A stretch of DNA of 43,882 nucleotides from Psammoneis japonica. Its lineage: Eukaryota. The stretch spans positions 1 to 43,882 of the forward strand of contig QPGO01000348.1 in NCBI GenBank assembly GCA_008632985.1. Reading direction: 5' to 3'. The notes beneath the pieces were generated by a model. It was given only the letters and a program-made list of their open reading frames with translations. It did not search any database and was not told the origin of the DNA. Position numbers and translations under genes: made by a program. This document shows, one piece after another, positions 1-43,882 of this stretch (its first letter is position 1; the number at the start of each line of letters is the position of its first letter).

Positions 1-1369
1 AGGTTACAGAACAGTTTCTCCCCCGAGATACGGAGTGAAAGCGTCTGACCTCAAAGTTCTTGGCTACAGGGATTGTCAAGAGACGTAACCAACGAGCGAA
101 CTGAGAAGGTTTTCTTGTCTTGCGATTCACAATCTTCACTTCGACAAGACCGCCTTTGAGCACTTCATTGCCACCAACTCGTCCGTTTGCGTCTCGCTCT
201 TTTAGAAGAGCTGCTTGGGACAAGTTGTACTTCCGCATAAGTCGCTGCGCCAGCCTCATTGCATTTTTGGCCTCATTCTCATTGGAGTTGGCATGAAATC
301 CTGTGTTAAGAAGTTTCATGATTCGATTTTTTGCGGCTTGGTCCCTACTGTTGTTGCCGAATGCCTCCTGCCGTCCTCCGTGACCTCCGGGGTTAGCGGT
401 TTGATTGATGTTGAACGCATGCTTCCCCGGAGCCGCTGGCACATCTTTTTCTTGCATCAACACTTCCAGGGGTGGATCTTTAGGCTTAAACGCACGTTTT
501 CTTTTCGTATTTGGGGATCCTTTGGCCTTCCTTTTCTTGACGCCGTAGCATTCGTCATATTCCGCGTCATCTGAAGATGTAAGATCGTCGGCGTGGCTTT
601 CGTAGTCTTCGTCATCAGCATCACTTTCTGTGGTGTCATCATAGCCTTCGTCGCTAATGCTGTCGACATCAATCGCATCAGCTGCAGCCTGTTTCTGCCT
701 GTCTTCCAGAATTTCGTCCGTAACGTCTTCAACAGAACTGTCATCGCAGTCTTCCCCGGCGCTCGACAAAGACTTGCTGCTCACATTATCTAGGAGCTTA
801 TTTTTCTTTGCCAGTTGAATGAGCGCCTCTAGCGTTTCCACCTCTTGTAAATCATAGTACTCTACATCTCCATCGTCATACTTGACCTTCCACTCGCCTT
901 CTTCATCTTGAGAAGGGTGGTATTTCACCACGTTGCCGAAATATAGCATCTCGTCTTCTTGTCCGTCGACCTCAAAGTACTTGGCAATTCGCATATCAAC
1001 ATAGTTCCATGGGTTGACCACACCCCTTATATCCTTCTCTCTCGCGGATGCGTCCTCTTCCTCTGTGCCGCTGCTTTCATCTTCTTGGATCGCTGGAGCA
1101 CCACTGTTACTATCTACAACCTTTAGGACCAGATCATCTCCGTCATCAATTTCACTCGTGTCTTCCACCAGTGCGTCACCGCCCAAATATAGCTCGAAGA
1201 CATTACTGTCTTTGTTACCACCATGAGAGCTCTCTCCTTCTTGGGCAATTGCCCCCAGCTTGGTTGCAATCTTCTTTGTAAGGAGGTCAAAATCTACGCC
1301 TTGCTCAAAACGGAGTAGCTTTGCATCGGCCTGCCTGGTTTGGAGGCGGATCTTGATTCGAATCATCAT
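1..1369 (-). CDS. Tudor-like + DUF2786-like domain protein, 3' end outside the window
   Basis: Manually translated open frame from ATG 1369 to the window edge (absent from the ORF track because no stop lies in the window). Contains RIAKYFEVDG..YFGNVVKY..WKVKYDDGDVEYYD (Tudor-like), an acidic tract, KKRK..KRKR (NLS-like) and RIMKLLNTGFHANSNENEAKNAMRLAQRLMRKYNL (DUF2786-like). Confidence 0.8.
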   Translation of the reverse strand, partial: MMIRIKIRLQTRQADAKLLRFEQGVDFDLLTKKIATKLGAIAQEGESSHGGNKDSNVFELYLGGDALVEDTSEIDDGDDLVLKVVDSNSGAPAIQEDESSGTEEEDASAREKDIRGVVNPWNYVDMRIAKYFEVDGQEDEMLYFGNVVKYHPSQDEEGEWKVKYDDGDVEYYDLQEVETLEALIQLAKKNKLLDNVSSKSLSSAGEDCDDSSVEDVTDEILEDRQKQAAADAIDVDSISDEGYDDTTESDADDEDYESHADDLTSSDDAEYDECYGVKKRKAKGSPNTKRKRAFKPKDPPLEVLMQEKDVPAAPGKHAFNINQTANPGGHGGRQEAFGNNSRDQAAKNRIMKLLNTGFHANSNENEAKNAMRLAQRLMRKYNLSQAALLKERDANGRVGGNEVLKGGLVEVKIVNRKTRKPSQFARWLRLLTIPVAKNFEVRRFHSVSRGRNCSVT

Positions 1370-2103
1370 ATTCCGGTTGGATTGTCTAAAGCCTTTTCGC
1401 GATAAGATGCACTTGAGGCAGATCCAGTAGGATGATAGCAATGCCAATGCACTTTGTGTGATGAAGGGAATAAATGCAAGGCCGTGGATTTTTTTCCGTG
1501 AAGCGTGCGCCAAAGGTCGCCTCGTTTCCCGCCAATTTTGAATTCAAAATTCTTCCGCTATGAAAATACTTATAAGGCGTTTGTTGATCTCGCTTGGAGG
1601 GCGGATAGCTTCAGGCTGGGGCTCCTTCTGTACACAATAATCCAAGAGACGCAGGAGGTTAGAACCTGGAGCCAATGCTCTCTCTAGAGTAGAGAGTACA
1701 GAGCTTGAGAGAGAGACCACACCTTACAGAGAGGAGATGGGAAGAGAAATGATGACGGCACTTGGGTGCACACAGAAGGTTTGAGCACCAGCGCAAGAAG
1801 TCACTGATTCAAAATCAGTGTGACAAGAGGAACAATCATGGAAGGCATGATTTAGCATGTTGGACTCGTTCCTAAGAAATTATTTTCATTATGAGAAAAT
1901 GCACCGCCCTTTCATTTTCGAATTGATCAAGGTCAGGCCGCGCATGAAAATAGTCAGGGTTTGTGAGCCCTCAATGCCGCCCATGCTTTCACCTTGCATG
2001 ACGGCTCGAAAGCTCAAATCCGCTGTGGCACGAGCTCTATCACATGTATCATAACGCTGTTGTTGCACAGCGCAAGCAAGACACGGCCTTGCATGCGATC
2101 AGG

Positions 2104-3869
2104 CTAGCTGAAAGATTCCCCCTTTAGCACCTCCACTGACGTCTCTAACTCCGTTTCATTCACCTGCTTGCTCACACGGATCTTCTCGTCGACAGCACTC
2201 TCTGCGTCACGAACAGATCCGGTACTCTCCAAGGAATGAGCTTCCGCAACAGCTTCCTCCCATGACGGAATCAAGGACAGAATAAACACCGCAATCAGAA
2301 AGAATGCTTGCAACGCCAAGATGCCATATTTCTGATCCACGTCATTGTCCACTAAAATACTAAAAACGAGCGGAGGCAACCAACCCAAGATTTGTGTGCA
2401 GTAGACGTAAAATCCCGCCAGCTCTGCTTCTTGCCCTTTCGGGAGCAACATGGAAAAGAAAAGATTCTCAACCGGATAGAACCAACCGAGACAGAGACCA
2501 ATCGACGCACCCCAAACATAGGCAATGGCCTTTCGACTGGGATCCAAGATGAAGGCACCCACAATGGCAACTGCGGCCGTAGTAAGCATGTTGGCGCGCC
2601 AAGATATACTCGGATTCGTCTTGCTCGTAATGTAGGCTCCCAGCTTGGATCCCGGCAAGCTAGCAATGAGCGCCAAGAAAAAGAAAATTCCAATTTCGCT
2701 ACCACTCAATTTGATTTGTTCGTCCAGGAACGTTACAGCCAAAACGGTAAATGCATTGACTGCCGACTCGGCAAAGACAAGCGCCAGATAGAACCATCGC
2801 AACGAGTTGGCATACTGTTTCCAAATGTGCTTTGCGGTATGCCAGACCTCCACAAAGGACTGTCGAAAGAGCGTACATGTCGTATTCTTGTTGCTGCTAT
2901 CTTGAGGCAATTTGTGACTGGCTGGTACATTGGGCATGAAGCGACCCCATCCAATAGCAAAGAAGGTTCCGCTGTAGACTGTGTTGAAGGCTTGACCCAA
3001 GTGGCCCGTCTGCACATCACTGAAATCGAATGCAAGACTGATTCCCGTCACTACAATCAAGAATAACGCCTGCGATGCAAACTGCACCATGGTAAAGGTC
3101 GCTTGGACTACGTAATGAAAGAAAGGAAAAAGCATGTAAGATAGGTAGAGGGGTTTCAGACGCACGAACGATCGTAGCAAGACACATTGTCATAAACATG
3201 AGCTGCTTACACTGCGTCATGACGGTTTCTCCGACATCCTTGGCAATTTCGGGAAGATAGGCATAAGTAGCGAGAATCTGTATCTGGTAAAAGAATCCAT
3301 TGATTGCTTGCAGAATCGACATGGCAAACCAGGTAGAAGAGACCGTGCCAATCTGAACGGCTTGAATGAGCATCATGATAATTGCCACGACTATACCAAT
3401 CCTTCGTCGATGGGGTGTGTAGTCAACAGCGGCCCCAAAAAAGGGCATGAAAAAGGCACTGAGCAGGCCAGAGAATACGGCGATATTGGCAATCAGTGTT
3501 GCTGGCTTTTGTCCATAGACTCGTTCATTACAATCATCAATGATTTCATTCTTTTCATCGAGACATCCTGCTTCTTCAGCGGCAAGGTAAATGAGAGCGC
3601 TTGCTAGAAAAATGTTACTCATGACGAGAGCCCCGCGGGCAATGCCAAGCTATACAAATGAATCAGGAACAGGAAAGAGTTAGAAGTCATGAGAGACATG
3701 TGCGGGACGTAGAAAATCCATCGAACAGTCGTTTGTACTTTTCACTCACAGTACAGTATCCCTTGGCCTTAATATTGCCTTGAAACTGACACCACCCAAA
3801 CAGCTTGGATTTAAATGTCCCGCTACTACTAGACGGGGCATCTGCTGGTGCATCGGTCGTCATTGACAT
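2104..3869 (-). CDS. MFS transporter, UMF1/Atg22-like; 3 exons
   Basis: Multi-TM ORFs joined in frame by GT-AG introns at 3650-3749 and 3108-3210. Motifs PFFGAAVDYTPHRR, YAYLPEI and LLPKGQEAELAGFY. Confidence 0.85.
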
Positions 3870-3989
3870 GGTTTCTTTACCGCGTTCAGCTTATGTACTG
3901 TCCAATGTGGTTTGATTGAAAAACAGGGGGAGATACCGGTCCCGGTTCTTCCAATGTTTTTCTTTCAACAAACACGGTAAATAAATTCA

Positions 3990-6290
3990 ACGTGCTTGCT
4001 TTGTGCTTTTGTGTCACGTGTCACGCATCGTTCAACGTTCTCGCGTTTCTGTGCTGTCGCAATCGTGAATCGTGACAAATTTCAATCACGGTTTGATCGC
4101 GCGAGCATTGGATCGTCTGTCCATCCAACGATCAAATCCTTCCTTTGTCTGCTTGCACACAACATTGTGATTCAACTCGCGGGACGTTGATCCCGCATCT
4201 AACAGTTGCACCTTTGTGTTCAGCAGCGTTTGGTTGAACTGGTTGTTGCGTGCTTGCTGTGGGATTCTTGTGCACCCACAACATGAGAAAAACATGCTGC
4301 TGTGCGAGCTCAGCAGCTTCCCCCAGCAGAGCGCACTTGCAGCTTTGGCTGGCCACCCCAGCGCTGTTGTGCAAAGCACTTTTGACTGAGCAGCAGCTCA
4401 CCACTTTCTCGTGTAACAACTCTTCTGTGTCTTTCAGTGCACAGATGCTGTTGTCAGTGTGCCAAAGTTCTTGTGTGCTCCTCCCACACTCTGTGCCTCT
4501 CTCTGTCAGAGTGCTCCTCCAGCGCCGCAGCTGCGGCTTCACCCCCCGACTGCAGCGCACGTGTTTGGAGGATTTCCACACTGAAACTTCAAAGGCCAGC
4601 ATCATCTTGCCAGTGTCTGGCTCACCTTTGATGACAATGTTTGGCTGCACTCGGCATGGAGATTTGCAGGTCATGTGATGCGATGCAATTGGAGGTTCCG
4701 GTGAGCTGCAGTCAGCCAAAGATTGTTTTTAGGATGTTGGTCCAATTTGGGATGTGGAGCTGGATGCCCCCAATTTAGCAAAGAAACTTGACTGCACCTT
4801 GTTGCGCTGCTTCATTTTTGGCAAGGTGCTGGGCATCCCACATGCTCAACAATCCAAAGCTGAGCAAATCAAGTGTCAAAAAGAACATGCAACCACAATT
4901 GAAAAGGCCATGGCGAGTGATGAAAAGCATTGATGTGGATGACATGATGGCTGTGTGCCATGAAGGTGATGTGATGCCACAAAAATCAACTTCTTTTCAG
5001 GCAAAAATGGTCTCAGGGTTGTTTTTTGCCTCTGTTGACGATGCTGAAAATGACCCCCCCTTCACAATTGCCTCGAAGTCACCCCAAACAAAGCAGCAAC
5101 TGCTCACTGATCTTGGCTGTGATTTTGAAGTCATTGGGCACAAAGTTGGTAAAAGTGTCCTCAAGGGCATGCCCACAAGCCACTCTGCAGCTTGCTTTGC
5201 TGAGCCAAAGGTGAGTGCCTTTGCCAACGTGCCAGCAAAGCTGGTCACTGCCATGGACACCATTGTCTGTTTGGGAGCAACTGTTTTGGGCAAACTCCAA
5301 TCCTAGAAAGAGGCCATCAAGAGGATCTAAAGCTCATCTGATCAATTTCATGAGGCCATTGCCAGGGTTTGCTTCACATGGAAGGAACGAGCACACAGTT
5401 TCTCAGAAATGAACAAAGCATTCTTCTGACTTGCCCCAGACTTGGGTGGCATGCACGTGCCCCTTTTTGCCAAAAAAAAACAAAAGTTTTGTGCTTTGTT
5501 CAACATGGCCAACATTTTGTCAATGTGATCACATTGACAGCTTTCAAGCAAAACAAACAGATGAAATTTGAGCCAAGAATTGGCAGCCAAAACGACCATG
5601 GCTTTCAGCAACCATGACGGCCCACTTTTTTCAACCCAACGTGAAAAATTGAATGGCTCCATTTTGTGCAGCCTCTGTCTCATCAGTGACAGCAATGAAA
5701 ATGCTTGTTGCAGGCTGCAGCACAGCACAAGAATGCAAATCTGTCAACAACAACAATTTGGTCTCATTTCATTCATGCAACTTGCCTCTGAGGACTGATT
5801 GTTTTTCATTGCGCCACATGTGTTCCCTCCACATCATTGACTGGCAAAAGTGCTTCAGTCATTCATGTCAACAAAGCCGTGAAAAGATCTAAAGTTGACG
5901 CCATTGCACGGGCTGACTTTCATTTCTTCTCATGCTTTCAAAAAAAATCACTTGTCAACGAATGTTTTGTTCAATCCATTGAGGGCAACTTGTGTTCACA
6001 CAAGTGCACAAAACATTGCTCATGTTTTCTTCAAGATGAGTGGGCTTGCACATGAGAACATCATGTTTGCTTTGTGTTTTCACCTTCGTGTGAGTGCGAT
6101 CTAAAATTGCTCATGGGAAAACCGAGCTCTCATCTTGCGGCACCATTTGACGATCAACAATTTGGTCCATCCACAGTTTTGAGCACACACGCATGGTTGC
6201 ATGCACGAGACCTTTTGTGTGCTCAATTTGGTTTTGCCCATTTGGGGATCCCCCAAAATGGCAAGGGCAAGGGGGGGGAGTCATTGATGA
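3990..6290. mobile_element. TpA-depleted degenerate block A (unclassified element or gene relic)
   Basis: Only a handful of TA dinucleotides in ~2.3 kb, strong TG/CA excess, no intact gene. Contains a decayed Walker A-like motif at ~4600-4640 (-). Confidence 0.55.
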
Positions 6291-6805
6291 GACGGACTAA
6301 TTTAACAGGAGACTTACAGTGTTTAAAATCACAATTTCGAAAAAGAAAAAACACGTTTGGGAGAAAAAATGAAGACAGTGTAGAAATGCATGACACGTCA
6401 TAAATCCTTAGTCATCCACCATCTTTAATTCAATACAATTTATTATTTTATATGTGCATTAAAAAAGCACTATCGATAAACAACATTTAGTCTTGCGTTT
6501 AACACTCGGCAAATAATAACTTTGACATGAAATATGCTCTTAAAATTACCGTTCAAAATCAAAAACGAAATTTAGCTAGCAATGTTCGCCCGTTCAACGG
6601 TCGCTAAGAAGTCAGGCGTTATTCCTGTTAAGTAAAGGGTGCGTCAGCGACTAATATGATATACTGTATCTCAAGCAAAAATTTAAAAAATCCAAAAATT
6701 GCGGCGCGGGAGTAAAGAATGCCAGGGCAACAAACGACGAACAACCACATTGACATGAATATCCACTTCTCATAAACTTTTCATGGCCTCAAATTGAACG
6801 CAGTC

Positions 6806-8040
6806 ATGGATCCGCCTTCAGAAGGCGTCCCTATAAACAATAAGGGCGGGTCCCCGTTCAGAATGGTGAAAAAGAAGCCACTGGTTGCCTCAGTATTTGT
6901 TGCAGTGGCTGCCATCGTTGCCATTACGGTTGTCGTCGTAAAGAGTGGTCCGCAAACCAACGGTCAGGTGTCTTCAGCATCCGGGACGGGACCGATAACG
7001 CCTGCCCCATCGGTGAGCATTTCCCCATCCATCAGCCCTCAACCCACCTCAAGTCCATCAATATCTCCAGCTCCTACTCAGGAACCTTCGGCATCACCAA
7101 CCGCCACGCCGACTGCGAAACCATCCGCACATCCTTCCTTGGAACCGACTATCTCCATCGAGCCCAGCTTGGAGCCCTCGGTCTCACCTTCTCAAGCCCC
7201 TTCATATGTTCCAAGCACGTCTCCTTCTGTTGCGCCCACCATTTCAAATGCACCGACAGAATTTCCGACCTTATCGCCGTCGGCCGAACCAACTGAATAT
7301 CCAACCGTTTCCCCTTCCGCCTCACCCACGATATCGAATGCTCCATCGTACGGTCCCATTGATCCTGATTTTGAGTTTCGACTCAAGTTGCATTGGCAGA
7401 AAAATTATTTCTGGCAGGAATCTAAAAGGGAGGAGAGGTACTGTTTGGAGTGCATGCAATGCACCCGGCTGAACTTTGACCAGTTCCCGCCCCCTTGCCG
7501 AAGAGCTTCGTGTAGACACAAGCGGCAGTTATGGATCTGGGACTGCGGTGGTGGTCGAGGCGAAGCCTTTGTTGTCAGGTATGTGGGAGACTATATTCAA
7601 CTGAAACTCGCTGATGAAGATTTATGTATGACTCGCTACGACAAGAAGATTATTACAATTGAAGACTGTGATCGAGACAGAAAGGATCAACAATGGAAAC
7701 CAATCACAAGGTACGGCAGGTTTACCATTGAACCGGCCAGAAGGGGGAGAGACGATGAAAGAGACTACTGCGTAACTCAGCACCATCACCCAAAGGTAAG
7801 AAAGAGTACCGCCGCTGTTCGCAATAGTTCTTATACCTTCCTCTAACAAGACTGTCTCGTCGATGTTACTCAGAACGGAGAACCAATTGGTTTTCATAAT
7901 TGTGGAACTGCCTATAGGGTAAGAAGTAGAGTAGAACGGACGGATTTCTTGTTTTCTCACTATACAGCTCACTTCATCACGGACTATTCTTTTTTTGTAC
8001 ACAGCATGAGACGGTGTACTGGAATGCTTATAGACTTTAA
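6806..8040 (+). CDS. Membrane-anchored Pro/Ser/Thr-repeat protein with C-terminal ricin-B-lectin-like Cys-rich domain; 3 exons
   Basis: N-terminal TM segment after KKK, PSxSP/PTxxP stalk, then FRLKLHWQKNYFWQE..CLEC..DQQW..CVTQHHHPK. GT-AG introns 7796-7873 and 7919-8004 give NGEPIGFHNCGTAYR-HETVYWNAYRL*. Confidence 0.75.
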
Positions 8041-8229
8041 CAGCCCATGCAGGGGTTTCCGATACTTGTGCTAATTTTAGAATATTTACCTTGACTGAAT
8101 ACTGCCGTTCCTTCTGCACAGCGACCAAAAGTTGCATTGTATCACTGCTTCGGTATTGATGCAGGATAATTGTGCATAGAGAGTTGAATTCTGATGTTTG
8201 ATGTATACACACATTTGCGTTTAACTTCA

Positions 8230-11200
8230 TTGACAGAAGGGATTCGCAACATTTTTGACCAGAGTTAGGCTCCTTTTGCCCAGCAGAGCAGACCTGACCC
8301 TTTCAGGTGTGATGGCACCGCACCTTCGGTGATGGACACATTTGTGCTGTCGATTTCCTCTCATTGAGAGAATGACCTCCTTGTGAAAGCTAGAAACATG
8401 CTTTATTTTGCTCCCTTCATCAAGTCTCTGCTTTCTTTGACATCCAAGGACATGTTTAACCGGCAGATGAATGCATTGAAGCCAATTTGCAGCACAAACA
8501 TTCATCACTGGGCTGCACCAAGGCCATCAGCATGAGACAACAGTTTGACACCATTGGTGAGGAAAGCAAGAGAAACAAATCTTCCGGCTAAAATTTGTTC
8601 ACTGCTTTCAATGCTCAAACCAAAAAGCAACAAATGTTGTCACATTCTCATCATGTGATGAGAATGTTCAACAAGTTTCTTGTGCAATCGCTTGCTTTTC
8701 CCTGCCTGGCCACATGCTGCAAAAAACTTGTGCAAGATTTCAGGTGCAATGTCTCCATTGGTGGGGGTGGTCAGTTCAGAACTTTTGTCAACCACCATGA
8801 AGTGGAGTCACTTGTCCAAACATCAAAATGGAGAAACATGGTTGCAGTGCAGAAGCATGTCACCCAGTTTTTCTCTCAATTGCCAGTCCTGCCAAATGGA
8901 TCCTAAAAAGAGGGAGCAGAAGGAGGGAGATGTCAGAGTGGCAGCAGCTGTGGTGTTTGCATCATCATGATGTGCGAAAATGAAAAGTGGAGAAAAAACC
9001 AACCTCACCTTCAAGACTTGGCTCAATGCACCATGAAGAGAGTGCAGAAATTTTGAGGCTGCAGTTGTTTTTTCTGTTTTGAAGATGATTTCATTCAATG
9101 GACAAGAAGGGTTAGCCTTGCACATGTGGAGTGCAGGGTGTGTCGCGCCACTCATGAAACTGAGCAAGGTTGGGAAGGGCAAGACCTGGGTCACTACCCT
9201 GCATTGCAATTGTGCAAAGAAACAGCATGGGTGCAAGCAATCTCTGACAACAAAATGGGGAGATTGGCTCAAAAGGAAGCCATGGTGGCAAGCTCTTGTT
9301 TGATGTCATTTCTTGTTGTGTTGTTTTTTTTGTGTGCTCTGCACCAAATGTTGTGCCACCTTCAATGACTCATTTGGGGCAAGCTTGTTGACAACAGTCT
9401 GCTCCATTGTTTTGAGTGATCAAGAGTGGCTGAACAATTGGGAAATCTGGCTGCCAAGATGGAAAAAGCTTTGGCTTTCCTGCCAATGTGAAAGCCTTGG
9501 AAACACAAGCAAAGTGATGTGCATGTTCTCAGCAGCAGATCTTAAAGTGGCTGCACAATCAAAACCCACATTTTGTCAACACATGCTGTGCCAAGGAAGG
9601 AAGCCCAAAAGCCCCAGTTCTGACTCCATGCAAACTGCATCAATTTTCACAAGCTGAGATCAAGGCAACTCAGCTCTTCTTGAAAAATTTTCTCTTTGAA
9701 ATGGCAAGGCAAGGTTGAGGCAACAAATTCACCCAAGTCACTCACAATGGAGGAACTCTGCAGCAAGTCACAAGAAGAAGCATCAAGCACCATCACTCCA
9801 GCTGGTAGAAAATTCATGATGCAAAAGTCAGTTTGGCCCTCTCTGTGAGACATGCTGGTCATTGACTCAAGTTGCCACAATTGACTCTCTGCAGCTTGAC
9901 CTGAAAATGGGGCAAGAATTGCTGCTTTTTGCTGGCTTCTCTCTTGGTGCACTTGCCAACACCCTCCAATGTCTGTGTGCCATGTGTCGCAAGGTGTGCC
10001 CAAACCATTTGTGCTGGACAATGCTGTTGAGTTGCACACAGGTGCCAACCATGACAGCACAGTGTGAAAAACTGCATGCATGAGAAAAATGTGGCAACAC
10101 TGAGACCAAAGGGCACCAATGCTTTGAATGACCCATCATTGGGCTCATGACTGCCAGAAGGTTGTTGTGCTGATGGATCTGCGTGCTGTTTCTTGCTTTT
10201 TTTGCAACAAAGCACTTGCTCTAGATGCAAAAGATCTTTGCAAATGAGCAGATGGCATTTTCTTCTTCTGTCAAGAATGAGCAAAGCACAACTGGGCACA
10301 GGCAAGGAAGATGGTGGAGGAAGTGGGGGAAGCACTTGGTTCACCAAAAAGGCACCAGAAAGGAGTTCTGGGATCTGCCACAGCTGAAAAGAAGCAAACA
10401 TTGAAGCAGTGGCTTGGGTGGCAAAGGTGATGGCAACAATGCCTTGTTGGCTGTGTTGGGGCTGAATGATCTCACAGATTCAGACAGCAAGCTCAAAAAG
10501 AACCCAGACATGAAACAAGCATGGTTTTTGGTGGAAAATCTTGGCAAAGCACTGCTGCATCAGAGGCTGCAATGCAGTGATCATCACATGTGCTGTCACA
10601 GTGATTTTCATTCCTTTCACAGTTGGCATTTTTGCAGTTTCAAACCTCATTGGTTGTGCAGCTGGCAACAAATTTTCATCTGTGACAGTCAATTAAATTT
10701 GCTGTGGAGACATCTTTTTAACTGCAAGAAATCAACTTTAACTTTCTAAAAGCCCCCTCTTTTCACACATTCTTCATGTGCCTTCCTCCACTGCAGAAGC
10801 TGAAAATTAACATCATCAGTTTGTTTCATGTCACACGCCAGTTTTTACATTTAAAGTGATGATTGCAATGAATTCAGTCCACTCTTCTCAATCAACAGTG
10901 ATGTGTTGCTTTTGCTTTTTAACATTGATCATCAATTGACACTGAGCAAATGCTGCGGTGCCGGTTCTTCCACATTTCCAATTGGCTCACACTGGAGTTT
11001 TACATTCTTTGCTTCCGTTGCTTTCTTCTTGGCTGGCTCTGTTGTTTGCAATTGTGCTTTTGAGCTTGGGACCAAACAACTCCATTCCAAAACCATTGGC
11101 AAAATGTTCCATTTTGTCAAAATCAACCTCATGTCGGGAAATTGGAAGGAAGGATTGGGGTCAACCTCATCATGGGATGGGGTAAAGTCATTGACTGCCA

Positions 11201-12350
11201 TGGCAAGAGGTCAGTTGTGATTTGCATGGAATGCACGTGGATCACAACAGCGCATGCTCAGGTCAAATGCAGTTTGGGGAGAGGATGCACTGTTGTGAAT
11301 GCACAGACAATTGCACATGTAGAATGAGTGCTCGAAGCCGGGTGGAGAGCCATGCACTGAAATTCTGGGAGGTGCTGGAAAAATGAGGCAGGAAATGCAC
11401 ATGGGGGTGACTTGGGCACAGAGGACACACCAGACACTGTGGCGGGGCATGCACACAAGATGGAGCCATTGAAAACAACAATCAAAGACAAGATTGCAAA
11501 ATGGGTGCAATGTTGTTGTCAAATTGCAATGTGTGAAAATCAAGCAAAGGATAAAATTCAAATGGGTTGCCAAAAACAAACAAAAGCAAACAGGCAACAA
11601 AAGTCCCCAAACGCATCTGACAAAGGCAGTGTGTCATTTGCTTTTACAGTCAAAAATTACAAACAAAAGATTGACACACACAACGTTGATTGGCACAAAT
11701 CACACAAAGAAAATTGAACACCATTGTGTTGCGGCCTCTGATGTGGATGAACTCAGCTTTTTTTTGCAGGTGGCTGAAGCTGAAGGTTGCAGACTTGCCA
11801 CGCAAGGAAGCCTGACCTTGTGAAGAATTTGACAAAGCTTGACATTGGGCAGATGACCCCAAAATGCACCCAATTGGCTTGCCAAGTTGCCACTTTTGCA
11901 GTGCTCCCATGGAGGCTGCAGCCCAAGCCAATGCCTTGGTGTGGCCTGCCCCAGTGCATTTCTCCCACCATTGCAGTGCACCTCAGTCTCTCCATCAATG
12001 CTCTGGGCAAGAGAGTGGATGGTTGCAACAGCATTGTTTCTCTCAACAAATTTGATTTCTGGATCCATCACACCCACCATCAACTTCTTGAGTCCGACCT
12101 TGTGATGAAGCACTTGCAGCCCGCAAGAAAAAACTGTGAGAAATCACAAACAAATGTCACGCCCCAAGTGCCCCATCGCTGGCATCATCATAAATGGGCC
12201 CAGGGCACAGACGATGTCGTGAAAAAAAGGCGAACTCGTAAACGTCAAGTCGTGACACCTGCAACAACGTCAACACATCTCTCAAAACGAAGATCAGAAC
12301 AATGCCCGAAGTCTCAGCCCGCAGGAAGAGTGACGTGTGACGACTCCTCA
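8230..12350. mobile_element. TpA- and CpG-depleted degenerate block B (unclassified)
   Basis: ~4.1 kb with very few TA or CG and a TG/CA excess. Only short Cys/His/Gln-rich, Tyr-poor ORFs; no recognisable domain. Confidence 0.5.
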
Positions 12351-12575
12351 TCTCTATAGACATGCGTGTTAAAAAAGGCATAAGGGGAGGTACACTGTAC
12401 GGTACACAACATAGGGCCCTCTACTAGAGAGCTACGACTAGCTCTAGCTAGCTACTAGAGAGGTAGAGCCAGATCAGGGGTGAGTCGGACCGACAACAGC
12501 AGAAAAAACTCCGTTCCACAACACTCGCAGTCAAACTAAAGGTCAAATGCTCATGCTCAAATGATGCTCCTCTCA

Positions 12576-15500
12576 CTAATAATCAAACCCAAAAGCACGA
12601 AACATCTCAAGGTCGTAGTCGAAGGACATTGAGTGGGACATTGAGTAGGACATCGAGTAGGACATCGAAAAATCAAAATCCGAGCCAAAATCACCAAACA
12701 TCTCAAGGTCGTAGTCGAAGGACATTGGGTGAGACATTGAGTATGACATCGAAAACTCAAAAGTCGGTGCCATGGTGGGAGTTCGCGTTGGGGATGGTGA
12801 TGGTACTTGGTTCACGGTGAATGCTTGCGCAGAACCGCGGAGTTAACGGCATTTGCATCACTAGTCGGTGCACCAATCGCGAGAAAGCTTCCGTCCTCCG
12901 ACAAGGAGACCGACCCTCCATACCCTCCAAAACGATCAAAAGAATCCGTGCCATTTATAGGAGAGCCCACTTTCTCCCACATGTCAATACTTTCGTCGTA
13001 TTGAAAAATGGTAACTTGACCCGCTTGTTGTATTCCAGTGAAGCTATGAAGAGGACTAGCAACCGCAACAACATTTCCATTTCCAGCCAAAGAAACTGAT
13101 CGACCAAACCCATCGCCTGGTTGCTCACTAGTTAGCACACCCAGCAACAACCAATCCATTGCCGCATCGGAATAGGAGTACACAAAAACCCGGCCTTCAG
13201 CACCTACGGCCAGTATCAAACCACGGTCATCGAGAGAAACAGCTTGTCCAAGGAAACCATCAGTGGCAGTTCCTACGATTGGACCCCCCAGCAACTCCCA
13301 TGACGTGCCGTTGTCTTCATACACAAATGACCCACCAACGTCGTCTCCTGTAAAATCTCGATAATCCGGGGCGCCAATGCAAACAATTGTTCCCAAGCCA
13401 TTTAATGAGACTGAAGAGCCAAATTCAGAATTGAGCTGCCCGACAAGCTCCTGTCCATAGCGGTTCCAGTCCGTGCCATTGAACCGAAACACCCGAACAC
13501 TATCGCCGTCCAACGTCCTATAGCAACGGTATCTCCGTCATCTGACAGAGATGTTGACCACCCAAAATCTCCTCCCGGTACAGAAATATCGCTGCCGCGT
13601 TGGTCCCAATGTTCCTTGGAATTAAGTTCATAAACTCGAACGATTTCAGCTCCTGATGCTCCAACCGCAAGCACAGTTCCGTTTCCATTCAAAGATACAG
13701 ATCGACCAAAGTCATCTATATTGGAATCTCCAGTCAAGATTTGACCAAGTTGAGTCCATCCGTTTACTTTCAAAGGTGCGGGGAGCCCAAAACCCAAATC
13801 AAAATCGGCATCATTTGGGTCATCAAAGCGATAAACTGACACATAACCCGGTGCAGCACGCAAAGCTTGCCATGCTCCGACTGCCATGATACGTCCATCG
13901 TTATTGGTCGAGACCGCGGTTCCAAATTCATCGTCTTCACCAATGCCGTTCAGCGTCTGCCCAACTTGCTGCCATGGAACATTGGGCAAAAGTGCATTTG
14001 GAGTTGGAGCTATGGATGGTGCCGACGAAGGTGCCAAGGATGGCACATCACTTGGTTTCAACGAGGGAGCTGTCGTGTAGGACATTGAGTAGGACATCGA
14101 GTAGGACATCGAAAAATCAAAATCCAAGCCAAAATCAAAAAACATCTCAATATCGTAGTCAAAGGACATTGGGTGGGACATTGAGTAGGACATCGAAAAA
14201 TCAAAAGTCGGTGTCATGGTGGGAGTTCGCGTTGGGGATGGTGATGGTACTTGGTTCACGGTGAATGCTTGCGCAGAACCGGCGGAGTTAATGGCATTTG
14301 CATCACTAGTCGGTGCACCAATCGCGAGAAAGCTTCCGTCCTCCGACAAGGAGACCGACCCTCCATACCCTCCAAAACGATCAAAAGAATCCGTGCCATT
14401 TATAGGAGAGCCCACTTTCTCCCACATGTCAATACTTTCGTCGTATTGAAAAATGGTAACTTGACCCGCTTGTTGTATTCCAGTGAAGCTATGAAGAAAA
14501 CTAGCAACCGCAACAACATTTCCATTTCCAGCCAAAGAAACTGATCGACCAAACCCATCGCCTGGTTGCTCACTAGTTAGCACACCCAGCAACAACCAAT
14601 CCATTGCCGCATCGGAATAGGAGTACACAAAAACCTGGCCTTCAGCACCTACGGCCAGTATCAAACCACGGTCGTCGAGAGAAACAGCTTGTCCAAGGAA
14701 ACCATCAGTTGCAGTTCCTACGATTGGACCCCCAGCAACTCCCATGACGTGCCGTTGTCTTCATACACAAATGACCCACCAACGTCGTCTCCTGTAAAAT
14801 CTCGATAATCCGGGGCGCCAATGCAAACAATTGTTCCCAAGCCATTTAATGAGACTGAAGAGCCAAATTCAGAATTGAGCTGCCCGACAAGCTCCTGTCC
14901 ATAGCGGTTCCAGTCCGTGCCATTGAACCGAAACACCCGAACACTATCGCCGTCCAACGTCCCTATAGCAACGGTATCTCCGTCATCTGACAGAGATGTT
15001 GACCACCCAAAATCTCCTCCCGGTACAGAAATATCGCTGCCGCGTTGGTCCCAATGTTCCTTGGAATTAAGTTCATAAACTCGAACGATTTCAGCTCCTG
15101 ATGCTCCAACCGCAAGCACAGATCCGTTTCCATTCAAAGATACAGATCGACCAAAGTCATCTATATTGGAATCTCCAGTCAAGATTTGACCAAGTTGAGT
15201 CCATCCGTTTACTTTCAAAGGTGCGGGGAGCCCAAAACCCAAATCAAAATCGGCATCCTTTGGGTCATCAAAGCGATAAACTGACACATAACCCGGTGCA
15301 GCACGCAAAGCTTGCCATGCTCCGACTGCCATGATACGTCCATCGTTATTGGTCGAGACCGCGGTTCCAAATTCATCGTCTTCACCACTGCCGTTCAGCG
15401 TCTGTCCAACTTGCTGCCATGGAACATTGGGCAAAAGTGCATTTGGAGTTGGAGCTATTAATGGTGCCGACGAAGGTGCCAAGGATGGCACATCACTCGG

Positions 15501-18500
15501 TTTCAACAAGGGAGCTGTCGAGTAGGACATTGAGTAGGACATCGAGTAGGACATCGAAAAATCAAAATCCAAGCCAAAATCAAAAAACATCTCAAGATCG
15601 TAGTCAAAGGACATTGGGTGGGACATTGAGTAGGACATCGAATAATCAAAAGTCGGTGTCATGGTGGGAGTTCGCGTCGGGGATGGTGATGGTACTTGGT
15701 TCACGGTGAATGCTTGCGCAGAACCGGCGGAGTTAATGGCATTTGCATCACTAGTCGGTGCACCAATCGCGAGAAAGCTTCCGTCCTCCGACAAGGAGAC
15801 CGACCCTCCATACCCTCCAAAACGATCAAAAGAATCCGTGCCATTTATAGGAGAGCCCACTTTCTCCCACATGTCAATACTTTCGTCGTATTGAAAAATG
15901 GTAACTTGACCCGCTTGTTGTATTCCAGTGAAGCTATGAAGAGGACTAGCAACCGCAACAACATTTCCATTTCCAGCCAAAGAAACTGATCGACCAAACC
16001 CATCGCCTGGTTGCTCACTAGTTAGCACACCCAGCAACAACCAATCCATTGCCGCATCGGAATAGGAGTACACAAAAACCTGGCCTTCAGCACCTACGGC
16101 CAGTATCAAACCACGGTCGTCGAGAGAAACAGCTTGTCCAAGGAAACCATCAGTGGCAGTTCCTACGATTGGACCCCCCAGCAACTCCCATGACGTGCCG
16201 TTGTCTTCATACACAAATGACCCACCAACGTCGTCTCCTGTAAAATCTCGATAATCCGGGGCGCCAATGCAAACAATTGTTCCCAAGCCATTTAATGAGA
16301 CTGAAGAGCCAAATTCAGAATTGAGCTGCCCGACAAGCTCCTGTCCATAGCGGTTCCAGTCCGTGCCATTGAACCGAAACACCCGAACACTATCGCCGTC
16401 CAACGTCCCTATAGCAACGGTATCTCCGTCATCTGACAGAGATGTTGACCACCCAAAATCTCCTCCCGGTACAGAAATATCGCTGCCGCGTTGGTCCCAA
16501 TGTTCCTTGGAATTAAGTTCATAAACTCGAACGATTTCAGCTCCTGATGCTCCAACCGCAAGCACAGTTCCGTTTCCATTCAAAGATACAGATCGACCAA
16601 AGTCATCTATATTGGAATCTCCAGTCAAGATTTGACCAAGTTGAGTCCATCCGTTTACTTTCAAAGGTGCGGGGAGCCCAAAACCCAAATCAAAATCGGC
16701 ATCATTTGGGTCATCAAAGCGATAAACTGACACATAACCCGGTGCAGCACGCAAAGCTTGCCATGCTCCGACTGCCATGATACGTCCATCGTTATTGGTC
16801 GAGACCGCGGTTCCAAATTCATCGTCTTCACCACTGCCGTTCAGCGTCTGTCCAACTTGCTGCCATGGAACATTGGGCAAAAGTGCATTTGGAGTTGGGG
16901 CTATGGATGGTGCCGACGAAGGTGCCAAGGATGGCACACCACTTGGTTTCAACGAAGGAGCTGTCGATGGAGATATGGATGGTGCCGACGAAGGTGCCAA
17001 GGATGGCACATCACTTGGTTTCAACGAGGGAGCTGTCGATGGAGAGGGAGTCGGACTCGGGGTTGGAGCAGGTGTAGGTGACGGTGTAGGCGCTGGAGTT
17101 GGGCTCAAGGTCGGTGATGGAGTGGGTGAAGTTGGACTCGGCGTAAGTGATGGATCGGGAGTCGGACTCGGGGTTGGAGCAGGTGTGAGTGACGGCGTGG
17201 GCGCTGGCGTTGGACTCGGGGTTGGAGAGGGAGTAGGCGACGGTGTAGGCGCTGGAGTCGGGCTCGGGGTCGGTGATGGAGAGGGAGTCGCACTCGGGGT
17301 TGGAGCAGGTGTAGGTGACGGTGTAGGCGCTGGAGTTGGGCTCAAGGTCGGTGATGGAGTGGGTGAAGTCGGACTCGGCGTCGGTGATGGAGCGGGAGTC
17401 GGACTCGGGGTTGGAGCAGGTGTGAGTGACGGCGTGGGCGCTGGCGTTGGACTCGGGCTTGGAGGGGGAGTAGGCGACGGTGTAGCCGCTGGAGTCGGAC
17501 TCGGGGTCGTGATGGAGAGGGAGTCGCACTCGGGGTTGGAGCAGGTGTGGTTGTTACCGTTGGAGCTGGAGTCGTCGCCGTCGTAGGAGCGGGTGTAGTT
17601 GCTACCGTGGGAGCTGGAGTTGTCGAAGTCGTCGGAGCGGGTGTGGTTGCCACCGTGGGAGCTTGAGTCGTCGAAGTCGTCGGAGCGGGTGTGGTTGCTA
17701 CAGTGGGAGCTGGAGTCGTCGCCGTCGTAGGAGCGGGTGTGATGGCAACCGTGGGAGCTTGAGTCGTCGCCGTTGTAGGAGCAGGTGTGGTTGCTACCGT
17801 GGGAGCTGGAGTCGTCGCCGTCGTAGGAGCGGGTGTGGTTGCTACCGTAGGAGCTGGAGTCGTCGCCGTCGTAGGAGCGGGTGTGGTGGCAACCGTGGGA
17901 GCTGGAGTCGTCGCCGTTGTAGGAGCGGGTGTGGTTGCTACCGTGGGAGCTGGAGTCGTCAAAGTCGTAGGAGCGGGTGTGGTGGCAACCGTGGGAGCTG
18001 GAGTCGTCGCCGTTGTAGGAGCGGGTGTGGTTGCTACCGTGGGAGCTGGAGTCGTCAAAGTCGTAGGAGCGGGAGTGGTTGCTACCGTGGGAGCTGGAGT
18101 CGTCAAAGACGTAGGACTGGGTGTGGTTGCTACCGTAGGAGCTGGCGTCGTCGCCGTCGTCGGAGCGGGTGTGGTTGCTGCCGTGGGAGCTGGAGTCGTC
18201 GCCGTCGTCGGAGCGGGTGTGGTTGCTGCCGTAGGAGCAGGAGTCGTCAAAGTCGTAGGAGCAGGTGTGGTTGCTACCGTGGGAGCTGGAGTCGTCGCCG
18301 TCGTAGGACTGGGTGTGGTTGCTACCGTAGGAGCTGGCGTCGTCGCCGTCGTCGGAGCGGGTGTGGTTGCTGCCGTGGGAGCTGGAGTCGTCACCGTCGT
18401 AGGACTGGGTGTGGTTGCTAACGTAGGAGCTGGCGTCGTCACCGTCGTAGGACTGGGTGTGGTTGCTACCGTAGGAGCTGGCGTCATCGCCGTCGTCGGA

Positions 18501-20209
18501 GCGGGTGTGGTTGCTGCCGTAGGAGCAGGAGTAGTCGCCGTCGTAGGAGCGGGTGTGGTTGCTACCGTGGGAGCTGGAGTCGCACCCGTTGTTGGCGAGG
18601 GCGTGCTTGCAAAAGAGGGGGCTGGCGTGACCGAGCTGGGAAAGGGAGTAAAGAAGCGGCTTGGAGCCGGAGTGGCCATCGCAGTTGGGAACACCGGAGC
18701 TGGCACGAGGTCTTCGACGATCAAGTTGCTTTCAATGTTTTCGACAAGACCACTTTCACGCAATATCTCAATCGTCTCTTCAAAGGCGGACTGGAATTCC
18801 ACTTCGTCGGGCGCTCGGAGTTCAGCATCGATCGGACAGAAACACGTGCCGTTGAGAGTGCTGTTGGTCTGAAGTAATCTCGGTTCCTCCATCCATGGCG
18901 GTGATTCTTGTAGTAACCGTCGACCACTAACATCATCAAAAAGGTTGGACCGGGAGGAGCAGCCACGACAACGTCCGGAACTCCTGTAGAGCCACGAAAA
19001 GACTCGACGTCCTCCATCAACAGGAGCTAATGTAGGCGCAGAGGTCGGCGGACGGGTCGGTGGAAGGGTTGGTGCACGAGTCGGTATCGGGCTGCCACCA
19101 CCAGCAGGAGGTAGTGTAGGTGGTGTTGTAGGAGAATCCGTGGCGGTGGGGTTCTGATCGATCTCGACAGAGTCGAGCACCCTGAATAAAATGTCACAGA
19201 TTTCGCCATTCAAGGCATTAAGGTTGTTGTAAGTGACAAGATAACCATCCTGTAAAGCCACCAGTTCACCTTGAGTAATTGCACTTGGATCGCCCGTATG
19301 GGTGACTGACACAACGGATTCAAACAAGGTTTCAGGGCCACAATCGACAGGCTCCAACTCGTACACGGCATCGGCTGAGTCCACATTGGTGAGGATATTT
19401 AGCGTTACGAGTCCTTCGATAACAGTGTTGAACGTCTCCAGAAAGTCTTCAGCGAACGGAGCCACACATAGACACTGATCTTCATCTTGTCGAGCTTCGA
19501 CAGCGAAATCAACTTCTTCGTCAATGGTGAGCTTGGACTTACGAGTCCTTGAGGACTTGCGTAGCTTTATCATGCCAGCCTTGGGGTCTTCTTCAGGGTT
19601 CTTCTTGGTAAGCAATAAAGATCGGTCCGACTTGCGTCCCTTGACGCCTCGTCTTGGTGCTTTATTTTCTTGATATCTGGTGAATTTGGAGTTCGAGAGT
19701 TGTCTCTGTGTCCCATCGATGGTAAGAAAAAGCCGAGAATCGCTGGTACATCCAAGGCAGCGTAAGAAAACTCTGTAGAGATAAGTAAACTCAACGCGAA
19801 TGTCGTCCGTTTGCCTTGTTGTTACAATTCGACGAGCAGCATTTTCTCCGACGGTAAGTCCAGAGTTGATTTGTGTCTCAATAGTTACGTTGTCAATAAC
19901 TCGAAATCCTCCATCATTGCCGCAAGAGTTTCTAGCGGTTTGATTATAAGATGTCGCAAAGGCATCTTGAAGAGCCACAAGCTCTTCATCTGTAACGTTG
20001 AGTGGCTCACCCGTGTGCTCCACCAAAAGGAGAATCTCAAGCACTTGTTCGGTCGCATTGTCGCACGGACTGGCTTGGAGACCTCGTCTTCGGAGGAAGG
20101 ATTGCTTGCTCTTCTTGGTTGCAATGGAAGCGGTTACCTGTGGCAAATGTTGGCATGCCAAGAATAGGGCAAGGATGGGAAGCACTCGCCTCAATGAATT
20201 GACGATCAT
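12576..20209 (-). CDS. Giant (~2,500 aa) secreted mucin-like protein with three 7-blade FG-GAP-type propellers; four apparent 1-nt frameshifts
   Basis: ATG 20209 gives signal peptide [19 protein letters not shown], then two Cys-containing domains, a TTPAPT mucin tract and 3 x 482-aa units with 7 FG-GAP-like repeats each. ORFs 17342-20365, 14718-17345, 13402-14745, 12812-13513 and 12576-12815 join if single bases are restored at ~17508, ~14730, ~13517 and ~12837, as the sister repeat copies indicate. Confidence 0.8.
12631..16966 (-). repeat. Three near-identical ~1,446-bp coding tandem repeats
   Basis: The same sequence recurs at offsets 1446/1445/1444 (e.g. 16547, 15101, 13656) with only scattered differences. 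Confidence 0.95.
17040..18585 (-). repeat. Coding minisatellites: 24-bp TTPAPT(V/T/A)A units (~17545-18585) and 12-bp TP(S/A)P units with a ~240-bp higher-order duplication (~17040-17520)
   Basis: Recurrent GGAGCTGGAGTCGTCGCCGTCGTA / GGAGCGGGTGTGGTTGCTACCGTG on the + strand. Confidence 0.95.
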
Positions 20210-21527
20210 GATGGAGTCGATTCGAATCTCTTCCACAGCGTACTTAATGCCATCTCTCACTAATTGAACGACCGATACACAGATGCCTGCGTTGTGGCCA
20301 AGCTGTTCTTGGCAGAAACGTGAGAGCAAACTGACTCGAGACGTGGTTTTGTGCAAGATTGTCAATCATGTTTTTGCTTCGACTGTTGGATTTTGAAATT
20401 TCCATTTAACGCGGCGCGAGGTTCAATTCTCATCCCTTGAAGATCTTGATTGGGTCAATTTTTTAGAAACCGTACGTTTGACCCCTGCAAGCCTCCGTAC
20501 CTTGTCCGTACTGCTGCGTTCTTACATTAGTCACTTCGTAACACGGTACGAGATGCTTTCCGGTTTCCGGCGGTTGCAAAATGTGAGCTGAAATTTTGGC
20601 TAAGTCAGGGAATTCAACGGTTGGCAGGTGAATGTTCTATACCAACTCGTATAAGAAGAAAAAAGGAAGATGCGCGGCCGCCCGAGTGAGCGCCGCCGCT
20701 GTAGCACAGTACCGGACTGTACAGTACAAGTAGTGGCATTCGTTTTTTGGGAGAAAACTCGCCATGACTTTGCATGTCAGATGTTGCATCATAGATTGCC
20801 AAAGGGCATCGATGTGATGAACGTCATGGTCCGGTGACAACCCAGATTAGCTAGAGTAGCCCTCTACCGGTAGAGAGTACCGGTAGCTAGTAGAGATGAT
20901 CTCCGGGCGGCGCAGGCGGCGTCTGTGGGCCGCATCTGCAAACAATCAACGATCAGAAACGCAACGATAGAAGGAAAGTGTCCTTTTTTTGGGCTGCCGA
21001 CATGAATGCTGACACCCATACCATACAGTAAGAAAAAGTGATGAAAGCCCGAGGGATCATGACCTGAGATTTTTGCGTCAACGACAAAGTGCACCAGCAG
21101 CTGTAGGTGGGTCTAGCCGCAGAAAGCTGCCGACGTGTCGTCCATTGCTGCCGTCAACTCAAGACATTCGTTACTTCCCCAGGTCTATTCTACTCTTTGT
21201 CATTGACAAAAAACTCTGCACCTGTATTTCTGGGCTTCATAATGTTCATCTACCCGCAGATGCAAGATTTGTGATCCTGTGTTGCTGTCTAGTTGCCCAA
21301 AGCAACAATCAGGTTCATTATACTTTGTAATTGCGTATACCTGCTCTTTCAGCTTTTTGGAGAAGGCAGCACAGGTCCTTACTCTCTCTGCTCGAATCGT
21401 CATCGTTCTGTAGAATGATTCAGTTTTTACAGGTCTCGACAAAACTAGGGACTAGAGGTAGATCTATTTAGTGATTTGGTTTTATTGTATCTTCGCTTCC
21501 ATTGACGCTTTCTGTTTCGTTTCGCTT

Positions 21528-22136
21528 TCACTTCGCGATAAAGCAGGTTGGTTCGTCTGTTTGGATTTGTCTCAGAAAGTTGGCCCGGAGCCGATCGATA
21601 CCAGGGGGTGGTGGAGCTAGACGTTGCACCAGACTTGCATACTGTTCCTGTGCCGCACTATTACTACTGTGAAGGGGGTGTTGAATATCCGTCACATATT
21701 CAATGGCGCACTTTCCAAACTTGTCCTCCACGTGAGGATCGGCGCCACCGGTATCCAAGAGTAACTGAACCAACTCGACAGATTGTGGTGGTGTTAGTTT
21801 GTGCGATGTTAGTGCCACATGAAGAGGAGTTGCTCCTGTCAGCTCATTGGTAGCATCGACGTTGGCTCCGGCTTGAATAAGGTATCGGGCAACGTCGACA
21901 TGGCCCCATAGGACGGCGAGATGTAAGGCCGTTTGTCCAATGGCGTTCCCGTGGGATGGGGGAACGCCCTGGTTCTCGATCAAATCACGGACTTGGTCCA
22001 ATTGATTCTGAGCTGAAACGGATAAGAGTAGATCCCATTCGGGTGGAGAGAAATCCTTGATCAAGCGATCCCAATCGATGTTTGGTGGCAACACTGGATT
22101 GTCGCCGCCATCATTGTCTTGGTTGGGAGCTTCCAT
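21528..22136 (-). CDS. Ankyrin-repeat protein (~200 aa)
   Basis: GQTALHLAVLWGHVDVARYLIQAGANVD, GATPLHVAL and GADPHVEDKFGK motifs; ATG at 22136. Confidence 0.85.
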   Translation of the reverse strand: MEAPNQDNDGGDNPVLPPNIDWDRLIKDFSPPEWDLLLSVSAQNQLDQVRDLIENQGVPPSHGNAIGQTALHLAVLWGHVDVARYLIQAGANVDATNELTGATPLHVALTSHKLTPPQSVELVQLLLDTGGADPHVEDKFGKCAIEYVTDIQHPLHSSNSAAQEQYASLVQRLAPPPPGIDRLRANFLRQIQTDEPTCFIAK

Positions 22137-22384
22137 GATCTTTAAGTGAGGCCTGGTCCCCAAGACGGTGAAGAGTGCAGAGGAGGGCACTACTGTACTG
22201 TACCGTACTAACTACCGAATGAAACGGCAAATGGCCTAAAAGAGCCTTATGACATCCAACGCACGCACCGGAGTGCAGTGCTTGTGGCCATCTGCTCTCT
22301 CCTCTAGCTACTCTTTACTCTGGCTAGCTAGAGCAGCTGCTAGCTAGAGGGATTACACCAGCTAGAGTGGCCATGACAATTAGC

Positions 22385-24350
22385 CTGTCATTGCTGATGA
22401 TGACAGACGATGTGAGAGGCACGCAACAGTGCAGTGCGTGAGGCAAGACCAGGCGGCCTGCGAGGTGGGCAGGGCCGAGGAGGTGACATCAGCGCAACAG
22501 GAAACAAAATCAACACCAACAATTAAAAAAAAAACAGTGTGATTTTGACATGCCATCTGGCATGCAGCTCAGAGTTTCTCTGTTGGTGCTGCTGGCCATG
22601 GTTTGACAAGAGCTGGCACGACACAAGTGGCTCTCCTCGCACAAACATTTTCTTGGCTCTCACACAGCGTGAGAAGATCTTGCTGCATTTGTGTGGCAAG
22701 CACATCAAGGCAAGCTTTTGCATTGGAGCATTGTGCTCAGGATGTCAGCAAAACAGTGTGCTCTGAAAGAACTCATTCCTGTTTTTGTGTGTGAGAAGCT
22801 TGTGAGGGGCTGAAGGCAACAACGGAGATTTGGTTGAAGCAAGCAGCTCTGTTTTTGAGGCCAACACATGGGAACAGTGCATGATTTGTGCTTTTCCCAA
22901 TTCTTGGCAATGCTGGCTGACATTGGAGAATGTCCTCTGCTTGGCACAAAAAGAAAGAAAGCCACAGCTGCGCCCCCAAGCTTGGCATCAAAACTGCTGG
23001 GTTGGAGCTGCAAAAAAATCCAGCAGCAGCACCAGTTGAGGGAGAATCTCATTCTCCTGGTGCACTTGCTGCCAAGACAATGTGGTCAAAAGAGTCAAGT
23101 GTGCAGCCCCAACAGCAAACAAGAAAGTGCAGAGCCAGCTCATTTGTCAAGCCCCAAAAATTTCATCAAAAAAGACATTCCAAAACAGAGAGCTGTGCTG
23201 TCTTGTGTGCTGGAAGCTTTTGACAACCTCCTTGCCATGAAAAGTCAAACTGTGCAGCAAGGGTGTGGCAGCTTGAGATGAAGTGGCAGCCCAAACAACG
23301 AGCATCAGGCCAGACGCAATGAGGGAGTCATTTGTGGTTTGTGGCCAAACTCTCTTGGAGGATTCAATGACATGTGATGGTTGCATGCAGGAGAAGGCAG
23401 ACGGGCAGATGCAATGAGGGGGTTGTTTGTGAGCAGCCAAGGGCAGGTCTTGGAGGACTCACCATGCAATGGTTGCACAAGAGAGAAGGCAGACAGGCAG
23501 ATGACAGCAGTTTGCAGAAACTTCTTCTCCTCATTCTTGGAAGATGTCATGATTGGTGGCAATGGGGCGAGCTGTGGTGATTTGCCAATCTCAGCTGTTT
23601 CAAAAAATCTGCTTTGTTGCCATGCTGCAGGATTTGAAGAATTTCTCCACAAGCCAGCAGATTTTAGCTGCACAGTGCTCCAAAAAGCTTGCTTTGTTGT
23701 TTCTGATCCATCACATCAGAGCACAATCAATGTTTTGTGTTGGCTTTGCTTGATCAGCCTGCTGGCCATGAAAAAGAGCTCACTGGCCATTCTCATGTTG
23801 GATCTGCTGGAGAGTCTCTGCCCACCTGGAGTGATTGCATGAACAAATGCAACCTTGCCACAAGCTTGTGATGCACAATTTTTTGTCAAGCAATGTGGCA
23901 GCATGAGCTGCTTGCTGAGATCACAGCATCAAAGCAAGCTCACATCAGGAGTGCTCTTTTCTCATGCTGCCAAGAGTCAGATTCTAAATCTAAATTCTGG
24001 GCTGCAGAATGTGAAGAGAAGGCTTGACAAATTGCACTCAAGCTGGGAGAGTTTTTTTTTGCAGAAATGCGGTGTGATGAAGAAACCCAACTGCAGCAGT
24101 GCTCCACAATTTCCAGAGAGAAAAATGAGCTGTCAATGAGAATGATGTGCTCTGTGACAAGAGCCGCGCCAATGCCCTTCCTCCATGTGGCAAGCAAAAG
24201 AGATTGATGAAGAGCGAGCCACTTGCCGCAGGGAGCAACAAACATTTTGTGTGTTGCATCCTCCTGGAGAGAGCGGCGCATGATGTGCATGATGTGGACA
24301 ATGTGAATGATGATGGTTCAGCTCAGGTCTGCCATTTTAAATGCATGGGT
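22385..24350. mobile_element. TpA/CpG-depleted degenerate sequence upstream of the Copia element (block C, left part)
   Basis: Almost no TA, TG/CA-rich, no intact ORF; contains a ~95-bp tandem duplication. Confidence 0.5.
23311..23503 (+). repeat. Degenerate ~95-bp tandem duplication (2 copies)
   Basis: CAGAYGCAATGAGGG..TTTGTG..GCCAA..TCTTGGAGGA..CATG..ATGGTTGCA..GAGAAGGCAGAC.GG recurs at 23311 and 23406. Confidence 0.8.
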
Positions 24351-24359
24351 TGTTTGGTT

Positions 24360-24553
24360 TGTGAGATGTCCCTCTGACAGACATCCGAGATGGGGAGTGC
24401 ACTCCCTTGTGTCGGACAGACCAGCACAGACAGCATGGAGAGATCCGATGATCTCTCCTTTGCTCACTTTCTTTCTCATCTAGCACACGATTGTCATCTG
24501 TCCTAGATGTCCATTGGATTGTCCCGATGCCGCTAGTCCGCAAGGTCATGAGC
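24360..24553 (+). repeat. Putative 5' LTR (~24360-24542, TG...CA) followed by a PBS-like GGTCATGAGC (24544-24553)
   Basis: Lies ~190 bp before the gag ATG. GGTCATGAGC differs by one TA->CA change from the GGTTATG(A/G)GC internal tRNA-iMet primer site of some Copia elements. No 3' LTR is present to confirm the boundaries. Confidence 0.4.
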
Positions 24554-27500
24554 AGCAGTGCACTGTTCCTCTTCCTCTGTGCTCCTCTGTTGCAACGCCA
24601 ACTGTGTGATTTGGCGACTTTTTCTTCGTTGAAATCATCATCATTGTCGCAGCTGTTTTTCACCTCTCGATTTGTGATCAAACGACCACCGCAGAACACA
24701 TGCCAGAGCTCTGCGCAGGAATTTGATTTTTTTCCTGCGCAACCATGGTGAACAAAAATCAAAACGCCGTCGATTTGACCAAGATCAAGACGACACGGGT
24801 TGAATTCAGCCCACACAATCGCTTGCCTGATGCCCACACTTTCCTGAACACCCTTTGTTCGGACGCGATCCCTGCTCCTGAAGATCTTTTGGATGGATTT
24901 GCCCCTCAAGGCCTCAAGAGCAATGCTCTTGCTGTTCTTTGTCACAAGATCGTTCAGAATCTCATCATCCCTGAAGCTGCCCTGACTGAAGATCTCACAC
25001 GAATCGGACGATCATTGAAAAGGCTCCTCTGTTTGTGGCCACCCCCAAAGGCTCCCCGGTTTGTCTGAACCTCAGTGCTCTTCAGAATGCTGTGGTTGAA
25101 GTGATCACAGAGAATCACTGCACCACAAAGGCACATGTTGGCACTTTGCGTTTCCATTTCAGCCCTGATTTCCAGTGTTGTGATTGCTGGGATGACATTT
25201 CAGATGATCTGCATCCAGTCCCACTGGCTGCTTCAAGTTCTGCATCTCCATTGATTGCTGCTGCAGGTCCTGCTCCTGAAGACTTTGCCAAGGCCTCAGC
25301 TGCTCATTTGCCTGGTCCAAAACAGTTTGAGCAAGCTGTGACAAATGCACTGAAGAACTCTGCTCCCAAGGCATCATCTCCTGCACCGTCTGCCATGACT
25401 GCTGCTGGTGCGGCTTCTTGCTCAACTGCTGCCAGTGCTTTGCACACCTTTAATCCGAAAGGACTTCCAAAGGATGTGCTGGCCTGCTGTCAGCGCAAGA
25501 AGCCGGGAAAGCAGCGCTCGGAAAATCTCTGGTGCCCTGCAAGTCTGGAAACCTTTGTTGTGAGGATGGCACTGAGCGTCTGATCCTTGCTGATGGTTCT
25601 CTCTTCGTTCATCGTACTGACTGGGATGCCAAGTCTTTTCTTCGTGACCCTCTCACTTGTGATGACATCTCTCCTCAAGGAATCCGTGCATGGCACACTG
25701 CTGTTGCCCAACAAGCCTGGCTTGTGGTGTGCACATGCATCCACTGTGGTGTTTCATCAAGAAGGATGGTGGAAATTGGGGTTTCACCTGTGGTGATGAT
25801 CCAACCGATGATCTCCCTCTCCGGATGATGGCAGCACTTGACCGAATGAAGCTGACTGTCTTCCAGCACATTCAGAAAGTTGGAATTTTTCCAGCAGACT
25901 CCAAGTGCCCTGACATTGTTCGTCAATGCTGTGGTGATGGATGTGCTGCCATCAAGATGACTCTCTTTGACATCCTGCCGATTTGGACGAAGCGTCCGCA
26001 TGAGTTGATCAAGAGCCACCCACACCAAAACAATCTTGCGGTCCTCAGCTGCTGTGCTCTGTTCAGAGACTGTCTCCAGCTACGAGCTGTCATCTCTAAT
26101 GTTGATGCCTCTCTTGACGACCCTGGTGAGCTCGACATTTTTCTCAGCAATGCCCGCTGTGGCGAGCACCTTCTCCTTAAAACAGCAGATGCCCGGGAAG
26201 ACATGAACCAACAACACAAGTTCACCCAGAAGAATGTTGTTGAAACTGTCAGTGCGATTCTCAAGGAACTGGACAGTCCTGCTCTTCGTGTCAAGGACCC
26301 TCCCAAACATCCTCCACATCATCTTCACACTTCGCCTGCTCCTTCTCTCAGAGCCCCTGTCCGAGGTCTTGACTTGCTTCCCAAAGATGAAGTTTCTACT
26401 CCGCCTCCAGCAATTGAGGAGCCTCCCAAGGAACCTGAACCTCCTGCCATGGAAGAACCCATGGAAACTGTGGAGCATTTTGTGAATGAACTTGCTGCCA
26501 TGGATGTTCCTGCAGATGATGATGCACAGGCCCTCCATGGCATCTACAAGGCCTGCATCTGTGGGATCAAGTCCTCTCCTGCCATTGCACAGAACCGTCC
26601 ATGTGTTTTTTGTGGCAACAACCACTCATTCCATGAGTGTCCTGCATTGAATGATGCTGAGTGCCTGCGCACTCATCTTGTTCGGTTCTCCCAGTTCCTC
26701 CACCGTGATCAGCGTGCTCGTGATGCACTTGGGTCTGACACGGCCAAGAAGGATTTTTCCTGGGGCCATTGTCATGTTCAGACAAACAATGCCGCCCATC
26801 CTCCTCCAATCTGAAAACTCCTGCAAGCGGGGTGACTGTGAAAGAGAGTCCAACCGACTCGTCACCTTCCGCTGATGCGCCTCTTTCACCTGTGTCATTT
26901 GCCAGCCTTCTTTCGGGCTCGACAAAGGCTGGTGCTCCTGATCCCAAGACGATTCCTGATGATGACTCTGGCAATCACAATCAGGGGAGGGAATTGGATC
27001 TTTCTACACTGGATGCTGATGTTCCATTGTCCACTGGTCAAGATCAAGACCAAGAATTTGAGTGTCTTGACATGATCAACACCCAGCATTTGTCGCCTCT
27101 CAGTGTCGCACATGTCTCCCCGATTTTTTCTCCCCTGGAGTCACCTGAGACCTTTGCATCCTTGACCACTCCAGTCGTTCCCATCAATCATGTCCTTCGT
27201 GATTCAACGACACATGGTGCACAGATTGACACTGGTGCTTGGGCATCCTGCACAGGGGACAAGAACCTCCTCCATGCCTGTGCTCCCTTTGGACCGGATG
27301 ACCCTTGTCCTTTGAAGATGCTTCCTGCCACTGAAGGCTCTGACATGGTTCCTCATGGCTTTGGTTGTCTGCAGGTGCCTGCAGACAATCCTGAAGGTTT
27401 TCTTCTTGTGCGCACTTTTTACCATCCCAGCCTGCGTTCCACTTTGATTGATGAACGTGATTTTGCGCAGGCTTCTGGTTTCAAACCTCAGTTCATTCGC

Positions 27501-30500
27501 TCCGAGCTCCTTGAGAAGACATGCGCCGACGGCACTTGCACTTGCACTGCTTCCACTGACACTGCTTCCACTGACACTCAAGAGGCAGTTGTCCATGGTG
27601 TGCTTTGACATGGCAAGGTCTTCACACAACCCCTGGTTCCTCCATCTACGTCTAATGTCCCTTCGACATCAACGACCCCTGACTTGTCCTTGGTTGATGA
27701 CATTGATGATGCATGACAACGTGCAGTCTTTTTCATCAATGTCCAACAAAGTCCATCCGATCCCTTGCTGATGGATGCTGAGCTGTTTTCGATGCAGTGT
27801 GACTCAGCTTCCCATGTCTCCCCTCCGTTGTCTCCCTCTGCTCCTGTCTGCTCTCTCAAAGTTGAGACTGAACATCTTCTGTGGCATCAACGCCTTGGAC
27901 ATCCCTGCAATCACCACTTGTGCAATGCTCACAAGTGCATCAAGGGTGTCCCGAAGTTCCAACATGCTGATCCTGTTCTTGATGTGTGTCCTGCGTGTGT
28001 CCAAGCCAAGCAGGTCAAGACTCCTGCTGGGCTGAACACGACTTGGAAGGCGACCCAGCCATGCCAAGTTCTCACTGTAGATTTTGCTTTTGCTGGCCAG
28101 ACTTCCAAGAATGAAGACCGCAAGGTTGATCATCTTGGATGTGATGGCAAAACGTGTTGGATTGCTGTCTACGATCATCACACACGGATGCTCCATGGAG
28201 TGGCAAGGGTTTCCAAAGCCAGTCCTCTCAAGTGGCTTTGCCAATTCTTGGATCGACATTCACCAAATTGTTGTGACAAACATGTGTTTGTGGACCAAGG
28301 TGGGGAATTGTACAAAAACCCCAAAGTTCGTGACCTCTTTGAACGAGAATTCCAGCATGACATCTGTCCTTCTGGCACTGGCGCATCCAACCAATGTGGA
28401 CCTGTTGAACGCTCACATTTGACTGTTGAAAATGCGATTCGTGCAATTTTAATTGGCGCCAACCTTCCGATTCGATTCCGGCCCTGTGCATTTTACCATC
28501 ACCTCCGCATCAAGAATGCCACTCCTGCAAAAGATCAAGATGCGGCACCCATCACTCTTGCTGCCAGAAAGGTCAAAGATTTTACTGCTCTGAAGACTTT
28601 TGGATGTCGAGTGTGGTCCAAACGGTCCACTGCTCATTCTGCTGCCTTCCGGACCAATTCCAAGAAGGGTGCATTCCTTGGTTGCCTTCCAAACACCCTG
28701 AAGAATGTTGTGTGGTGGGATCCTGAGACTGACAAAGTCAAGACGGCCAAGCATGTGTGCTGCGATGAAGGCATGAATGACCTGTTTTTGGATCAACTTC
28801 CTCCCAATGCTGTCCATTTACAGCATGTGGAAAATGGTCAGCCTTTTCCAGCTGAAACACAGGACACCACCGTTCCTGTGTTCACCTCTTCGTTGAATCC
28901 TTTTGCTGCGACTGTTGCATGCACCATGAAGCGTCCCCCAAAGGATCCCACCTGTGGTTTTGGATTTTCCCAGCATGCGCCAATGGACCATGTCTGTGCA
29001 TCGGAAATCAAGCAGCACAGTCCTGCGGCATCCTTGTTCTCTTCCTTCCGTGCTGCTCACAACAAGATCATGGGTGCATGCATTGTCTCTGTCAACAAGC
29101 ATGAAGTTTTTACTCCGTCGGATGCTGAAGAGGCCTCATCTCAGGTCTTCCATGATGAAATCCCAACCTTCAAGATTGCTTTTGCGCTGGAACGACGATT
29201 GGATTCTTGCACTCTTAACAAGGCATTTGAGGAAGCGGAGTCATTTGAACCTGACTCCATGGAGGATGACTCCCATGTTCCCGAACTTGCTTTGGAAGAT
29301 GTGCGATCTGTTGTGGCCCTTCTCCACCCCGATGATGATTTTTCGGATGAGGCTGTCCCCACGGACATCTTCCATGCACACCTCAATGCGATCAGCTCCC
29401 GCTCTCTCACTCCGGAGGAAGCTGCTCTTGACCACCTCACCCGTGCCAAGCTTCGTAAACTTGACACATGGCCTGAATGGGAAGAAGGTGAGCAGCGTCA
29501 ATTGGATCAATTTCATGCCCTTGGCATGTGTGGTCCTCCGCAACCACACCCCCCTGGCGTGAACATCATGAGTCCACATTGGGATCATGTGGCAAAGCTG
29601 GATGGACAACGTTGTTCTCGGCAATGTGGTGATGGTTCCAAGTCGGCAATGCCGGCCTCGCATGAGTTGACTTCCACCCATTCATCGTGTGTGGAACGCT
29701 CTGTCGAAAAGATGTTTTTTACTCTCAGTGCAGCCATGTCCTGTCGTGTCTTCAGTGGTGATGCTTAGGATGCCTGCGCTCATTCTCCTGGTCCTTCACA
29801 GCCGGTTTTCATTGCCACTGATGATGCACATGCTGCCTGGTGTGAAAAGACATTTGGCAAGAAAGCACCCCGCCACTGTGTTCTTCCACTCAAGCGTGCT
29901 CTTCAAGGTCACCCTGAAGCTGGTGTCCTTTGGGAAAAGCACATCAATTTGATTCCAACGGGTGCAAAACTTCTTTTCCACAATGCCGCTCATGACAAGT
30001 GCATCTGTTCTGGTGAATGTGATGGTGTCAAGGTCCTTCTCCTTCATCAGGTCGATGATTTTGCCCTTGCTTGTCCCTCCAAAAAGATTGCAAAAGAGAT
30101 CTACGACCACATTGGCAAGACTCTCCAGATGGAAAATGAGGGTGCTCCTCCCTTCAAGCATTTTGGCTTGGTTGCTGAATTCAATGGTGTTGATGTCATT
30201 CAAAATGACGGTTCAATTGCTGTCAACGTTGCCAGCTGCCTTGGCCATGTTTTCAAGACCCATGGTTGGGATGCTCCTGCTGTGAATGAATCTGACTCTG
30301 ATTTCAAGGCTGCACCTGTTCCAGTTGATTGCACCCCTGATCTGTGCACTGCTGAAGGTCCTGAGGAGGGTGCTCCCGAGTGTGATGCTCTCGCTGAGTC
30401 CCAGGGATTCTCTTGCCATTCTCTTCTGGGTGAATTGGTCTTTGCCTGCTCCTGTTGTCGTTTGGACATTGGTTGTCCTTTGGCCCCGGCTGAGCTTCAT

Positions 30501-30670
30501 TGTGATTCACTCAAGCGCATGGCCAAGCATTTGCGGCGTGCCAAACATTGGGGACTGATGTGTGAGAAGTCCAAGCGCGATCCCGGTCTGCCTCCTCGTG
30601 ATTTCAAATGGCTTGAGGATGACTCATCTCTCCCGGACTTCCCTCGTGCTGATGACCTTTTCCAACTTGC
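24360..30670 (+). mobile_element. Degenerate Ty1/Copia LTR retrotransposon (CoDi-like), truncated before RNase H
   Basis: Order is gag (from ATG 24745; zinc knuckle CVFCGNNHSFHEC ~26600), protease (QIDTGA ~27220), pre-integrase/Zn finger (LWHQRLGH..CPAC), integrase (VDFAF, VDQGGELY, GPVERSH), then RT (LKRALQGHPEAG, QVDDF ~30050). INT before RT indicates Copia. Several frameshifts and a stop at 29766-29768. Confidence 0.92.
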
Positions 30671-31190
30671 AAGAGTGGTTGAATCACTTTTGGTGGACAA
30701 ACATGTTGCAGCTCCAACTGCGCTTGTGTGTGCTGGTGTGTCAGCTGCCTTGGTGGCACGTCTCATGTGCAATGGGCAGGAGCAGGCATGAAGCTTGTGC
30801 AAGAACCACAGCCTCTCCCCATTGTTGGGGCATCATTCAAGTGCACAAAAACCTTTTTGGTGCAAATTTGATGGCTTCGCTGCACAAGAGTCCAGGGGTG
30901 GTTCGAGTGTGGCTGCAAAAAGTGAGAGAGCGCCAGCGTGCTTGCTGCTGCGTGCGCTGACAATTGATTGGGACAAAGGAGAAAGACACAAGAGATCTTC
31001 ATTCTTTTTTCAAGGACCATCATTGCGTGCCGTGATTGGAGAGCTTTGGCTCATCTTTACTCCACCATGGTAATCGAGTTTGTTGAGCGATTTTTTGTTT
31101 TGTCACGAGGGCATGCGTCTCTACAGCACAGTGGAAAATCAAAATTGCCGGTGGCACACCCCGACAAGTGTCAACAGCCAAAAACTTCTT
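30670..31190. mobile_element. TpA-depleted non-Copia sequence (block C, right part)
   Basis: Copia similarity stops abruptly after ..DDLFQL, while TA depletion continues to ~31190. Confidence 0.45.
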
Positions 31191-31341
31191 GGTGAAATTC
31201 CTTTTCAAAAAATGTAAATTATAAAATTTCTCATATTTTATAGTTAAACTCCAACTCAGTGAATACAAAATCGACTTTGCGGACGTTTCACGCGTTTCCT
31301 CAAATTTGGAATTCTCGCCCAACATCAACATCGCCGCCACC

Positions 31342-32964
31342 ATGAGCTTCGGTTCAGGGCTTCGAGCATGGCTTGCTTTAATCTTGATCCTCCTGACAGC
31401 ATCATCATTGTCCATAAAACGCCCAAATATTGTGACTGTTTTGTGTGATGATTTGGATTCGGAACTCGGTGGCGCCAACGCTTCAACTTTGAAGTACACT
31501 CGCAAGTGGTTCCAACAGAACGATGGAATGATTCTGTCCAATTGGTTTGTGCATACCCCCGTCTGTTGTCCCTCGCGTGCTCAATTATGGACGGGAAAGA
31601 TGTTTCACAACTTGAAAACTCCACATTTCGGACACGAGGGTTGCATGCACGTGGACGTGAACGCCACAAGAGAGTCTCTGTTCTATGCGCGCGACTATTT
31701 TGCCCCACACTTTAGCAAGCTCAATTATACAGTGGGTTTCTTTGGAAAGCATCTCAACAACGCAAATCCCATTGACTTTATTCCAGATGGCGTCGACCAA
31801 TGGCTTGTGAATGGTGGAGGGATGTATCTTAATCCGACATTTACATGGGCCTCCCGCAACAGCAAACCCGTTGAGATCAAATTTGACAATTGTTCCCAAT
31901 CAACCGGCATGCCTTGCTACTCCACTTCTGTCATTGGAAATGTCAGCCTCGCTTGGATTCGGCGACACGTCCAATCATCGTTTTCTTTGAAGCCTTTTTT
32001 TGCTGTAATTTCTGTCAAGGCACCACATTTGCAAGACAGACCAGGCTTTCCCATGTCGATATCCGCCCCCTGGTATGAGAATACGTCGATACCCGAACAA
32101 ATGGCGCCACGAACCCGAAACTACAACCTATCATGCCCTGATCATCATTGGTTAGTTCGTAGCCAACCACCGCTGTCGAAAATACAGGGAGACATGGTGG
32201 ATAAGCTCTACACCAGTCGCCTCAAGACAATCCTCTCGGTCGACGACTTGATGAAAGACCTCGTATCGACCCTGACCGACTTGAGGGTGTTGAATGATAC
32301 GATTGTTATTTTTACAAGTGACAATGGCTATCGCTTGGGTCAGTTTCGAATGCCCCAAGGCAAATTTCACGCCTACGAAAACGACGTGCGCGTGCCAATG
32401 ATGATTCGCGGTCCTGGCATTCAACCACAAAAGCAGAAGCCGTCCCCTATTGTGGGTACCCATGTAGACCTTATTCCCACTTTGTTGGGCCTGGTCCAGA
32501 ACGATTCATCACAAATGATTGTTCCTCAAACCATGGATGGAACCAATCTTGCGGGTGACCTGCTTGCTGCAAAGAACGGAACATCAACGGGCGTGTCTAG
32601 CATAAAGTCGTTCCTGATTGAATACATGAGTTTAGGCAACATTGTTCGCTACCAACATTTGGAAGACACCTACAACCACACCTTTGTGGCACTCCGTATT
32701 ATAAACTTCAATGTCAGAGCAGAGGACGGTCTCCGTAACTTGAAATATGTGCAGTACCGAGACTCCCAAGAGGATTGGAGTGGCACTGCCAAACCACCCT
32801 TGGAGGTTGAGCTCTTTGATTTGGACAAGGATCCATTGGAAATGCACAATTTGGCCAAGACTGCCTCACCCGTCTTGTTGCAAGCCCTACAAGAGAAGAC
32901 TATGCGCATGTTTCGTTGCCAAGGAGACTCTTGTCGCAAGGAGCAACGCAGGGCGCTTTTTTGA
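31342..32964 (+). CDS. Secreted sulfatase, N-acetylglucosamine-6-sulfatase-like; intronless
   Basis: Signal peptide, RPNIVTVLCDD, formylglycine motif CCPSRA, FFGKHLN, FTSDNGY, GKFHAYENDVRVPMMIRGPG, ELFDLDKDPLEMHNLA. Confidence 0.92.
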   Translation: MSFGSGLRAWLALILILLTASSLSIKRPNIVTVLCDDLDSELGGANASTLKYTRKWFQQNDGMILSNWFVHTPVCCPSRAQLWTGKMFHNLKTPHFGHEGCMHVDVNATRESLFYARDYFAPHFSKLNYTVGFFGKHLNNANPIDFIPDGVDQWLVNGGGMYLNPTFTWASRNSKPVEIKFDNCSQSTGMPCYSTSVIGNVSLAWIRRHVQSSFSLKPFFAVISVKAPHLQDRPGFPMSISAPWYENTSIPEQMAPRTRNYNLSCPDHHWLVRSQPPLSKIQGDMVDKLYTSRLKTILSVDDLMKDLVSTLTDLRVLNDTIVIFTSDNGYRLGQFRMPQGKFHAYENDVRVPMMIRGPGIQPQKQKPSPIVGTHVDLIPTLLGLVQNDSSQMIVPQTMDGTNLAGDLLAAKNGTSTGVSSIKSFLIEYMSLGNIVRYQHLEDTYNHTFVALRIINFNVRAEDGLRNLKYVQYRDSQEDWSGTAKPPLEVELFDLDKDPLEMHNLAKTASPVLLQALQEKTMRMFRCQGDSCRKEQRRALF

Positions 32965-33229
32965 ATTCTTCACATGTTTGCTCCTTGATTGACAAGGAGT
33001 TACAAACAAACGCGGATCCTTTGCTCATTGTGAGTGAAGAAGAGTTTGAATCCTTCAGGGTGCAAAGCTCACAGATTAGCCATAACCCCTCAGTAACAAC
33101 CATGACATCTATGTAGACTAAAGATGGCGATAACCCATTGTGGGTAAGGTTTTCCGGTGCGATGTAAACAATGATTCATTCCTGCACACCGTCGACACAA
33201 ACTTCAATGCATTAGAGTCGGCATTGTGT

Positions 33230-34730
33230 TAGTCTGGGTTAAGGTGTGGATCTGGTGAAACAGGCACAGGGGTGGCATCATTGGAACCCTCCAGCACCAT
33301 TGCATCATGACTTTTGGTGGGCAGCTGGGCAGCATTCCAGTCGGTGGGGTGGTGCTTGATGGTTGTGCACAAAATGATTGCAGTTGGTAATGTGGGACGC
33401 TGCTTCAGTGGCTGCACTGAACAGTGGTGGTGAGTTGGACTGTCCCATGCTGGCAAATGGGCTGGCATTGCTGGTGGTGGTGGTTTGCCATTTTAGCTGG
33501 GGAAAGACCACCCTGAGAATGGGTGTTTCTGTCAAGCCCAGTTGCAAATGTTGGAAGCAGTTGTTGGCCAGGTCTGTCTTCATGAGATGCATGCAGCCTT
33601 GGGCTGGGTCTGCCAGGAGGACATGTTGCAGAAGGTGGTCAAAGGTTTGCCCAAATTGTGTTGGTTCCATTGCTGCATTTGGTTGTGCAGTGATGTTCAA
33701 GCCACAGAAGGAGCAACCAACAACTGCTGCTGGGCATGTTTTGTGGGCTGAGGTGCAGGTCAGGTGCGTGATTTTTTGCCTTAGTGTGCAGGGCCATGAC
33801 CCAAAAACCCTTGTCAGCCATGCCATCTTGAAGAAGTTGATGTGTCAGCAGACAGACCTGTGTGCTCCCCCAGGCAATGCCAGCATCTGGCTCAGCTTGC
33901 ATCTGTGGGGCAGGCAGCACCATCAGCTGTGTGGTGATGGACGTGCCTTGGCACTTGCAGGGGCCTGCAACAGTTGGTGCACCAGATGTTGTTTGGTGCA
34001 GCACAGCTCTCCCCAGTCTCCTCTGCCAATTCAAATGCACAGCAAGTTGCTGAGTCCTCTGCAACACAACCTGCGCTTGTGATGAGGGGTGGCCACAGTG
34101 CTCTTTGAAGCTTTTCTCCACAGTCGGGGGTTGTGGAGGTGCCGGTGCTGGTGCCAACAAATGAGGGGGCTCTTGACTGCAAGTTTCCAAACTGGAGCTG
34201 TTGCCAAAGACCTGTTTTGTCTTCCAACGCTCCACACCCCAATTGAAGCGGTGTGGCCATGCTCCTCCTTGGTGCGGTCATCATGAAGAGTCACGCGCTT
34301 GGCTCTCCCCACAAAGGAGTTGACTGTGCTGACCCTTGCAGCAGTGCAGCAGGCAGCAGACCACTCCTTTGTCATTCTTTGATGACTTAATCTTGCTGCA
34401 TTTGCGCCAGATCTTGATGTCCCTGGACCTGGCACTCTTCCTCCTGTTGCAGAGAGGGGGCGTCGAAGTGCCAGTCACCCAAAGCTGCTCCTGCCATCAT
34501 CACTTGGAGTGCATGCCCCACATTCAATGGCTGCATGGTGGACAAATTGGGTTGCACTGATGGTGGCAAAGTGAGAGGTGTCAGCACCTGGCGGCTCCTT
34601 TAGCTGCCTCGTGGTTTTCGGTGCGTTGTCCTGAGGGATGTCTCCGCACGAGCGAAGGTCAAACGCCGAAAATGGCGTCCATTTTTCGCGCTCGCAACAA
34701 ATCGCGTTGCGACCGCTTCATGCACCTAAG
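33230..34730 (-). mobile_element. TpA-depleted block D with a relic of a DIRS/Ngaro-like reverse transcriptase
   Basis: Minus-strand fragments MADKGFWVM..DLHLSP, QFGQTFDHLLQHVLLADPAQGCMHLMKTDLANNCF and MGQSNSPPLFSAATE resemble RT motifs of tyrosine-recombinase retrotransposons (KxDxxDGFY; LPMGWxNSPPxFxxATE). Frameshifted. Confidence 0.6.
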
Positions 34731-34851
34731 CGATCATGTTCTAGCCAATAACCAAAGACACTCTCTTCTATCTCCAATACTCTCTCGAGTCCTATAGAGA
34801 CTCCCAATCGCGAGATCGCAAGGAAAACAGAAGATTTCCGAACGAGCTACG

Positions 34852-36037
34852 ATGCAATTGACGGAGGAACCTCAACAGCAGAATTGCAAACTCAGAAAAC
34901 CACACCTCAAGGCGTGTGTGGCTACGATTCTCGCTCTATGCATAGCACTCGCGTTCATATCAAACAGCAAAAACATCTCAAGACGTTCTTCCGAATCTGT
35001 TTCCGAAAAAATCTCGAGACATTCTGTTCCCGCAAACCTGCATGGATCGATACCTGCGAATGATTCGGCTGTACCGGTATATAAGATCGGCGCCAATCGG
35101 ACGCTGGTTGTGATTATAGGTAATTTGCGAGGAGGAGAATTGGCCTGGCAAACATTGTACAAGCATGTGCTGGACAAAAATATTGCCGATTTGGCGCTGG
35201 CGATCGGTGAAGTGCCGGTTGAACAACGAAACTCTTCGCTGTACGCGAGAGCAAAGTATCTCTGGGAATTTCCAGAGTATGATGATTGGGCTGATGCCAT
35301 TGATTTGATCAATGGAACAAAATGGCGCGATGAGCTGCTCCCTCACGTCCACAAAGGAACGTACGTGTGACTTATTTTCCACTGTGGCCTGATAATAAGT
35401 CTGATGAGTGCTTTTTTCAAAAGATGTTCTTACACTCGTTTCGTTCTGCTTACTTAGCGGTCTCCTCGGAGGAGTCAGTGGTCGCGCTGGAAGCGGTGCT
35501 GTGGTTTTTATGGCACGCTGGTTCCTCTCAGAGCAGATTAAAAAGCTTGGTCTCCTGGAGAAGTATGATAGGTTTCTTGTCACGCGGTCAGATCACTACT
35601 ACGAGTGTGCTCATGATTTAGCCATGCTGGATCCAACCTTTATGTGGGTCCCGAAGTTCACTGATTATGATGGAGTGACTGACAGACATGTGGTCTGCAA
35701 CAATCGTCAGATTCTTAGGGCATTGGACATTCTTCCACACATGATAGAACATCCAGAGCTTTACATTGCGAACTTGAAAAGAAGAATTAATGCCGAGGGG
35801 CTAGTTTTGAAACGATGGGAGATGGAGAATCTGGTGCCCAAGTTGAGAAAGTTTGATCGCACCTTTTTTACGTGCGCAAGTGACGGTGATAAGACACGGT
35901 GGCAGCAGCCCACAGATTACACGGTAGAGGAAGGTGTTCATCTCAAGTATGTGGTTGAATATGAAGCAGCAAAATGCGCTTGCAGAGGGTGGCACCCCAG
36001 GGCAGTTAATCGTGAGACCATATCATGCTGGAAGTAA
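34852..36037 (+). CDS. Type II membrane protein, putative glycosyltransferase-like; 2 exons
   Basis: N-terminal TM anchor; GT-AG intron 35361-35457 joins the two ORFs in frame. Motifs IIGNLRGGE, YDRFLVTRSDHYY and GVTDRH. Function is inferred only. Confidence 0.65.
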
Positions 36038-36206
36038 TCGGGCTATTGATATTCGAAATTGAAGCGCAACCGGGATTAGGGATTATATCGGCACGCTATG
36101 GAAATGCTGGTAGGCCGAAGCCGCTGCCTTCATGACGAAGGCTTTGTTTTGAAAAGTTAGGGATGTGTGAAGCGTTCTGTGCTCGCTTCCAATTCAGCTG
36201 ATTATT

Positions 36207-37530
36207 TCACTCATACACTTCACAATTGACTTTTCCGCAGTCGGGATCAGGAGCCTCTGCGGTTGCTGCCAGTCCCAACGCAATCAAGAAAGCAGACCCT
36301 CCGACAAACCCTTGCATCCCTATTGTCTCACCTAGAAATACATAACTCATGATTGACGCCACATTGGTTGCGACGCGTAGAGTGTTTGCGCACGAGTGGG
36401 CCCAACGGCTTGCTGTCCGCCGACTTGCAAGAATGGAGCGACAGCATTCACTGCTACTCCACTCCACAAAACTGTCACTGCTAGTGGGACCAATTCATAT
36501 ACGCTGCCTATGGATGCAAAAAAGTCAGTTGTCTCGCTCCAACCGCATGTCGACAAGAGCCCGAGGGAGAATATTGCTTGCGAAGCAATCTTGTTCGTGA
36601 TTAGTTTTCTTGGGACAACTAGCTTGCCCCACGAAAACAGTCTTAAGTCATAGGTAGCATAGAATACAGCAGCTAGGACACACAATGCATCCCCAATAGA
36701 TGCTTGACTAAAGAGACCTTGTGACAGAACGTCTTGATTGGCACTTGTAGCTGAAGCCGCATCTTGAGTAAACAATACGACTCCAGCCAAAGCTAACCCA
36801 ACAGAAAACTGAATTCGTTTTGGAATGGGCACGCCCATGAGACCTTGGACAAGGGTACAATTAGTGTTGTAAGCTGAATTAGGAAAGCTCCATGACTCGC
36901 AGATGTGAGAGACAAGCCGTAAATATTAGCAGTTGTACCCAAGAACTTCCAGAGGCCAAGTTCCGCCCCAGCCTTGAGCTCTTGGAGTTGTTGGTCGTTA
37001 TCTGATTGCTTTTCAAGATTTTGTAGCAAGGTGCTTGGCAGGGGTGTACTAGACTCAAGCGCTTTTCCACCAAATAGTAATCCTGACAATGCTACAATAC
37101 TGACAGCGGCATTGATTAACAACACTGGTGGTGACATTGACGAGTCGGCAAAGACAGTGTGCAGAACTGGAGAATTAGATGCAAAGAGCAGCGTGATGAA
37201 CCCAATGGTCAGCAATCCGCGTCTATATTCTTCTTGGTCTGACTCTCCAATCCGTTCCTCTTTTCCCGTGTCTAAGGACAAATCAGGCATGAAGGACGGC
37301 ATTGGTCGGTTGTTTGTGATACGTGTCGTTGCATCTACCTCTGTTGAAGTGATGGTGGAGAGATTCAACTGAACGCGACTTGGAGAAGTCGGTCTATTTA
37401 TCCACGGCACTTGCGACTGGCGTAACGGCCCTGTTCTTCCCGAAAAGGCATTGGTCCCGCTAGAATAAAATAGCACAGTCCAAATTGCCAACGACGAGGA
37501 GGCACGGGGATGAAAGTGGCTTCTTGTCAT
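36207..37530 (-). CDS. EamA/DMT-family transporter, possibly plastid-targeted; two apparent 1-nt frameshifts (~36852, ~36360)
   Basis: Signal peptide ending TNA-FS plus a Ser/Arg-rich transit-like stretch. GAELGLWKFLG, GLSLTSASHGAFLIQLTTLIVP, GDALCVLAAVFYA, QQAVGPTRAQTLYASQP and SYVFLGE are spread over three overlapping ORFs. Confidence 0.8.
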
Positions 37531-38835
37531 CGTATTGAGCAGAAAATGAGATTGCTAATCAAAAATAATGATTGATCCTTCCGGAATGTTCGAACGATGA
37601 CACGGGAATCCAAGATTGTGGAAGGGAATGATGCGCAGATGTTCCTCCGGCAACAAAATGTGACGGGAAATCCTCGAAATGCAAGTTGCCGGTAGAATAC
37701 CGCTGACGTTGTCTTTCGTGACGTAAAATTGTGTGAGATTTCAGTGCAAATAAAATTCCCGCGCTTTTCTTTGTAAATTTTTACCCCTAAAAGTATGAAT
37801 AAAAATTAATAACGCAAAATGCCCGCACCTCTTGCTCAACTTCAATAATCGCCACGTGCTTCTCACGAGAGAACGCAGTACATGTGTGTCCGATTTGTGT
37901 CGTACGACTGACTTTTACGTCATATCCGGGTCTCCTTCTATCGGCGAGAAAAAAATGAGACTCGAAATCTTGCTTTCAACTCTCTGGAACTCGCTCTTTA
38001 TCTTATATCTTATCCATCACAATCGAACAAACACAGAGAGCGAAGAATCATCATCAACCATCAACGGTAGGGCTTTCGACAACTTTGGTGGCTGCTCGGT
38101 CAATCGCCATAAACAGCCAAGGTGTACAATTTCGTCAACAATCGGTGTCGTTCTCTTAAATCATGTCTCCCAACAATGAAGTTGCCACACGAAATTCTCA
38201 ACTCATCTACGCAAAACACGCGTCCTTTGTCACATCTGATTCAAGCTTAACTGAAGCTGACAGCATTATGGGAGCTCAAGAAGGCGATATTCATTCCATT
38301 GTATCATCTGAGGATTGGCACTCGGTAAGTTTTGTCTCGTTTCGTGCCTTCGCCGATCAATGATTTGAATGCGCATCGATTGATTAGATGCGATCAGTGT
38401 GGTGTCGGTTTCAATTTCGTCTCTTTTGCACTGTGGCATTATACAACATTGAAATACTCTCTTTAGCAAGAAATTGACTGCTTCTGTCATGTTAAGCGTG
38501 TTTGAATGCCGTATTCGTCATTGTCGTTCCCAGCAAGAAACCGCCAAGCGATCCTTCGGGAGACATCAAGAAAAACATCAAATGCAACCTCCAGTATTGT
38601 AGAAAGCATTGGGGTTCTTTGTGCGTACGAGTTTCAACTTGTGATGTCATTTGCAATGATTATCTACAGCAACGATTTGTTTTTATTTCTCAGTTCGATC
38701 CGTGCCAATGATCCAGATCATATCAGTTTGTCTGATTGTCACGTGTGTGCGCGTGCTACCCGTCTCAAACAACCTGACCTGTAACGCACATAGTTTTTTC
38801 TTCTCACATTTCTTCTTCTTATCTGCGGCATCACC

Positions 38836-40402
38836 ATGACGACTCGACCGAAACGACCACGTTTTTCCCGTGACAATTCCTATCTTCAGGAGGGCCTTAT
38901 TGTGGTTGTGATTGGAGCATCAGGTGACTTGGCCAAGAAAAAGACGTATCCTTCGCTTCTCGATTTGTTCGCCAACAAACTCTTGCCTGAAGACACAATT
39001 ATTTGGGGTTACGCCCGGTCCCCCAAGACGCACGAGGGATTGCGTTCTCATCTCCGGCCTTTTCTCTTGAAACATACCAAACATGAGGAGTGGACCGTTG
39101 ATGCCTTTTTGGAAAAGTGCTTTTACAAAAACGGCAAGTCTTACGGGGATTTTGAAGCGTACTATGAAATGCTCAACAACTTGAAGGAGCACGAGCAAAA
39201 GTTTCCTGAAAAGTCAAAGCACAATCGACTCTTCTACCTTGCAATTCCCCCGAGCGTCTTTGGTGAGACGGGCATTGCCATCAAAAGGACTTCGATGCAA
39301 CTACACGATTTGGGGTGGTCTCGCCTCATTATCGAAAAACCTTTCGGACATGATCTAGCGAGTTGCGAGGAGCTTTCGCAGGTGTTTAGCATCGCAATTT
39401 CGCGAAAACGAACTATATCGGATAGACCATTACTTGGGCAAGGAAGCTGTGCAAAACCTAATGGTGATGAGGTTTGGGAACTCGTGGCTGGAATGGATGT
39501 GGCACCGCAACGCGGTTCAGAGTGTGAAACTCACCTTCAAAGAGAATTTTGGGACCGAGGGACGCGGTGGCTACTTTGATAGTATCGGAATTATCCGTGA
39601 TGTCCTCCAGAACCATTTGTTACAGGCACTTACGCTATTGGCCATGGAGCCGCCAATCGAGGTGGAGGGTCCTGCCGCTAGCGACTTGATCCGCGATGCC
39701 AAGGTGCAGGTTCTCAAAGCAATGCCTGCCATTGAGTTGGAAGATTGTCTCTTGGGCCAGTACGATGGATACGCGGACGATCCATCCATTGAGAACAAGG
39801 ACACGAATTGCCCCACTTATGCCATGATGCGGCTCTGGGTCAACACTCCTCGTTGGGCAGGTGTTCCGTTCATTCTAGAGGCCGGCAAGGCCTTGGACGA
39901 ACGCGTATGCGAAATGACGGTATCATTCCGTCAAGCACCGGCGGCAGACATGATGTTTGGCCTTCCTCCGTCAGCCAGCTTGCCTCGCAACGAGTTGGTG
40001 ATGCGTCTTCAGCCAGATCCAGCCATCTTTCTCAAGACCAACGTGAAGACGCCTGGCTTTTCCTCGGCTCCCGTCCAAACCGCGCTTGGATTAGAGTACA
40101 AGGACACCTTTGCGAATGGTCCCAATAGCAATCCCGATGCGTACACGAGACTCATTCTTGACGTCCTTCGTGGTCGGCAAGGCTCCTTTGTCCGTGATGA
40201 CGAGCTACACAGGAGCTGGGAGGTCTTTACTCCACTGCTTCACAGGATTGAACGCGAAGGGGTTCGTCCCCACCCATATAGTTACGGGTCGGATGGACCC
40301 GAGGAACGCGTCGAGTTCATGGAACGTATGGGTGTCCATGTAGAAATAGGAGAAGGAACCACTTTGAGAAGAGTTGACGAAAAGATTGTCAGCTCGTTAT
40401 GA
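38836..40402 (+). CDS. G6PD: Glucose-6-phosphate dehydrogenase; apparent +1 frameshift at ~39386
   Basis: GASGDLAKKK, RLFYLAIPP, IIEKPFGHD, LYRIDHYLGKE, GTEGRGGYFD, GIIRDVLQNHL, RWAGVPFILEAGKAL, PDAYTRLILD. Confidence 0.95.
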
Positions 40403-41038
40403 TACGTACCCGTGAGCGGAGAAGAGGAGAACATCATTATTTCCTGTTTTGTTTATTATTGTTACATTCCATGATGCAACGTCAAAGCCCAAAATCACGT
40501 GAAGAAAAGCTTACTACATTAAAACTATATCAGTCGACTCGAAGCAGCGTCGGTAATCACAAATGCGGCACGCCAAGCTCTAATCTTAAGATCTACTAGA
40601 GTATACACGAATCCTTTTTCTTTCTTCATGCCGTACTAATCATTTTGTTGATTTTGAACTATTACCACTGGTACGCCATGTTATGTGTTCCTTGGAAAGG
40701 AAGATTAGGTCCCTCTACTAGAGTGTAGGTTCTACAAGAACGCGCGTTGCCCACACAACAAAACGCGGCGAAAGTCACCCTTGCCAAGCACCAGCCCTAC
40801 CTCACCAACACATAAGCTATTCTCAGTGTTACATCTCTGCAAAGAATTTGGCTTCACGAAAGCCCGTGACTTGGTCCATACTCAGTTGACTCGAGGCAGA
40901 GTCAGCAATGCAGCCGCCAATCTCGAGGACTCTATGCCATATAACGTTAACTACTGACGTAGTACACGATACGTAAAACTTCATCTTGAAACACTACCGG
41001 TATGTAATTATTATTCTCTTGATTCACGCTACCGTATT

Positions 41039-42047
<1,009 letters not shown>

Positions 42048-42419
42048 GGTGCTCTGCTTTATCGACAGCGACGACAACGTACACAGTGCAGTCGATGTGT
42101 GTGTGTTGTTCGTTCGTGTTGAAAAAAGTGCGCATGAAAAAAAATGTCCGTGAGAACGTGTGTCCGTGTACCCTTACCAGTGTATTTGTGGTAACCTTTT
42201 ACCTCTGCATGGTTTTGAAATGTGGGATAGATTTATTCAAATACCTTAGTGAAGGAATAAACATATACCATTTCACTCCACTGCGCGCATCACGCATCAC
42301 GTCATAGGGCCCTACTAGGGCCCTAGGGCCCCGACTAGCTAGGTAACATAACCGTCATTTTTTCTCGTTTTTGTCATTTTCAGGGTCATCTCAAATAATC
42401 TCAACGGCCAGTCGGTCCC

Positions 42420-43807
42420 ATGTTTCCGTCATCCCTGCGGAGTCAAAAGGTTACCACCCCCATGTCGGACAACAAAAACAACACCAAGGGCGACGATTCA
42501 ACGACTGCCTCTCCTGATATTGTCAAAGAGAGTAGTACTGCAGACATGAAGGATGGTTCTTCGGGAAACAAAATGGCCACCTTTCGGTTGATTTTGCTAA
42601 TTTTCATGGTTCTGCAGAATTCCTCGACGGTACTGGTGGGACGACACACACGTTCGTCCGTGCCTGAAGATCAACTCTATGTCGTGAATCATTTGATTTT
42701 GATTACAGAAGTTGGAAAGGTAAGAGGTGTTTTGTTGTGTAGTAAAATCTACCGTACAGTGTGCAAAAACACGTATGGTACTTTGAGGTGAATAAAAACC
42801 CATCATTTGAAATTGCTGAAGCGCTAACTAACCAGTTTTCGTCGACTGTGCTCTGTTCTCTTTCGACACTGATCATATTATGTGACTTATGCTGAAAACA
42901 ATGCAATATTCTAGTGTCTCTTGAGTTGTGTCTTTGAGCACTTTAGCACTGGTGGCCGTTTATGGGAGAGTATTCAGCAAAACATTCTGGCCCGTCCCAT
43001 GGATGCGCTCAAAATTTCGGTACCGGCCCTCTTGTATCTGGTACAAAATTCGCTACTCTACACAGCGCTTTCCAACTTGTCTGCTCCCCTCTTTCAAGTT
43101 ACCTATCAGTGCAAGCTCGTCACGACGGCGCTCGTTTCCGTACTCATGCTCGATCGCAGTACTCGTCCAAACAGTGGATTTGTCTCGTGGTGCTCAGTGT
43201 CGGCGTGGCTATTGTTGTGCTGGGAGAGTCATCCTCTGATAAAAAGCAGGAAATCAAGGAGGATGCTCCTGCTCAGTCGCTTGTGAAGGGATTGGTTGCC
43301 GTGTCGATTGCGTGCATGTCCAGTGCCTTGGCTGGCGTGTATTTTGAAAAGGTGCTGAAAAAGCCAGCTTCTGCGGAACAAGGACAAGCTCCACCCGTGA
43401 GTGTTTGGATGCGCAATATGCAATTGGCCTTTTTCAGCATGATTATTGCCGTTGTGCAGGGCGCCATGCAAGGCAACTCTTCCGAAGACGAAGAACCCAA
43501 GCCCTACTTTTATGGTTTTACCTTTTGGGTATGGATTCTTGTGGGCCTTCAAGCCGGTGGTGGATTGTTGGTGGCGGCCGTCATCAAGTACGCGGACAAT
43601 GTCCTCAAGGGCCTTGCGACGGGTGTTTCCGTCGTTGTGGCTACCGCGTGCTCCACTCTACTCTTTGGAACCATGCTTTCGGGACAGTTTCTCTTTGGGG
43701 CCAGCATGATTTTGACTTCTGTCTATCTATTTAGCAACAATGTTCCGGCGTTTTGTACCAAGAATTCGTCGGCTGTGGAAATGAAGCCTCTTGTGCTTCC
43801 AAAGTAA
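42420..43807 (+). CDS. Nucleotide-sugar transporter, SLC35A (UDP-Gal/CMP-Sia) family; 2 exons, apparent 1-nt frameshift at ~43158
   Basis: Intron 42720-42914. VPALLYLVQNSL, FQVTYQCKLVTTA, SSALAGVYFEKVLK, SVWMRNMQL, GGLLVAAVIKYADNVLKG. Confidence 0.9.
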
Positions 43808-43882
43808 AAATAATTAAGAGTGTGTCTCTAGAGAAAAACAAGTGTTCCTACTAGCTAAACGTGAAAATCTCTCCAACTTGCG

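Follow-up and report, generated by a model that had tools for sequence, protein, structure and literature searches.

The window analysed here is a 43.9-kb stretch of DNA (43,882 nucleotides) from the diatom Psammoneis japonica, in which discrete regions almost free of the dinucleotide TpA lie amid ordinary DNA. Sliding 500-bp windows, together with a segmentation of TA density into two states, delimited four such blocks (Table 1). Their edges fall within about 230 bp of those given in a preliminary description made from the letters alone, and the blocks that it proposed are thus real. The flanking genes (MFS/ATG22-like, ankyrin, sulfatase, FG-GAP and G6PD) have ordinary TA, as had been noted for the genes closest to the blocks. 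The observed/expected ratio (o/e) of TpA is 0.06–0.08 in the four blocks compared with 0.48–0.65 in five normal segments, and TA makes up 69 of 16,370 dinucleotides inside the blocks as opposed to 1,082 of 27,275 outside (binomial P 1.8e-191). In all four blocks this loss is accompanied by the excess of TG (o/e 1.70–1.82) and CA (o/e 1.53–1.98) that the preliminary description had reported. G+C is unaltered (0.45–0.55), and ApT is not depleted (o/e 0.83–0.95 vs 0.91–0.97).

TA o/e was found to be neither unimodal nor gradual but bimodal, in keeping with the sharp domains first described: among 87 non-overlapping 500-bp windows across the 43.9 kb, 30 lie below 0.2, none lies at 0.2–0.3 and 57 lie at 0.3 or above, and the minimum TA o/e in mononucleotide shuffles (n = 200) was 0.51. 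TA-dense flanks end at positions 3982, 22381 and 33240 and resume at 6298, 12355, 31058 and 34727. The left edge of block 2 is soft, with TA thinning from 8222/8266 and the segmentation edge at 8458. Where a neighbouring coding sequence was identified, the blocks end 114–290 bp from it.

Table 1. Positions and properties of the low-TpA blocks and associated features in the window
Feature	Position	Strand	Properties
Block 1	3983..6297	.	TA o/e 0.06, CG 0.45, TG 1.74, CA 1.76
Block 1, left edge	3983..4250	.	Adjoins MFS gene start; TA o/e 0.06, CpG retained (o/e 1.44)
Maf-like pseudogene (block 1)	5061..5405	+	Pfam PF02545, 42.3 bits (E 8.6e-11); PDB 1ex2 Maf (E 1.4e-8)
Block 2	8230..12354	.	TA o/e 0.08, CG 0.19; without recognisable protein family
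Block 2, right edge	12090..12354	.	TA o/e 0.14, CpG retained (o/e 0.96)
Three tandem 1445-bp repeats in FG-GAP gene (internal control)	12581..17038	-	Mostly 94–100% identical; ordinary TA
Block 3	22382..31057	.	TA o/e 0.06, CG 0.41, TG 1.73, CA 1.53
Low-TpA DNA left of Copia	22382..24375	.	Single-copy depth; without recognised family
Copia (Ty1/copia) retrotransposon copy	24376..30668	+	High-copy family; 3'-truncated inside RT
Copia integrase region (gag_pre-integrs, SH3_retrovirus)	27717..29765	+	Profile matches above cut-offs
Copia RT (RVT_2)	29769..30788	+	21.3 bits, under cut-off of 31.6
Low-TpA tail right of truncated Copia	30669..31057	.	Single-copy depth
Block 4	33241..34726	.	TA o/e 0.07, CG 0.29; single-copy depth 62–64; without recognised family
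Block 4, right edge	34460..34726	.	Near ATG at 34852; TA o/e 0.08, CpG retained (o/e 0.89)

Contents of the blocks

Two types of sequence in the blocks can be named, a Copia retrotransposon and a Maf-like pseudogene. In the Copia copy, integrase precedes an RVT_2 reverse transcriptase (RT), and Gag, PR, INT and RT are collinear with those of the reference L001; the search yielded 69 related proteins, and those that carry a name belong to diatoms. The family has a summed word depth of 584–8264, compared with about 60 for single-copy DNA, and differences among its copies are mainly transitions (794 places, vs 225 with transversions). The copy in the window ends at 30668, where other family copies continue, and neither an LTR pair nor direct repeats were found at 24376–30668. 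Its integrase-RT frame contains one internal stop (TAG at 29766) in 1,024 codons ahead of TGA at 30789. That lone stop prompted the idea of a living, TpA-free Copia lineage, which does not hold for this copy, since it has lost Tyr and Arg at conserved positions, the RT motif among them. With the family still high-copy, a master copy that was edited beforehand may have been amplified, although the lost Tyr and Arg residues speak for the death of the window's own copy. The Maf-like pseudogene represents a host or bacterial gene type; a 143-residue read-through of 5052–5480 has three in-frame stops and gave no matches in a word-indexed protein search.

The preliminary description had listed a Copia, a DIRS-like RT and unclassified sequence in the blocks. 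The Copia and the unclassified DNA stand, whereas the DIRS-like RT (RVT_1 with tyrosine recombinase) was not found by Pfam in any block, with ORFs of at least 70 aa and read-through frames searched, and the search pushed to E ≤ 5 for block 2 and 22382–25666; heavy decay could mask such an RT. A 234-aa ORF in block 4 was uninformative in a protein atlas (recognition 1810, best score 0.88), and the two matches of a 206-aa ORF from block 2 in a full HMMER search, both tandem-repeat proteins aligned in 6–7 stretches, were judged to be chance. We found no LTRs, no repeats common to the blocks and no target-site duplications. The Copia, the Maf-like pseudogene and the unclassifiable DNA share no mutual similarity, even with transitions ignored (purine/pyrimidine space). 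In a transition-blind BLAST of this kind against environmental Copia-relative loci, the Copia coding part alone was matched, and blocks 1, 2 and 4 and the Copia flanks had no match; the score bar was raised here because the two-letter alphabet breaks BLAST statistics and otherwise yields thousands of chance matches.

The signature is independent of present copy number. It covers the high-copy Copia, extends 2.0 kb and 0.39 kb past the ends of the repeated unit, and includes three stretches of single-copy depth (about 58–66; 22382–24338, 30639–31057 and 33241–34726). Conversely, the tandem repeats in the FG-GAP gene have ordinary TA, and thus duplication alone is insufficient for the signature.

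Exact 31-mer contigs from the public run X1 (~60x word depth), a run that may be the source of the assembly itself, cross three examined block edges with 0–7 differences. One contig of depth 62.6 covers 19997–24401, across the left edge of block 3, and another of depth 57.6 covers 30639–33011 with 0 differences. No RNA run was listed as containing the stretch. Similar blocks occur in metagenomes: 3 of 80 Copia-relative loci, counted as diatom DNA solely on their named relatives being diatoms, have an 800-bp window with TA o/e below 0.15 and a further 6 reach 0.15–0.3, whereas whole-locus TA o/e is at least 0.55 in 63. Among the 69 protein relatives, one is without any Tyr.

Mutational origin, sequence context and CpG loss

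Comparison with relatives indicates that the TpA loss is mutational, because Tyr residues of the relatives are replaced by Cys and His in the window's Copia and because lost TpA and CpG match the gained TpG and CpA. At 8 integrase columns with Tyr conserved in 12 relatives, the window reads His at 5, Cys at 2 and Tyr at 1, and Tyr content is 0.4% compared with 3.2% in relatives. Over the whole polyprotein, 64 Tyr positions of L001 include 22 that became Cys, 14 His and 8 Phe, with 4 remaining Tyr; five further references agree on this replacement. Arg is retained at 12 of 29 conserved columns (the other 17 include His 4, Cys 2 and Lys 6), and the RT motif RQVDD of the relatives reads HQVDD. 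At TA sites of unmutated relatives the window's Copia has TG in 25–29% and CA in 19–25% of cases, and TA is outside the five commonest outcomes, while control pairs keep TA at 24–28%. The deficits of TA (35.5/kb) and CG (33.4/kb) add up to 68.9/kb vs an excess of TG+CA of 65.3/kb. The direction from TpA to TpG or CpA is thus read from comparison with relatives, not from observed new mutations. The change is symmetric with respect to strand, TG and CA being both elevated and interspersed, and a runs test on TG/CA order gave no strand-coordinated runs (z −1.06 to +0.81).

The loss follows the 3' neighbour. Per-strand survival of TpA in the blocks is 0.24 for TAA, 0.13 for TAG, 0.08 for TAC and 0.01 for TAT, values that are based on 69 surviving TpAs, some of which may be new mutations, with the normal segments standing in for the original composition of the blocks. 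None of the 69 lies in ATAC/GTAT, ATAG/CTAT or ATAT, compared with 324 of 1,082 TpAs in normal segments. A similar order is seen when five partly mutated environmental loci are compared with 63 normal ones (TAT 0.28, TAC 0.37, TAA 0.65, TAG 0.70). Both in the window and in the partly mutated environmental copies, TAY thus appears to be edited ahead of TAR.

CpG is also depleted, which was not among the observations listed in the preliminary description; this depletion is not co-extensive with the TpA loss. CpG o/e is 0.45, 0.19, 0.41 and 0.29 in blocks 1–4 vs 0.87–0.95 in normal segments, and 0.12–0.40 in block interiors. The CpG decay is a second process, separable from the TpA loss because three block edges retain CpG (Table 1). 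In the environmental locus L057, likewise, TA is 0.08 and CG 0.95 over one 800-bp stretch.

A probable host process on DNA and its rivals

We consider it probable that the blocks are silenced insertions or relics (a truncated Copia, a Maf-like pseudogene and unclassifiable DNA) brought near saturation by a host process that converts TpA to TpG or CpA at the level of DNA. Strand symmetry, varied contents, single-copy stretches and spread past the Copia all fit such a process, and they bear out the preliminary proposal that the signature does not stem from the replication of one element. The process would act on double-stranded chromosomal DNA at the self-complementary TpA, causing A:T to G:C transitions on either strand, with a preference for a 3' pyrimidine (TAT > TAC > TAG > TAA). 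Sites would be altered singly over many events, without strand-coordinated tracts, and the process would halt abruptly near neighbouring genes. A second process, CpG to TpG/CpA decay of the cytosine-methylation kind, would act on block interiors and spare the three edges. TpA editing would remove Tyr codons, ATA, TTA, CTA and GTA codons and TAA and TAG stops, as well as TA-containing signals. By the genetic code it is unable to make stop codons, and inactivation would therefore come from missense changes en masse, opposite to what fungal RIP does. The hypermutation may be a defence; we infer that role, as well as the activity and timing of the process and the rule by which its targets are marked, from the footprint. 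Those targets may be picked out by their sequence or as domains of chromatin.

In the literature that we found, TpA-specific hypermutation is described for the chlorarachniophyte Bigelowiella natans only (a 2026 preprint), with no report for a diatom. There, integrated viral DNA is the target (Mettrop et al., bioRxiv 10.64898/2026.01.13.699255). According to the accessible part of that preprint, 230 of 231 mutations in two silent viral regions of mutation-accumulation lines were A>G or T>C, all at TpA, at a rate about 1000-fold over background; one of the two regions is single-copy, so that repetition is not required; and TpA-poor, CpA+TpG-rich clusters, in which RT and DDE domains are enriched, number 124 in the genome (bioRxiv 10.64898/2026.01.13.699255). 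By analogy with the ADAT2/TadA-like enzyme proposed for B. natans, the agent in the diatom may be a DNA adenine deaminase.

A TpA-specific change at the level of DNA might instead be driven by base modification at the palindromic TpA, a reading that we hold to be unlikely, albeit less so than the other rivals. Candidates would be a hydroxymethyluracil-type thymine, or N6-methyladenine (6mA) that mispairs, is deaminated or is misrepaired, mutation then arising as a side effect of the epigenetic marking of silenced DNA. Like CpG, TpA is its own complement, symmetric site-by-site changes are what decay of a symmetric mark would be expected to leave, the TpA pattern mirrors the CpG decay in the same blocks, and sequence cannot distinguish T>C from A>G. 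However, we know of no TpA-specific modification in diatoms, and eukaryotic 6mA is reported at ApT, which is not depleted in the blocks. The authors of the B. natans study, in the accessible part of their account, favour a deaminase (bioRxiv 10.64898/2026.01.13.699255).

It is far less probable that the blocks, as foreign or ancient DNA, were poor in TpA from the start, through donor composition or through selection against TpA (and CpG), e.g. nuclease avoidance, and never underwent hypermutation in situ. UpA and CpG are reported, in the sources available, to be avoided in many viruses, and three of the block contents are without recognisable relatives. Against this, conserved Copia Tyr and Arg residues, the RT motif included, are replaced as TAY>CAY/TGY and CGN>CAN/TGN predict, the Maf-like gene carries in-frame stops, and Copia relatives of the same clade are ordinary in 63 of 80 loci, with partly converted copies in existence.

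Slightly less credible still is a route through RNA, in which an enzyme of ADAR or ADAT type that prefers a 5' U edits retroelement RNA A-to-I, and reverse transcription and insertion of the ready-made product follow. ADAR favours 5' U (as quoted in bioRxiv 10.64898/2026.01.13.699255), the observed changes are transitions with a 5' T, and the largest block holds a high-copy Copia whose copies are mostly transition-divergent. Edits of sense RNA would, however, give TA>TG alone on the sense strand, whereas TA>CA is about as common, with Tyr>His even ahead of Tyr>Cys at the conserved integrase columns (5 vs 2). The interspersed and roughly equal TG and CA, together with the affected Maf-like pseudogene and single-copy unclassifiable DNA and the 2.0 kb and 0.39 kb outside the Copia unit, mean that retroelement RNA editing is not the explanation.

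A sequencing or assembly artefact is the least likely reading of all: some long-read base callers are known to err systematically at modified motifs, and miscalls might therefore build up in heavily modified repeats, but the 31-mer contigs of run X1 reproduce the blocks over the three examined edges, independent metagenome assemblies share the pattern, the altered codons are functionally conserved ones, and losses and gains balance numerically.

Known systems and significance

The process proposed here for the diatom resembles that in B. natans, as far as the accessible part of the preprint describes it, in that TpA changes to TpG or CpA on either strand, in discrete regions that lose TpA, gain CpA+TpG and include RT-bearing targets, without a need for repetition; in the window, too, three low-TA stretches are single-copy. 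The hosts differ, a diatom (stramenopile) here and a rhizarian there, as do the nameable targets (Copia and a Maf-like pseudogene vs giant-virus and virophage DNA) and the depth of the footprint, which is near saturation here (o/e 0.06) compared with 0.45 in B. natans's NCLDV region. The TAY-before-TAR order, the sharp edges and the separable CpG decay are absent from the accessible part of the B. natans account, whose supplements may hold flanking-base data.

Fungal RIP, which converts CpA/TpG to TpA, makes stop codons and needs duplication, is similar in that a host riddles unwanted DNA with context-specific transitions and leaves skewed blocks beside normal genes. Here the direction is opposite (TpA o/e 0.06–0.08, TpG/CpA 1.5–2.0), stop codons cannot arise, single-copy DNA is affected and three tandem 1445-bp copies are untouched. 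Diatom transposons are CpG-methylated, and the decay of methylated transposons by 5-methylcytosine deamination is matched by the low CpG of the block interiors, the gain of TpG/CpA and Arg>His/Cys at 6 of 29 conserved columns; it accounts, however, for only some half of the surplus TpG/CpA, and its extent differs from that of the TpA-free area. ADAR hyper-editing and APOBEC activity in animals also produce deaminase-driven, clustered transitions in retroelements, but act on RNA or single-stranded cDNA and are strand-specific and confined to elements, whereas the present pattern is symmetric and reaches beyond retroelements.

Diatoms and chlorarachniophytes are grouped in the SAR supergroup, and the presence of the saturated footprint both in a diatom and among environmental contigs from its Copia's clade suggests that the process occurs widely in two SAR branches or more. 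More tentatively, and with the odds against it, diatoms and chlorarachniophytes might share an old, dedicated genome defence in which a targeted enzyme, working on double-stranded chromosomal DNA, edits the adenine of T-A-pyrimidine sites where the DNA is silenced, regardless of copy number and cytosine methylation, and kills genes without making stops, in mirror image of RIP. Three properties of the process lend themselves to testing (its TAY-before-TAR order, its independence from the decay of CpG and the sharpness of its edges close to gene starts), and TpA o/e would provide a simple, sequence-only map of silenced or foreign DNA. The process would shape the death of transposons in diatoms, a main group of primary producers in the ocean, and the natural enzyme that it points to, one acting on chromosomal adenine, would be of interest for base editing. 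If a shared defence of this kind does exist, its enzyme would amount to a DNA adenine editor found in nature, specific for sequence context.

Extent of the TpA-poor blocks and their flanking genes

Four low-TpA blocks, numbered from left to right, were delimited in agreement by a 500-bp sliding profile, a list of TpA gaps and a two-state segmentation of TpA density. Observed/expected (o/e) TpA is 0.06–0.08 within the blocks and 0.48–0.65 elsewhere in the window. TpG and CpA are both elevated (o/e 1.5–2.0), CpG is low (0.19–0.45 vs 0.87–0.95 outside), and the G+C content is the same as outside. In raw counts, the blocks hold 69 TpAs in 16,370 dinucleotides, as compared to 1,082 in 27,275 outside (binomial P 1.8e-191), and the TpA depletion with an excess of TG and CA noticed in the preliminary description is confirmed. 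Among 87 non-overlapping 500-bp windows, TpA o/e was below 0.2 in 30, between 0.2 and 0.3 in none and at least 0.3 in 57, and the minimum over 200 shuffles was 0.51. The edges are sharp, with TpA-dense flanks starting or stopping no more than 1–2 bases from positions 3982, 6298, 12355, 22381, 31058, 33240 and 34727. No similarity was found among the blocks, even when transitions were ignored.

Features of the window
Feature	Coordinates	Strand	Remarks
Block 1	3983-6297		low TpA
Block 2	8458-12354		low TpA; soft left edge, thinning from 8222
Block 3	22382-31057		low TpA
Block 4	33241-34726		low TpA
Maf-like pseudogene	5061-5405	+	in block 1
Copia copy	24376-30668	+	in block 3
MFS/ATG22-like transporter			flanking gene, ordinary TpA
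PT-repeat/ricin-like protein			flanking gene, ordinary TpA
Giant FG-GAP repeat gene		-	flanking gene, ordinary TpA
Three 1445-bp tandem repeats	12581-17038		in FG-GAP gene
48-bp unit, about 22 copies	17501-18500		in FG-GAP gene
Ankyrin protein			flanking gene, ordinary TpA
Sulfatase			flanking gene, ordinary TpA
G6PD	38836-40402		flanking gene, ordinary TpA
G6PD N-terminal domain ORF	38836-39579		
G6PD C-terminal domain ORF	39434-40402		
Nucleotide-sugar transporter			flanking gene, ordinary TpA

Ordinary TpA was seen in all flanking genes identified, as had been said of the nearby genes. Among named relatives of the G6PD, diatoms rank highest (Bacillariaceae sp. 62%, Nitzschia inconspicua 61%, Epithemia 61%, Seminavis 59%), as compared to 51–54% for other stramenopiles, and the named relatives of the Copia element in block 3 come from Nitzschia inconspicua and Cylindrotheca fusiformis. 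Both comparisons identify the host as a diatom. The two domains of the G6PD lie in separate, overlapping ORFs that are out of frame with each other, pointing to a short intron or a frameshift. Within the single long minus-strand FG-GAP gene, public contigs skip or rearrange several joints at 17.0–17.8 kb, and the number of 1445-bp repeats may be variable or mis-assembled. The 48-bp repeat of the same gene (G+C 0.64) has an ApT o/e of 0.0–0.13 and a TpA o/e of about 1.0–1.3; its low ApT probably reflects mere composition of the repeat unit.

Block contents and independent copies

The Copia element named in the preliminary description is indeed present in block 3, as judged by Pfam and by 69 protein relatives. 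The gag_pre-integrs and SH3_retrovirus matches pass their cut-offs, RVT_2 falls short (21.3 vs 31.6 bits), and the order of the element is collinear with that of environmental copies. In k-mer contigs of the public sequencing run X1, only 24339–30668 of block 3 is repeated (summed word depth 584–8264 vs about 60 for single-copy DNA), with loose contig ends at 24375 and 30668 that delimit the repeated unit. Because other copies continue beyond 30668, the window copy is truncated in its reverse transcriptase (RT); no LTR pair was found for it in the window. The low-TpA state extends past the element by 2.0 kb on the left and 0.39 kb on the right, both at single-copy depth, and block 4 lies at single-copy depth as well. 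Block 1 contains a Maf-like pseudogene (PF02545, 42.3 bits, E 8.6e-11; PDB 1ex2, E 1.4e-8) with three in-frame stops in its read-through. No recognisable family could be assigned in block 2, 22382–24375 or block 4. A DIRS-like RT, which had also been proposed, was not found in the blocks by Pfam, so that this part of the proposal is not supported.

The blocks are unlikely to be an artefact. The X1 contigs, which consist of exact k-mers from a run that may be the assembly's own source, differ from the window at 7 positions across the 22382 edge, at none across the 31057 edge and at 1 over all of block 4. Among 80 loci related to the Copia element in independent metagenome assemblies, 3 have 800-bp windows with TpA o/e below 0.15, and 6 more reach 0.15–0.3. 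Values are 0.08–0.18 along the full 1361 bp of L066, 0.08 at 4301–5100 of L057, 0–0.17 at 401–2800 of L044 and then up to 0.92, and in between (0.2–0.35) in L064, L021 and L061. In L044, the TpA-free stretch 199–2800 spans the Copia gag (1288–2216), and ordinary TpA occupies 2801–3711, the switch falling just before the protease and integrase (2738–3643) of one assembled element. Possible explanations are that an edited copy was joined to an unedited one in a chimeric assembly, that the element is a recombinant, or that a tract of edits ends within it. One of the 69 protein relatives lacks tyrosine altogether: P0034, of JGI source (549 aa; Cys 2.9%, His 5.6%), is probably the translation of another fully edited copy.

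Loss of TpA by mutation and its neighbour rule

The loss of TpA is mutational. At TA sites of unmutated relatives, the window copy has TG in 25–29% and CA in 19–25%, and TA is not among the top five outcomes; control pairs retain TA in 24–28%. In terms of mass balance, deficits of 35.5/kb for TA and 33.4/kb for CG together match a TG + CA excess of 65.3/kb. The protein tells the same story: at eight columns with Tyr conserved in 12 relatives, the window copy has His at five, Cys at two and Tyr at one, and its overall composition is 0.4% Tyr and 4.4% Cys, as compared to 3.2% and 1.6% in relatives. The 64 Tyr positions in the whole polyprotein of L001, an environmental locus, are read in the window copy as Cys (22), His (14), Phe (8) or Tyr (4), among others, a picture repeated with five further references. 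Conserved Arg is retained in 12 of 29 columns, the other 17 including His (4), Cys (2) and Lys (6), and the RT motif RQVDD of the family is HQVDD in the window copy. At 27329–27330, the window copy has CA and all nine public Copia-family contigs covering the site have TG, as expected if a single ancestral TpA was resolved differently between copies.

Under the genetic code, conversion of TpA to TpG or CpA removes the Tyr codons as well as ATA, TTA, CTA and GTA, and creates no stop, TAA and TAG becoming TGA, TGG, CAA or CAG. The codon usage of the integrase–RT frame agrees with such stop-free conversion: TAT, ATA and CTA are absent, TAC occurs four times, and there is one internal stop in 1,024 codons ahead of the TGA at 30789. 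In the blocks, TGA accounts for 438 of the 487 stop trinucleotides of the top strand. The sole internal stop, TAG at 29766, is among the few surviving TpAs and may have arisen later by C>T or G>A.

The 69 TpAs left in the blocks are not randomly drawn. Their survival relative to the normal segments, in strand-symmetrised classes, is 0.49 for TTAA, 0.38 for CTAA/TTAG, 0.19 for GTAA/TTAC, 0.14 for CTAG, 0.10 for CTAC/GTAG, 0.04 for GTAC and 0.02 for ATAA/TTAT. None of the 69 lies in the ATAC, ATAG or ATAT classes, which hold 324 of the 1,082 TpAs of the normal segments. Per strand, survival in the window is 0.24 for TAA, 0.13 for TAG, 0.08 for TAC and 0.01 for TAT; in five partly converted environmental loci, compared to 63 normal ones, it is 0.65, 0.70, 0.37 and 0.28, respectively. 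The order, pyrimidine before purine, is alike in both, and therefore TpA with a 3' pyrimidine is converted first.

Loss of CpG is a second process, apart from that of TpA. Three block edges retain CpG (o/e 1.44, 0.96 and 0.89, vs 0.12–0.40 in block interiors) where TpA is already lost (0.06–0.14), and L057 has a CpG o/e of 0.95 in its TpA-poor 4301–5100 and of 0.09–0.28 with merely moderate TpA loss at 401–2400. Two of the three edges face neighbouring gene starts, which would fit methylation being kept out near promoters.

Mode of action and relation to known systems

The process has acted on DNA, on either strand and one site at a time: conversions to TG and to CA are about equally frequent and randomly interspersed (runs test z -1.06 to +0.81). 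With CA about as common as TG, and a pseudogene and DNA at single-copy depth hit, the proposal that the signature comes from the host, and not from the replication of one element, is borne out in its main point. The unit acted on may be a chromatin domain or a recognised sequence. Duplication as the trigger was rejected, as the 1445-bp repeats of the FG-GAP gene, mostly 94–100% identical, have their TpA untouched. RNA editing of the retroelement sense strand cannot produce TA>CA, nor can it reach the Maf-like pseudogene or the single-copy flanks.

In the literature on TpA depletion or hypermutation in connection with transposons, diatoms, RIP-like processes and adenine deaminase, the sole relevant report found was a preprint on Bigelowiella natans. 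According to its main text, two silent integrated viral regions, one of them single-copy, mutate about 1000-fold above the rest in mutation-accumulation lines; almost every mutation there is A>G or T>C, and each of these falls on TpA; the genome has 124 TpA-poor, CpA + TpG-rich clusters in which RT and DDE domains are over-represented; and an ADAT2-like DNA adenine deaminase is proposed (bioRxiv 10.64898/2026.01.13.699255). That main text makes no mention of diatoms, CpG or boundaries (bioRxiv 10.64898/2026.01.13.699255). In the literature covered, neither the 3'-neighbour rule nor TpA loss set apart from CpG decay was found to have been described before.

Relative to fungal RIP, the process in the window is reversed in direction and in trigger. 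Compared with the B. natans regions as the preprint's text describes them, the footprint is near saturation and lies on Copia, pseudogene and unnamed DNA. Judged from its sequence, the window would show the long-term footprint, in a diatom, of the same kind of process as in B. natans. The TpA-specific process is of a very recently described kind, to which the window would add a diatom case.

Follow-up and report, generated by a model that had tools for sequence, protein, structure and literature searches.

Systems that target mobile DNA at single dinucleotides

The closest described counterpart of the locus analysed here comes from the chlorarachniophyte Bigelowiella natans, in which integrated NCLDV and virophage DNA undergoes TpA-specific hypermutation (Mettrop et al., bioRxiv 10.64898/2026.01.13.699255, 2026). 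In this preprint, two integrated viral regions carry 231 mutations between them, of which 230 are A>G or T>C; they lie without exception at TpA and arose in some lines only, and the process acts on chromosomal DNA in situ at a rate about 1000 times background. The authors propose adenine deamination on DNA and put forward an ADAT2-like deaminase as a proposal only (bioRxiv 10.64898/2026.01.13.699255). TpA-only hypermutation of integrated DNA has thus far been shown in one organism and in one 2026 preprint, and our literature searches turned up no account of TpA loss in a diatom.

Other systems share part of this logic. The RIP of ascomycete fungi inactivates mobile DNA through dinucleotide-specific transitions, with a strong skew and sharp borders, and some of it leaks into neighbouring sequence. 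It changes C to T, mostly at CpA, creating TpA and raising AT, and it needs duplication. ADAR hyper-editing and APOBEC3 editing cripple animal retroelements by deaminase-type transitions, which fall on one strand of RNA or cDNA before integration. To our knowledge, ADARs are metazoan. The B. natans preprint cites a preference of ADAR for an edited A that follows a 5' U (bioRxiv 10.64898/2026.01.13.699255). In diatoms, two studies report that transposable elements are CpG-methylated by DNMT5 (PMC9998398) and carry H3K9me2/3 and H3K27me3 (PMC4504042).

The window, that is, the whole stretch of 43,882 nucleotides that was analysed, is diatom nuclear DNA, so that the host is a stramenopile, unlike the rhizarian B. 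natans. It contains four blocks from which TA has been erased. Both cases involve TpA>TpG/CpA transitions only, in discrete regions of an otherwise normal genome and in single-copy as well as repeated DNA. Both are heterogeneous, between lines in B. natans and between Copia copies here, and in both there are TpA-depleted, CpA+TpG-enriched clusters, with RT and DDE domains enriched in them. Yet the depletion is near-complete here, with an observed/expected ratio (o/e) of 0.06 for TA versus 0.45 in the NCLDV region, and the targets are an LTR retrotransposon, pseudogene fragments and DNA without recognised origin rather than giant-virus inserts. CpG decay coexists with TA loss in the window, and flanking-base preference and strand independence were measured here; CpG, diatoms and boundaries have 0 mentions in the available preprint text. 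With respect to RIP the logic is inverted: TpA is destroyed, not created, and GC is unchanged. Neither CpA>TpA changes that raise TpA and AT nor a duplication trigger was found in the window. The blocks resemble the products of 5-methylcytosine deamination in their CpG o/e, which varies between 0.12 and 0.44 among blocks and block parts, in their gain of TG and CA, and in Arg codons that have become Cys, His or Trp codons. Nevertheless, such decay cannot remove TpA, and the loss of TA differs from it in territory and degree. Contrary to ADAR and APOBEC3 editing, both strands are affected equally and independently, as is DNA that does not derive from retroelements.

TA-erased blocks in a diatom window

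Block edges were placed by change-point fits, carried out separately for TA and CG and reported with support intervals. The four blocks (Table 1) are uniform and saturated in TA loss, with a TA o/e of about 0.06 (range 0.05-0.08). Pooled, their o/e is 0.06 for TA, 1.66 for CA and 1.76 for TG, compared with 0.59, 1.19 and 1.17 outside; their GC is 0.45-0.54 versus 0.485. The CpG deficit of the blocks is likewise accompanied by an excess of TpG and CpA, although this excess is shared with the TA process. TA loss is confined to the blocks: at their edges, the density of TA shifts by a factor of more than ten over tens of bp (change-point supports of 0-146 bp). The four neighbouring introns, 367 nt in all, retain 27 TA, and spacers no more than a few hundred bp away have a TA o/e of 0.4-1.2. 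As the sequence-only reading of this DNA had stated, the cores of blocks A and B have lost both dinucleotides, the former (4200-6101) having an o/e of 0.06 for TA and 0.31 for CG, and the latter (8458-12094) of 0.08 and 0.12. Over 30 in-block bins of 500 bp, TA and CpG o/e are uncorrelated (rho 0.18, p 0.35). A Pol-eta-like WA mutagenesis was considered and rejected, as AA is not depleted (o/e 1.32 in blocks versus 1.18 outside).

Table 1. Features of the window (CG and CpG o/e, observed/expected; a dot in the strand column means that no strand applies)
Feature	Positions	Strand	Description
ATG22/MFS-like gene	2104..3925	-	Pfam ATG22; promoter side adjoins rim A; TA content normal
Block A	3983..6297	.	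o/e: TA 0.05, CG 0.44, CA 1.75, TG 1.78
Rim A (flagged in the sequence-only reading)	3983..4199	.	217 bp at the left edge of block A; TA-free and CpG-rich
DUF1015/Maf-like pseudogene fragment	4748..5378	+	own HMM, Pfam Maf, tblastn
Block B	8223..12354	.	o/e: TA 0.08, CG 0.14, CA 1.81, TG 1.83
Rim B-right	12192..12354	.	1 TA (at 12239), 12 CG; CpG o/e 1.15, equal to the outside level
Block C	22382..31057	.	composite: CpG-poor left part and degenerate Copia element
Rim C-left	22382..22523	.	0 TA, 7 CG; CpG o/e 0.65; faces the 5' side of an ankyrin-repeat ORF
Degenerate Ty1/Copia gag-pol	24990..30791	+	five stop-to-stop ORFs; Pfam domains
Rim C-right	30878..31057	.	0 TA, 8 CG; CpG o/e 0.71; absent from the sequence-only reading
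Block D	33241..34726	.	o/e: TA 0.06, CG 0.16, CA 2.08, TG 1.75
Rim D-right	34602..34726	.	125 bp, 0 TA, 16 CG; CpG o/e 1.56; most CpG-dense rim

The blocks were compared with Logan contigs of two sequencing runs, X1 (DNA), which may be the assembly's own sample, and X2 (cDNA-like). Most of block A lies at an X1 contig depth of about 60, versus 1000-1100 in multi-copy bins, the latter corresponding to ~5506-5839 and ~6174-6507. Most of block B is also at single-copy depth, with a multi-copy part at ~10516-11517. Blocks A and B are without cover from X2, an observation on which no weight is placed. The window also contains tandem units of 1445 bp that are 94-100% identical to each other and have a normal TA content. 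Since these near-identical units are untouched and blocks A and B are largely single-copy by depth, TA loss is not triggered by duplication, contrary to RIP. The blocks can be called repeats in part only, block A being mostly single-copy, with pseudogene fragments.

Block A carries host-like or bacterial-like pseudogene fragments. An HMM built from five DUF1015 proteins matched it with E-values of 4e-19 and 1e-14, over the C-terminal ~120 residues of the family (4748-5084, with one frameshift). This part runs into a Maf-like N-terminus (5055-5378), which matches Pfam Maf PF02545 with an E-value of 5e-6 and a score of 26.7 bits, just under the cut-off of 27. A word-based protein search with the Maf-like ORF gave no match, but a full HMMER search with the same ORF returned 14 matches, and it was through these that the DUF1015 fragment was recognised. 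Residues 1-315 of DUF1015 were sought in the six frames of 3700-4750, where the best result was no better than E 3. The DUF1015 and Maf fragments contain only two conserved Tyr columns, which read Ser and Gln and are too few to be informative. When 82 ORFs with a minimum length of 70 aa were scanned in blocks A, B, D and the left part of C, Maf was the sole Pfam match; the 32 ORFs of at least 70 aa in block B had none at E <=0.001, and block D had no credible one. Matches of block ORFs to SIR2, SAP30, DUF4215 and UVB_sens were discounted as weak (E 0.01-0.03). The recognised targets are thus the Copia element in block C and, in block A, the DUF1015/Maf fragment together with multi-copy pieces; none was recognised in B and D. 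The left part of block C (22524-24336, CG o/e 0.16), which is older than the other material of this composite block, includes the longest TA-free run of the window (1141 bp, 22524-23665). Searches of the window found no Rfam match and no direct or inverted repeats linking the blocks, and 22-mers in a purine/pyrimidine alphabet gave seeds at chance level only.

TA loss within and among Copia elements

The Copia element of block C bears the Pfam domains gag_pre-integrs, SH3_retrovirus and RVT_2 and is 51% identical to diatom Copia proteins. Its body had been described from the sequence as nearly TA-free but rich in CpG, and the counts bear this out: with 24 TA (o/e 0.07) and 164 CG (o/e 0.44), TA is erased and about half of the CpG is kept. 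Related Copia proteins define 14 conserved Tyr columns, at which the window reads 6 His (CAC/CAT), 5 Cys (TGC/TGT), 1 Tyr, 1 Trp and 1 Phe. Because CAY and TGY codons stand at these conserved Tyr columns, the loss of TA is a real mutation. Other conserved residues are mostly kept (Pro 33/39, Gly 24/28, Trp 8/9); only 13 of the 32 conserved Arg columns are, with His, Cys and Trp among the replacements. Tyr makes up 0.4% of the ORF versus 1.6-5.0% in 68 of 69 homologues. The removal of TAA and TAG stops and of all Tyr codons leaves deceptively long ORFs, which may mislead gene callers. No LTR pair was found for this element, a transition-tolerant Smith-Waterman comparison of the expected 5' and 3' LTR regions scoring 133 against a shuffled mean of 143 (sd 12).

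The heterogeneity of the process was studied in a related Copia family from metagenomes. It comprises 51 matching loci, of which 11 near-identical ones were dropped; two of the 40 aligned copies are one and the same, leaving 39 independent copies. No LTR pair was found within the available sequence of eight of the loci. Individual copies have lost between 2% and 78% of the consensus TA, and those with equal background divergence (~4%) may have lost either 2% or 78% of it, with the same CpG loss of 22% in both cases. In the copies that were hit hardest, CpG loss (15-30%) and divergence are both ordinary. The TpA process is not constitutive but active in some copies only, an analogue of the line-to-line heterogeneity of B. 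natans that comes from a different kind of measurement. The changes at TpA are almost exclusively A>G or T>C, giving TpG or CpA: in copy L079, TG or CA has replaced 38 of the 43 lost TA. This copy shows no rise in non-TA transitions (49/1578 sites, versus 43/1364 in L026); L079 took about 1.5 hits per TA, 0.25 per CpG and 0.04 per other site. In this respect, the statement that TpA conversion is the faster process holds for targeted copies. That two processes are at work, as had also been stated, agrees with the uniform TA o/e and variable CpG o/e of the blocks, uncorrelated between bins, and with the unequal TA loss of equally diverged copies. Age nonetheless contributes: over the 39 copies, there is a weak correlation of TA loss with CpG loss (rho 0.37, p 0.02) and also a correlation with other divergence (rho 0.55, p 3e-4), so that the two losses are not wholly separate from age.

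At the same ancestral TA, the outcome (TG or CA) differs between copies about half of the time, which implies that the conversion events are independent. The process also has a sequence context. In the metagenome copies, CTAG and CTAA are resistant (8/41 and 3/14 converted), whereas ATA and TAT are sensitive. In the window, two counts of the TAT-type classes among surviving block TA gave 0/65 and 0/73, and ATAC, ATAT and ATAG together occur 0 times in the blocks versus 324 times outside. The window and the metagenome Copia family follow the same context rule, and together they indicate that the same TpA signature occurs in diatoms.

Several scenarios may explain where this signature comes from. 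One is that the RNA or cDNA of retroelements was edited by an ADAR-like or APOBEC-like activity, so that copies arrived TA-poor and their CpG decayed after insertion. The best-characterised targets are indeed Copia elements, and L079 is strand-biased, with 30 TG to 8 CA (p 5e-4). Yet both outcomes are nearly equal on the sense strand of the window Copia (6 CAY vs 5 TGY), the other 10 of 11 copies have no significant bias, and neighbouring sites choose their strand independently (143 same-neighbour pairs versus 143.7 expected), without any strand patches or processivity found in the Copia copies. Besides, the non-retroelement pseudogene fragments of block A are equally TA-free, a copy without Tyr codons would be unable to propagate by itself, and the closest known system acts, according to the preprint, on integrated DNA in situ. 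We thus regard editing before integration as improbable. Alternatively, TpA could be hypermutable throughout the genome, the blocks being old neutral DNA at equilibrium and selection keeping TA elsewhere. The under-representation of TA outside the blocks and the correlation of its loss with background divergence would fit, but the TA-normal introns and spacers close to the blocks, the sharpness of the boundaries and the 40-fold difference in TA loss between equally diverged copies make this very improbable. Finally, systematic base-calling or polishing errors at modified bases of the assembly could yield a mixture of TG and CA if the modified site were symmetric. Since contigs from the DNA run, which may stem from the same sample, agree with blocks A and B but for 8 differences in 3224 bp and 11 in 2181 bp, and the same conversions appear in metagenome assemblies from other studies and, as the preprint reports, in Illumina mutation-accumulation data from B. 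natans, such an artefact can practically be dismissed.

Rims and offset boundaries

The stretch 3991-4199 had been singled out as lacking TA but having many CG. This is correct, as 3983-4199 contains 0 TA and 20 CG (CpG o/e 1.63, GC 0.48), and both strings quoted from it are present. The rim is flanked by TA at 3982 and 4200, which lie 218 bp apart. The change point for TA is 3983 (support 3983-4028), versus 4561 (4186-4737) for CG. The rim lies 58-274 bp past base 3925, the last one covered by a spliced X2 contig of the ATG22-like gene. This contig covers 2500-3107, 3211-3649 and 3750-3925. The introns between these segments are bounded by GT..AG on the minus strand and keep 8 and 5 TA. Of the other CpG-rich, TA-poor rims that had been proposed, those at 12192-12354 and 34602-34726 were recovered as such, but the one at 22382-22523 is not CpG-rich. 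At B-right, the change points are 12095 (12051-12212) for CG and 12355 (12311-12355) for TA. At D-right, where the probability of at least as many CG is 0.002, they are 34592 and 34727, a borderline separation. The supports for TA and CG overlap at C-left, and rim C-right lies 167 bp upstream of a sulfatase ORF (Pfam match).

The CpG boundary falls inside the TA boundary at six of the eight block edges, and rims are present at five. The idea that TpA loss is the wider-reaching of the two is upheld to this extent, but it is clear at only two edges, A-left and B-right, with fully separate support intervals; the boundaries coincide or reverse at A-right and D-left. The pooled rims (827 bp) hold 1 TA. 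Their CA+TG count is 145, where 121 would be expected if no TA had been converted and 154 if all had (P 0.02), and they have 63 CG versus 45 expected (P 0.007). All rims but one look towards the 5' side of a gene, that is, four of five. B-right faces a 3' side, and A-right, which does face a 5' side, is without a rim. The association with promoters (4/5 vs 1/3) is not significant. The possibility that the CpG-rich rims result from a TA>TG/CA>CG cascade was rejected, double conversions amounting to 0-1 per Copia copy.

The account that we favour, and consider rather probable as a whole, combines TpA hypermutation of the blocks, a separate CpG decay, and rims within the hypermutated domain that escape CpG methylation near promoters. 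The four blocks would be silenced, degenerate DNA (a Copia retrotransposon, pseudogene fragments and material without recognised origin, partly multi-copy), in which a TpA-targeted transition process has run nearly to its end. On either strand, this process would turn the A of 5'-TA-3' into G, so that TA becomes TG or CA. Their footprint would be the long-term trace of a region-limited, TpA-only hypermutation of the B. natans type. A second and slower process, the decay of CpG to TpG or CpA, would have a territory of its own; composition and the diatom literature suggest that it is the deamination of 5-methylcytosine, the mark borne by diatom transposable elements. Rim A would then be the edge of block A that lies nearest the gene, within reach of the TpA process but beyond that of CpG decay, most likely because one or two nucleosomes beside the promoter of the transcribed gene are unmethylated, or because CpG motifs are under selection. 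Within this account, the data directly show the direction, specificity and sequence context of TA loss, its heterogeneity among copies, its confinement to blocks and, at some edges, the offset of the two boundaries. We infer an enzyme, an in situ action of it on the DNA of this diatom, the state of methylation, and the cause of CpG retention in the rims.

The rims may also be explained otherwise. A TpA process aimed at the repeat could overshoot by ~100-250 bp into native flanks and promoters, with CpG methylation stopping at the end of the repeat. The lengths of the rims (125-217 bp) fit, as does rim A, which is single-copy, directly upstream of a transcribed gene, and without detectable element-derived homology, including any DUF1015 remnant in 3983-4747. 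According to the preprint, the hypermutable region of B. natans also extended ~21 kb past the annotated virus, on mutation rate alone. Nevertheless, three edges show no overshoot, and the metagenome Copia copies argue against it: the flanks of hit copies have a normal TA density, and depletion ends at or before the end of family homology. Such spreading therefore seems unlikely to us, and the protection or non-methylation of CpG near promoters inside the hypermutated domain, which fits the rims as well or better, is favoured over it. We are similarly doubtful about a broader reading, in which diatoms, and perhaps SAR lineages generally, would possess a DNA-level defence directed at silenced DNA, in which it would deaminate the adenine of TpA. 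The signal that guides it, from chromatin or small RNA, would not depend on cytosine methylation and would reach slightly further. The footprint of this defence would then extend one or two nucleosomes past the methylated domain, and the rims would be rewritten host promoters of active genes. A last option is that the rims are ordinary TA-free, CpG-containing promoter or genic stretches that happen to adjoin blocks. There are 22 TA-free gaps of at least 100 bp outside the blocks (100-171 bp), six of them with a CpG o/e of at least 1.1; three rims measure only 125-163 bp, within the range of these gaps, and one has a CpG o/e of only 0.65. Yet the longest of the 1080 TA-to-TA gaps outside is 171 bp, a distance of 180 bp or more to the next TA occurs at none of 27,247 positions outside, and the probability that the next TA is at least 125 bp away is 0.004 per outside position. 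As each rim continues a block, their presence at five of eight edges is improbable by chance, and the CA+TG excess of the pooled rims also argues against it. We give this option very little credence.

Under the favoured account of TpA hypermutation with a separate CpG decay, the offset between TA-free and CpG-poor territories offers a handle on what guides the process, be it methylation, histone marks or something else, and bears on whether it reshapes promoters beside silenced DNA. The diatom signature acts on retrotransposons and to near-saturation, in a major group of phytoplankton for which genetic tools exist. TA o/e provides a simple genome-wide marker of such regions, within which CpG o/e is a separate clock. 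A hint of action in situ, based on few sites, comes from a single-copy X1 contig that covers 8484-10664 of block B: three of its 11 differences from the window, in a run that may be the assembly's own sample, touch TA: TA>CA at 9195, CA>TA at 9868 and TA>TT at 9114.

TA-erased blocks and their gene setting

The window (43.9 kb) is nuclear DNA of a eukaryote, and its genes are compact and poor in introns. They encode, among others, an ATG22/MFS-like protein, a sulfatase, G6PD, a nucleotide-sugar transporter, a protein with ankyrin repeats and a giant FG-GAP repeat protein. The closest named relatives of the G6PD ORF are all diatoms (55-66% identity), and those of the Copia ORF are Nitzschia and Cylindrotheca (~50% identity), which identifies the source as a diatom. 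Four blocks (Table), taken with limits slightly narrower than those listed, contain 65 TA in 15,888 bp (observed/expected ratio, o/e = 0.06), against 1089 in 27,994 bp outside (o/e = 0.59). CpG is also depleted in them (o/e 0.33 vs 0.93 outside), whereas CA (1.66 vs 1.19) and TG (1.76 vs 1.17) are enriched, and the loss of TAA and TAG accounts for their spurious long ORFs.

Blocks, their components and the setting of their edges
Feature	Position	Strand	Description	Basis
Block A	3983-6297		TA almost absent	
Pseudogene fragment, block A	4748-5378	+	DUF1015 C-terminus (4748-5084), then Maf-like N-terminus (5055-5378)	
Multi-copy pieces, block A	5506-5839, 6174-6507			Contig depth
Block B	8223-12354		TA almost absent	
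Multi-copy piece, block B	10516-11517			Contig depth
Block C	22382-31057		TA almost absent	
Block D	33241-34726		TA almost absent	
B-right rim			Faces 3' side of FG-GAP gene	ORF position
C-left rim			Faces 5' side of ankyrin ORF	ORF position
C-right rim			Faces 5' side of sulfatase ORF, distance 167 bp	ORF position
D-right rim			Faces start of an unassigned ORF	ORF position
B-left, D-left			No rim; face 3' ends	
A-right			No rim; faces a 5' end across a 448-bp TA-rich spacer	

Besides a Copia element, block C has an older left part. Most of block A is single-copy (contig depth ~60), and the ORFs of blocks B and D had no family match. In the pseudogene fragment of block A, only the last ~120 residues of the DUF1015 part are detectable, fused to, or in-frame neighbors of, the Maf-like N-terminus; the fragment could derive from a fusion gene or from a gene pair of bacterial type. 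Since block A includes this fragment and single-copy stretches, the targets of TA loss are not transposons alone. A pocket inside block B (10690-11000), which falls within its multi-copy part (contig depth 600-1300), retains eight TA, all in TTAA, TTAC or CTAA contexts, and may be a younger nested insertion. In TA-free block C, the stretch directly upstream of the Copia gag (24386-24866) is CpG-dense (24 CG in ~480 bp) and may be the 5' LTR or leader of the element, although alignment yielded no 3' LTR to match it.

The contigs of a DNA run (X1), possibly the assembly's own sample, show 8 differences over 3224 bp for block A and 11 over 2181 bp for block B. An assembly artefact was ruled out, because these contigs reproduce both blocks and the metagenome data (see below) are independent. 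The seven differences listed for the X1 contig over 2500-5723 all lie inside block A, leaving the gene part free of them; among the 40 differences listed between X1 and window positions 2500-12499 (there are 61 others), 14 are CG<->TG/CA exchanges and eight touch a TA. The listed differences thus suggest that diversity is concentrated in the blocks and at the two hypermutable dinucleotides.

Direction and targeting of TA loss

The Copia ORF (27717-29768) can be aligned over 94% of its length to intact diatom Copia proteins. At 14 columns of conserved Tyr it has one Tyr, six His (CAC/CAT), five Cys (TGC/TGT), one Trp and one Phe. Other conserved residues are mostly kept (Pro 33/39, Gly 24/28, Trp 8/9), and the lower retention of Arg (13/32) and Ile (7/19) is expected from codons containing CpG and TA. 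TA was therefore lost through mutation, in the direction TA to TG or CA. A 549-residue Copia homologue from an unrelated data set (P0034, JGI metagenome) is a further fully TA-erased copy, with zero Tyr and elevated Cys (2.9%).

A profile scan of metagenome contigs recovered 80 related loci, with TA o/e between 0.15 and 0.81. Of these, 51 form one family (81-92% nucleotide identity to a reference copy); 40 were aligned after removal of 11 near-identical loci and, as L076 equals L039 (19/19 fates identical), 39 copies are independent. Scored against the family majority state, TA loss per copy ranges from 2% (L026, L063) to 78% (L079, L076). In L079, 38 of 43 lost TA became TG or CA, and hits per site amount to ~1.5 at TA, 0.25 at CpG and 0.04 elsewhere. 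Double conversion to CG occurs 0-1 times in each copy and non-TA transitions are not elevated. In about half of the cases the same ancestral TA became TG in one copy and CA in another, so the conversion events are independent; strand choice is also independent at adjacent sites (143 same-neighbor pairs vs 143.7 expected), an overall strand bias being seen in L079 only (30:8). The copies with most TA loss show ordinary CpG loss (15-30%) and background divergence (4-6%). Among all 39, however, copies with more background divergence also tend to have lost more TA (rho = 0.55, p = 3e-4), and copy age contributes to TA loss alongside targeting.

In this family CTAG (8/41 converted) and CTAA (3/14) resist, whereas GTAT (25/30), GTAC (20/26) and ATAT (16/21) are readily converted. 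The survivors in the window blocks are of the TTAA, CTAA, GTAA and CTAG types, and ATAC, ATAT and ATAG together are absent there, against 324 outside. The preference is thus common to family and blocks except for TTAA, which has only five family sites.

Two processes and their possible triggers

The sequence-only reading had taken TpA and CpG losses for two processes, TpA conversion being the faster or wider-reaching. Their separateness is borne out by a TA o/e that is uniform between blocks (0.05-0.08) where CpG o/e varies (0.12-0.44), and by the ordinary CpG loss of the most-hit copies; the uncoupling is nevertheless incomplete, as TA and CpG loss remain weakly correlated among copies (rho = 0.37, p = 0.02). 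These data support TpA-targeted hypermutation of the kind known from Bigelowiella natans, together with CpG decay. In mutation-accumulation lines of that species, two integrated viral regions mutate ~1000x faster than the remaining genome. Of the 231 mutations there, 230 are A>G or T>C changes, every one of them at TpA, and only some lines acquired them; the proposed enzyme is an ADAT2-like DNA adenine deaminase, and the text of this 2026 preprint mentions neither diatoms, CpG nor boundaries (10.64898/2026.01.13.699255). Full-text literature searches found no diatom report of TpA hypermutation. Diatom TEs are known to undergo CpG methylation by DNMT5 (PMC9998398) and are marked with H3K9me2/3 and H3K27me3 (PMC4504042).

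Fungal RIP is the functional analogue, but its chemistry is opposite and it is triggered by duplication. Duplication was ruled out as the trigger here, since the three 1445-bp tandem units of the FG-GAP gene (94-100% identical) are TA-normal. This gene (12580-18900, minus strand; 24/48-bp repeat array, 64% GC) is heavily duplicated DNA, yet its TA and CpG contents are normal. A genome-wide neutral equilibrium was likewise ruled out: four block-adjacent introns retain 27 TA over 367 nt, and in spacers TA o/e is 0.4-1.2.

Rims at the block edges

The left edge of block A (A-left) follows a TA at 3982 and has none until 4200; as had been described, this rim (3983-4199) is both TA-free and CpG-rich (20 CG, o/e = 1.63). 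Single change-point fits for TA and CG, with support intervals at 2 lnL, place the CpG boundary internal to the TA boundary at six of eight edges. The separation is clear, with non-overlapping supports, at A-left (TA 3983, CG 4561) and B-right (12355 and 12095), and borderline at D-right; supports overlap at B-left, C-left and C-right, and the boundaries coincide or are reversed at A-right and D-left. At five edges a rim of 125-217 bp can be defined. Pooled (827 bp), the rims contain one TA, 63 CG where the outside rate predicts 45 (P = 0.007), and 145 CA+TG vs 121 expected without conversion and 154 if TA were fully converted (P = 0.02). The extension of such rims to other edges thus holds for the absence of TA, but CpG richness is limited to A-left and D-right (o/e ~1.6), C-left and C-right having o/e of 0.65-0.71. 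Long stretches without TA are no rarity elsewhere, with 22 of the 1080 gaps spanning 100-171 bp; per position outside blocks, the probability of at least 125 bp without TA ahead is 0.004, and none of 27,247 positions has at least 180 bp. The rims genuinely extend the TA-free state, the one at A-left being the strongest case.

Contigs of run X2, labelled 'DNA?', omit intervals with GT..AG ends and thus behave as cDNA. One covers the ATG22-like gene (minus strand, start codon at 3868) up to 3925, so that the A-left rim, which starts 58 bp past the last base seen to be transcribed, falls in promoter territory. Four of the five rims face gene 5' sides, vs one of the three rimless edges, a suggestive association although the difference is not significant. 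We lean, at even to slightly better odds, towards a sparing of CpG at promoter-proximal edges within the element. A TA process that reaches past the silenced element seems less likely, since the flanks of converted metagenome copies have normal TA density and, in partly hypermutated copies (L079:1-900, L065:3500-5112, L046:6900-7467), TA density is back to normal where family homology stops or shortly before that point. Beyond its TA-rich 600-bp flank, L079 has 200 bp that are TA-poor and CpG-rich.

Clusters of CTAG palindromes (GCTAGCTAG, CTCTAGCTAGCTACTAGAGAG) lie immediately outside the rims of blocks B and C (12430-12465 and 22300-22375); the 9-mer of these clusters occurs 19 times with at most one mismatch, vs 2.7 expected. 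A role as a motif of promoters or boundaries is conceivable, and their CTAG is the TA context that most resists conversion.

Follow-up and report, generated by a model that had tools for sequence, protein, structure and literature searches.

Near-complete loss of TpA from a Copia retrotransposon and neighbouring islands in the diatom Psammoneis japonica points to a TpA-specific mutational process

A Copia-type retrotransposon copy in the diatom Psammoneis japonica has lost nearly all of its TpA dinucleotides, very probably through a mutational process specific for TpA. The element lies in contig QPGO01000348.1 of assembly GCA_008632985.1, whose 43,882 nucleotides were analyzed in full (the window). 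Between positions 24745 and 30670, 24 TpA were observed against 212 expected from the observed/expected ratio (o/e) of the normal parts of the window (o/e 0.07; Poisson, 9e-61, on the dinucleotide count), with TpG (1.75) and CpA (1.43) raised. A preliminary description of this DNA had proposed TpA erasure over precisely this span; the depletion turned out to be stronger than claimed, but its extent had to be revised: TpA is scarce all the way from 22401 to about 31060, and likewise in three further blocks (Table 1). These four islands make up 16.4 kb of the 43.9 kb and hold 75 TpA in 16,410 nt (o/e 0.07), whereas the normal sequence holds 872 in 20,871 nt (o/e 0.60). TpG reaches 1.74 in the islands versus 1.20 in normal sequence and CpA 1.65 versus 1.18, and CpG is the only other dinucleotide that shifts by more than 16%. 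The TpA specificity proposed earlier was borne out by ApA, which is not depleted (1.32 in the islands, 1.16 outside), and ApG remains constant (0.96 and 0.95). The TpA that remain in the islands are rarely found within ATA or TAT (4 of 75; in normal DNA, 398 of 872; Fisher, 8e-14).

Depletion has reached about 90% and is confined to islands with abrupt borders, spanning no more than about 150 bp, and the host genes lying between them have normal composition. At the left border of the longest island TA is dense up to 22381 and next appears at 22524; at the right one there is no TA from 30102 to 31058, and the usual density is back from 31215, ahead of the sulfatase gene. A 1,445-bp tandem triplication (94-100% identity) located between islands has normal TpA and was left untouched. 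Blocks without retroelement signature are as depleted as the Copia element itself. The block adjoining the element on its left gave no Pfam match and showed no likeness to Copia relatives, and the one starting at 8401, which has the lowest CpG o/e among the blocks (0.07 in 8401-10700), had no Pfam match either and is unlike the other blocks and the Copia relatives. The Maf-like fragment was detected by Pfam Maf slightly under the cut-off (E 5e-6) and by the PDB chains of 4heb and 1ex2 (E 0.002). The islands probably represent transposon-derived or silenced DNA hit by TpA-targeted mutation.

Table 1. Features of the window. Depths are those of contigs from the public run X1.
Feature	Positions	Strand	Remarks
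TpA-poor block, o/e 0.07	3951-6300		Contains degenerate Maf-like gene fragment, 5061-5297 (+)
TpA-poor block, o/e 0.06-0.09	8401-12350		CpG o/e 0.07 in 8401-10700
TpA-poor (o/e 0.04), CpG-poor block adjoining the element	22401-24374		Depth 62.6, single-copy
Ty1/Copia-type LTR retrotransposon copy of a multi-copy family, 3'-truncated, frameshifted	24375-30668	+	TpA o/e about 0.07
5' LTR and leader, begins with TG	24375-24745	+	Peak summed depth, 7452 in bin 24170-24603
gag-protease part, at least 4 frames	24746-27608	+	ORFs 24727-25068, 24990-25583, 25666-26814, 26739-27608
Integrase ORF	27717-29768	+	684 codons: 3 Tyr, 30 Cys, 39 His
Reverse-transcriptase part, ends short of complete RNase H	29769-30668	+	RVT_2; Tyr to Cys/His sites
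TpA-free block beyond the truncation point	30669-31060		Depth 57.6, single-copy
Sulfatase gene, host-gene control	31345-32964	+	TpA o/e 0.47; 16 Tyr/540; Pfam Sulfatase, E 2e-35
TpA-poor block, o/e 0.07; CpA 2.01, TpG 1.70	33251-34700		Single-copy depth

The element matches Pfam families gag_pre-integrs, SH3_retrovirus and, weakly, RVT_2 (positions 112-229 of 244; E 2e-4, under the curated cut-off), in the order integrase to reverse transcriptase, and its closest relatives are diatom Copia polyproteins. The gag-protease part found no match in Pfam. The integrase ORF is closed by an in-frame TAG (29766-29768) at a position where the relatives carry Gln. No second LTR, and hence no LTR pair, was found within the window.

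As TpA was lost, Tyr codons became Cys or His codons, and TAA and TAG stops disappeared. Tyr accounts for 1 of 383, 1 of 290, 3 of 684 and 1 of 341 codons in the four stop-to-stop ORFs; this recount of 6 in about 1,700 codons agrees with the number given in the preliminary description, as does that of the sulfatase control. The Cys and His contents of the integrase ORF are raised with respect to the approximately 1.5% and 4% of 69 relatives. In an integrase-reverse transcriptase alignment of the window with 32 diatom relatives, the window has Tyr at 2 of the 23 columns with consensus Tyr, His at 8, Cys at 7, Phe at 3, and Pro, Trp and Leu at one each. Retention is thus 2/23 at these columns and 339/479 at the remaining conserved ones (Fisher, 2e-9). 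The lost positions are Tyr in 26-32 of 33 relatives, and control relatives kept 18/19 and 19/20 of their consensus Tyr. The codons at former Tyr columns are CAT (7) or CAC (1) for His and TGT (6) or TGC (1) for Cys, in agreement with the suggested change from ancestral TAY to TGY or CAY; both Tyr retained at consensus columns are TAC. All eight codons named at the outset read TGY or CAY (28485, 28683 and, in the reverse-transcriptase part except for the first, 29679, 29775, 29829, 30006, 30414 and 30528); seven of them correspond to positions where most relatives have Tyr, but at 28683 Phe prevails (Phe 22, Tyr 8).

The TpA-poor state is a derived one, since across 80 metagenomic relatives the TpA o/e of the same pol segment has a median of 0.54 (5-95%: 0.40-0.74; minimum 0.16), compared to 0.10 in the window. 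In comparison with sense-oriented relatives, TpG is higher by 0.26 and CpA by 0.32, with Cys and His outcomes in a 7:8 ratio. These equal gains show that both strands were targeted, as had been claimed, and editing of a single sense transcript is therefore insufficient, which upholds the original argument against ADAR editing of one transcript. A->G at first codon positions after T gave no significant difference (10/13 T-preceded versus 70/111 conserved G-start codons; P 0.38). In these analyses the ancestor is represented by the consensus residues of relatives, and the composition is that of one 44-kb window.

Decay of CpG is superimposed on the TpA loss yet separable from it. Decay of 5-methylcytosine acts at CpG of methylated transposons and cannot remove TpA. 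Its trace is present in the same islands: CpG o/e lies at 0.07-0.5, and of 37 columns with consensus Arg the window keeps 17, the replacements including His at 5, Cys at 3 and Trp at 1. However, its footprint differs, as TpA-free stretches at the island edges still have CpG o/e of 0.75-1.54, and an environmental locus, L014, is TpA-poor at a CpG o/e of 0.79. The signature recurs in other environmental diatom elements: the 8 Tyr columns of L014 hold Cys 4, His 1, Phe 1 and Tyr 2, and the 9 of metagenome protein P0034 hold Cys 4, His 3, Phe 1 and Glu 1. Pairwise differences favored the direction TA to TG/CA by 21 to 2 (L014 vs L006) and 16 to 4 (L018 vs L068), and CpG showed no similar asymmetry.

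Other copies of the family were analyzed through k-mer contigs of the public run X1, which may be the assembly's own data. Summed contig depth was 750-7450 across the element, with loose ends at 24375 and 30668, versus about 60 in the flanks, indicating a family of tens of copies; the maximum at the LTR is expected for solo LTRs. An extra C behind 25008 is present in about half of the depth contributed by other copies, and behind 30668 the other copies continue with different sequence. Copies of at least 90% likeness seem TpA-poor, which is in part what the preliminary description had held against its own proposal, and because they appear to share this state, most of the TpA loss appears older than the amplification of the family, an event of its lineage rather than of this single copy. 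Such timing is also compatible with editing during retrotransposition or with selection. Among the 36 best-supported of 224 differing places inside the element there were zero unpaired changes restoring TA, and for paired TG/CA differences among copies a CpG origin is equally possible.

Hypermutation of TpA to TpG and CpA has been reported only once before, in Bigelowiella natans, an alga unrelated to diatoms, where it arises de novo in integrated viruses (Mettrop et al., 2026 preprint, 10.64898/2026.01.13.699255). According to the main text of that preprint, two viral inserts gained 231 single-nucleotide mutations in mutation-accumulation lines, of which 230 were A->G or T->C, at TpA, and RT and DDE domains were overrepresented among TpA-poor coding sequences. 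The likeness is close as far as that text goes: both outcomes, on both strands, are restricted to foreign or mobile-element DNA, and TpA-poor clusters rich in CpA and TpG, RT-bearing sequences among them, stand amid normal sequence; by the preprint's thresholds the window qualifies as such a cluster (10.64898/2026.01.13.699255). On the other hand, B. natans is a chlorarachniophyte (rhizarian) and P. japonica a diatom (stramenopile), and in place of an NCLDV and a virophage, an LTR retrotransposon family and relics were hit here. Depletion is also nearly complete here (o/e 0.07, versus 0.45 in the B. natans NCLDV region) and, unlike in the account given for B. natans, accompanied by CpG decay; the ATA/TAT bias among lost sites has no counterpart in the preprint's main text, which does not mention flanking context. 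De novo mutations were measured in B. natans, whereas here the process is proposed from composition and consensus residues. As the preliminary description had supposed, a literature search found no report of TpA-erasing hypermutation in diatoms.

RIP, in Neurospora and other fungi, likewise riddles mobile DNA with context-bound transitions on both strands while sparing genes, but it converts CpA to TpA, so that TpA is enriched, is triggered by duplication, and needs the sexual cycle and RID/DIM-2. Here TpA is lost, the opposite direction, and the triplication escaped; the earlier term "inverse RIP" can serve as no more than a loose analogy. ADAR hyperediting in animals resembles the present case in changing A to G after a 5' U/T in repeats; however, it acts on repeat-derived double-stranded RNA, and would hit ApA and leave a strand bias once reverse-transcribed, neither of which is seen. 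APOBEC3 exemplifies deaminase-driven, context-specific hypermutation that kills retroelements, but it deaminates cytosines of retroelement cDNA on the minus strand only, and the changes described here are A:T to G:C and symmetric.

Editing within the retrotransposition cycle, by a deaminase acting on the RNA (sense TpG) and on minus-strand cDNA (CpA) with edits inherited by new copies, is unlikely, even though the element is an LTR retrotransposon whose loss seems to have travelled with amplification, ADAR enzymes favor a 5' U, and APOBEC3 is a precedent for cDNA editing. The equal TpG and CpA gains would require matched editing of two substrates, ApA is untouched, ADARs are to our knowledge known from animals only, and four other blocks without retroelement signature, one of them with a Maf-like fragment, are equally depleted. 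Moreover, by the preprint's main text (10.64898/2026.01.13.699255), DNA-virus sequence integrated in B. natans acquires the same signature de novo. Still less probable is that the family and the other island residents evolved TpA/UpA avoidance by selection, for instance as an escape from the hypermutation or from a nuclease directed at UpA, so that TpA-poor sequence would be their working composition. Selection against UpA in expressed RNA has reportedly been discussed in print, the whole family looks TpA-poor yet reached tens of copies, and both Tyr surviving at consensus columns are TAC; but related elements have normal TpA, with all 80 far above the 0.04-0.09 seen here, Tyr is gone where most relatives keep it, the copy is frameshifted and truncated, and non-coding LTR and relic blocks are equally depleted, on both strands.

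We give very little credence to an artefact by which modified bases of silenced DNA were miscalled in sequencing or assembly. The islands are likely methylated, given their CpG depletion, and neither the assembly nor X1 has a platform on record. However, X1 contigs at single-copy depth match three element pieces exactly (166, 165 and 176 nt) and differ at 0-2 places from the TpA-poor blocks in the flanks, with the reservation on the origin of X1 noted above (in the block 33251-34700, X1 reads TA at 34425 and the window TG); Tyr to Cys/His changes also occur in the independent metagenome assemblies (L014, P0034), depletion is nearly complete with sharp edges, and real decay (frameshifts, truncation) lies alongside. 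Equally remote is Pol eta-type error-prone synthesis (WA->WG) in silenced chromatin, a candidate of the preliminary description: it is a DNA-level process that yields A->G after a 5' T, but WA includes ApA, whose lack of depletion, with ApG constant, argues against it. Of that description, the direction, the TpA specificity and the involvement of both strands stand.

The TpA-specific process that we favor would convert the A of 5'-TA-3' to G on either strand, giving TpG or CpA, and would have run nearly to exhaustion in transposon-derived or silenced DNA, with ordinary CpG decay (CpG to TpG/CpA) layered on top. The chances that it acts in place on DNA through a deaminase are about even. Action on chromosomal DNA is suggested by analogy with the de novo TpA mutations of B. 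natans, and the chemistry may be enzymatic deamination of adenine to hypoxanthine, for which an ADAT2/TadA-like enzyme is a candidate shared with the preprint. Targeting would proceed via a chromatin or small-RNA mark rather than through sequence repetition as such. Under this process, the lineage of the Copia family would have lost about 190 TpA per 6 kb, the element in the window being one degenerate, 3'-truncated copy.

A preliminary description of this contig had reported a scarcity of tyrosine in a Copia element, with 6 Tyr in its four ORFs compared to 16 in a sulfatase of 540 codons, and our counts were the same. All eight codons that it had listed as replaced tyrosines read TGY or CAY, and Tyr is the majority residue of the relatives at seven of them, the eighth (28683) having Phe in 22 relatives and Tyr in 8. 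The window was aligned with 32 relatives, and columns in which at least 8 relatives were present and at least 60% of them agreed were taken as consensus, which gave 23 consensus-Tyr columns. The residues of the window at these positions are His (8), Cys (7), Phe (3), Tyr (2), Pro (1), Trp (1) and Leu (1), so Tyr is kept at 2/23 columns versus 339/479 for the other conserved columns (Fisher test; p-value: 2e-9). At 15 of the 21 changed columns the codon is now CAY or TGY, split 8:7 (CAT 7, CAC 1, TGT 6, TGC 1). The integrase ORF contains 0.4% Tyr and 4.4% Cys, compared to 3-4% and about 1.5% in the relatives.

The loss of tyrosine originates in the DNA and not in the protein. Between 24745 and 30670 the observed/expected ratio (o/e) of TpA is 0.07, with 24 TpA observed versus 212 expected when calculated at the o/e of the normal parts of the window (Poisson; p-value: 9e-61), while TpG and CpA stand at 1.75 and 1.43. 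The depletion is wider than the element, extending from 22401 to about 31060 and recurring at 3951-6300, 8401-12350 and 33251-34700. These islands together hold 75 TpA in 16,410 nt (o/e 0.07), compared to 872 in 20,871 nt of normal sequence (0.60), and the island/normal ratios are 0.12 for TpA, 0.39 for CpG, 1.46 for TpG and 1.39 for CpA, with the other twelve dinucleotides at 0.90-1.16. Their edges are sharp: TA is found every 5-20 nt up to 22381, beyond which 1,280 nt contain a single one (22524), and the other edges are alike. As TGA makes up 850/963 (88%) of the stop triplets in the islands versus 51% in the normal parts, spurious long ORFs are frequent in each of the six frames, and 56 ORFs of at least 80 aa overlap the 23.5-32 kb stretch.

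Features of the window referred to in the text, with their coordinates and protein-family matches
Feature	Coordinates	Strand	Remarks
Copia copy, 3'-truncated, frameshifted	24375-30668	+	encloses the interval of the preliminary description
Integrase ORF	27717-29768	+	Pfam gag_pre-integrs and SH3_retrovirus (retroviral integrase SH3 domain)
Reverse-transcriptase ORF	29769-30791	+	Pfam RVT_2, E 2e-4, sub-threshold
Degenerate Maf-like (nucleotide pyrophosphatase) fragment	5061-5297	+	sub-threshold in Pfam (E 5e-6); Maf chains in PDB at E 0.002
Three tandem 1,445-bp copies, 94-100% identity, in FG-GAP repeat ORF	12581-17038	-	
G+C-rich (0.60-0.64) array, 24/48-bp units, strong GC skew	17038-18700		directly after the triplication

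By Pfam, the integrase of the element lies upstream of an RVT_2-type reverse transcriptase, the order that defines Ty1/Copia; its two gag-side ORFs gave no Pfam match. Among 5.8 billion proteins, those closest to it are Copia polyproteins from diatoms and metagenomes with at most 51% identity, the closest named relatives belonging to Nitzschia inconspicua and Cylindrotheca fusiformis, and diatom polyproteins 51% identical to the element carry all three domains (gag_pre-integrs, SH3_retrovirus and RVT_2). Its family may be one of the CoDi lineages of diatom Copia elements, the name used in the preliminary description. In contigs from a public sequencing run (X1), which may be the assembly's own data, depth is about 60 in the flanks and sums to 750-7450 over 24.4-30.7 kb, with its maximum over the LTR, and the other family copies diverge from the window at 24375 and 30668, indicating that the family counts tens of copies, this one among them, as well as many solo LTRs. 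Around the element, neither a second LTR nor a direct repeat was detected by exact-seed repeats, sensitive blastn or 28-mers in a purine/pyrimidine alphabet, the last being immune to transitions; as the copy is cut at 30668, this absence reflects truncation and does not speak against the Copia family. An extra C behind 25008, present in about half of the depth of the other copies, would restore the reading frame at the first frameshift in gag and make some copies less broken than the one in the window. An in-frame TAG is found at 29766-29768, where relatives have Gln (CAG), and would thus represent a TpA newly made by C->T and since then unremoved.

Comparison with homologous pol segments of 80 metagenomic loci indicates that the TpA-poor state of the window is derived. 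The median TpA o/e of these loci is 0.54 (5-95%: 0.40-0.74; minimum 0.16; medians of 1.47 for TpG, 1.14 for CpA and 0.71 for CpG) in a set that under-samples heavily mutated relatives, as one search pattern included the motif DQGGEL[YF], versus 0.10 in the pol segment of the window (TpG 1.73, CpA 1.46, CpG 0.52). Foreign DNA natively low in TpA was rejected as an origin, since 0/80 relatives fall below 0.16 and conserved tyrosines have been lost. Because the loci were oriented by coding strand, gains over the relatives can be read per strand, and they amount to +0.26 for TpG and +0.32 for CpA; these matching gains, together with 7 Cys versus 8 His, imply that both strands were equally hit. ADAR-type RNA editing fixed by retrotransposition would be expected to leave sense-only A->G changes and to edit ApA, and is disfavored by the strand symmetry of the outcomes and by intact ApA. 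Typical ADAR hyperediting is also an ill fit, with ApA not depleted (1.32 in islands vs 1.16 in normal parts) and ApG unchanged, and the same two values led us to set aside the Pol eta-type WA->WG synthesis that the preliminary description had offered as a candidate. GC-biased gene conversion was dropped as not dinucleotide-specific, and ApT-directed 6mA does not agree with an ApT that is not depleted (0.89 vs 0.94).

The TpA that survive in the islands are not a random sample of contexts, as ATAN/NTAT (A preceding or T following the TA) accounts for 4/75 of them versus 398/872 in normal DNA (Fisher test; p-value: 8e-14), whereas TTAA survives best (15 in islands vs 39 in normal DNA). This scarcity of ATA/TAT could reflect a mutator with an extended sequence preference, and the bias may come in part from TpA newly made by other mutations, for example the TAG at 29766. 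At codon boundaries where an A-start consensus has become G-start, T precedes in 10/13 cases against a baseline of 70/111 that is inflated by CpG->TpG, a difference that is not significant. Third positions of Tyr codons (TAT 65 and TAC 94 in the relatives) were dropped as a guide to context, because a later C->T before G alters the third base. At the nucleotide level, the loci nearest to the element reach only 63-70% identity over short stretches.

CpG decay is superimposed on the loss of TpA, yet the two are separable. CpG o/e varies across the islands from 0.07 to 0.5, whereas TpA o/e is uniformly 0.04-0.09 regardless of the CpG level, and TpA-free stretches with CpG o/e of 0.75-1.54 occur at the island edges (3990-4250, 12090-12345, 22400-22500 and 34590-34720), so the two processes differ in footprint. 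These CpG-rich edges may be unmethylated ends of inserted elements. In the protein alignment, consensus Arg is kept at 17/37 columns, with changes that include His (5), Cys (3) and Trp (1).

Within the window the signature appears to be restricted to mobile or putatively foreign DNA: the host genes (ATG22/MFS, FG-GAP, ankyrin, sulfatase, G6PD and nucleotide-sugar transporter) all lie in parts with normal TpA, and the islands consist of the Copia element and sequence mostly without a protein-family match. A Pfam search with 42 ORFs from the other blocks gave a sub-threshold match to Maf as the sole result, these blocks showed no similarity to Copia relatives (blastx against 69 relatives, tblastx against 80 loci), and no similarity was detected among the TpA-poor blocks themselves by exact-seed repeats, sensitive blastn or purine/pyrimidine 28-mers. 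As the non-Copia islands thus lack Copia similarity and, apart from the Maf-like fragment, any protein family, the signature shows no visible link with reverse transcription. The Maf-like fragment is a cellular-type gene within the hypermutated island 3951-6300; its SPRR-type motif reads SPQT, as expected from CpG decay of Arg codons, and a word-indexed protein search with this part returned 10 candidates, none of them significant.

Repetition alone is not the trigger, given that the triplication at 12.6-17.0 kb is untouched (TpA o/e about 0.5, CpG about 0.9) and that several depleted blocks have single-copy depth in X1. The 24/48-bp array is also normal in TpA and CpG. It is possible that the triplication was spared through protection of an expressed gene. 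For the host gene G6PD (39359-40399), the best-matching named proteins come from diatoms belonging to several classes (56-64% identity), including Extubocellulus, Proboscia, Nitzschia, Epithemia and Seminavis, followed by oomycetes (50-52%). This marks the window as DNA of a diatom, one with no near relative among the named sequences compared. The relatives of G6PD are mostly diatom G6PD-6PGDH fusion proteins, and the gene, at 38794-40399 on the forward strand, occupies two overlapping frames (38794-39576 and 39359-40399), suggesting a short intron or a frameshift.

The other copies of the family were compared through 2,144 X1 contigs of at least 90% likeness, which gave 228 differing places; the 40 best supported were inspected, 36 of them inside the element. 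Transitions make up 190 of the 226 differing places tallied by kind. Among the 36 places, drawn from the best-supported 40 of 228, at least 7 are CpG<->TpG/CpA changes and 5 pairs are adjacent TG<->CA swaps, which are compatible with descent from TpA or from CpG; no unpaired change restoring TA was found. Within the same best-supported 40 of 228, copies have CA where the window retains TA at two places (25615 and 26097). At 24422-24423, C>T is found in 16 contigs and A>G in only 13, which means that at most 3 contigs would have TA there. Most of the TpA loss therefore seems common to the family copies, which would make its bulk older than their amplification. Either the depleted lineage went on amplifying, by itself or mobilised in trans, or TpA loss builds up along the transposition lineage. 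In TpA-poor blocks of single-copy depth, X1 differs from the window at 34425 (TA vs TG) and 23315 (TG vs CG); both may be variants between alleles or strains, and they match precisely the two types of mutation.

The signature recurs in environmental relatives. In the metagenomic locus L014 (6-1274) TpA o/e is 0.16 and CpG 0.79, and its 8 consensus-Tyr columns read C4, H1, F1 and Y2, while the metagenomic relative P0034, a protein, lacks Tyr altogether over its 549 residues and has C4, H3, F1 and E1 at 9 such columns; two control proteins kept 18/19 (P0001) and 19/20 (P0004) tyrosines. A further metagenomic relative, L018 (1176-2184), shows Tyr replaced by Cys/His as well and is also low in TpA (0.21). 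Changes of TA to TG/CA outnumber the reverse by 21:2 when L014 is compared to its nearest locus, L006 (70% identity), and by 16:4 when L018 is compared to its own, L068 (83%), with no comparable asymmetry at CpG in either pair. Replacements at shared Tyr positions often differ between the window and P0034, which indicates independent events.

RIP is characterized by C->T at CpA with a gain of TpA and a deficit of CpA, and is triggered by duplication. The label 'inverse RIP' given in the preliminary description holds only as a mirror-image analogy, as the islands have TpA at 0.07 and CpA at 1.65 and the triplication is normal. A full-text literature search found no report of TpA->TpG/CpA hypermutation in diatoms. 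The one match in the literature, a bioRxiv preprint of 2026, describes the same TpA signature in Bigelowiella natans, and its text is silent on diatoms and flanking context (10.64898/2026.01.13.699255). In mutation-accumulation lines of this alga, 231/302 nuclear single-nucleotide mutations fell in two integrated viral regions, 230 of these 231 were A->G or T->C on TpA, and the mutation rate was raised about 1000-fold (10.64898/2026.01.13.699255). According to the same source, its TpA-poor coding sequences are enriched in RT and DDE domains, and an ADAT2-like adenine deaminase is proposed as the candidate enzyme, unproven so far (10.64898/2026.01.13.699255). When the B. natans cluster criteria were applied to the window, 15/43 1-kb windows passed, including three runs of four (8001-11999, 22001-25999 and 27001-30999). 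In the window as in B. natans, TpA sites of both strands have undergone A:T->G:C transitions, here read from sequence comparison; what differs is that the host lineage is another one, the targets are retrotransposons, CpG decay runs alongside, and erasure is near complete (o/e 0.07 vs 0.45). The window is therefore best read as a further case of B. natans-type TpA hypermutation.

The core of the preliminary description, a hypermutation that turns A:T into G:C specifically at TpA and on both strands, thus finds good support in the sequence evidence. We infer that it acts on chromosomal DNA; adenine deamination would be its chemistry, and its targeting would be guided by chromatin. A broader reading, tentative and in our judgment rather unlikely, is that TpA-directed adenine deamination of chromosomal DNA would be an old genome defence common to at least two SAR branches (rhizarians and stramenopiles) and saturating in diatoms, which transposon families would counter by evolving to be nearly TpA-free, Tyr-poor, targetless and still amplifying. 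The escape part, in which transposons shed the target dinucleotide, is based on the family-wide TpA-poor state. If both parts were true, an arms race would be recorded as dinucleotide composition, and the ATA/TAT preference and independence from CpG decay would be traits of an enzyme recognising double-stranded TpA. Such a DNA enzyme, specific for the adenine of TpA, would interest base-editing work.

On the practical side, the loss of TAA/TAG stops by hypermutation leaves long stop-free stretches, which may be mistaken for genes by gene callers, and searches for protein families are distorted by the Tyr-poor, Cys/His-rich products; in this element the integrase core was missed by Pfam and the reverse transcriptase scored below the cut-off. 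In the literature searched, no eukaryote was found before 2026 to mutate A:T pairs at TpA to disable invading DNA, and the sole report of TpA hypermutation covers one chlorarachniophyte (10.64898/2026.01.13.699255). If the process also operates in a diatom and in environmental transposon relatives, diatoms would bring protocols for transformation, knock-out and mutation accumulation with which the enzyme and its targeting signal become findable, and the process would be no oddity of one alga and may be widespread in the marine protists that dominate primary production.
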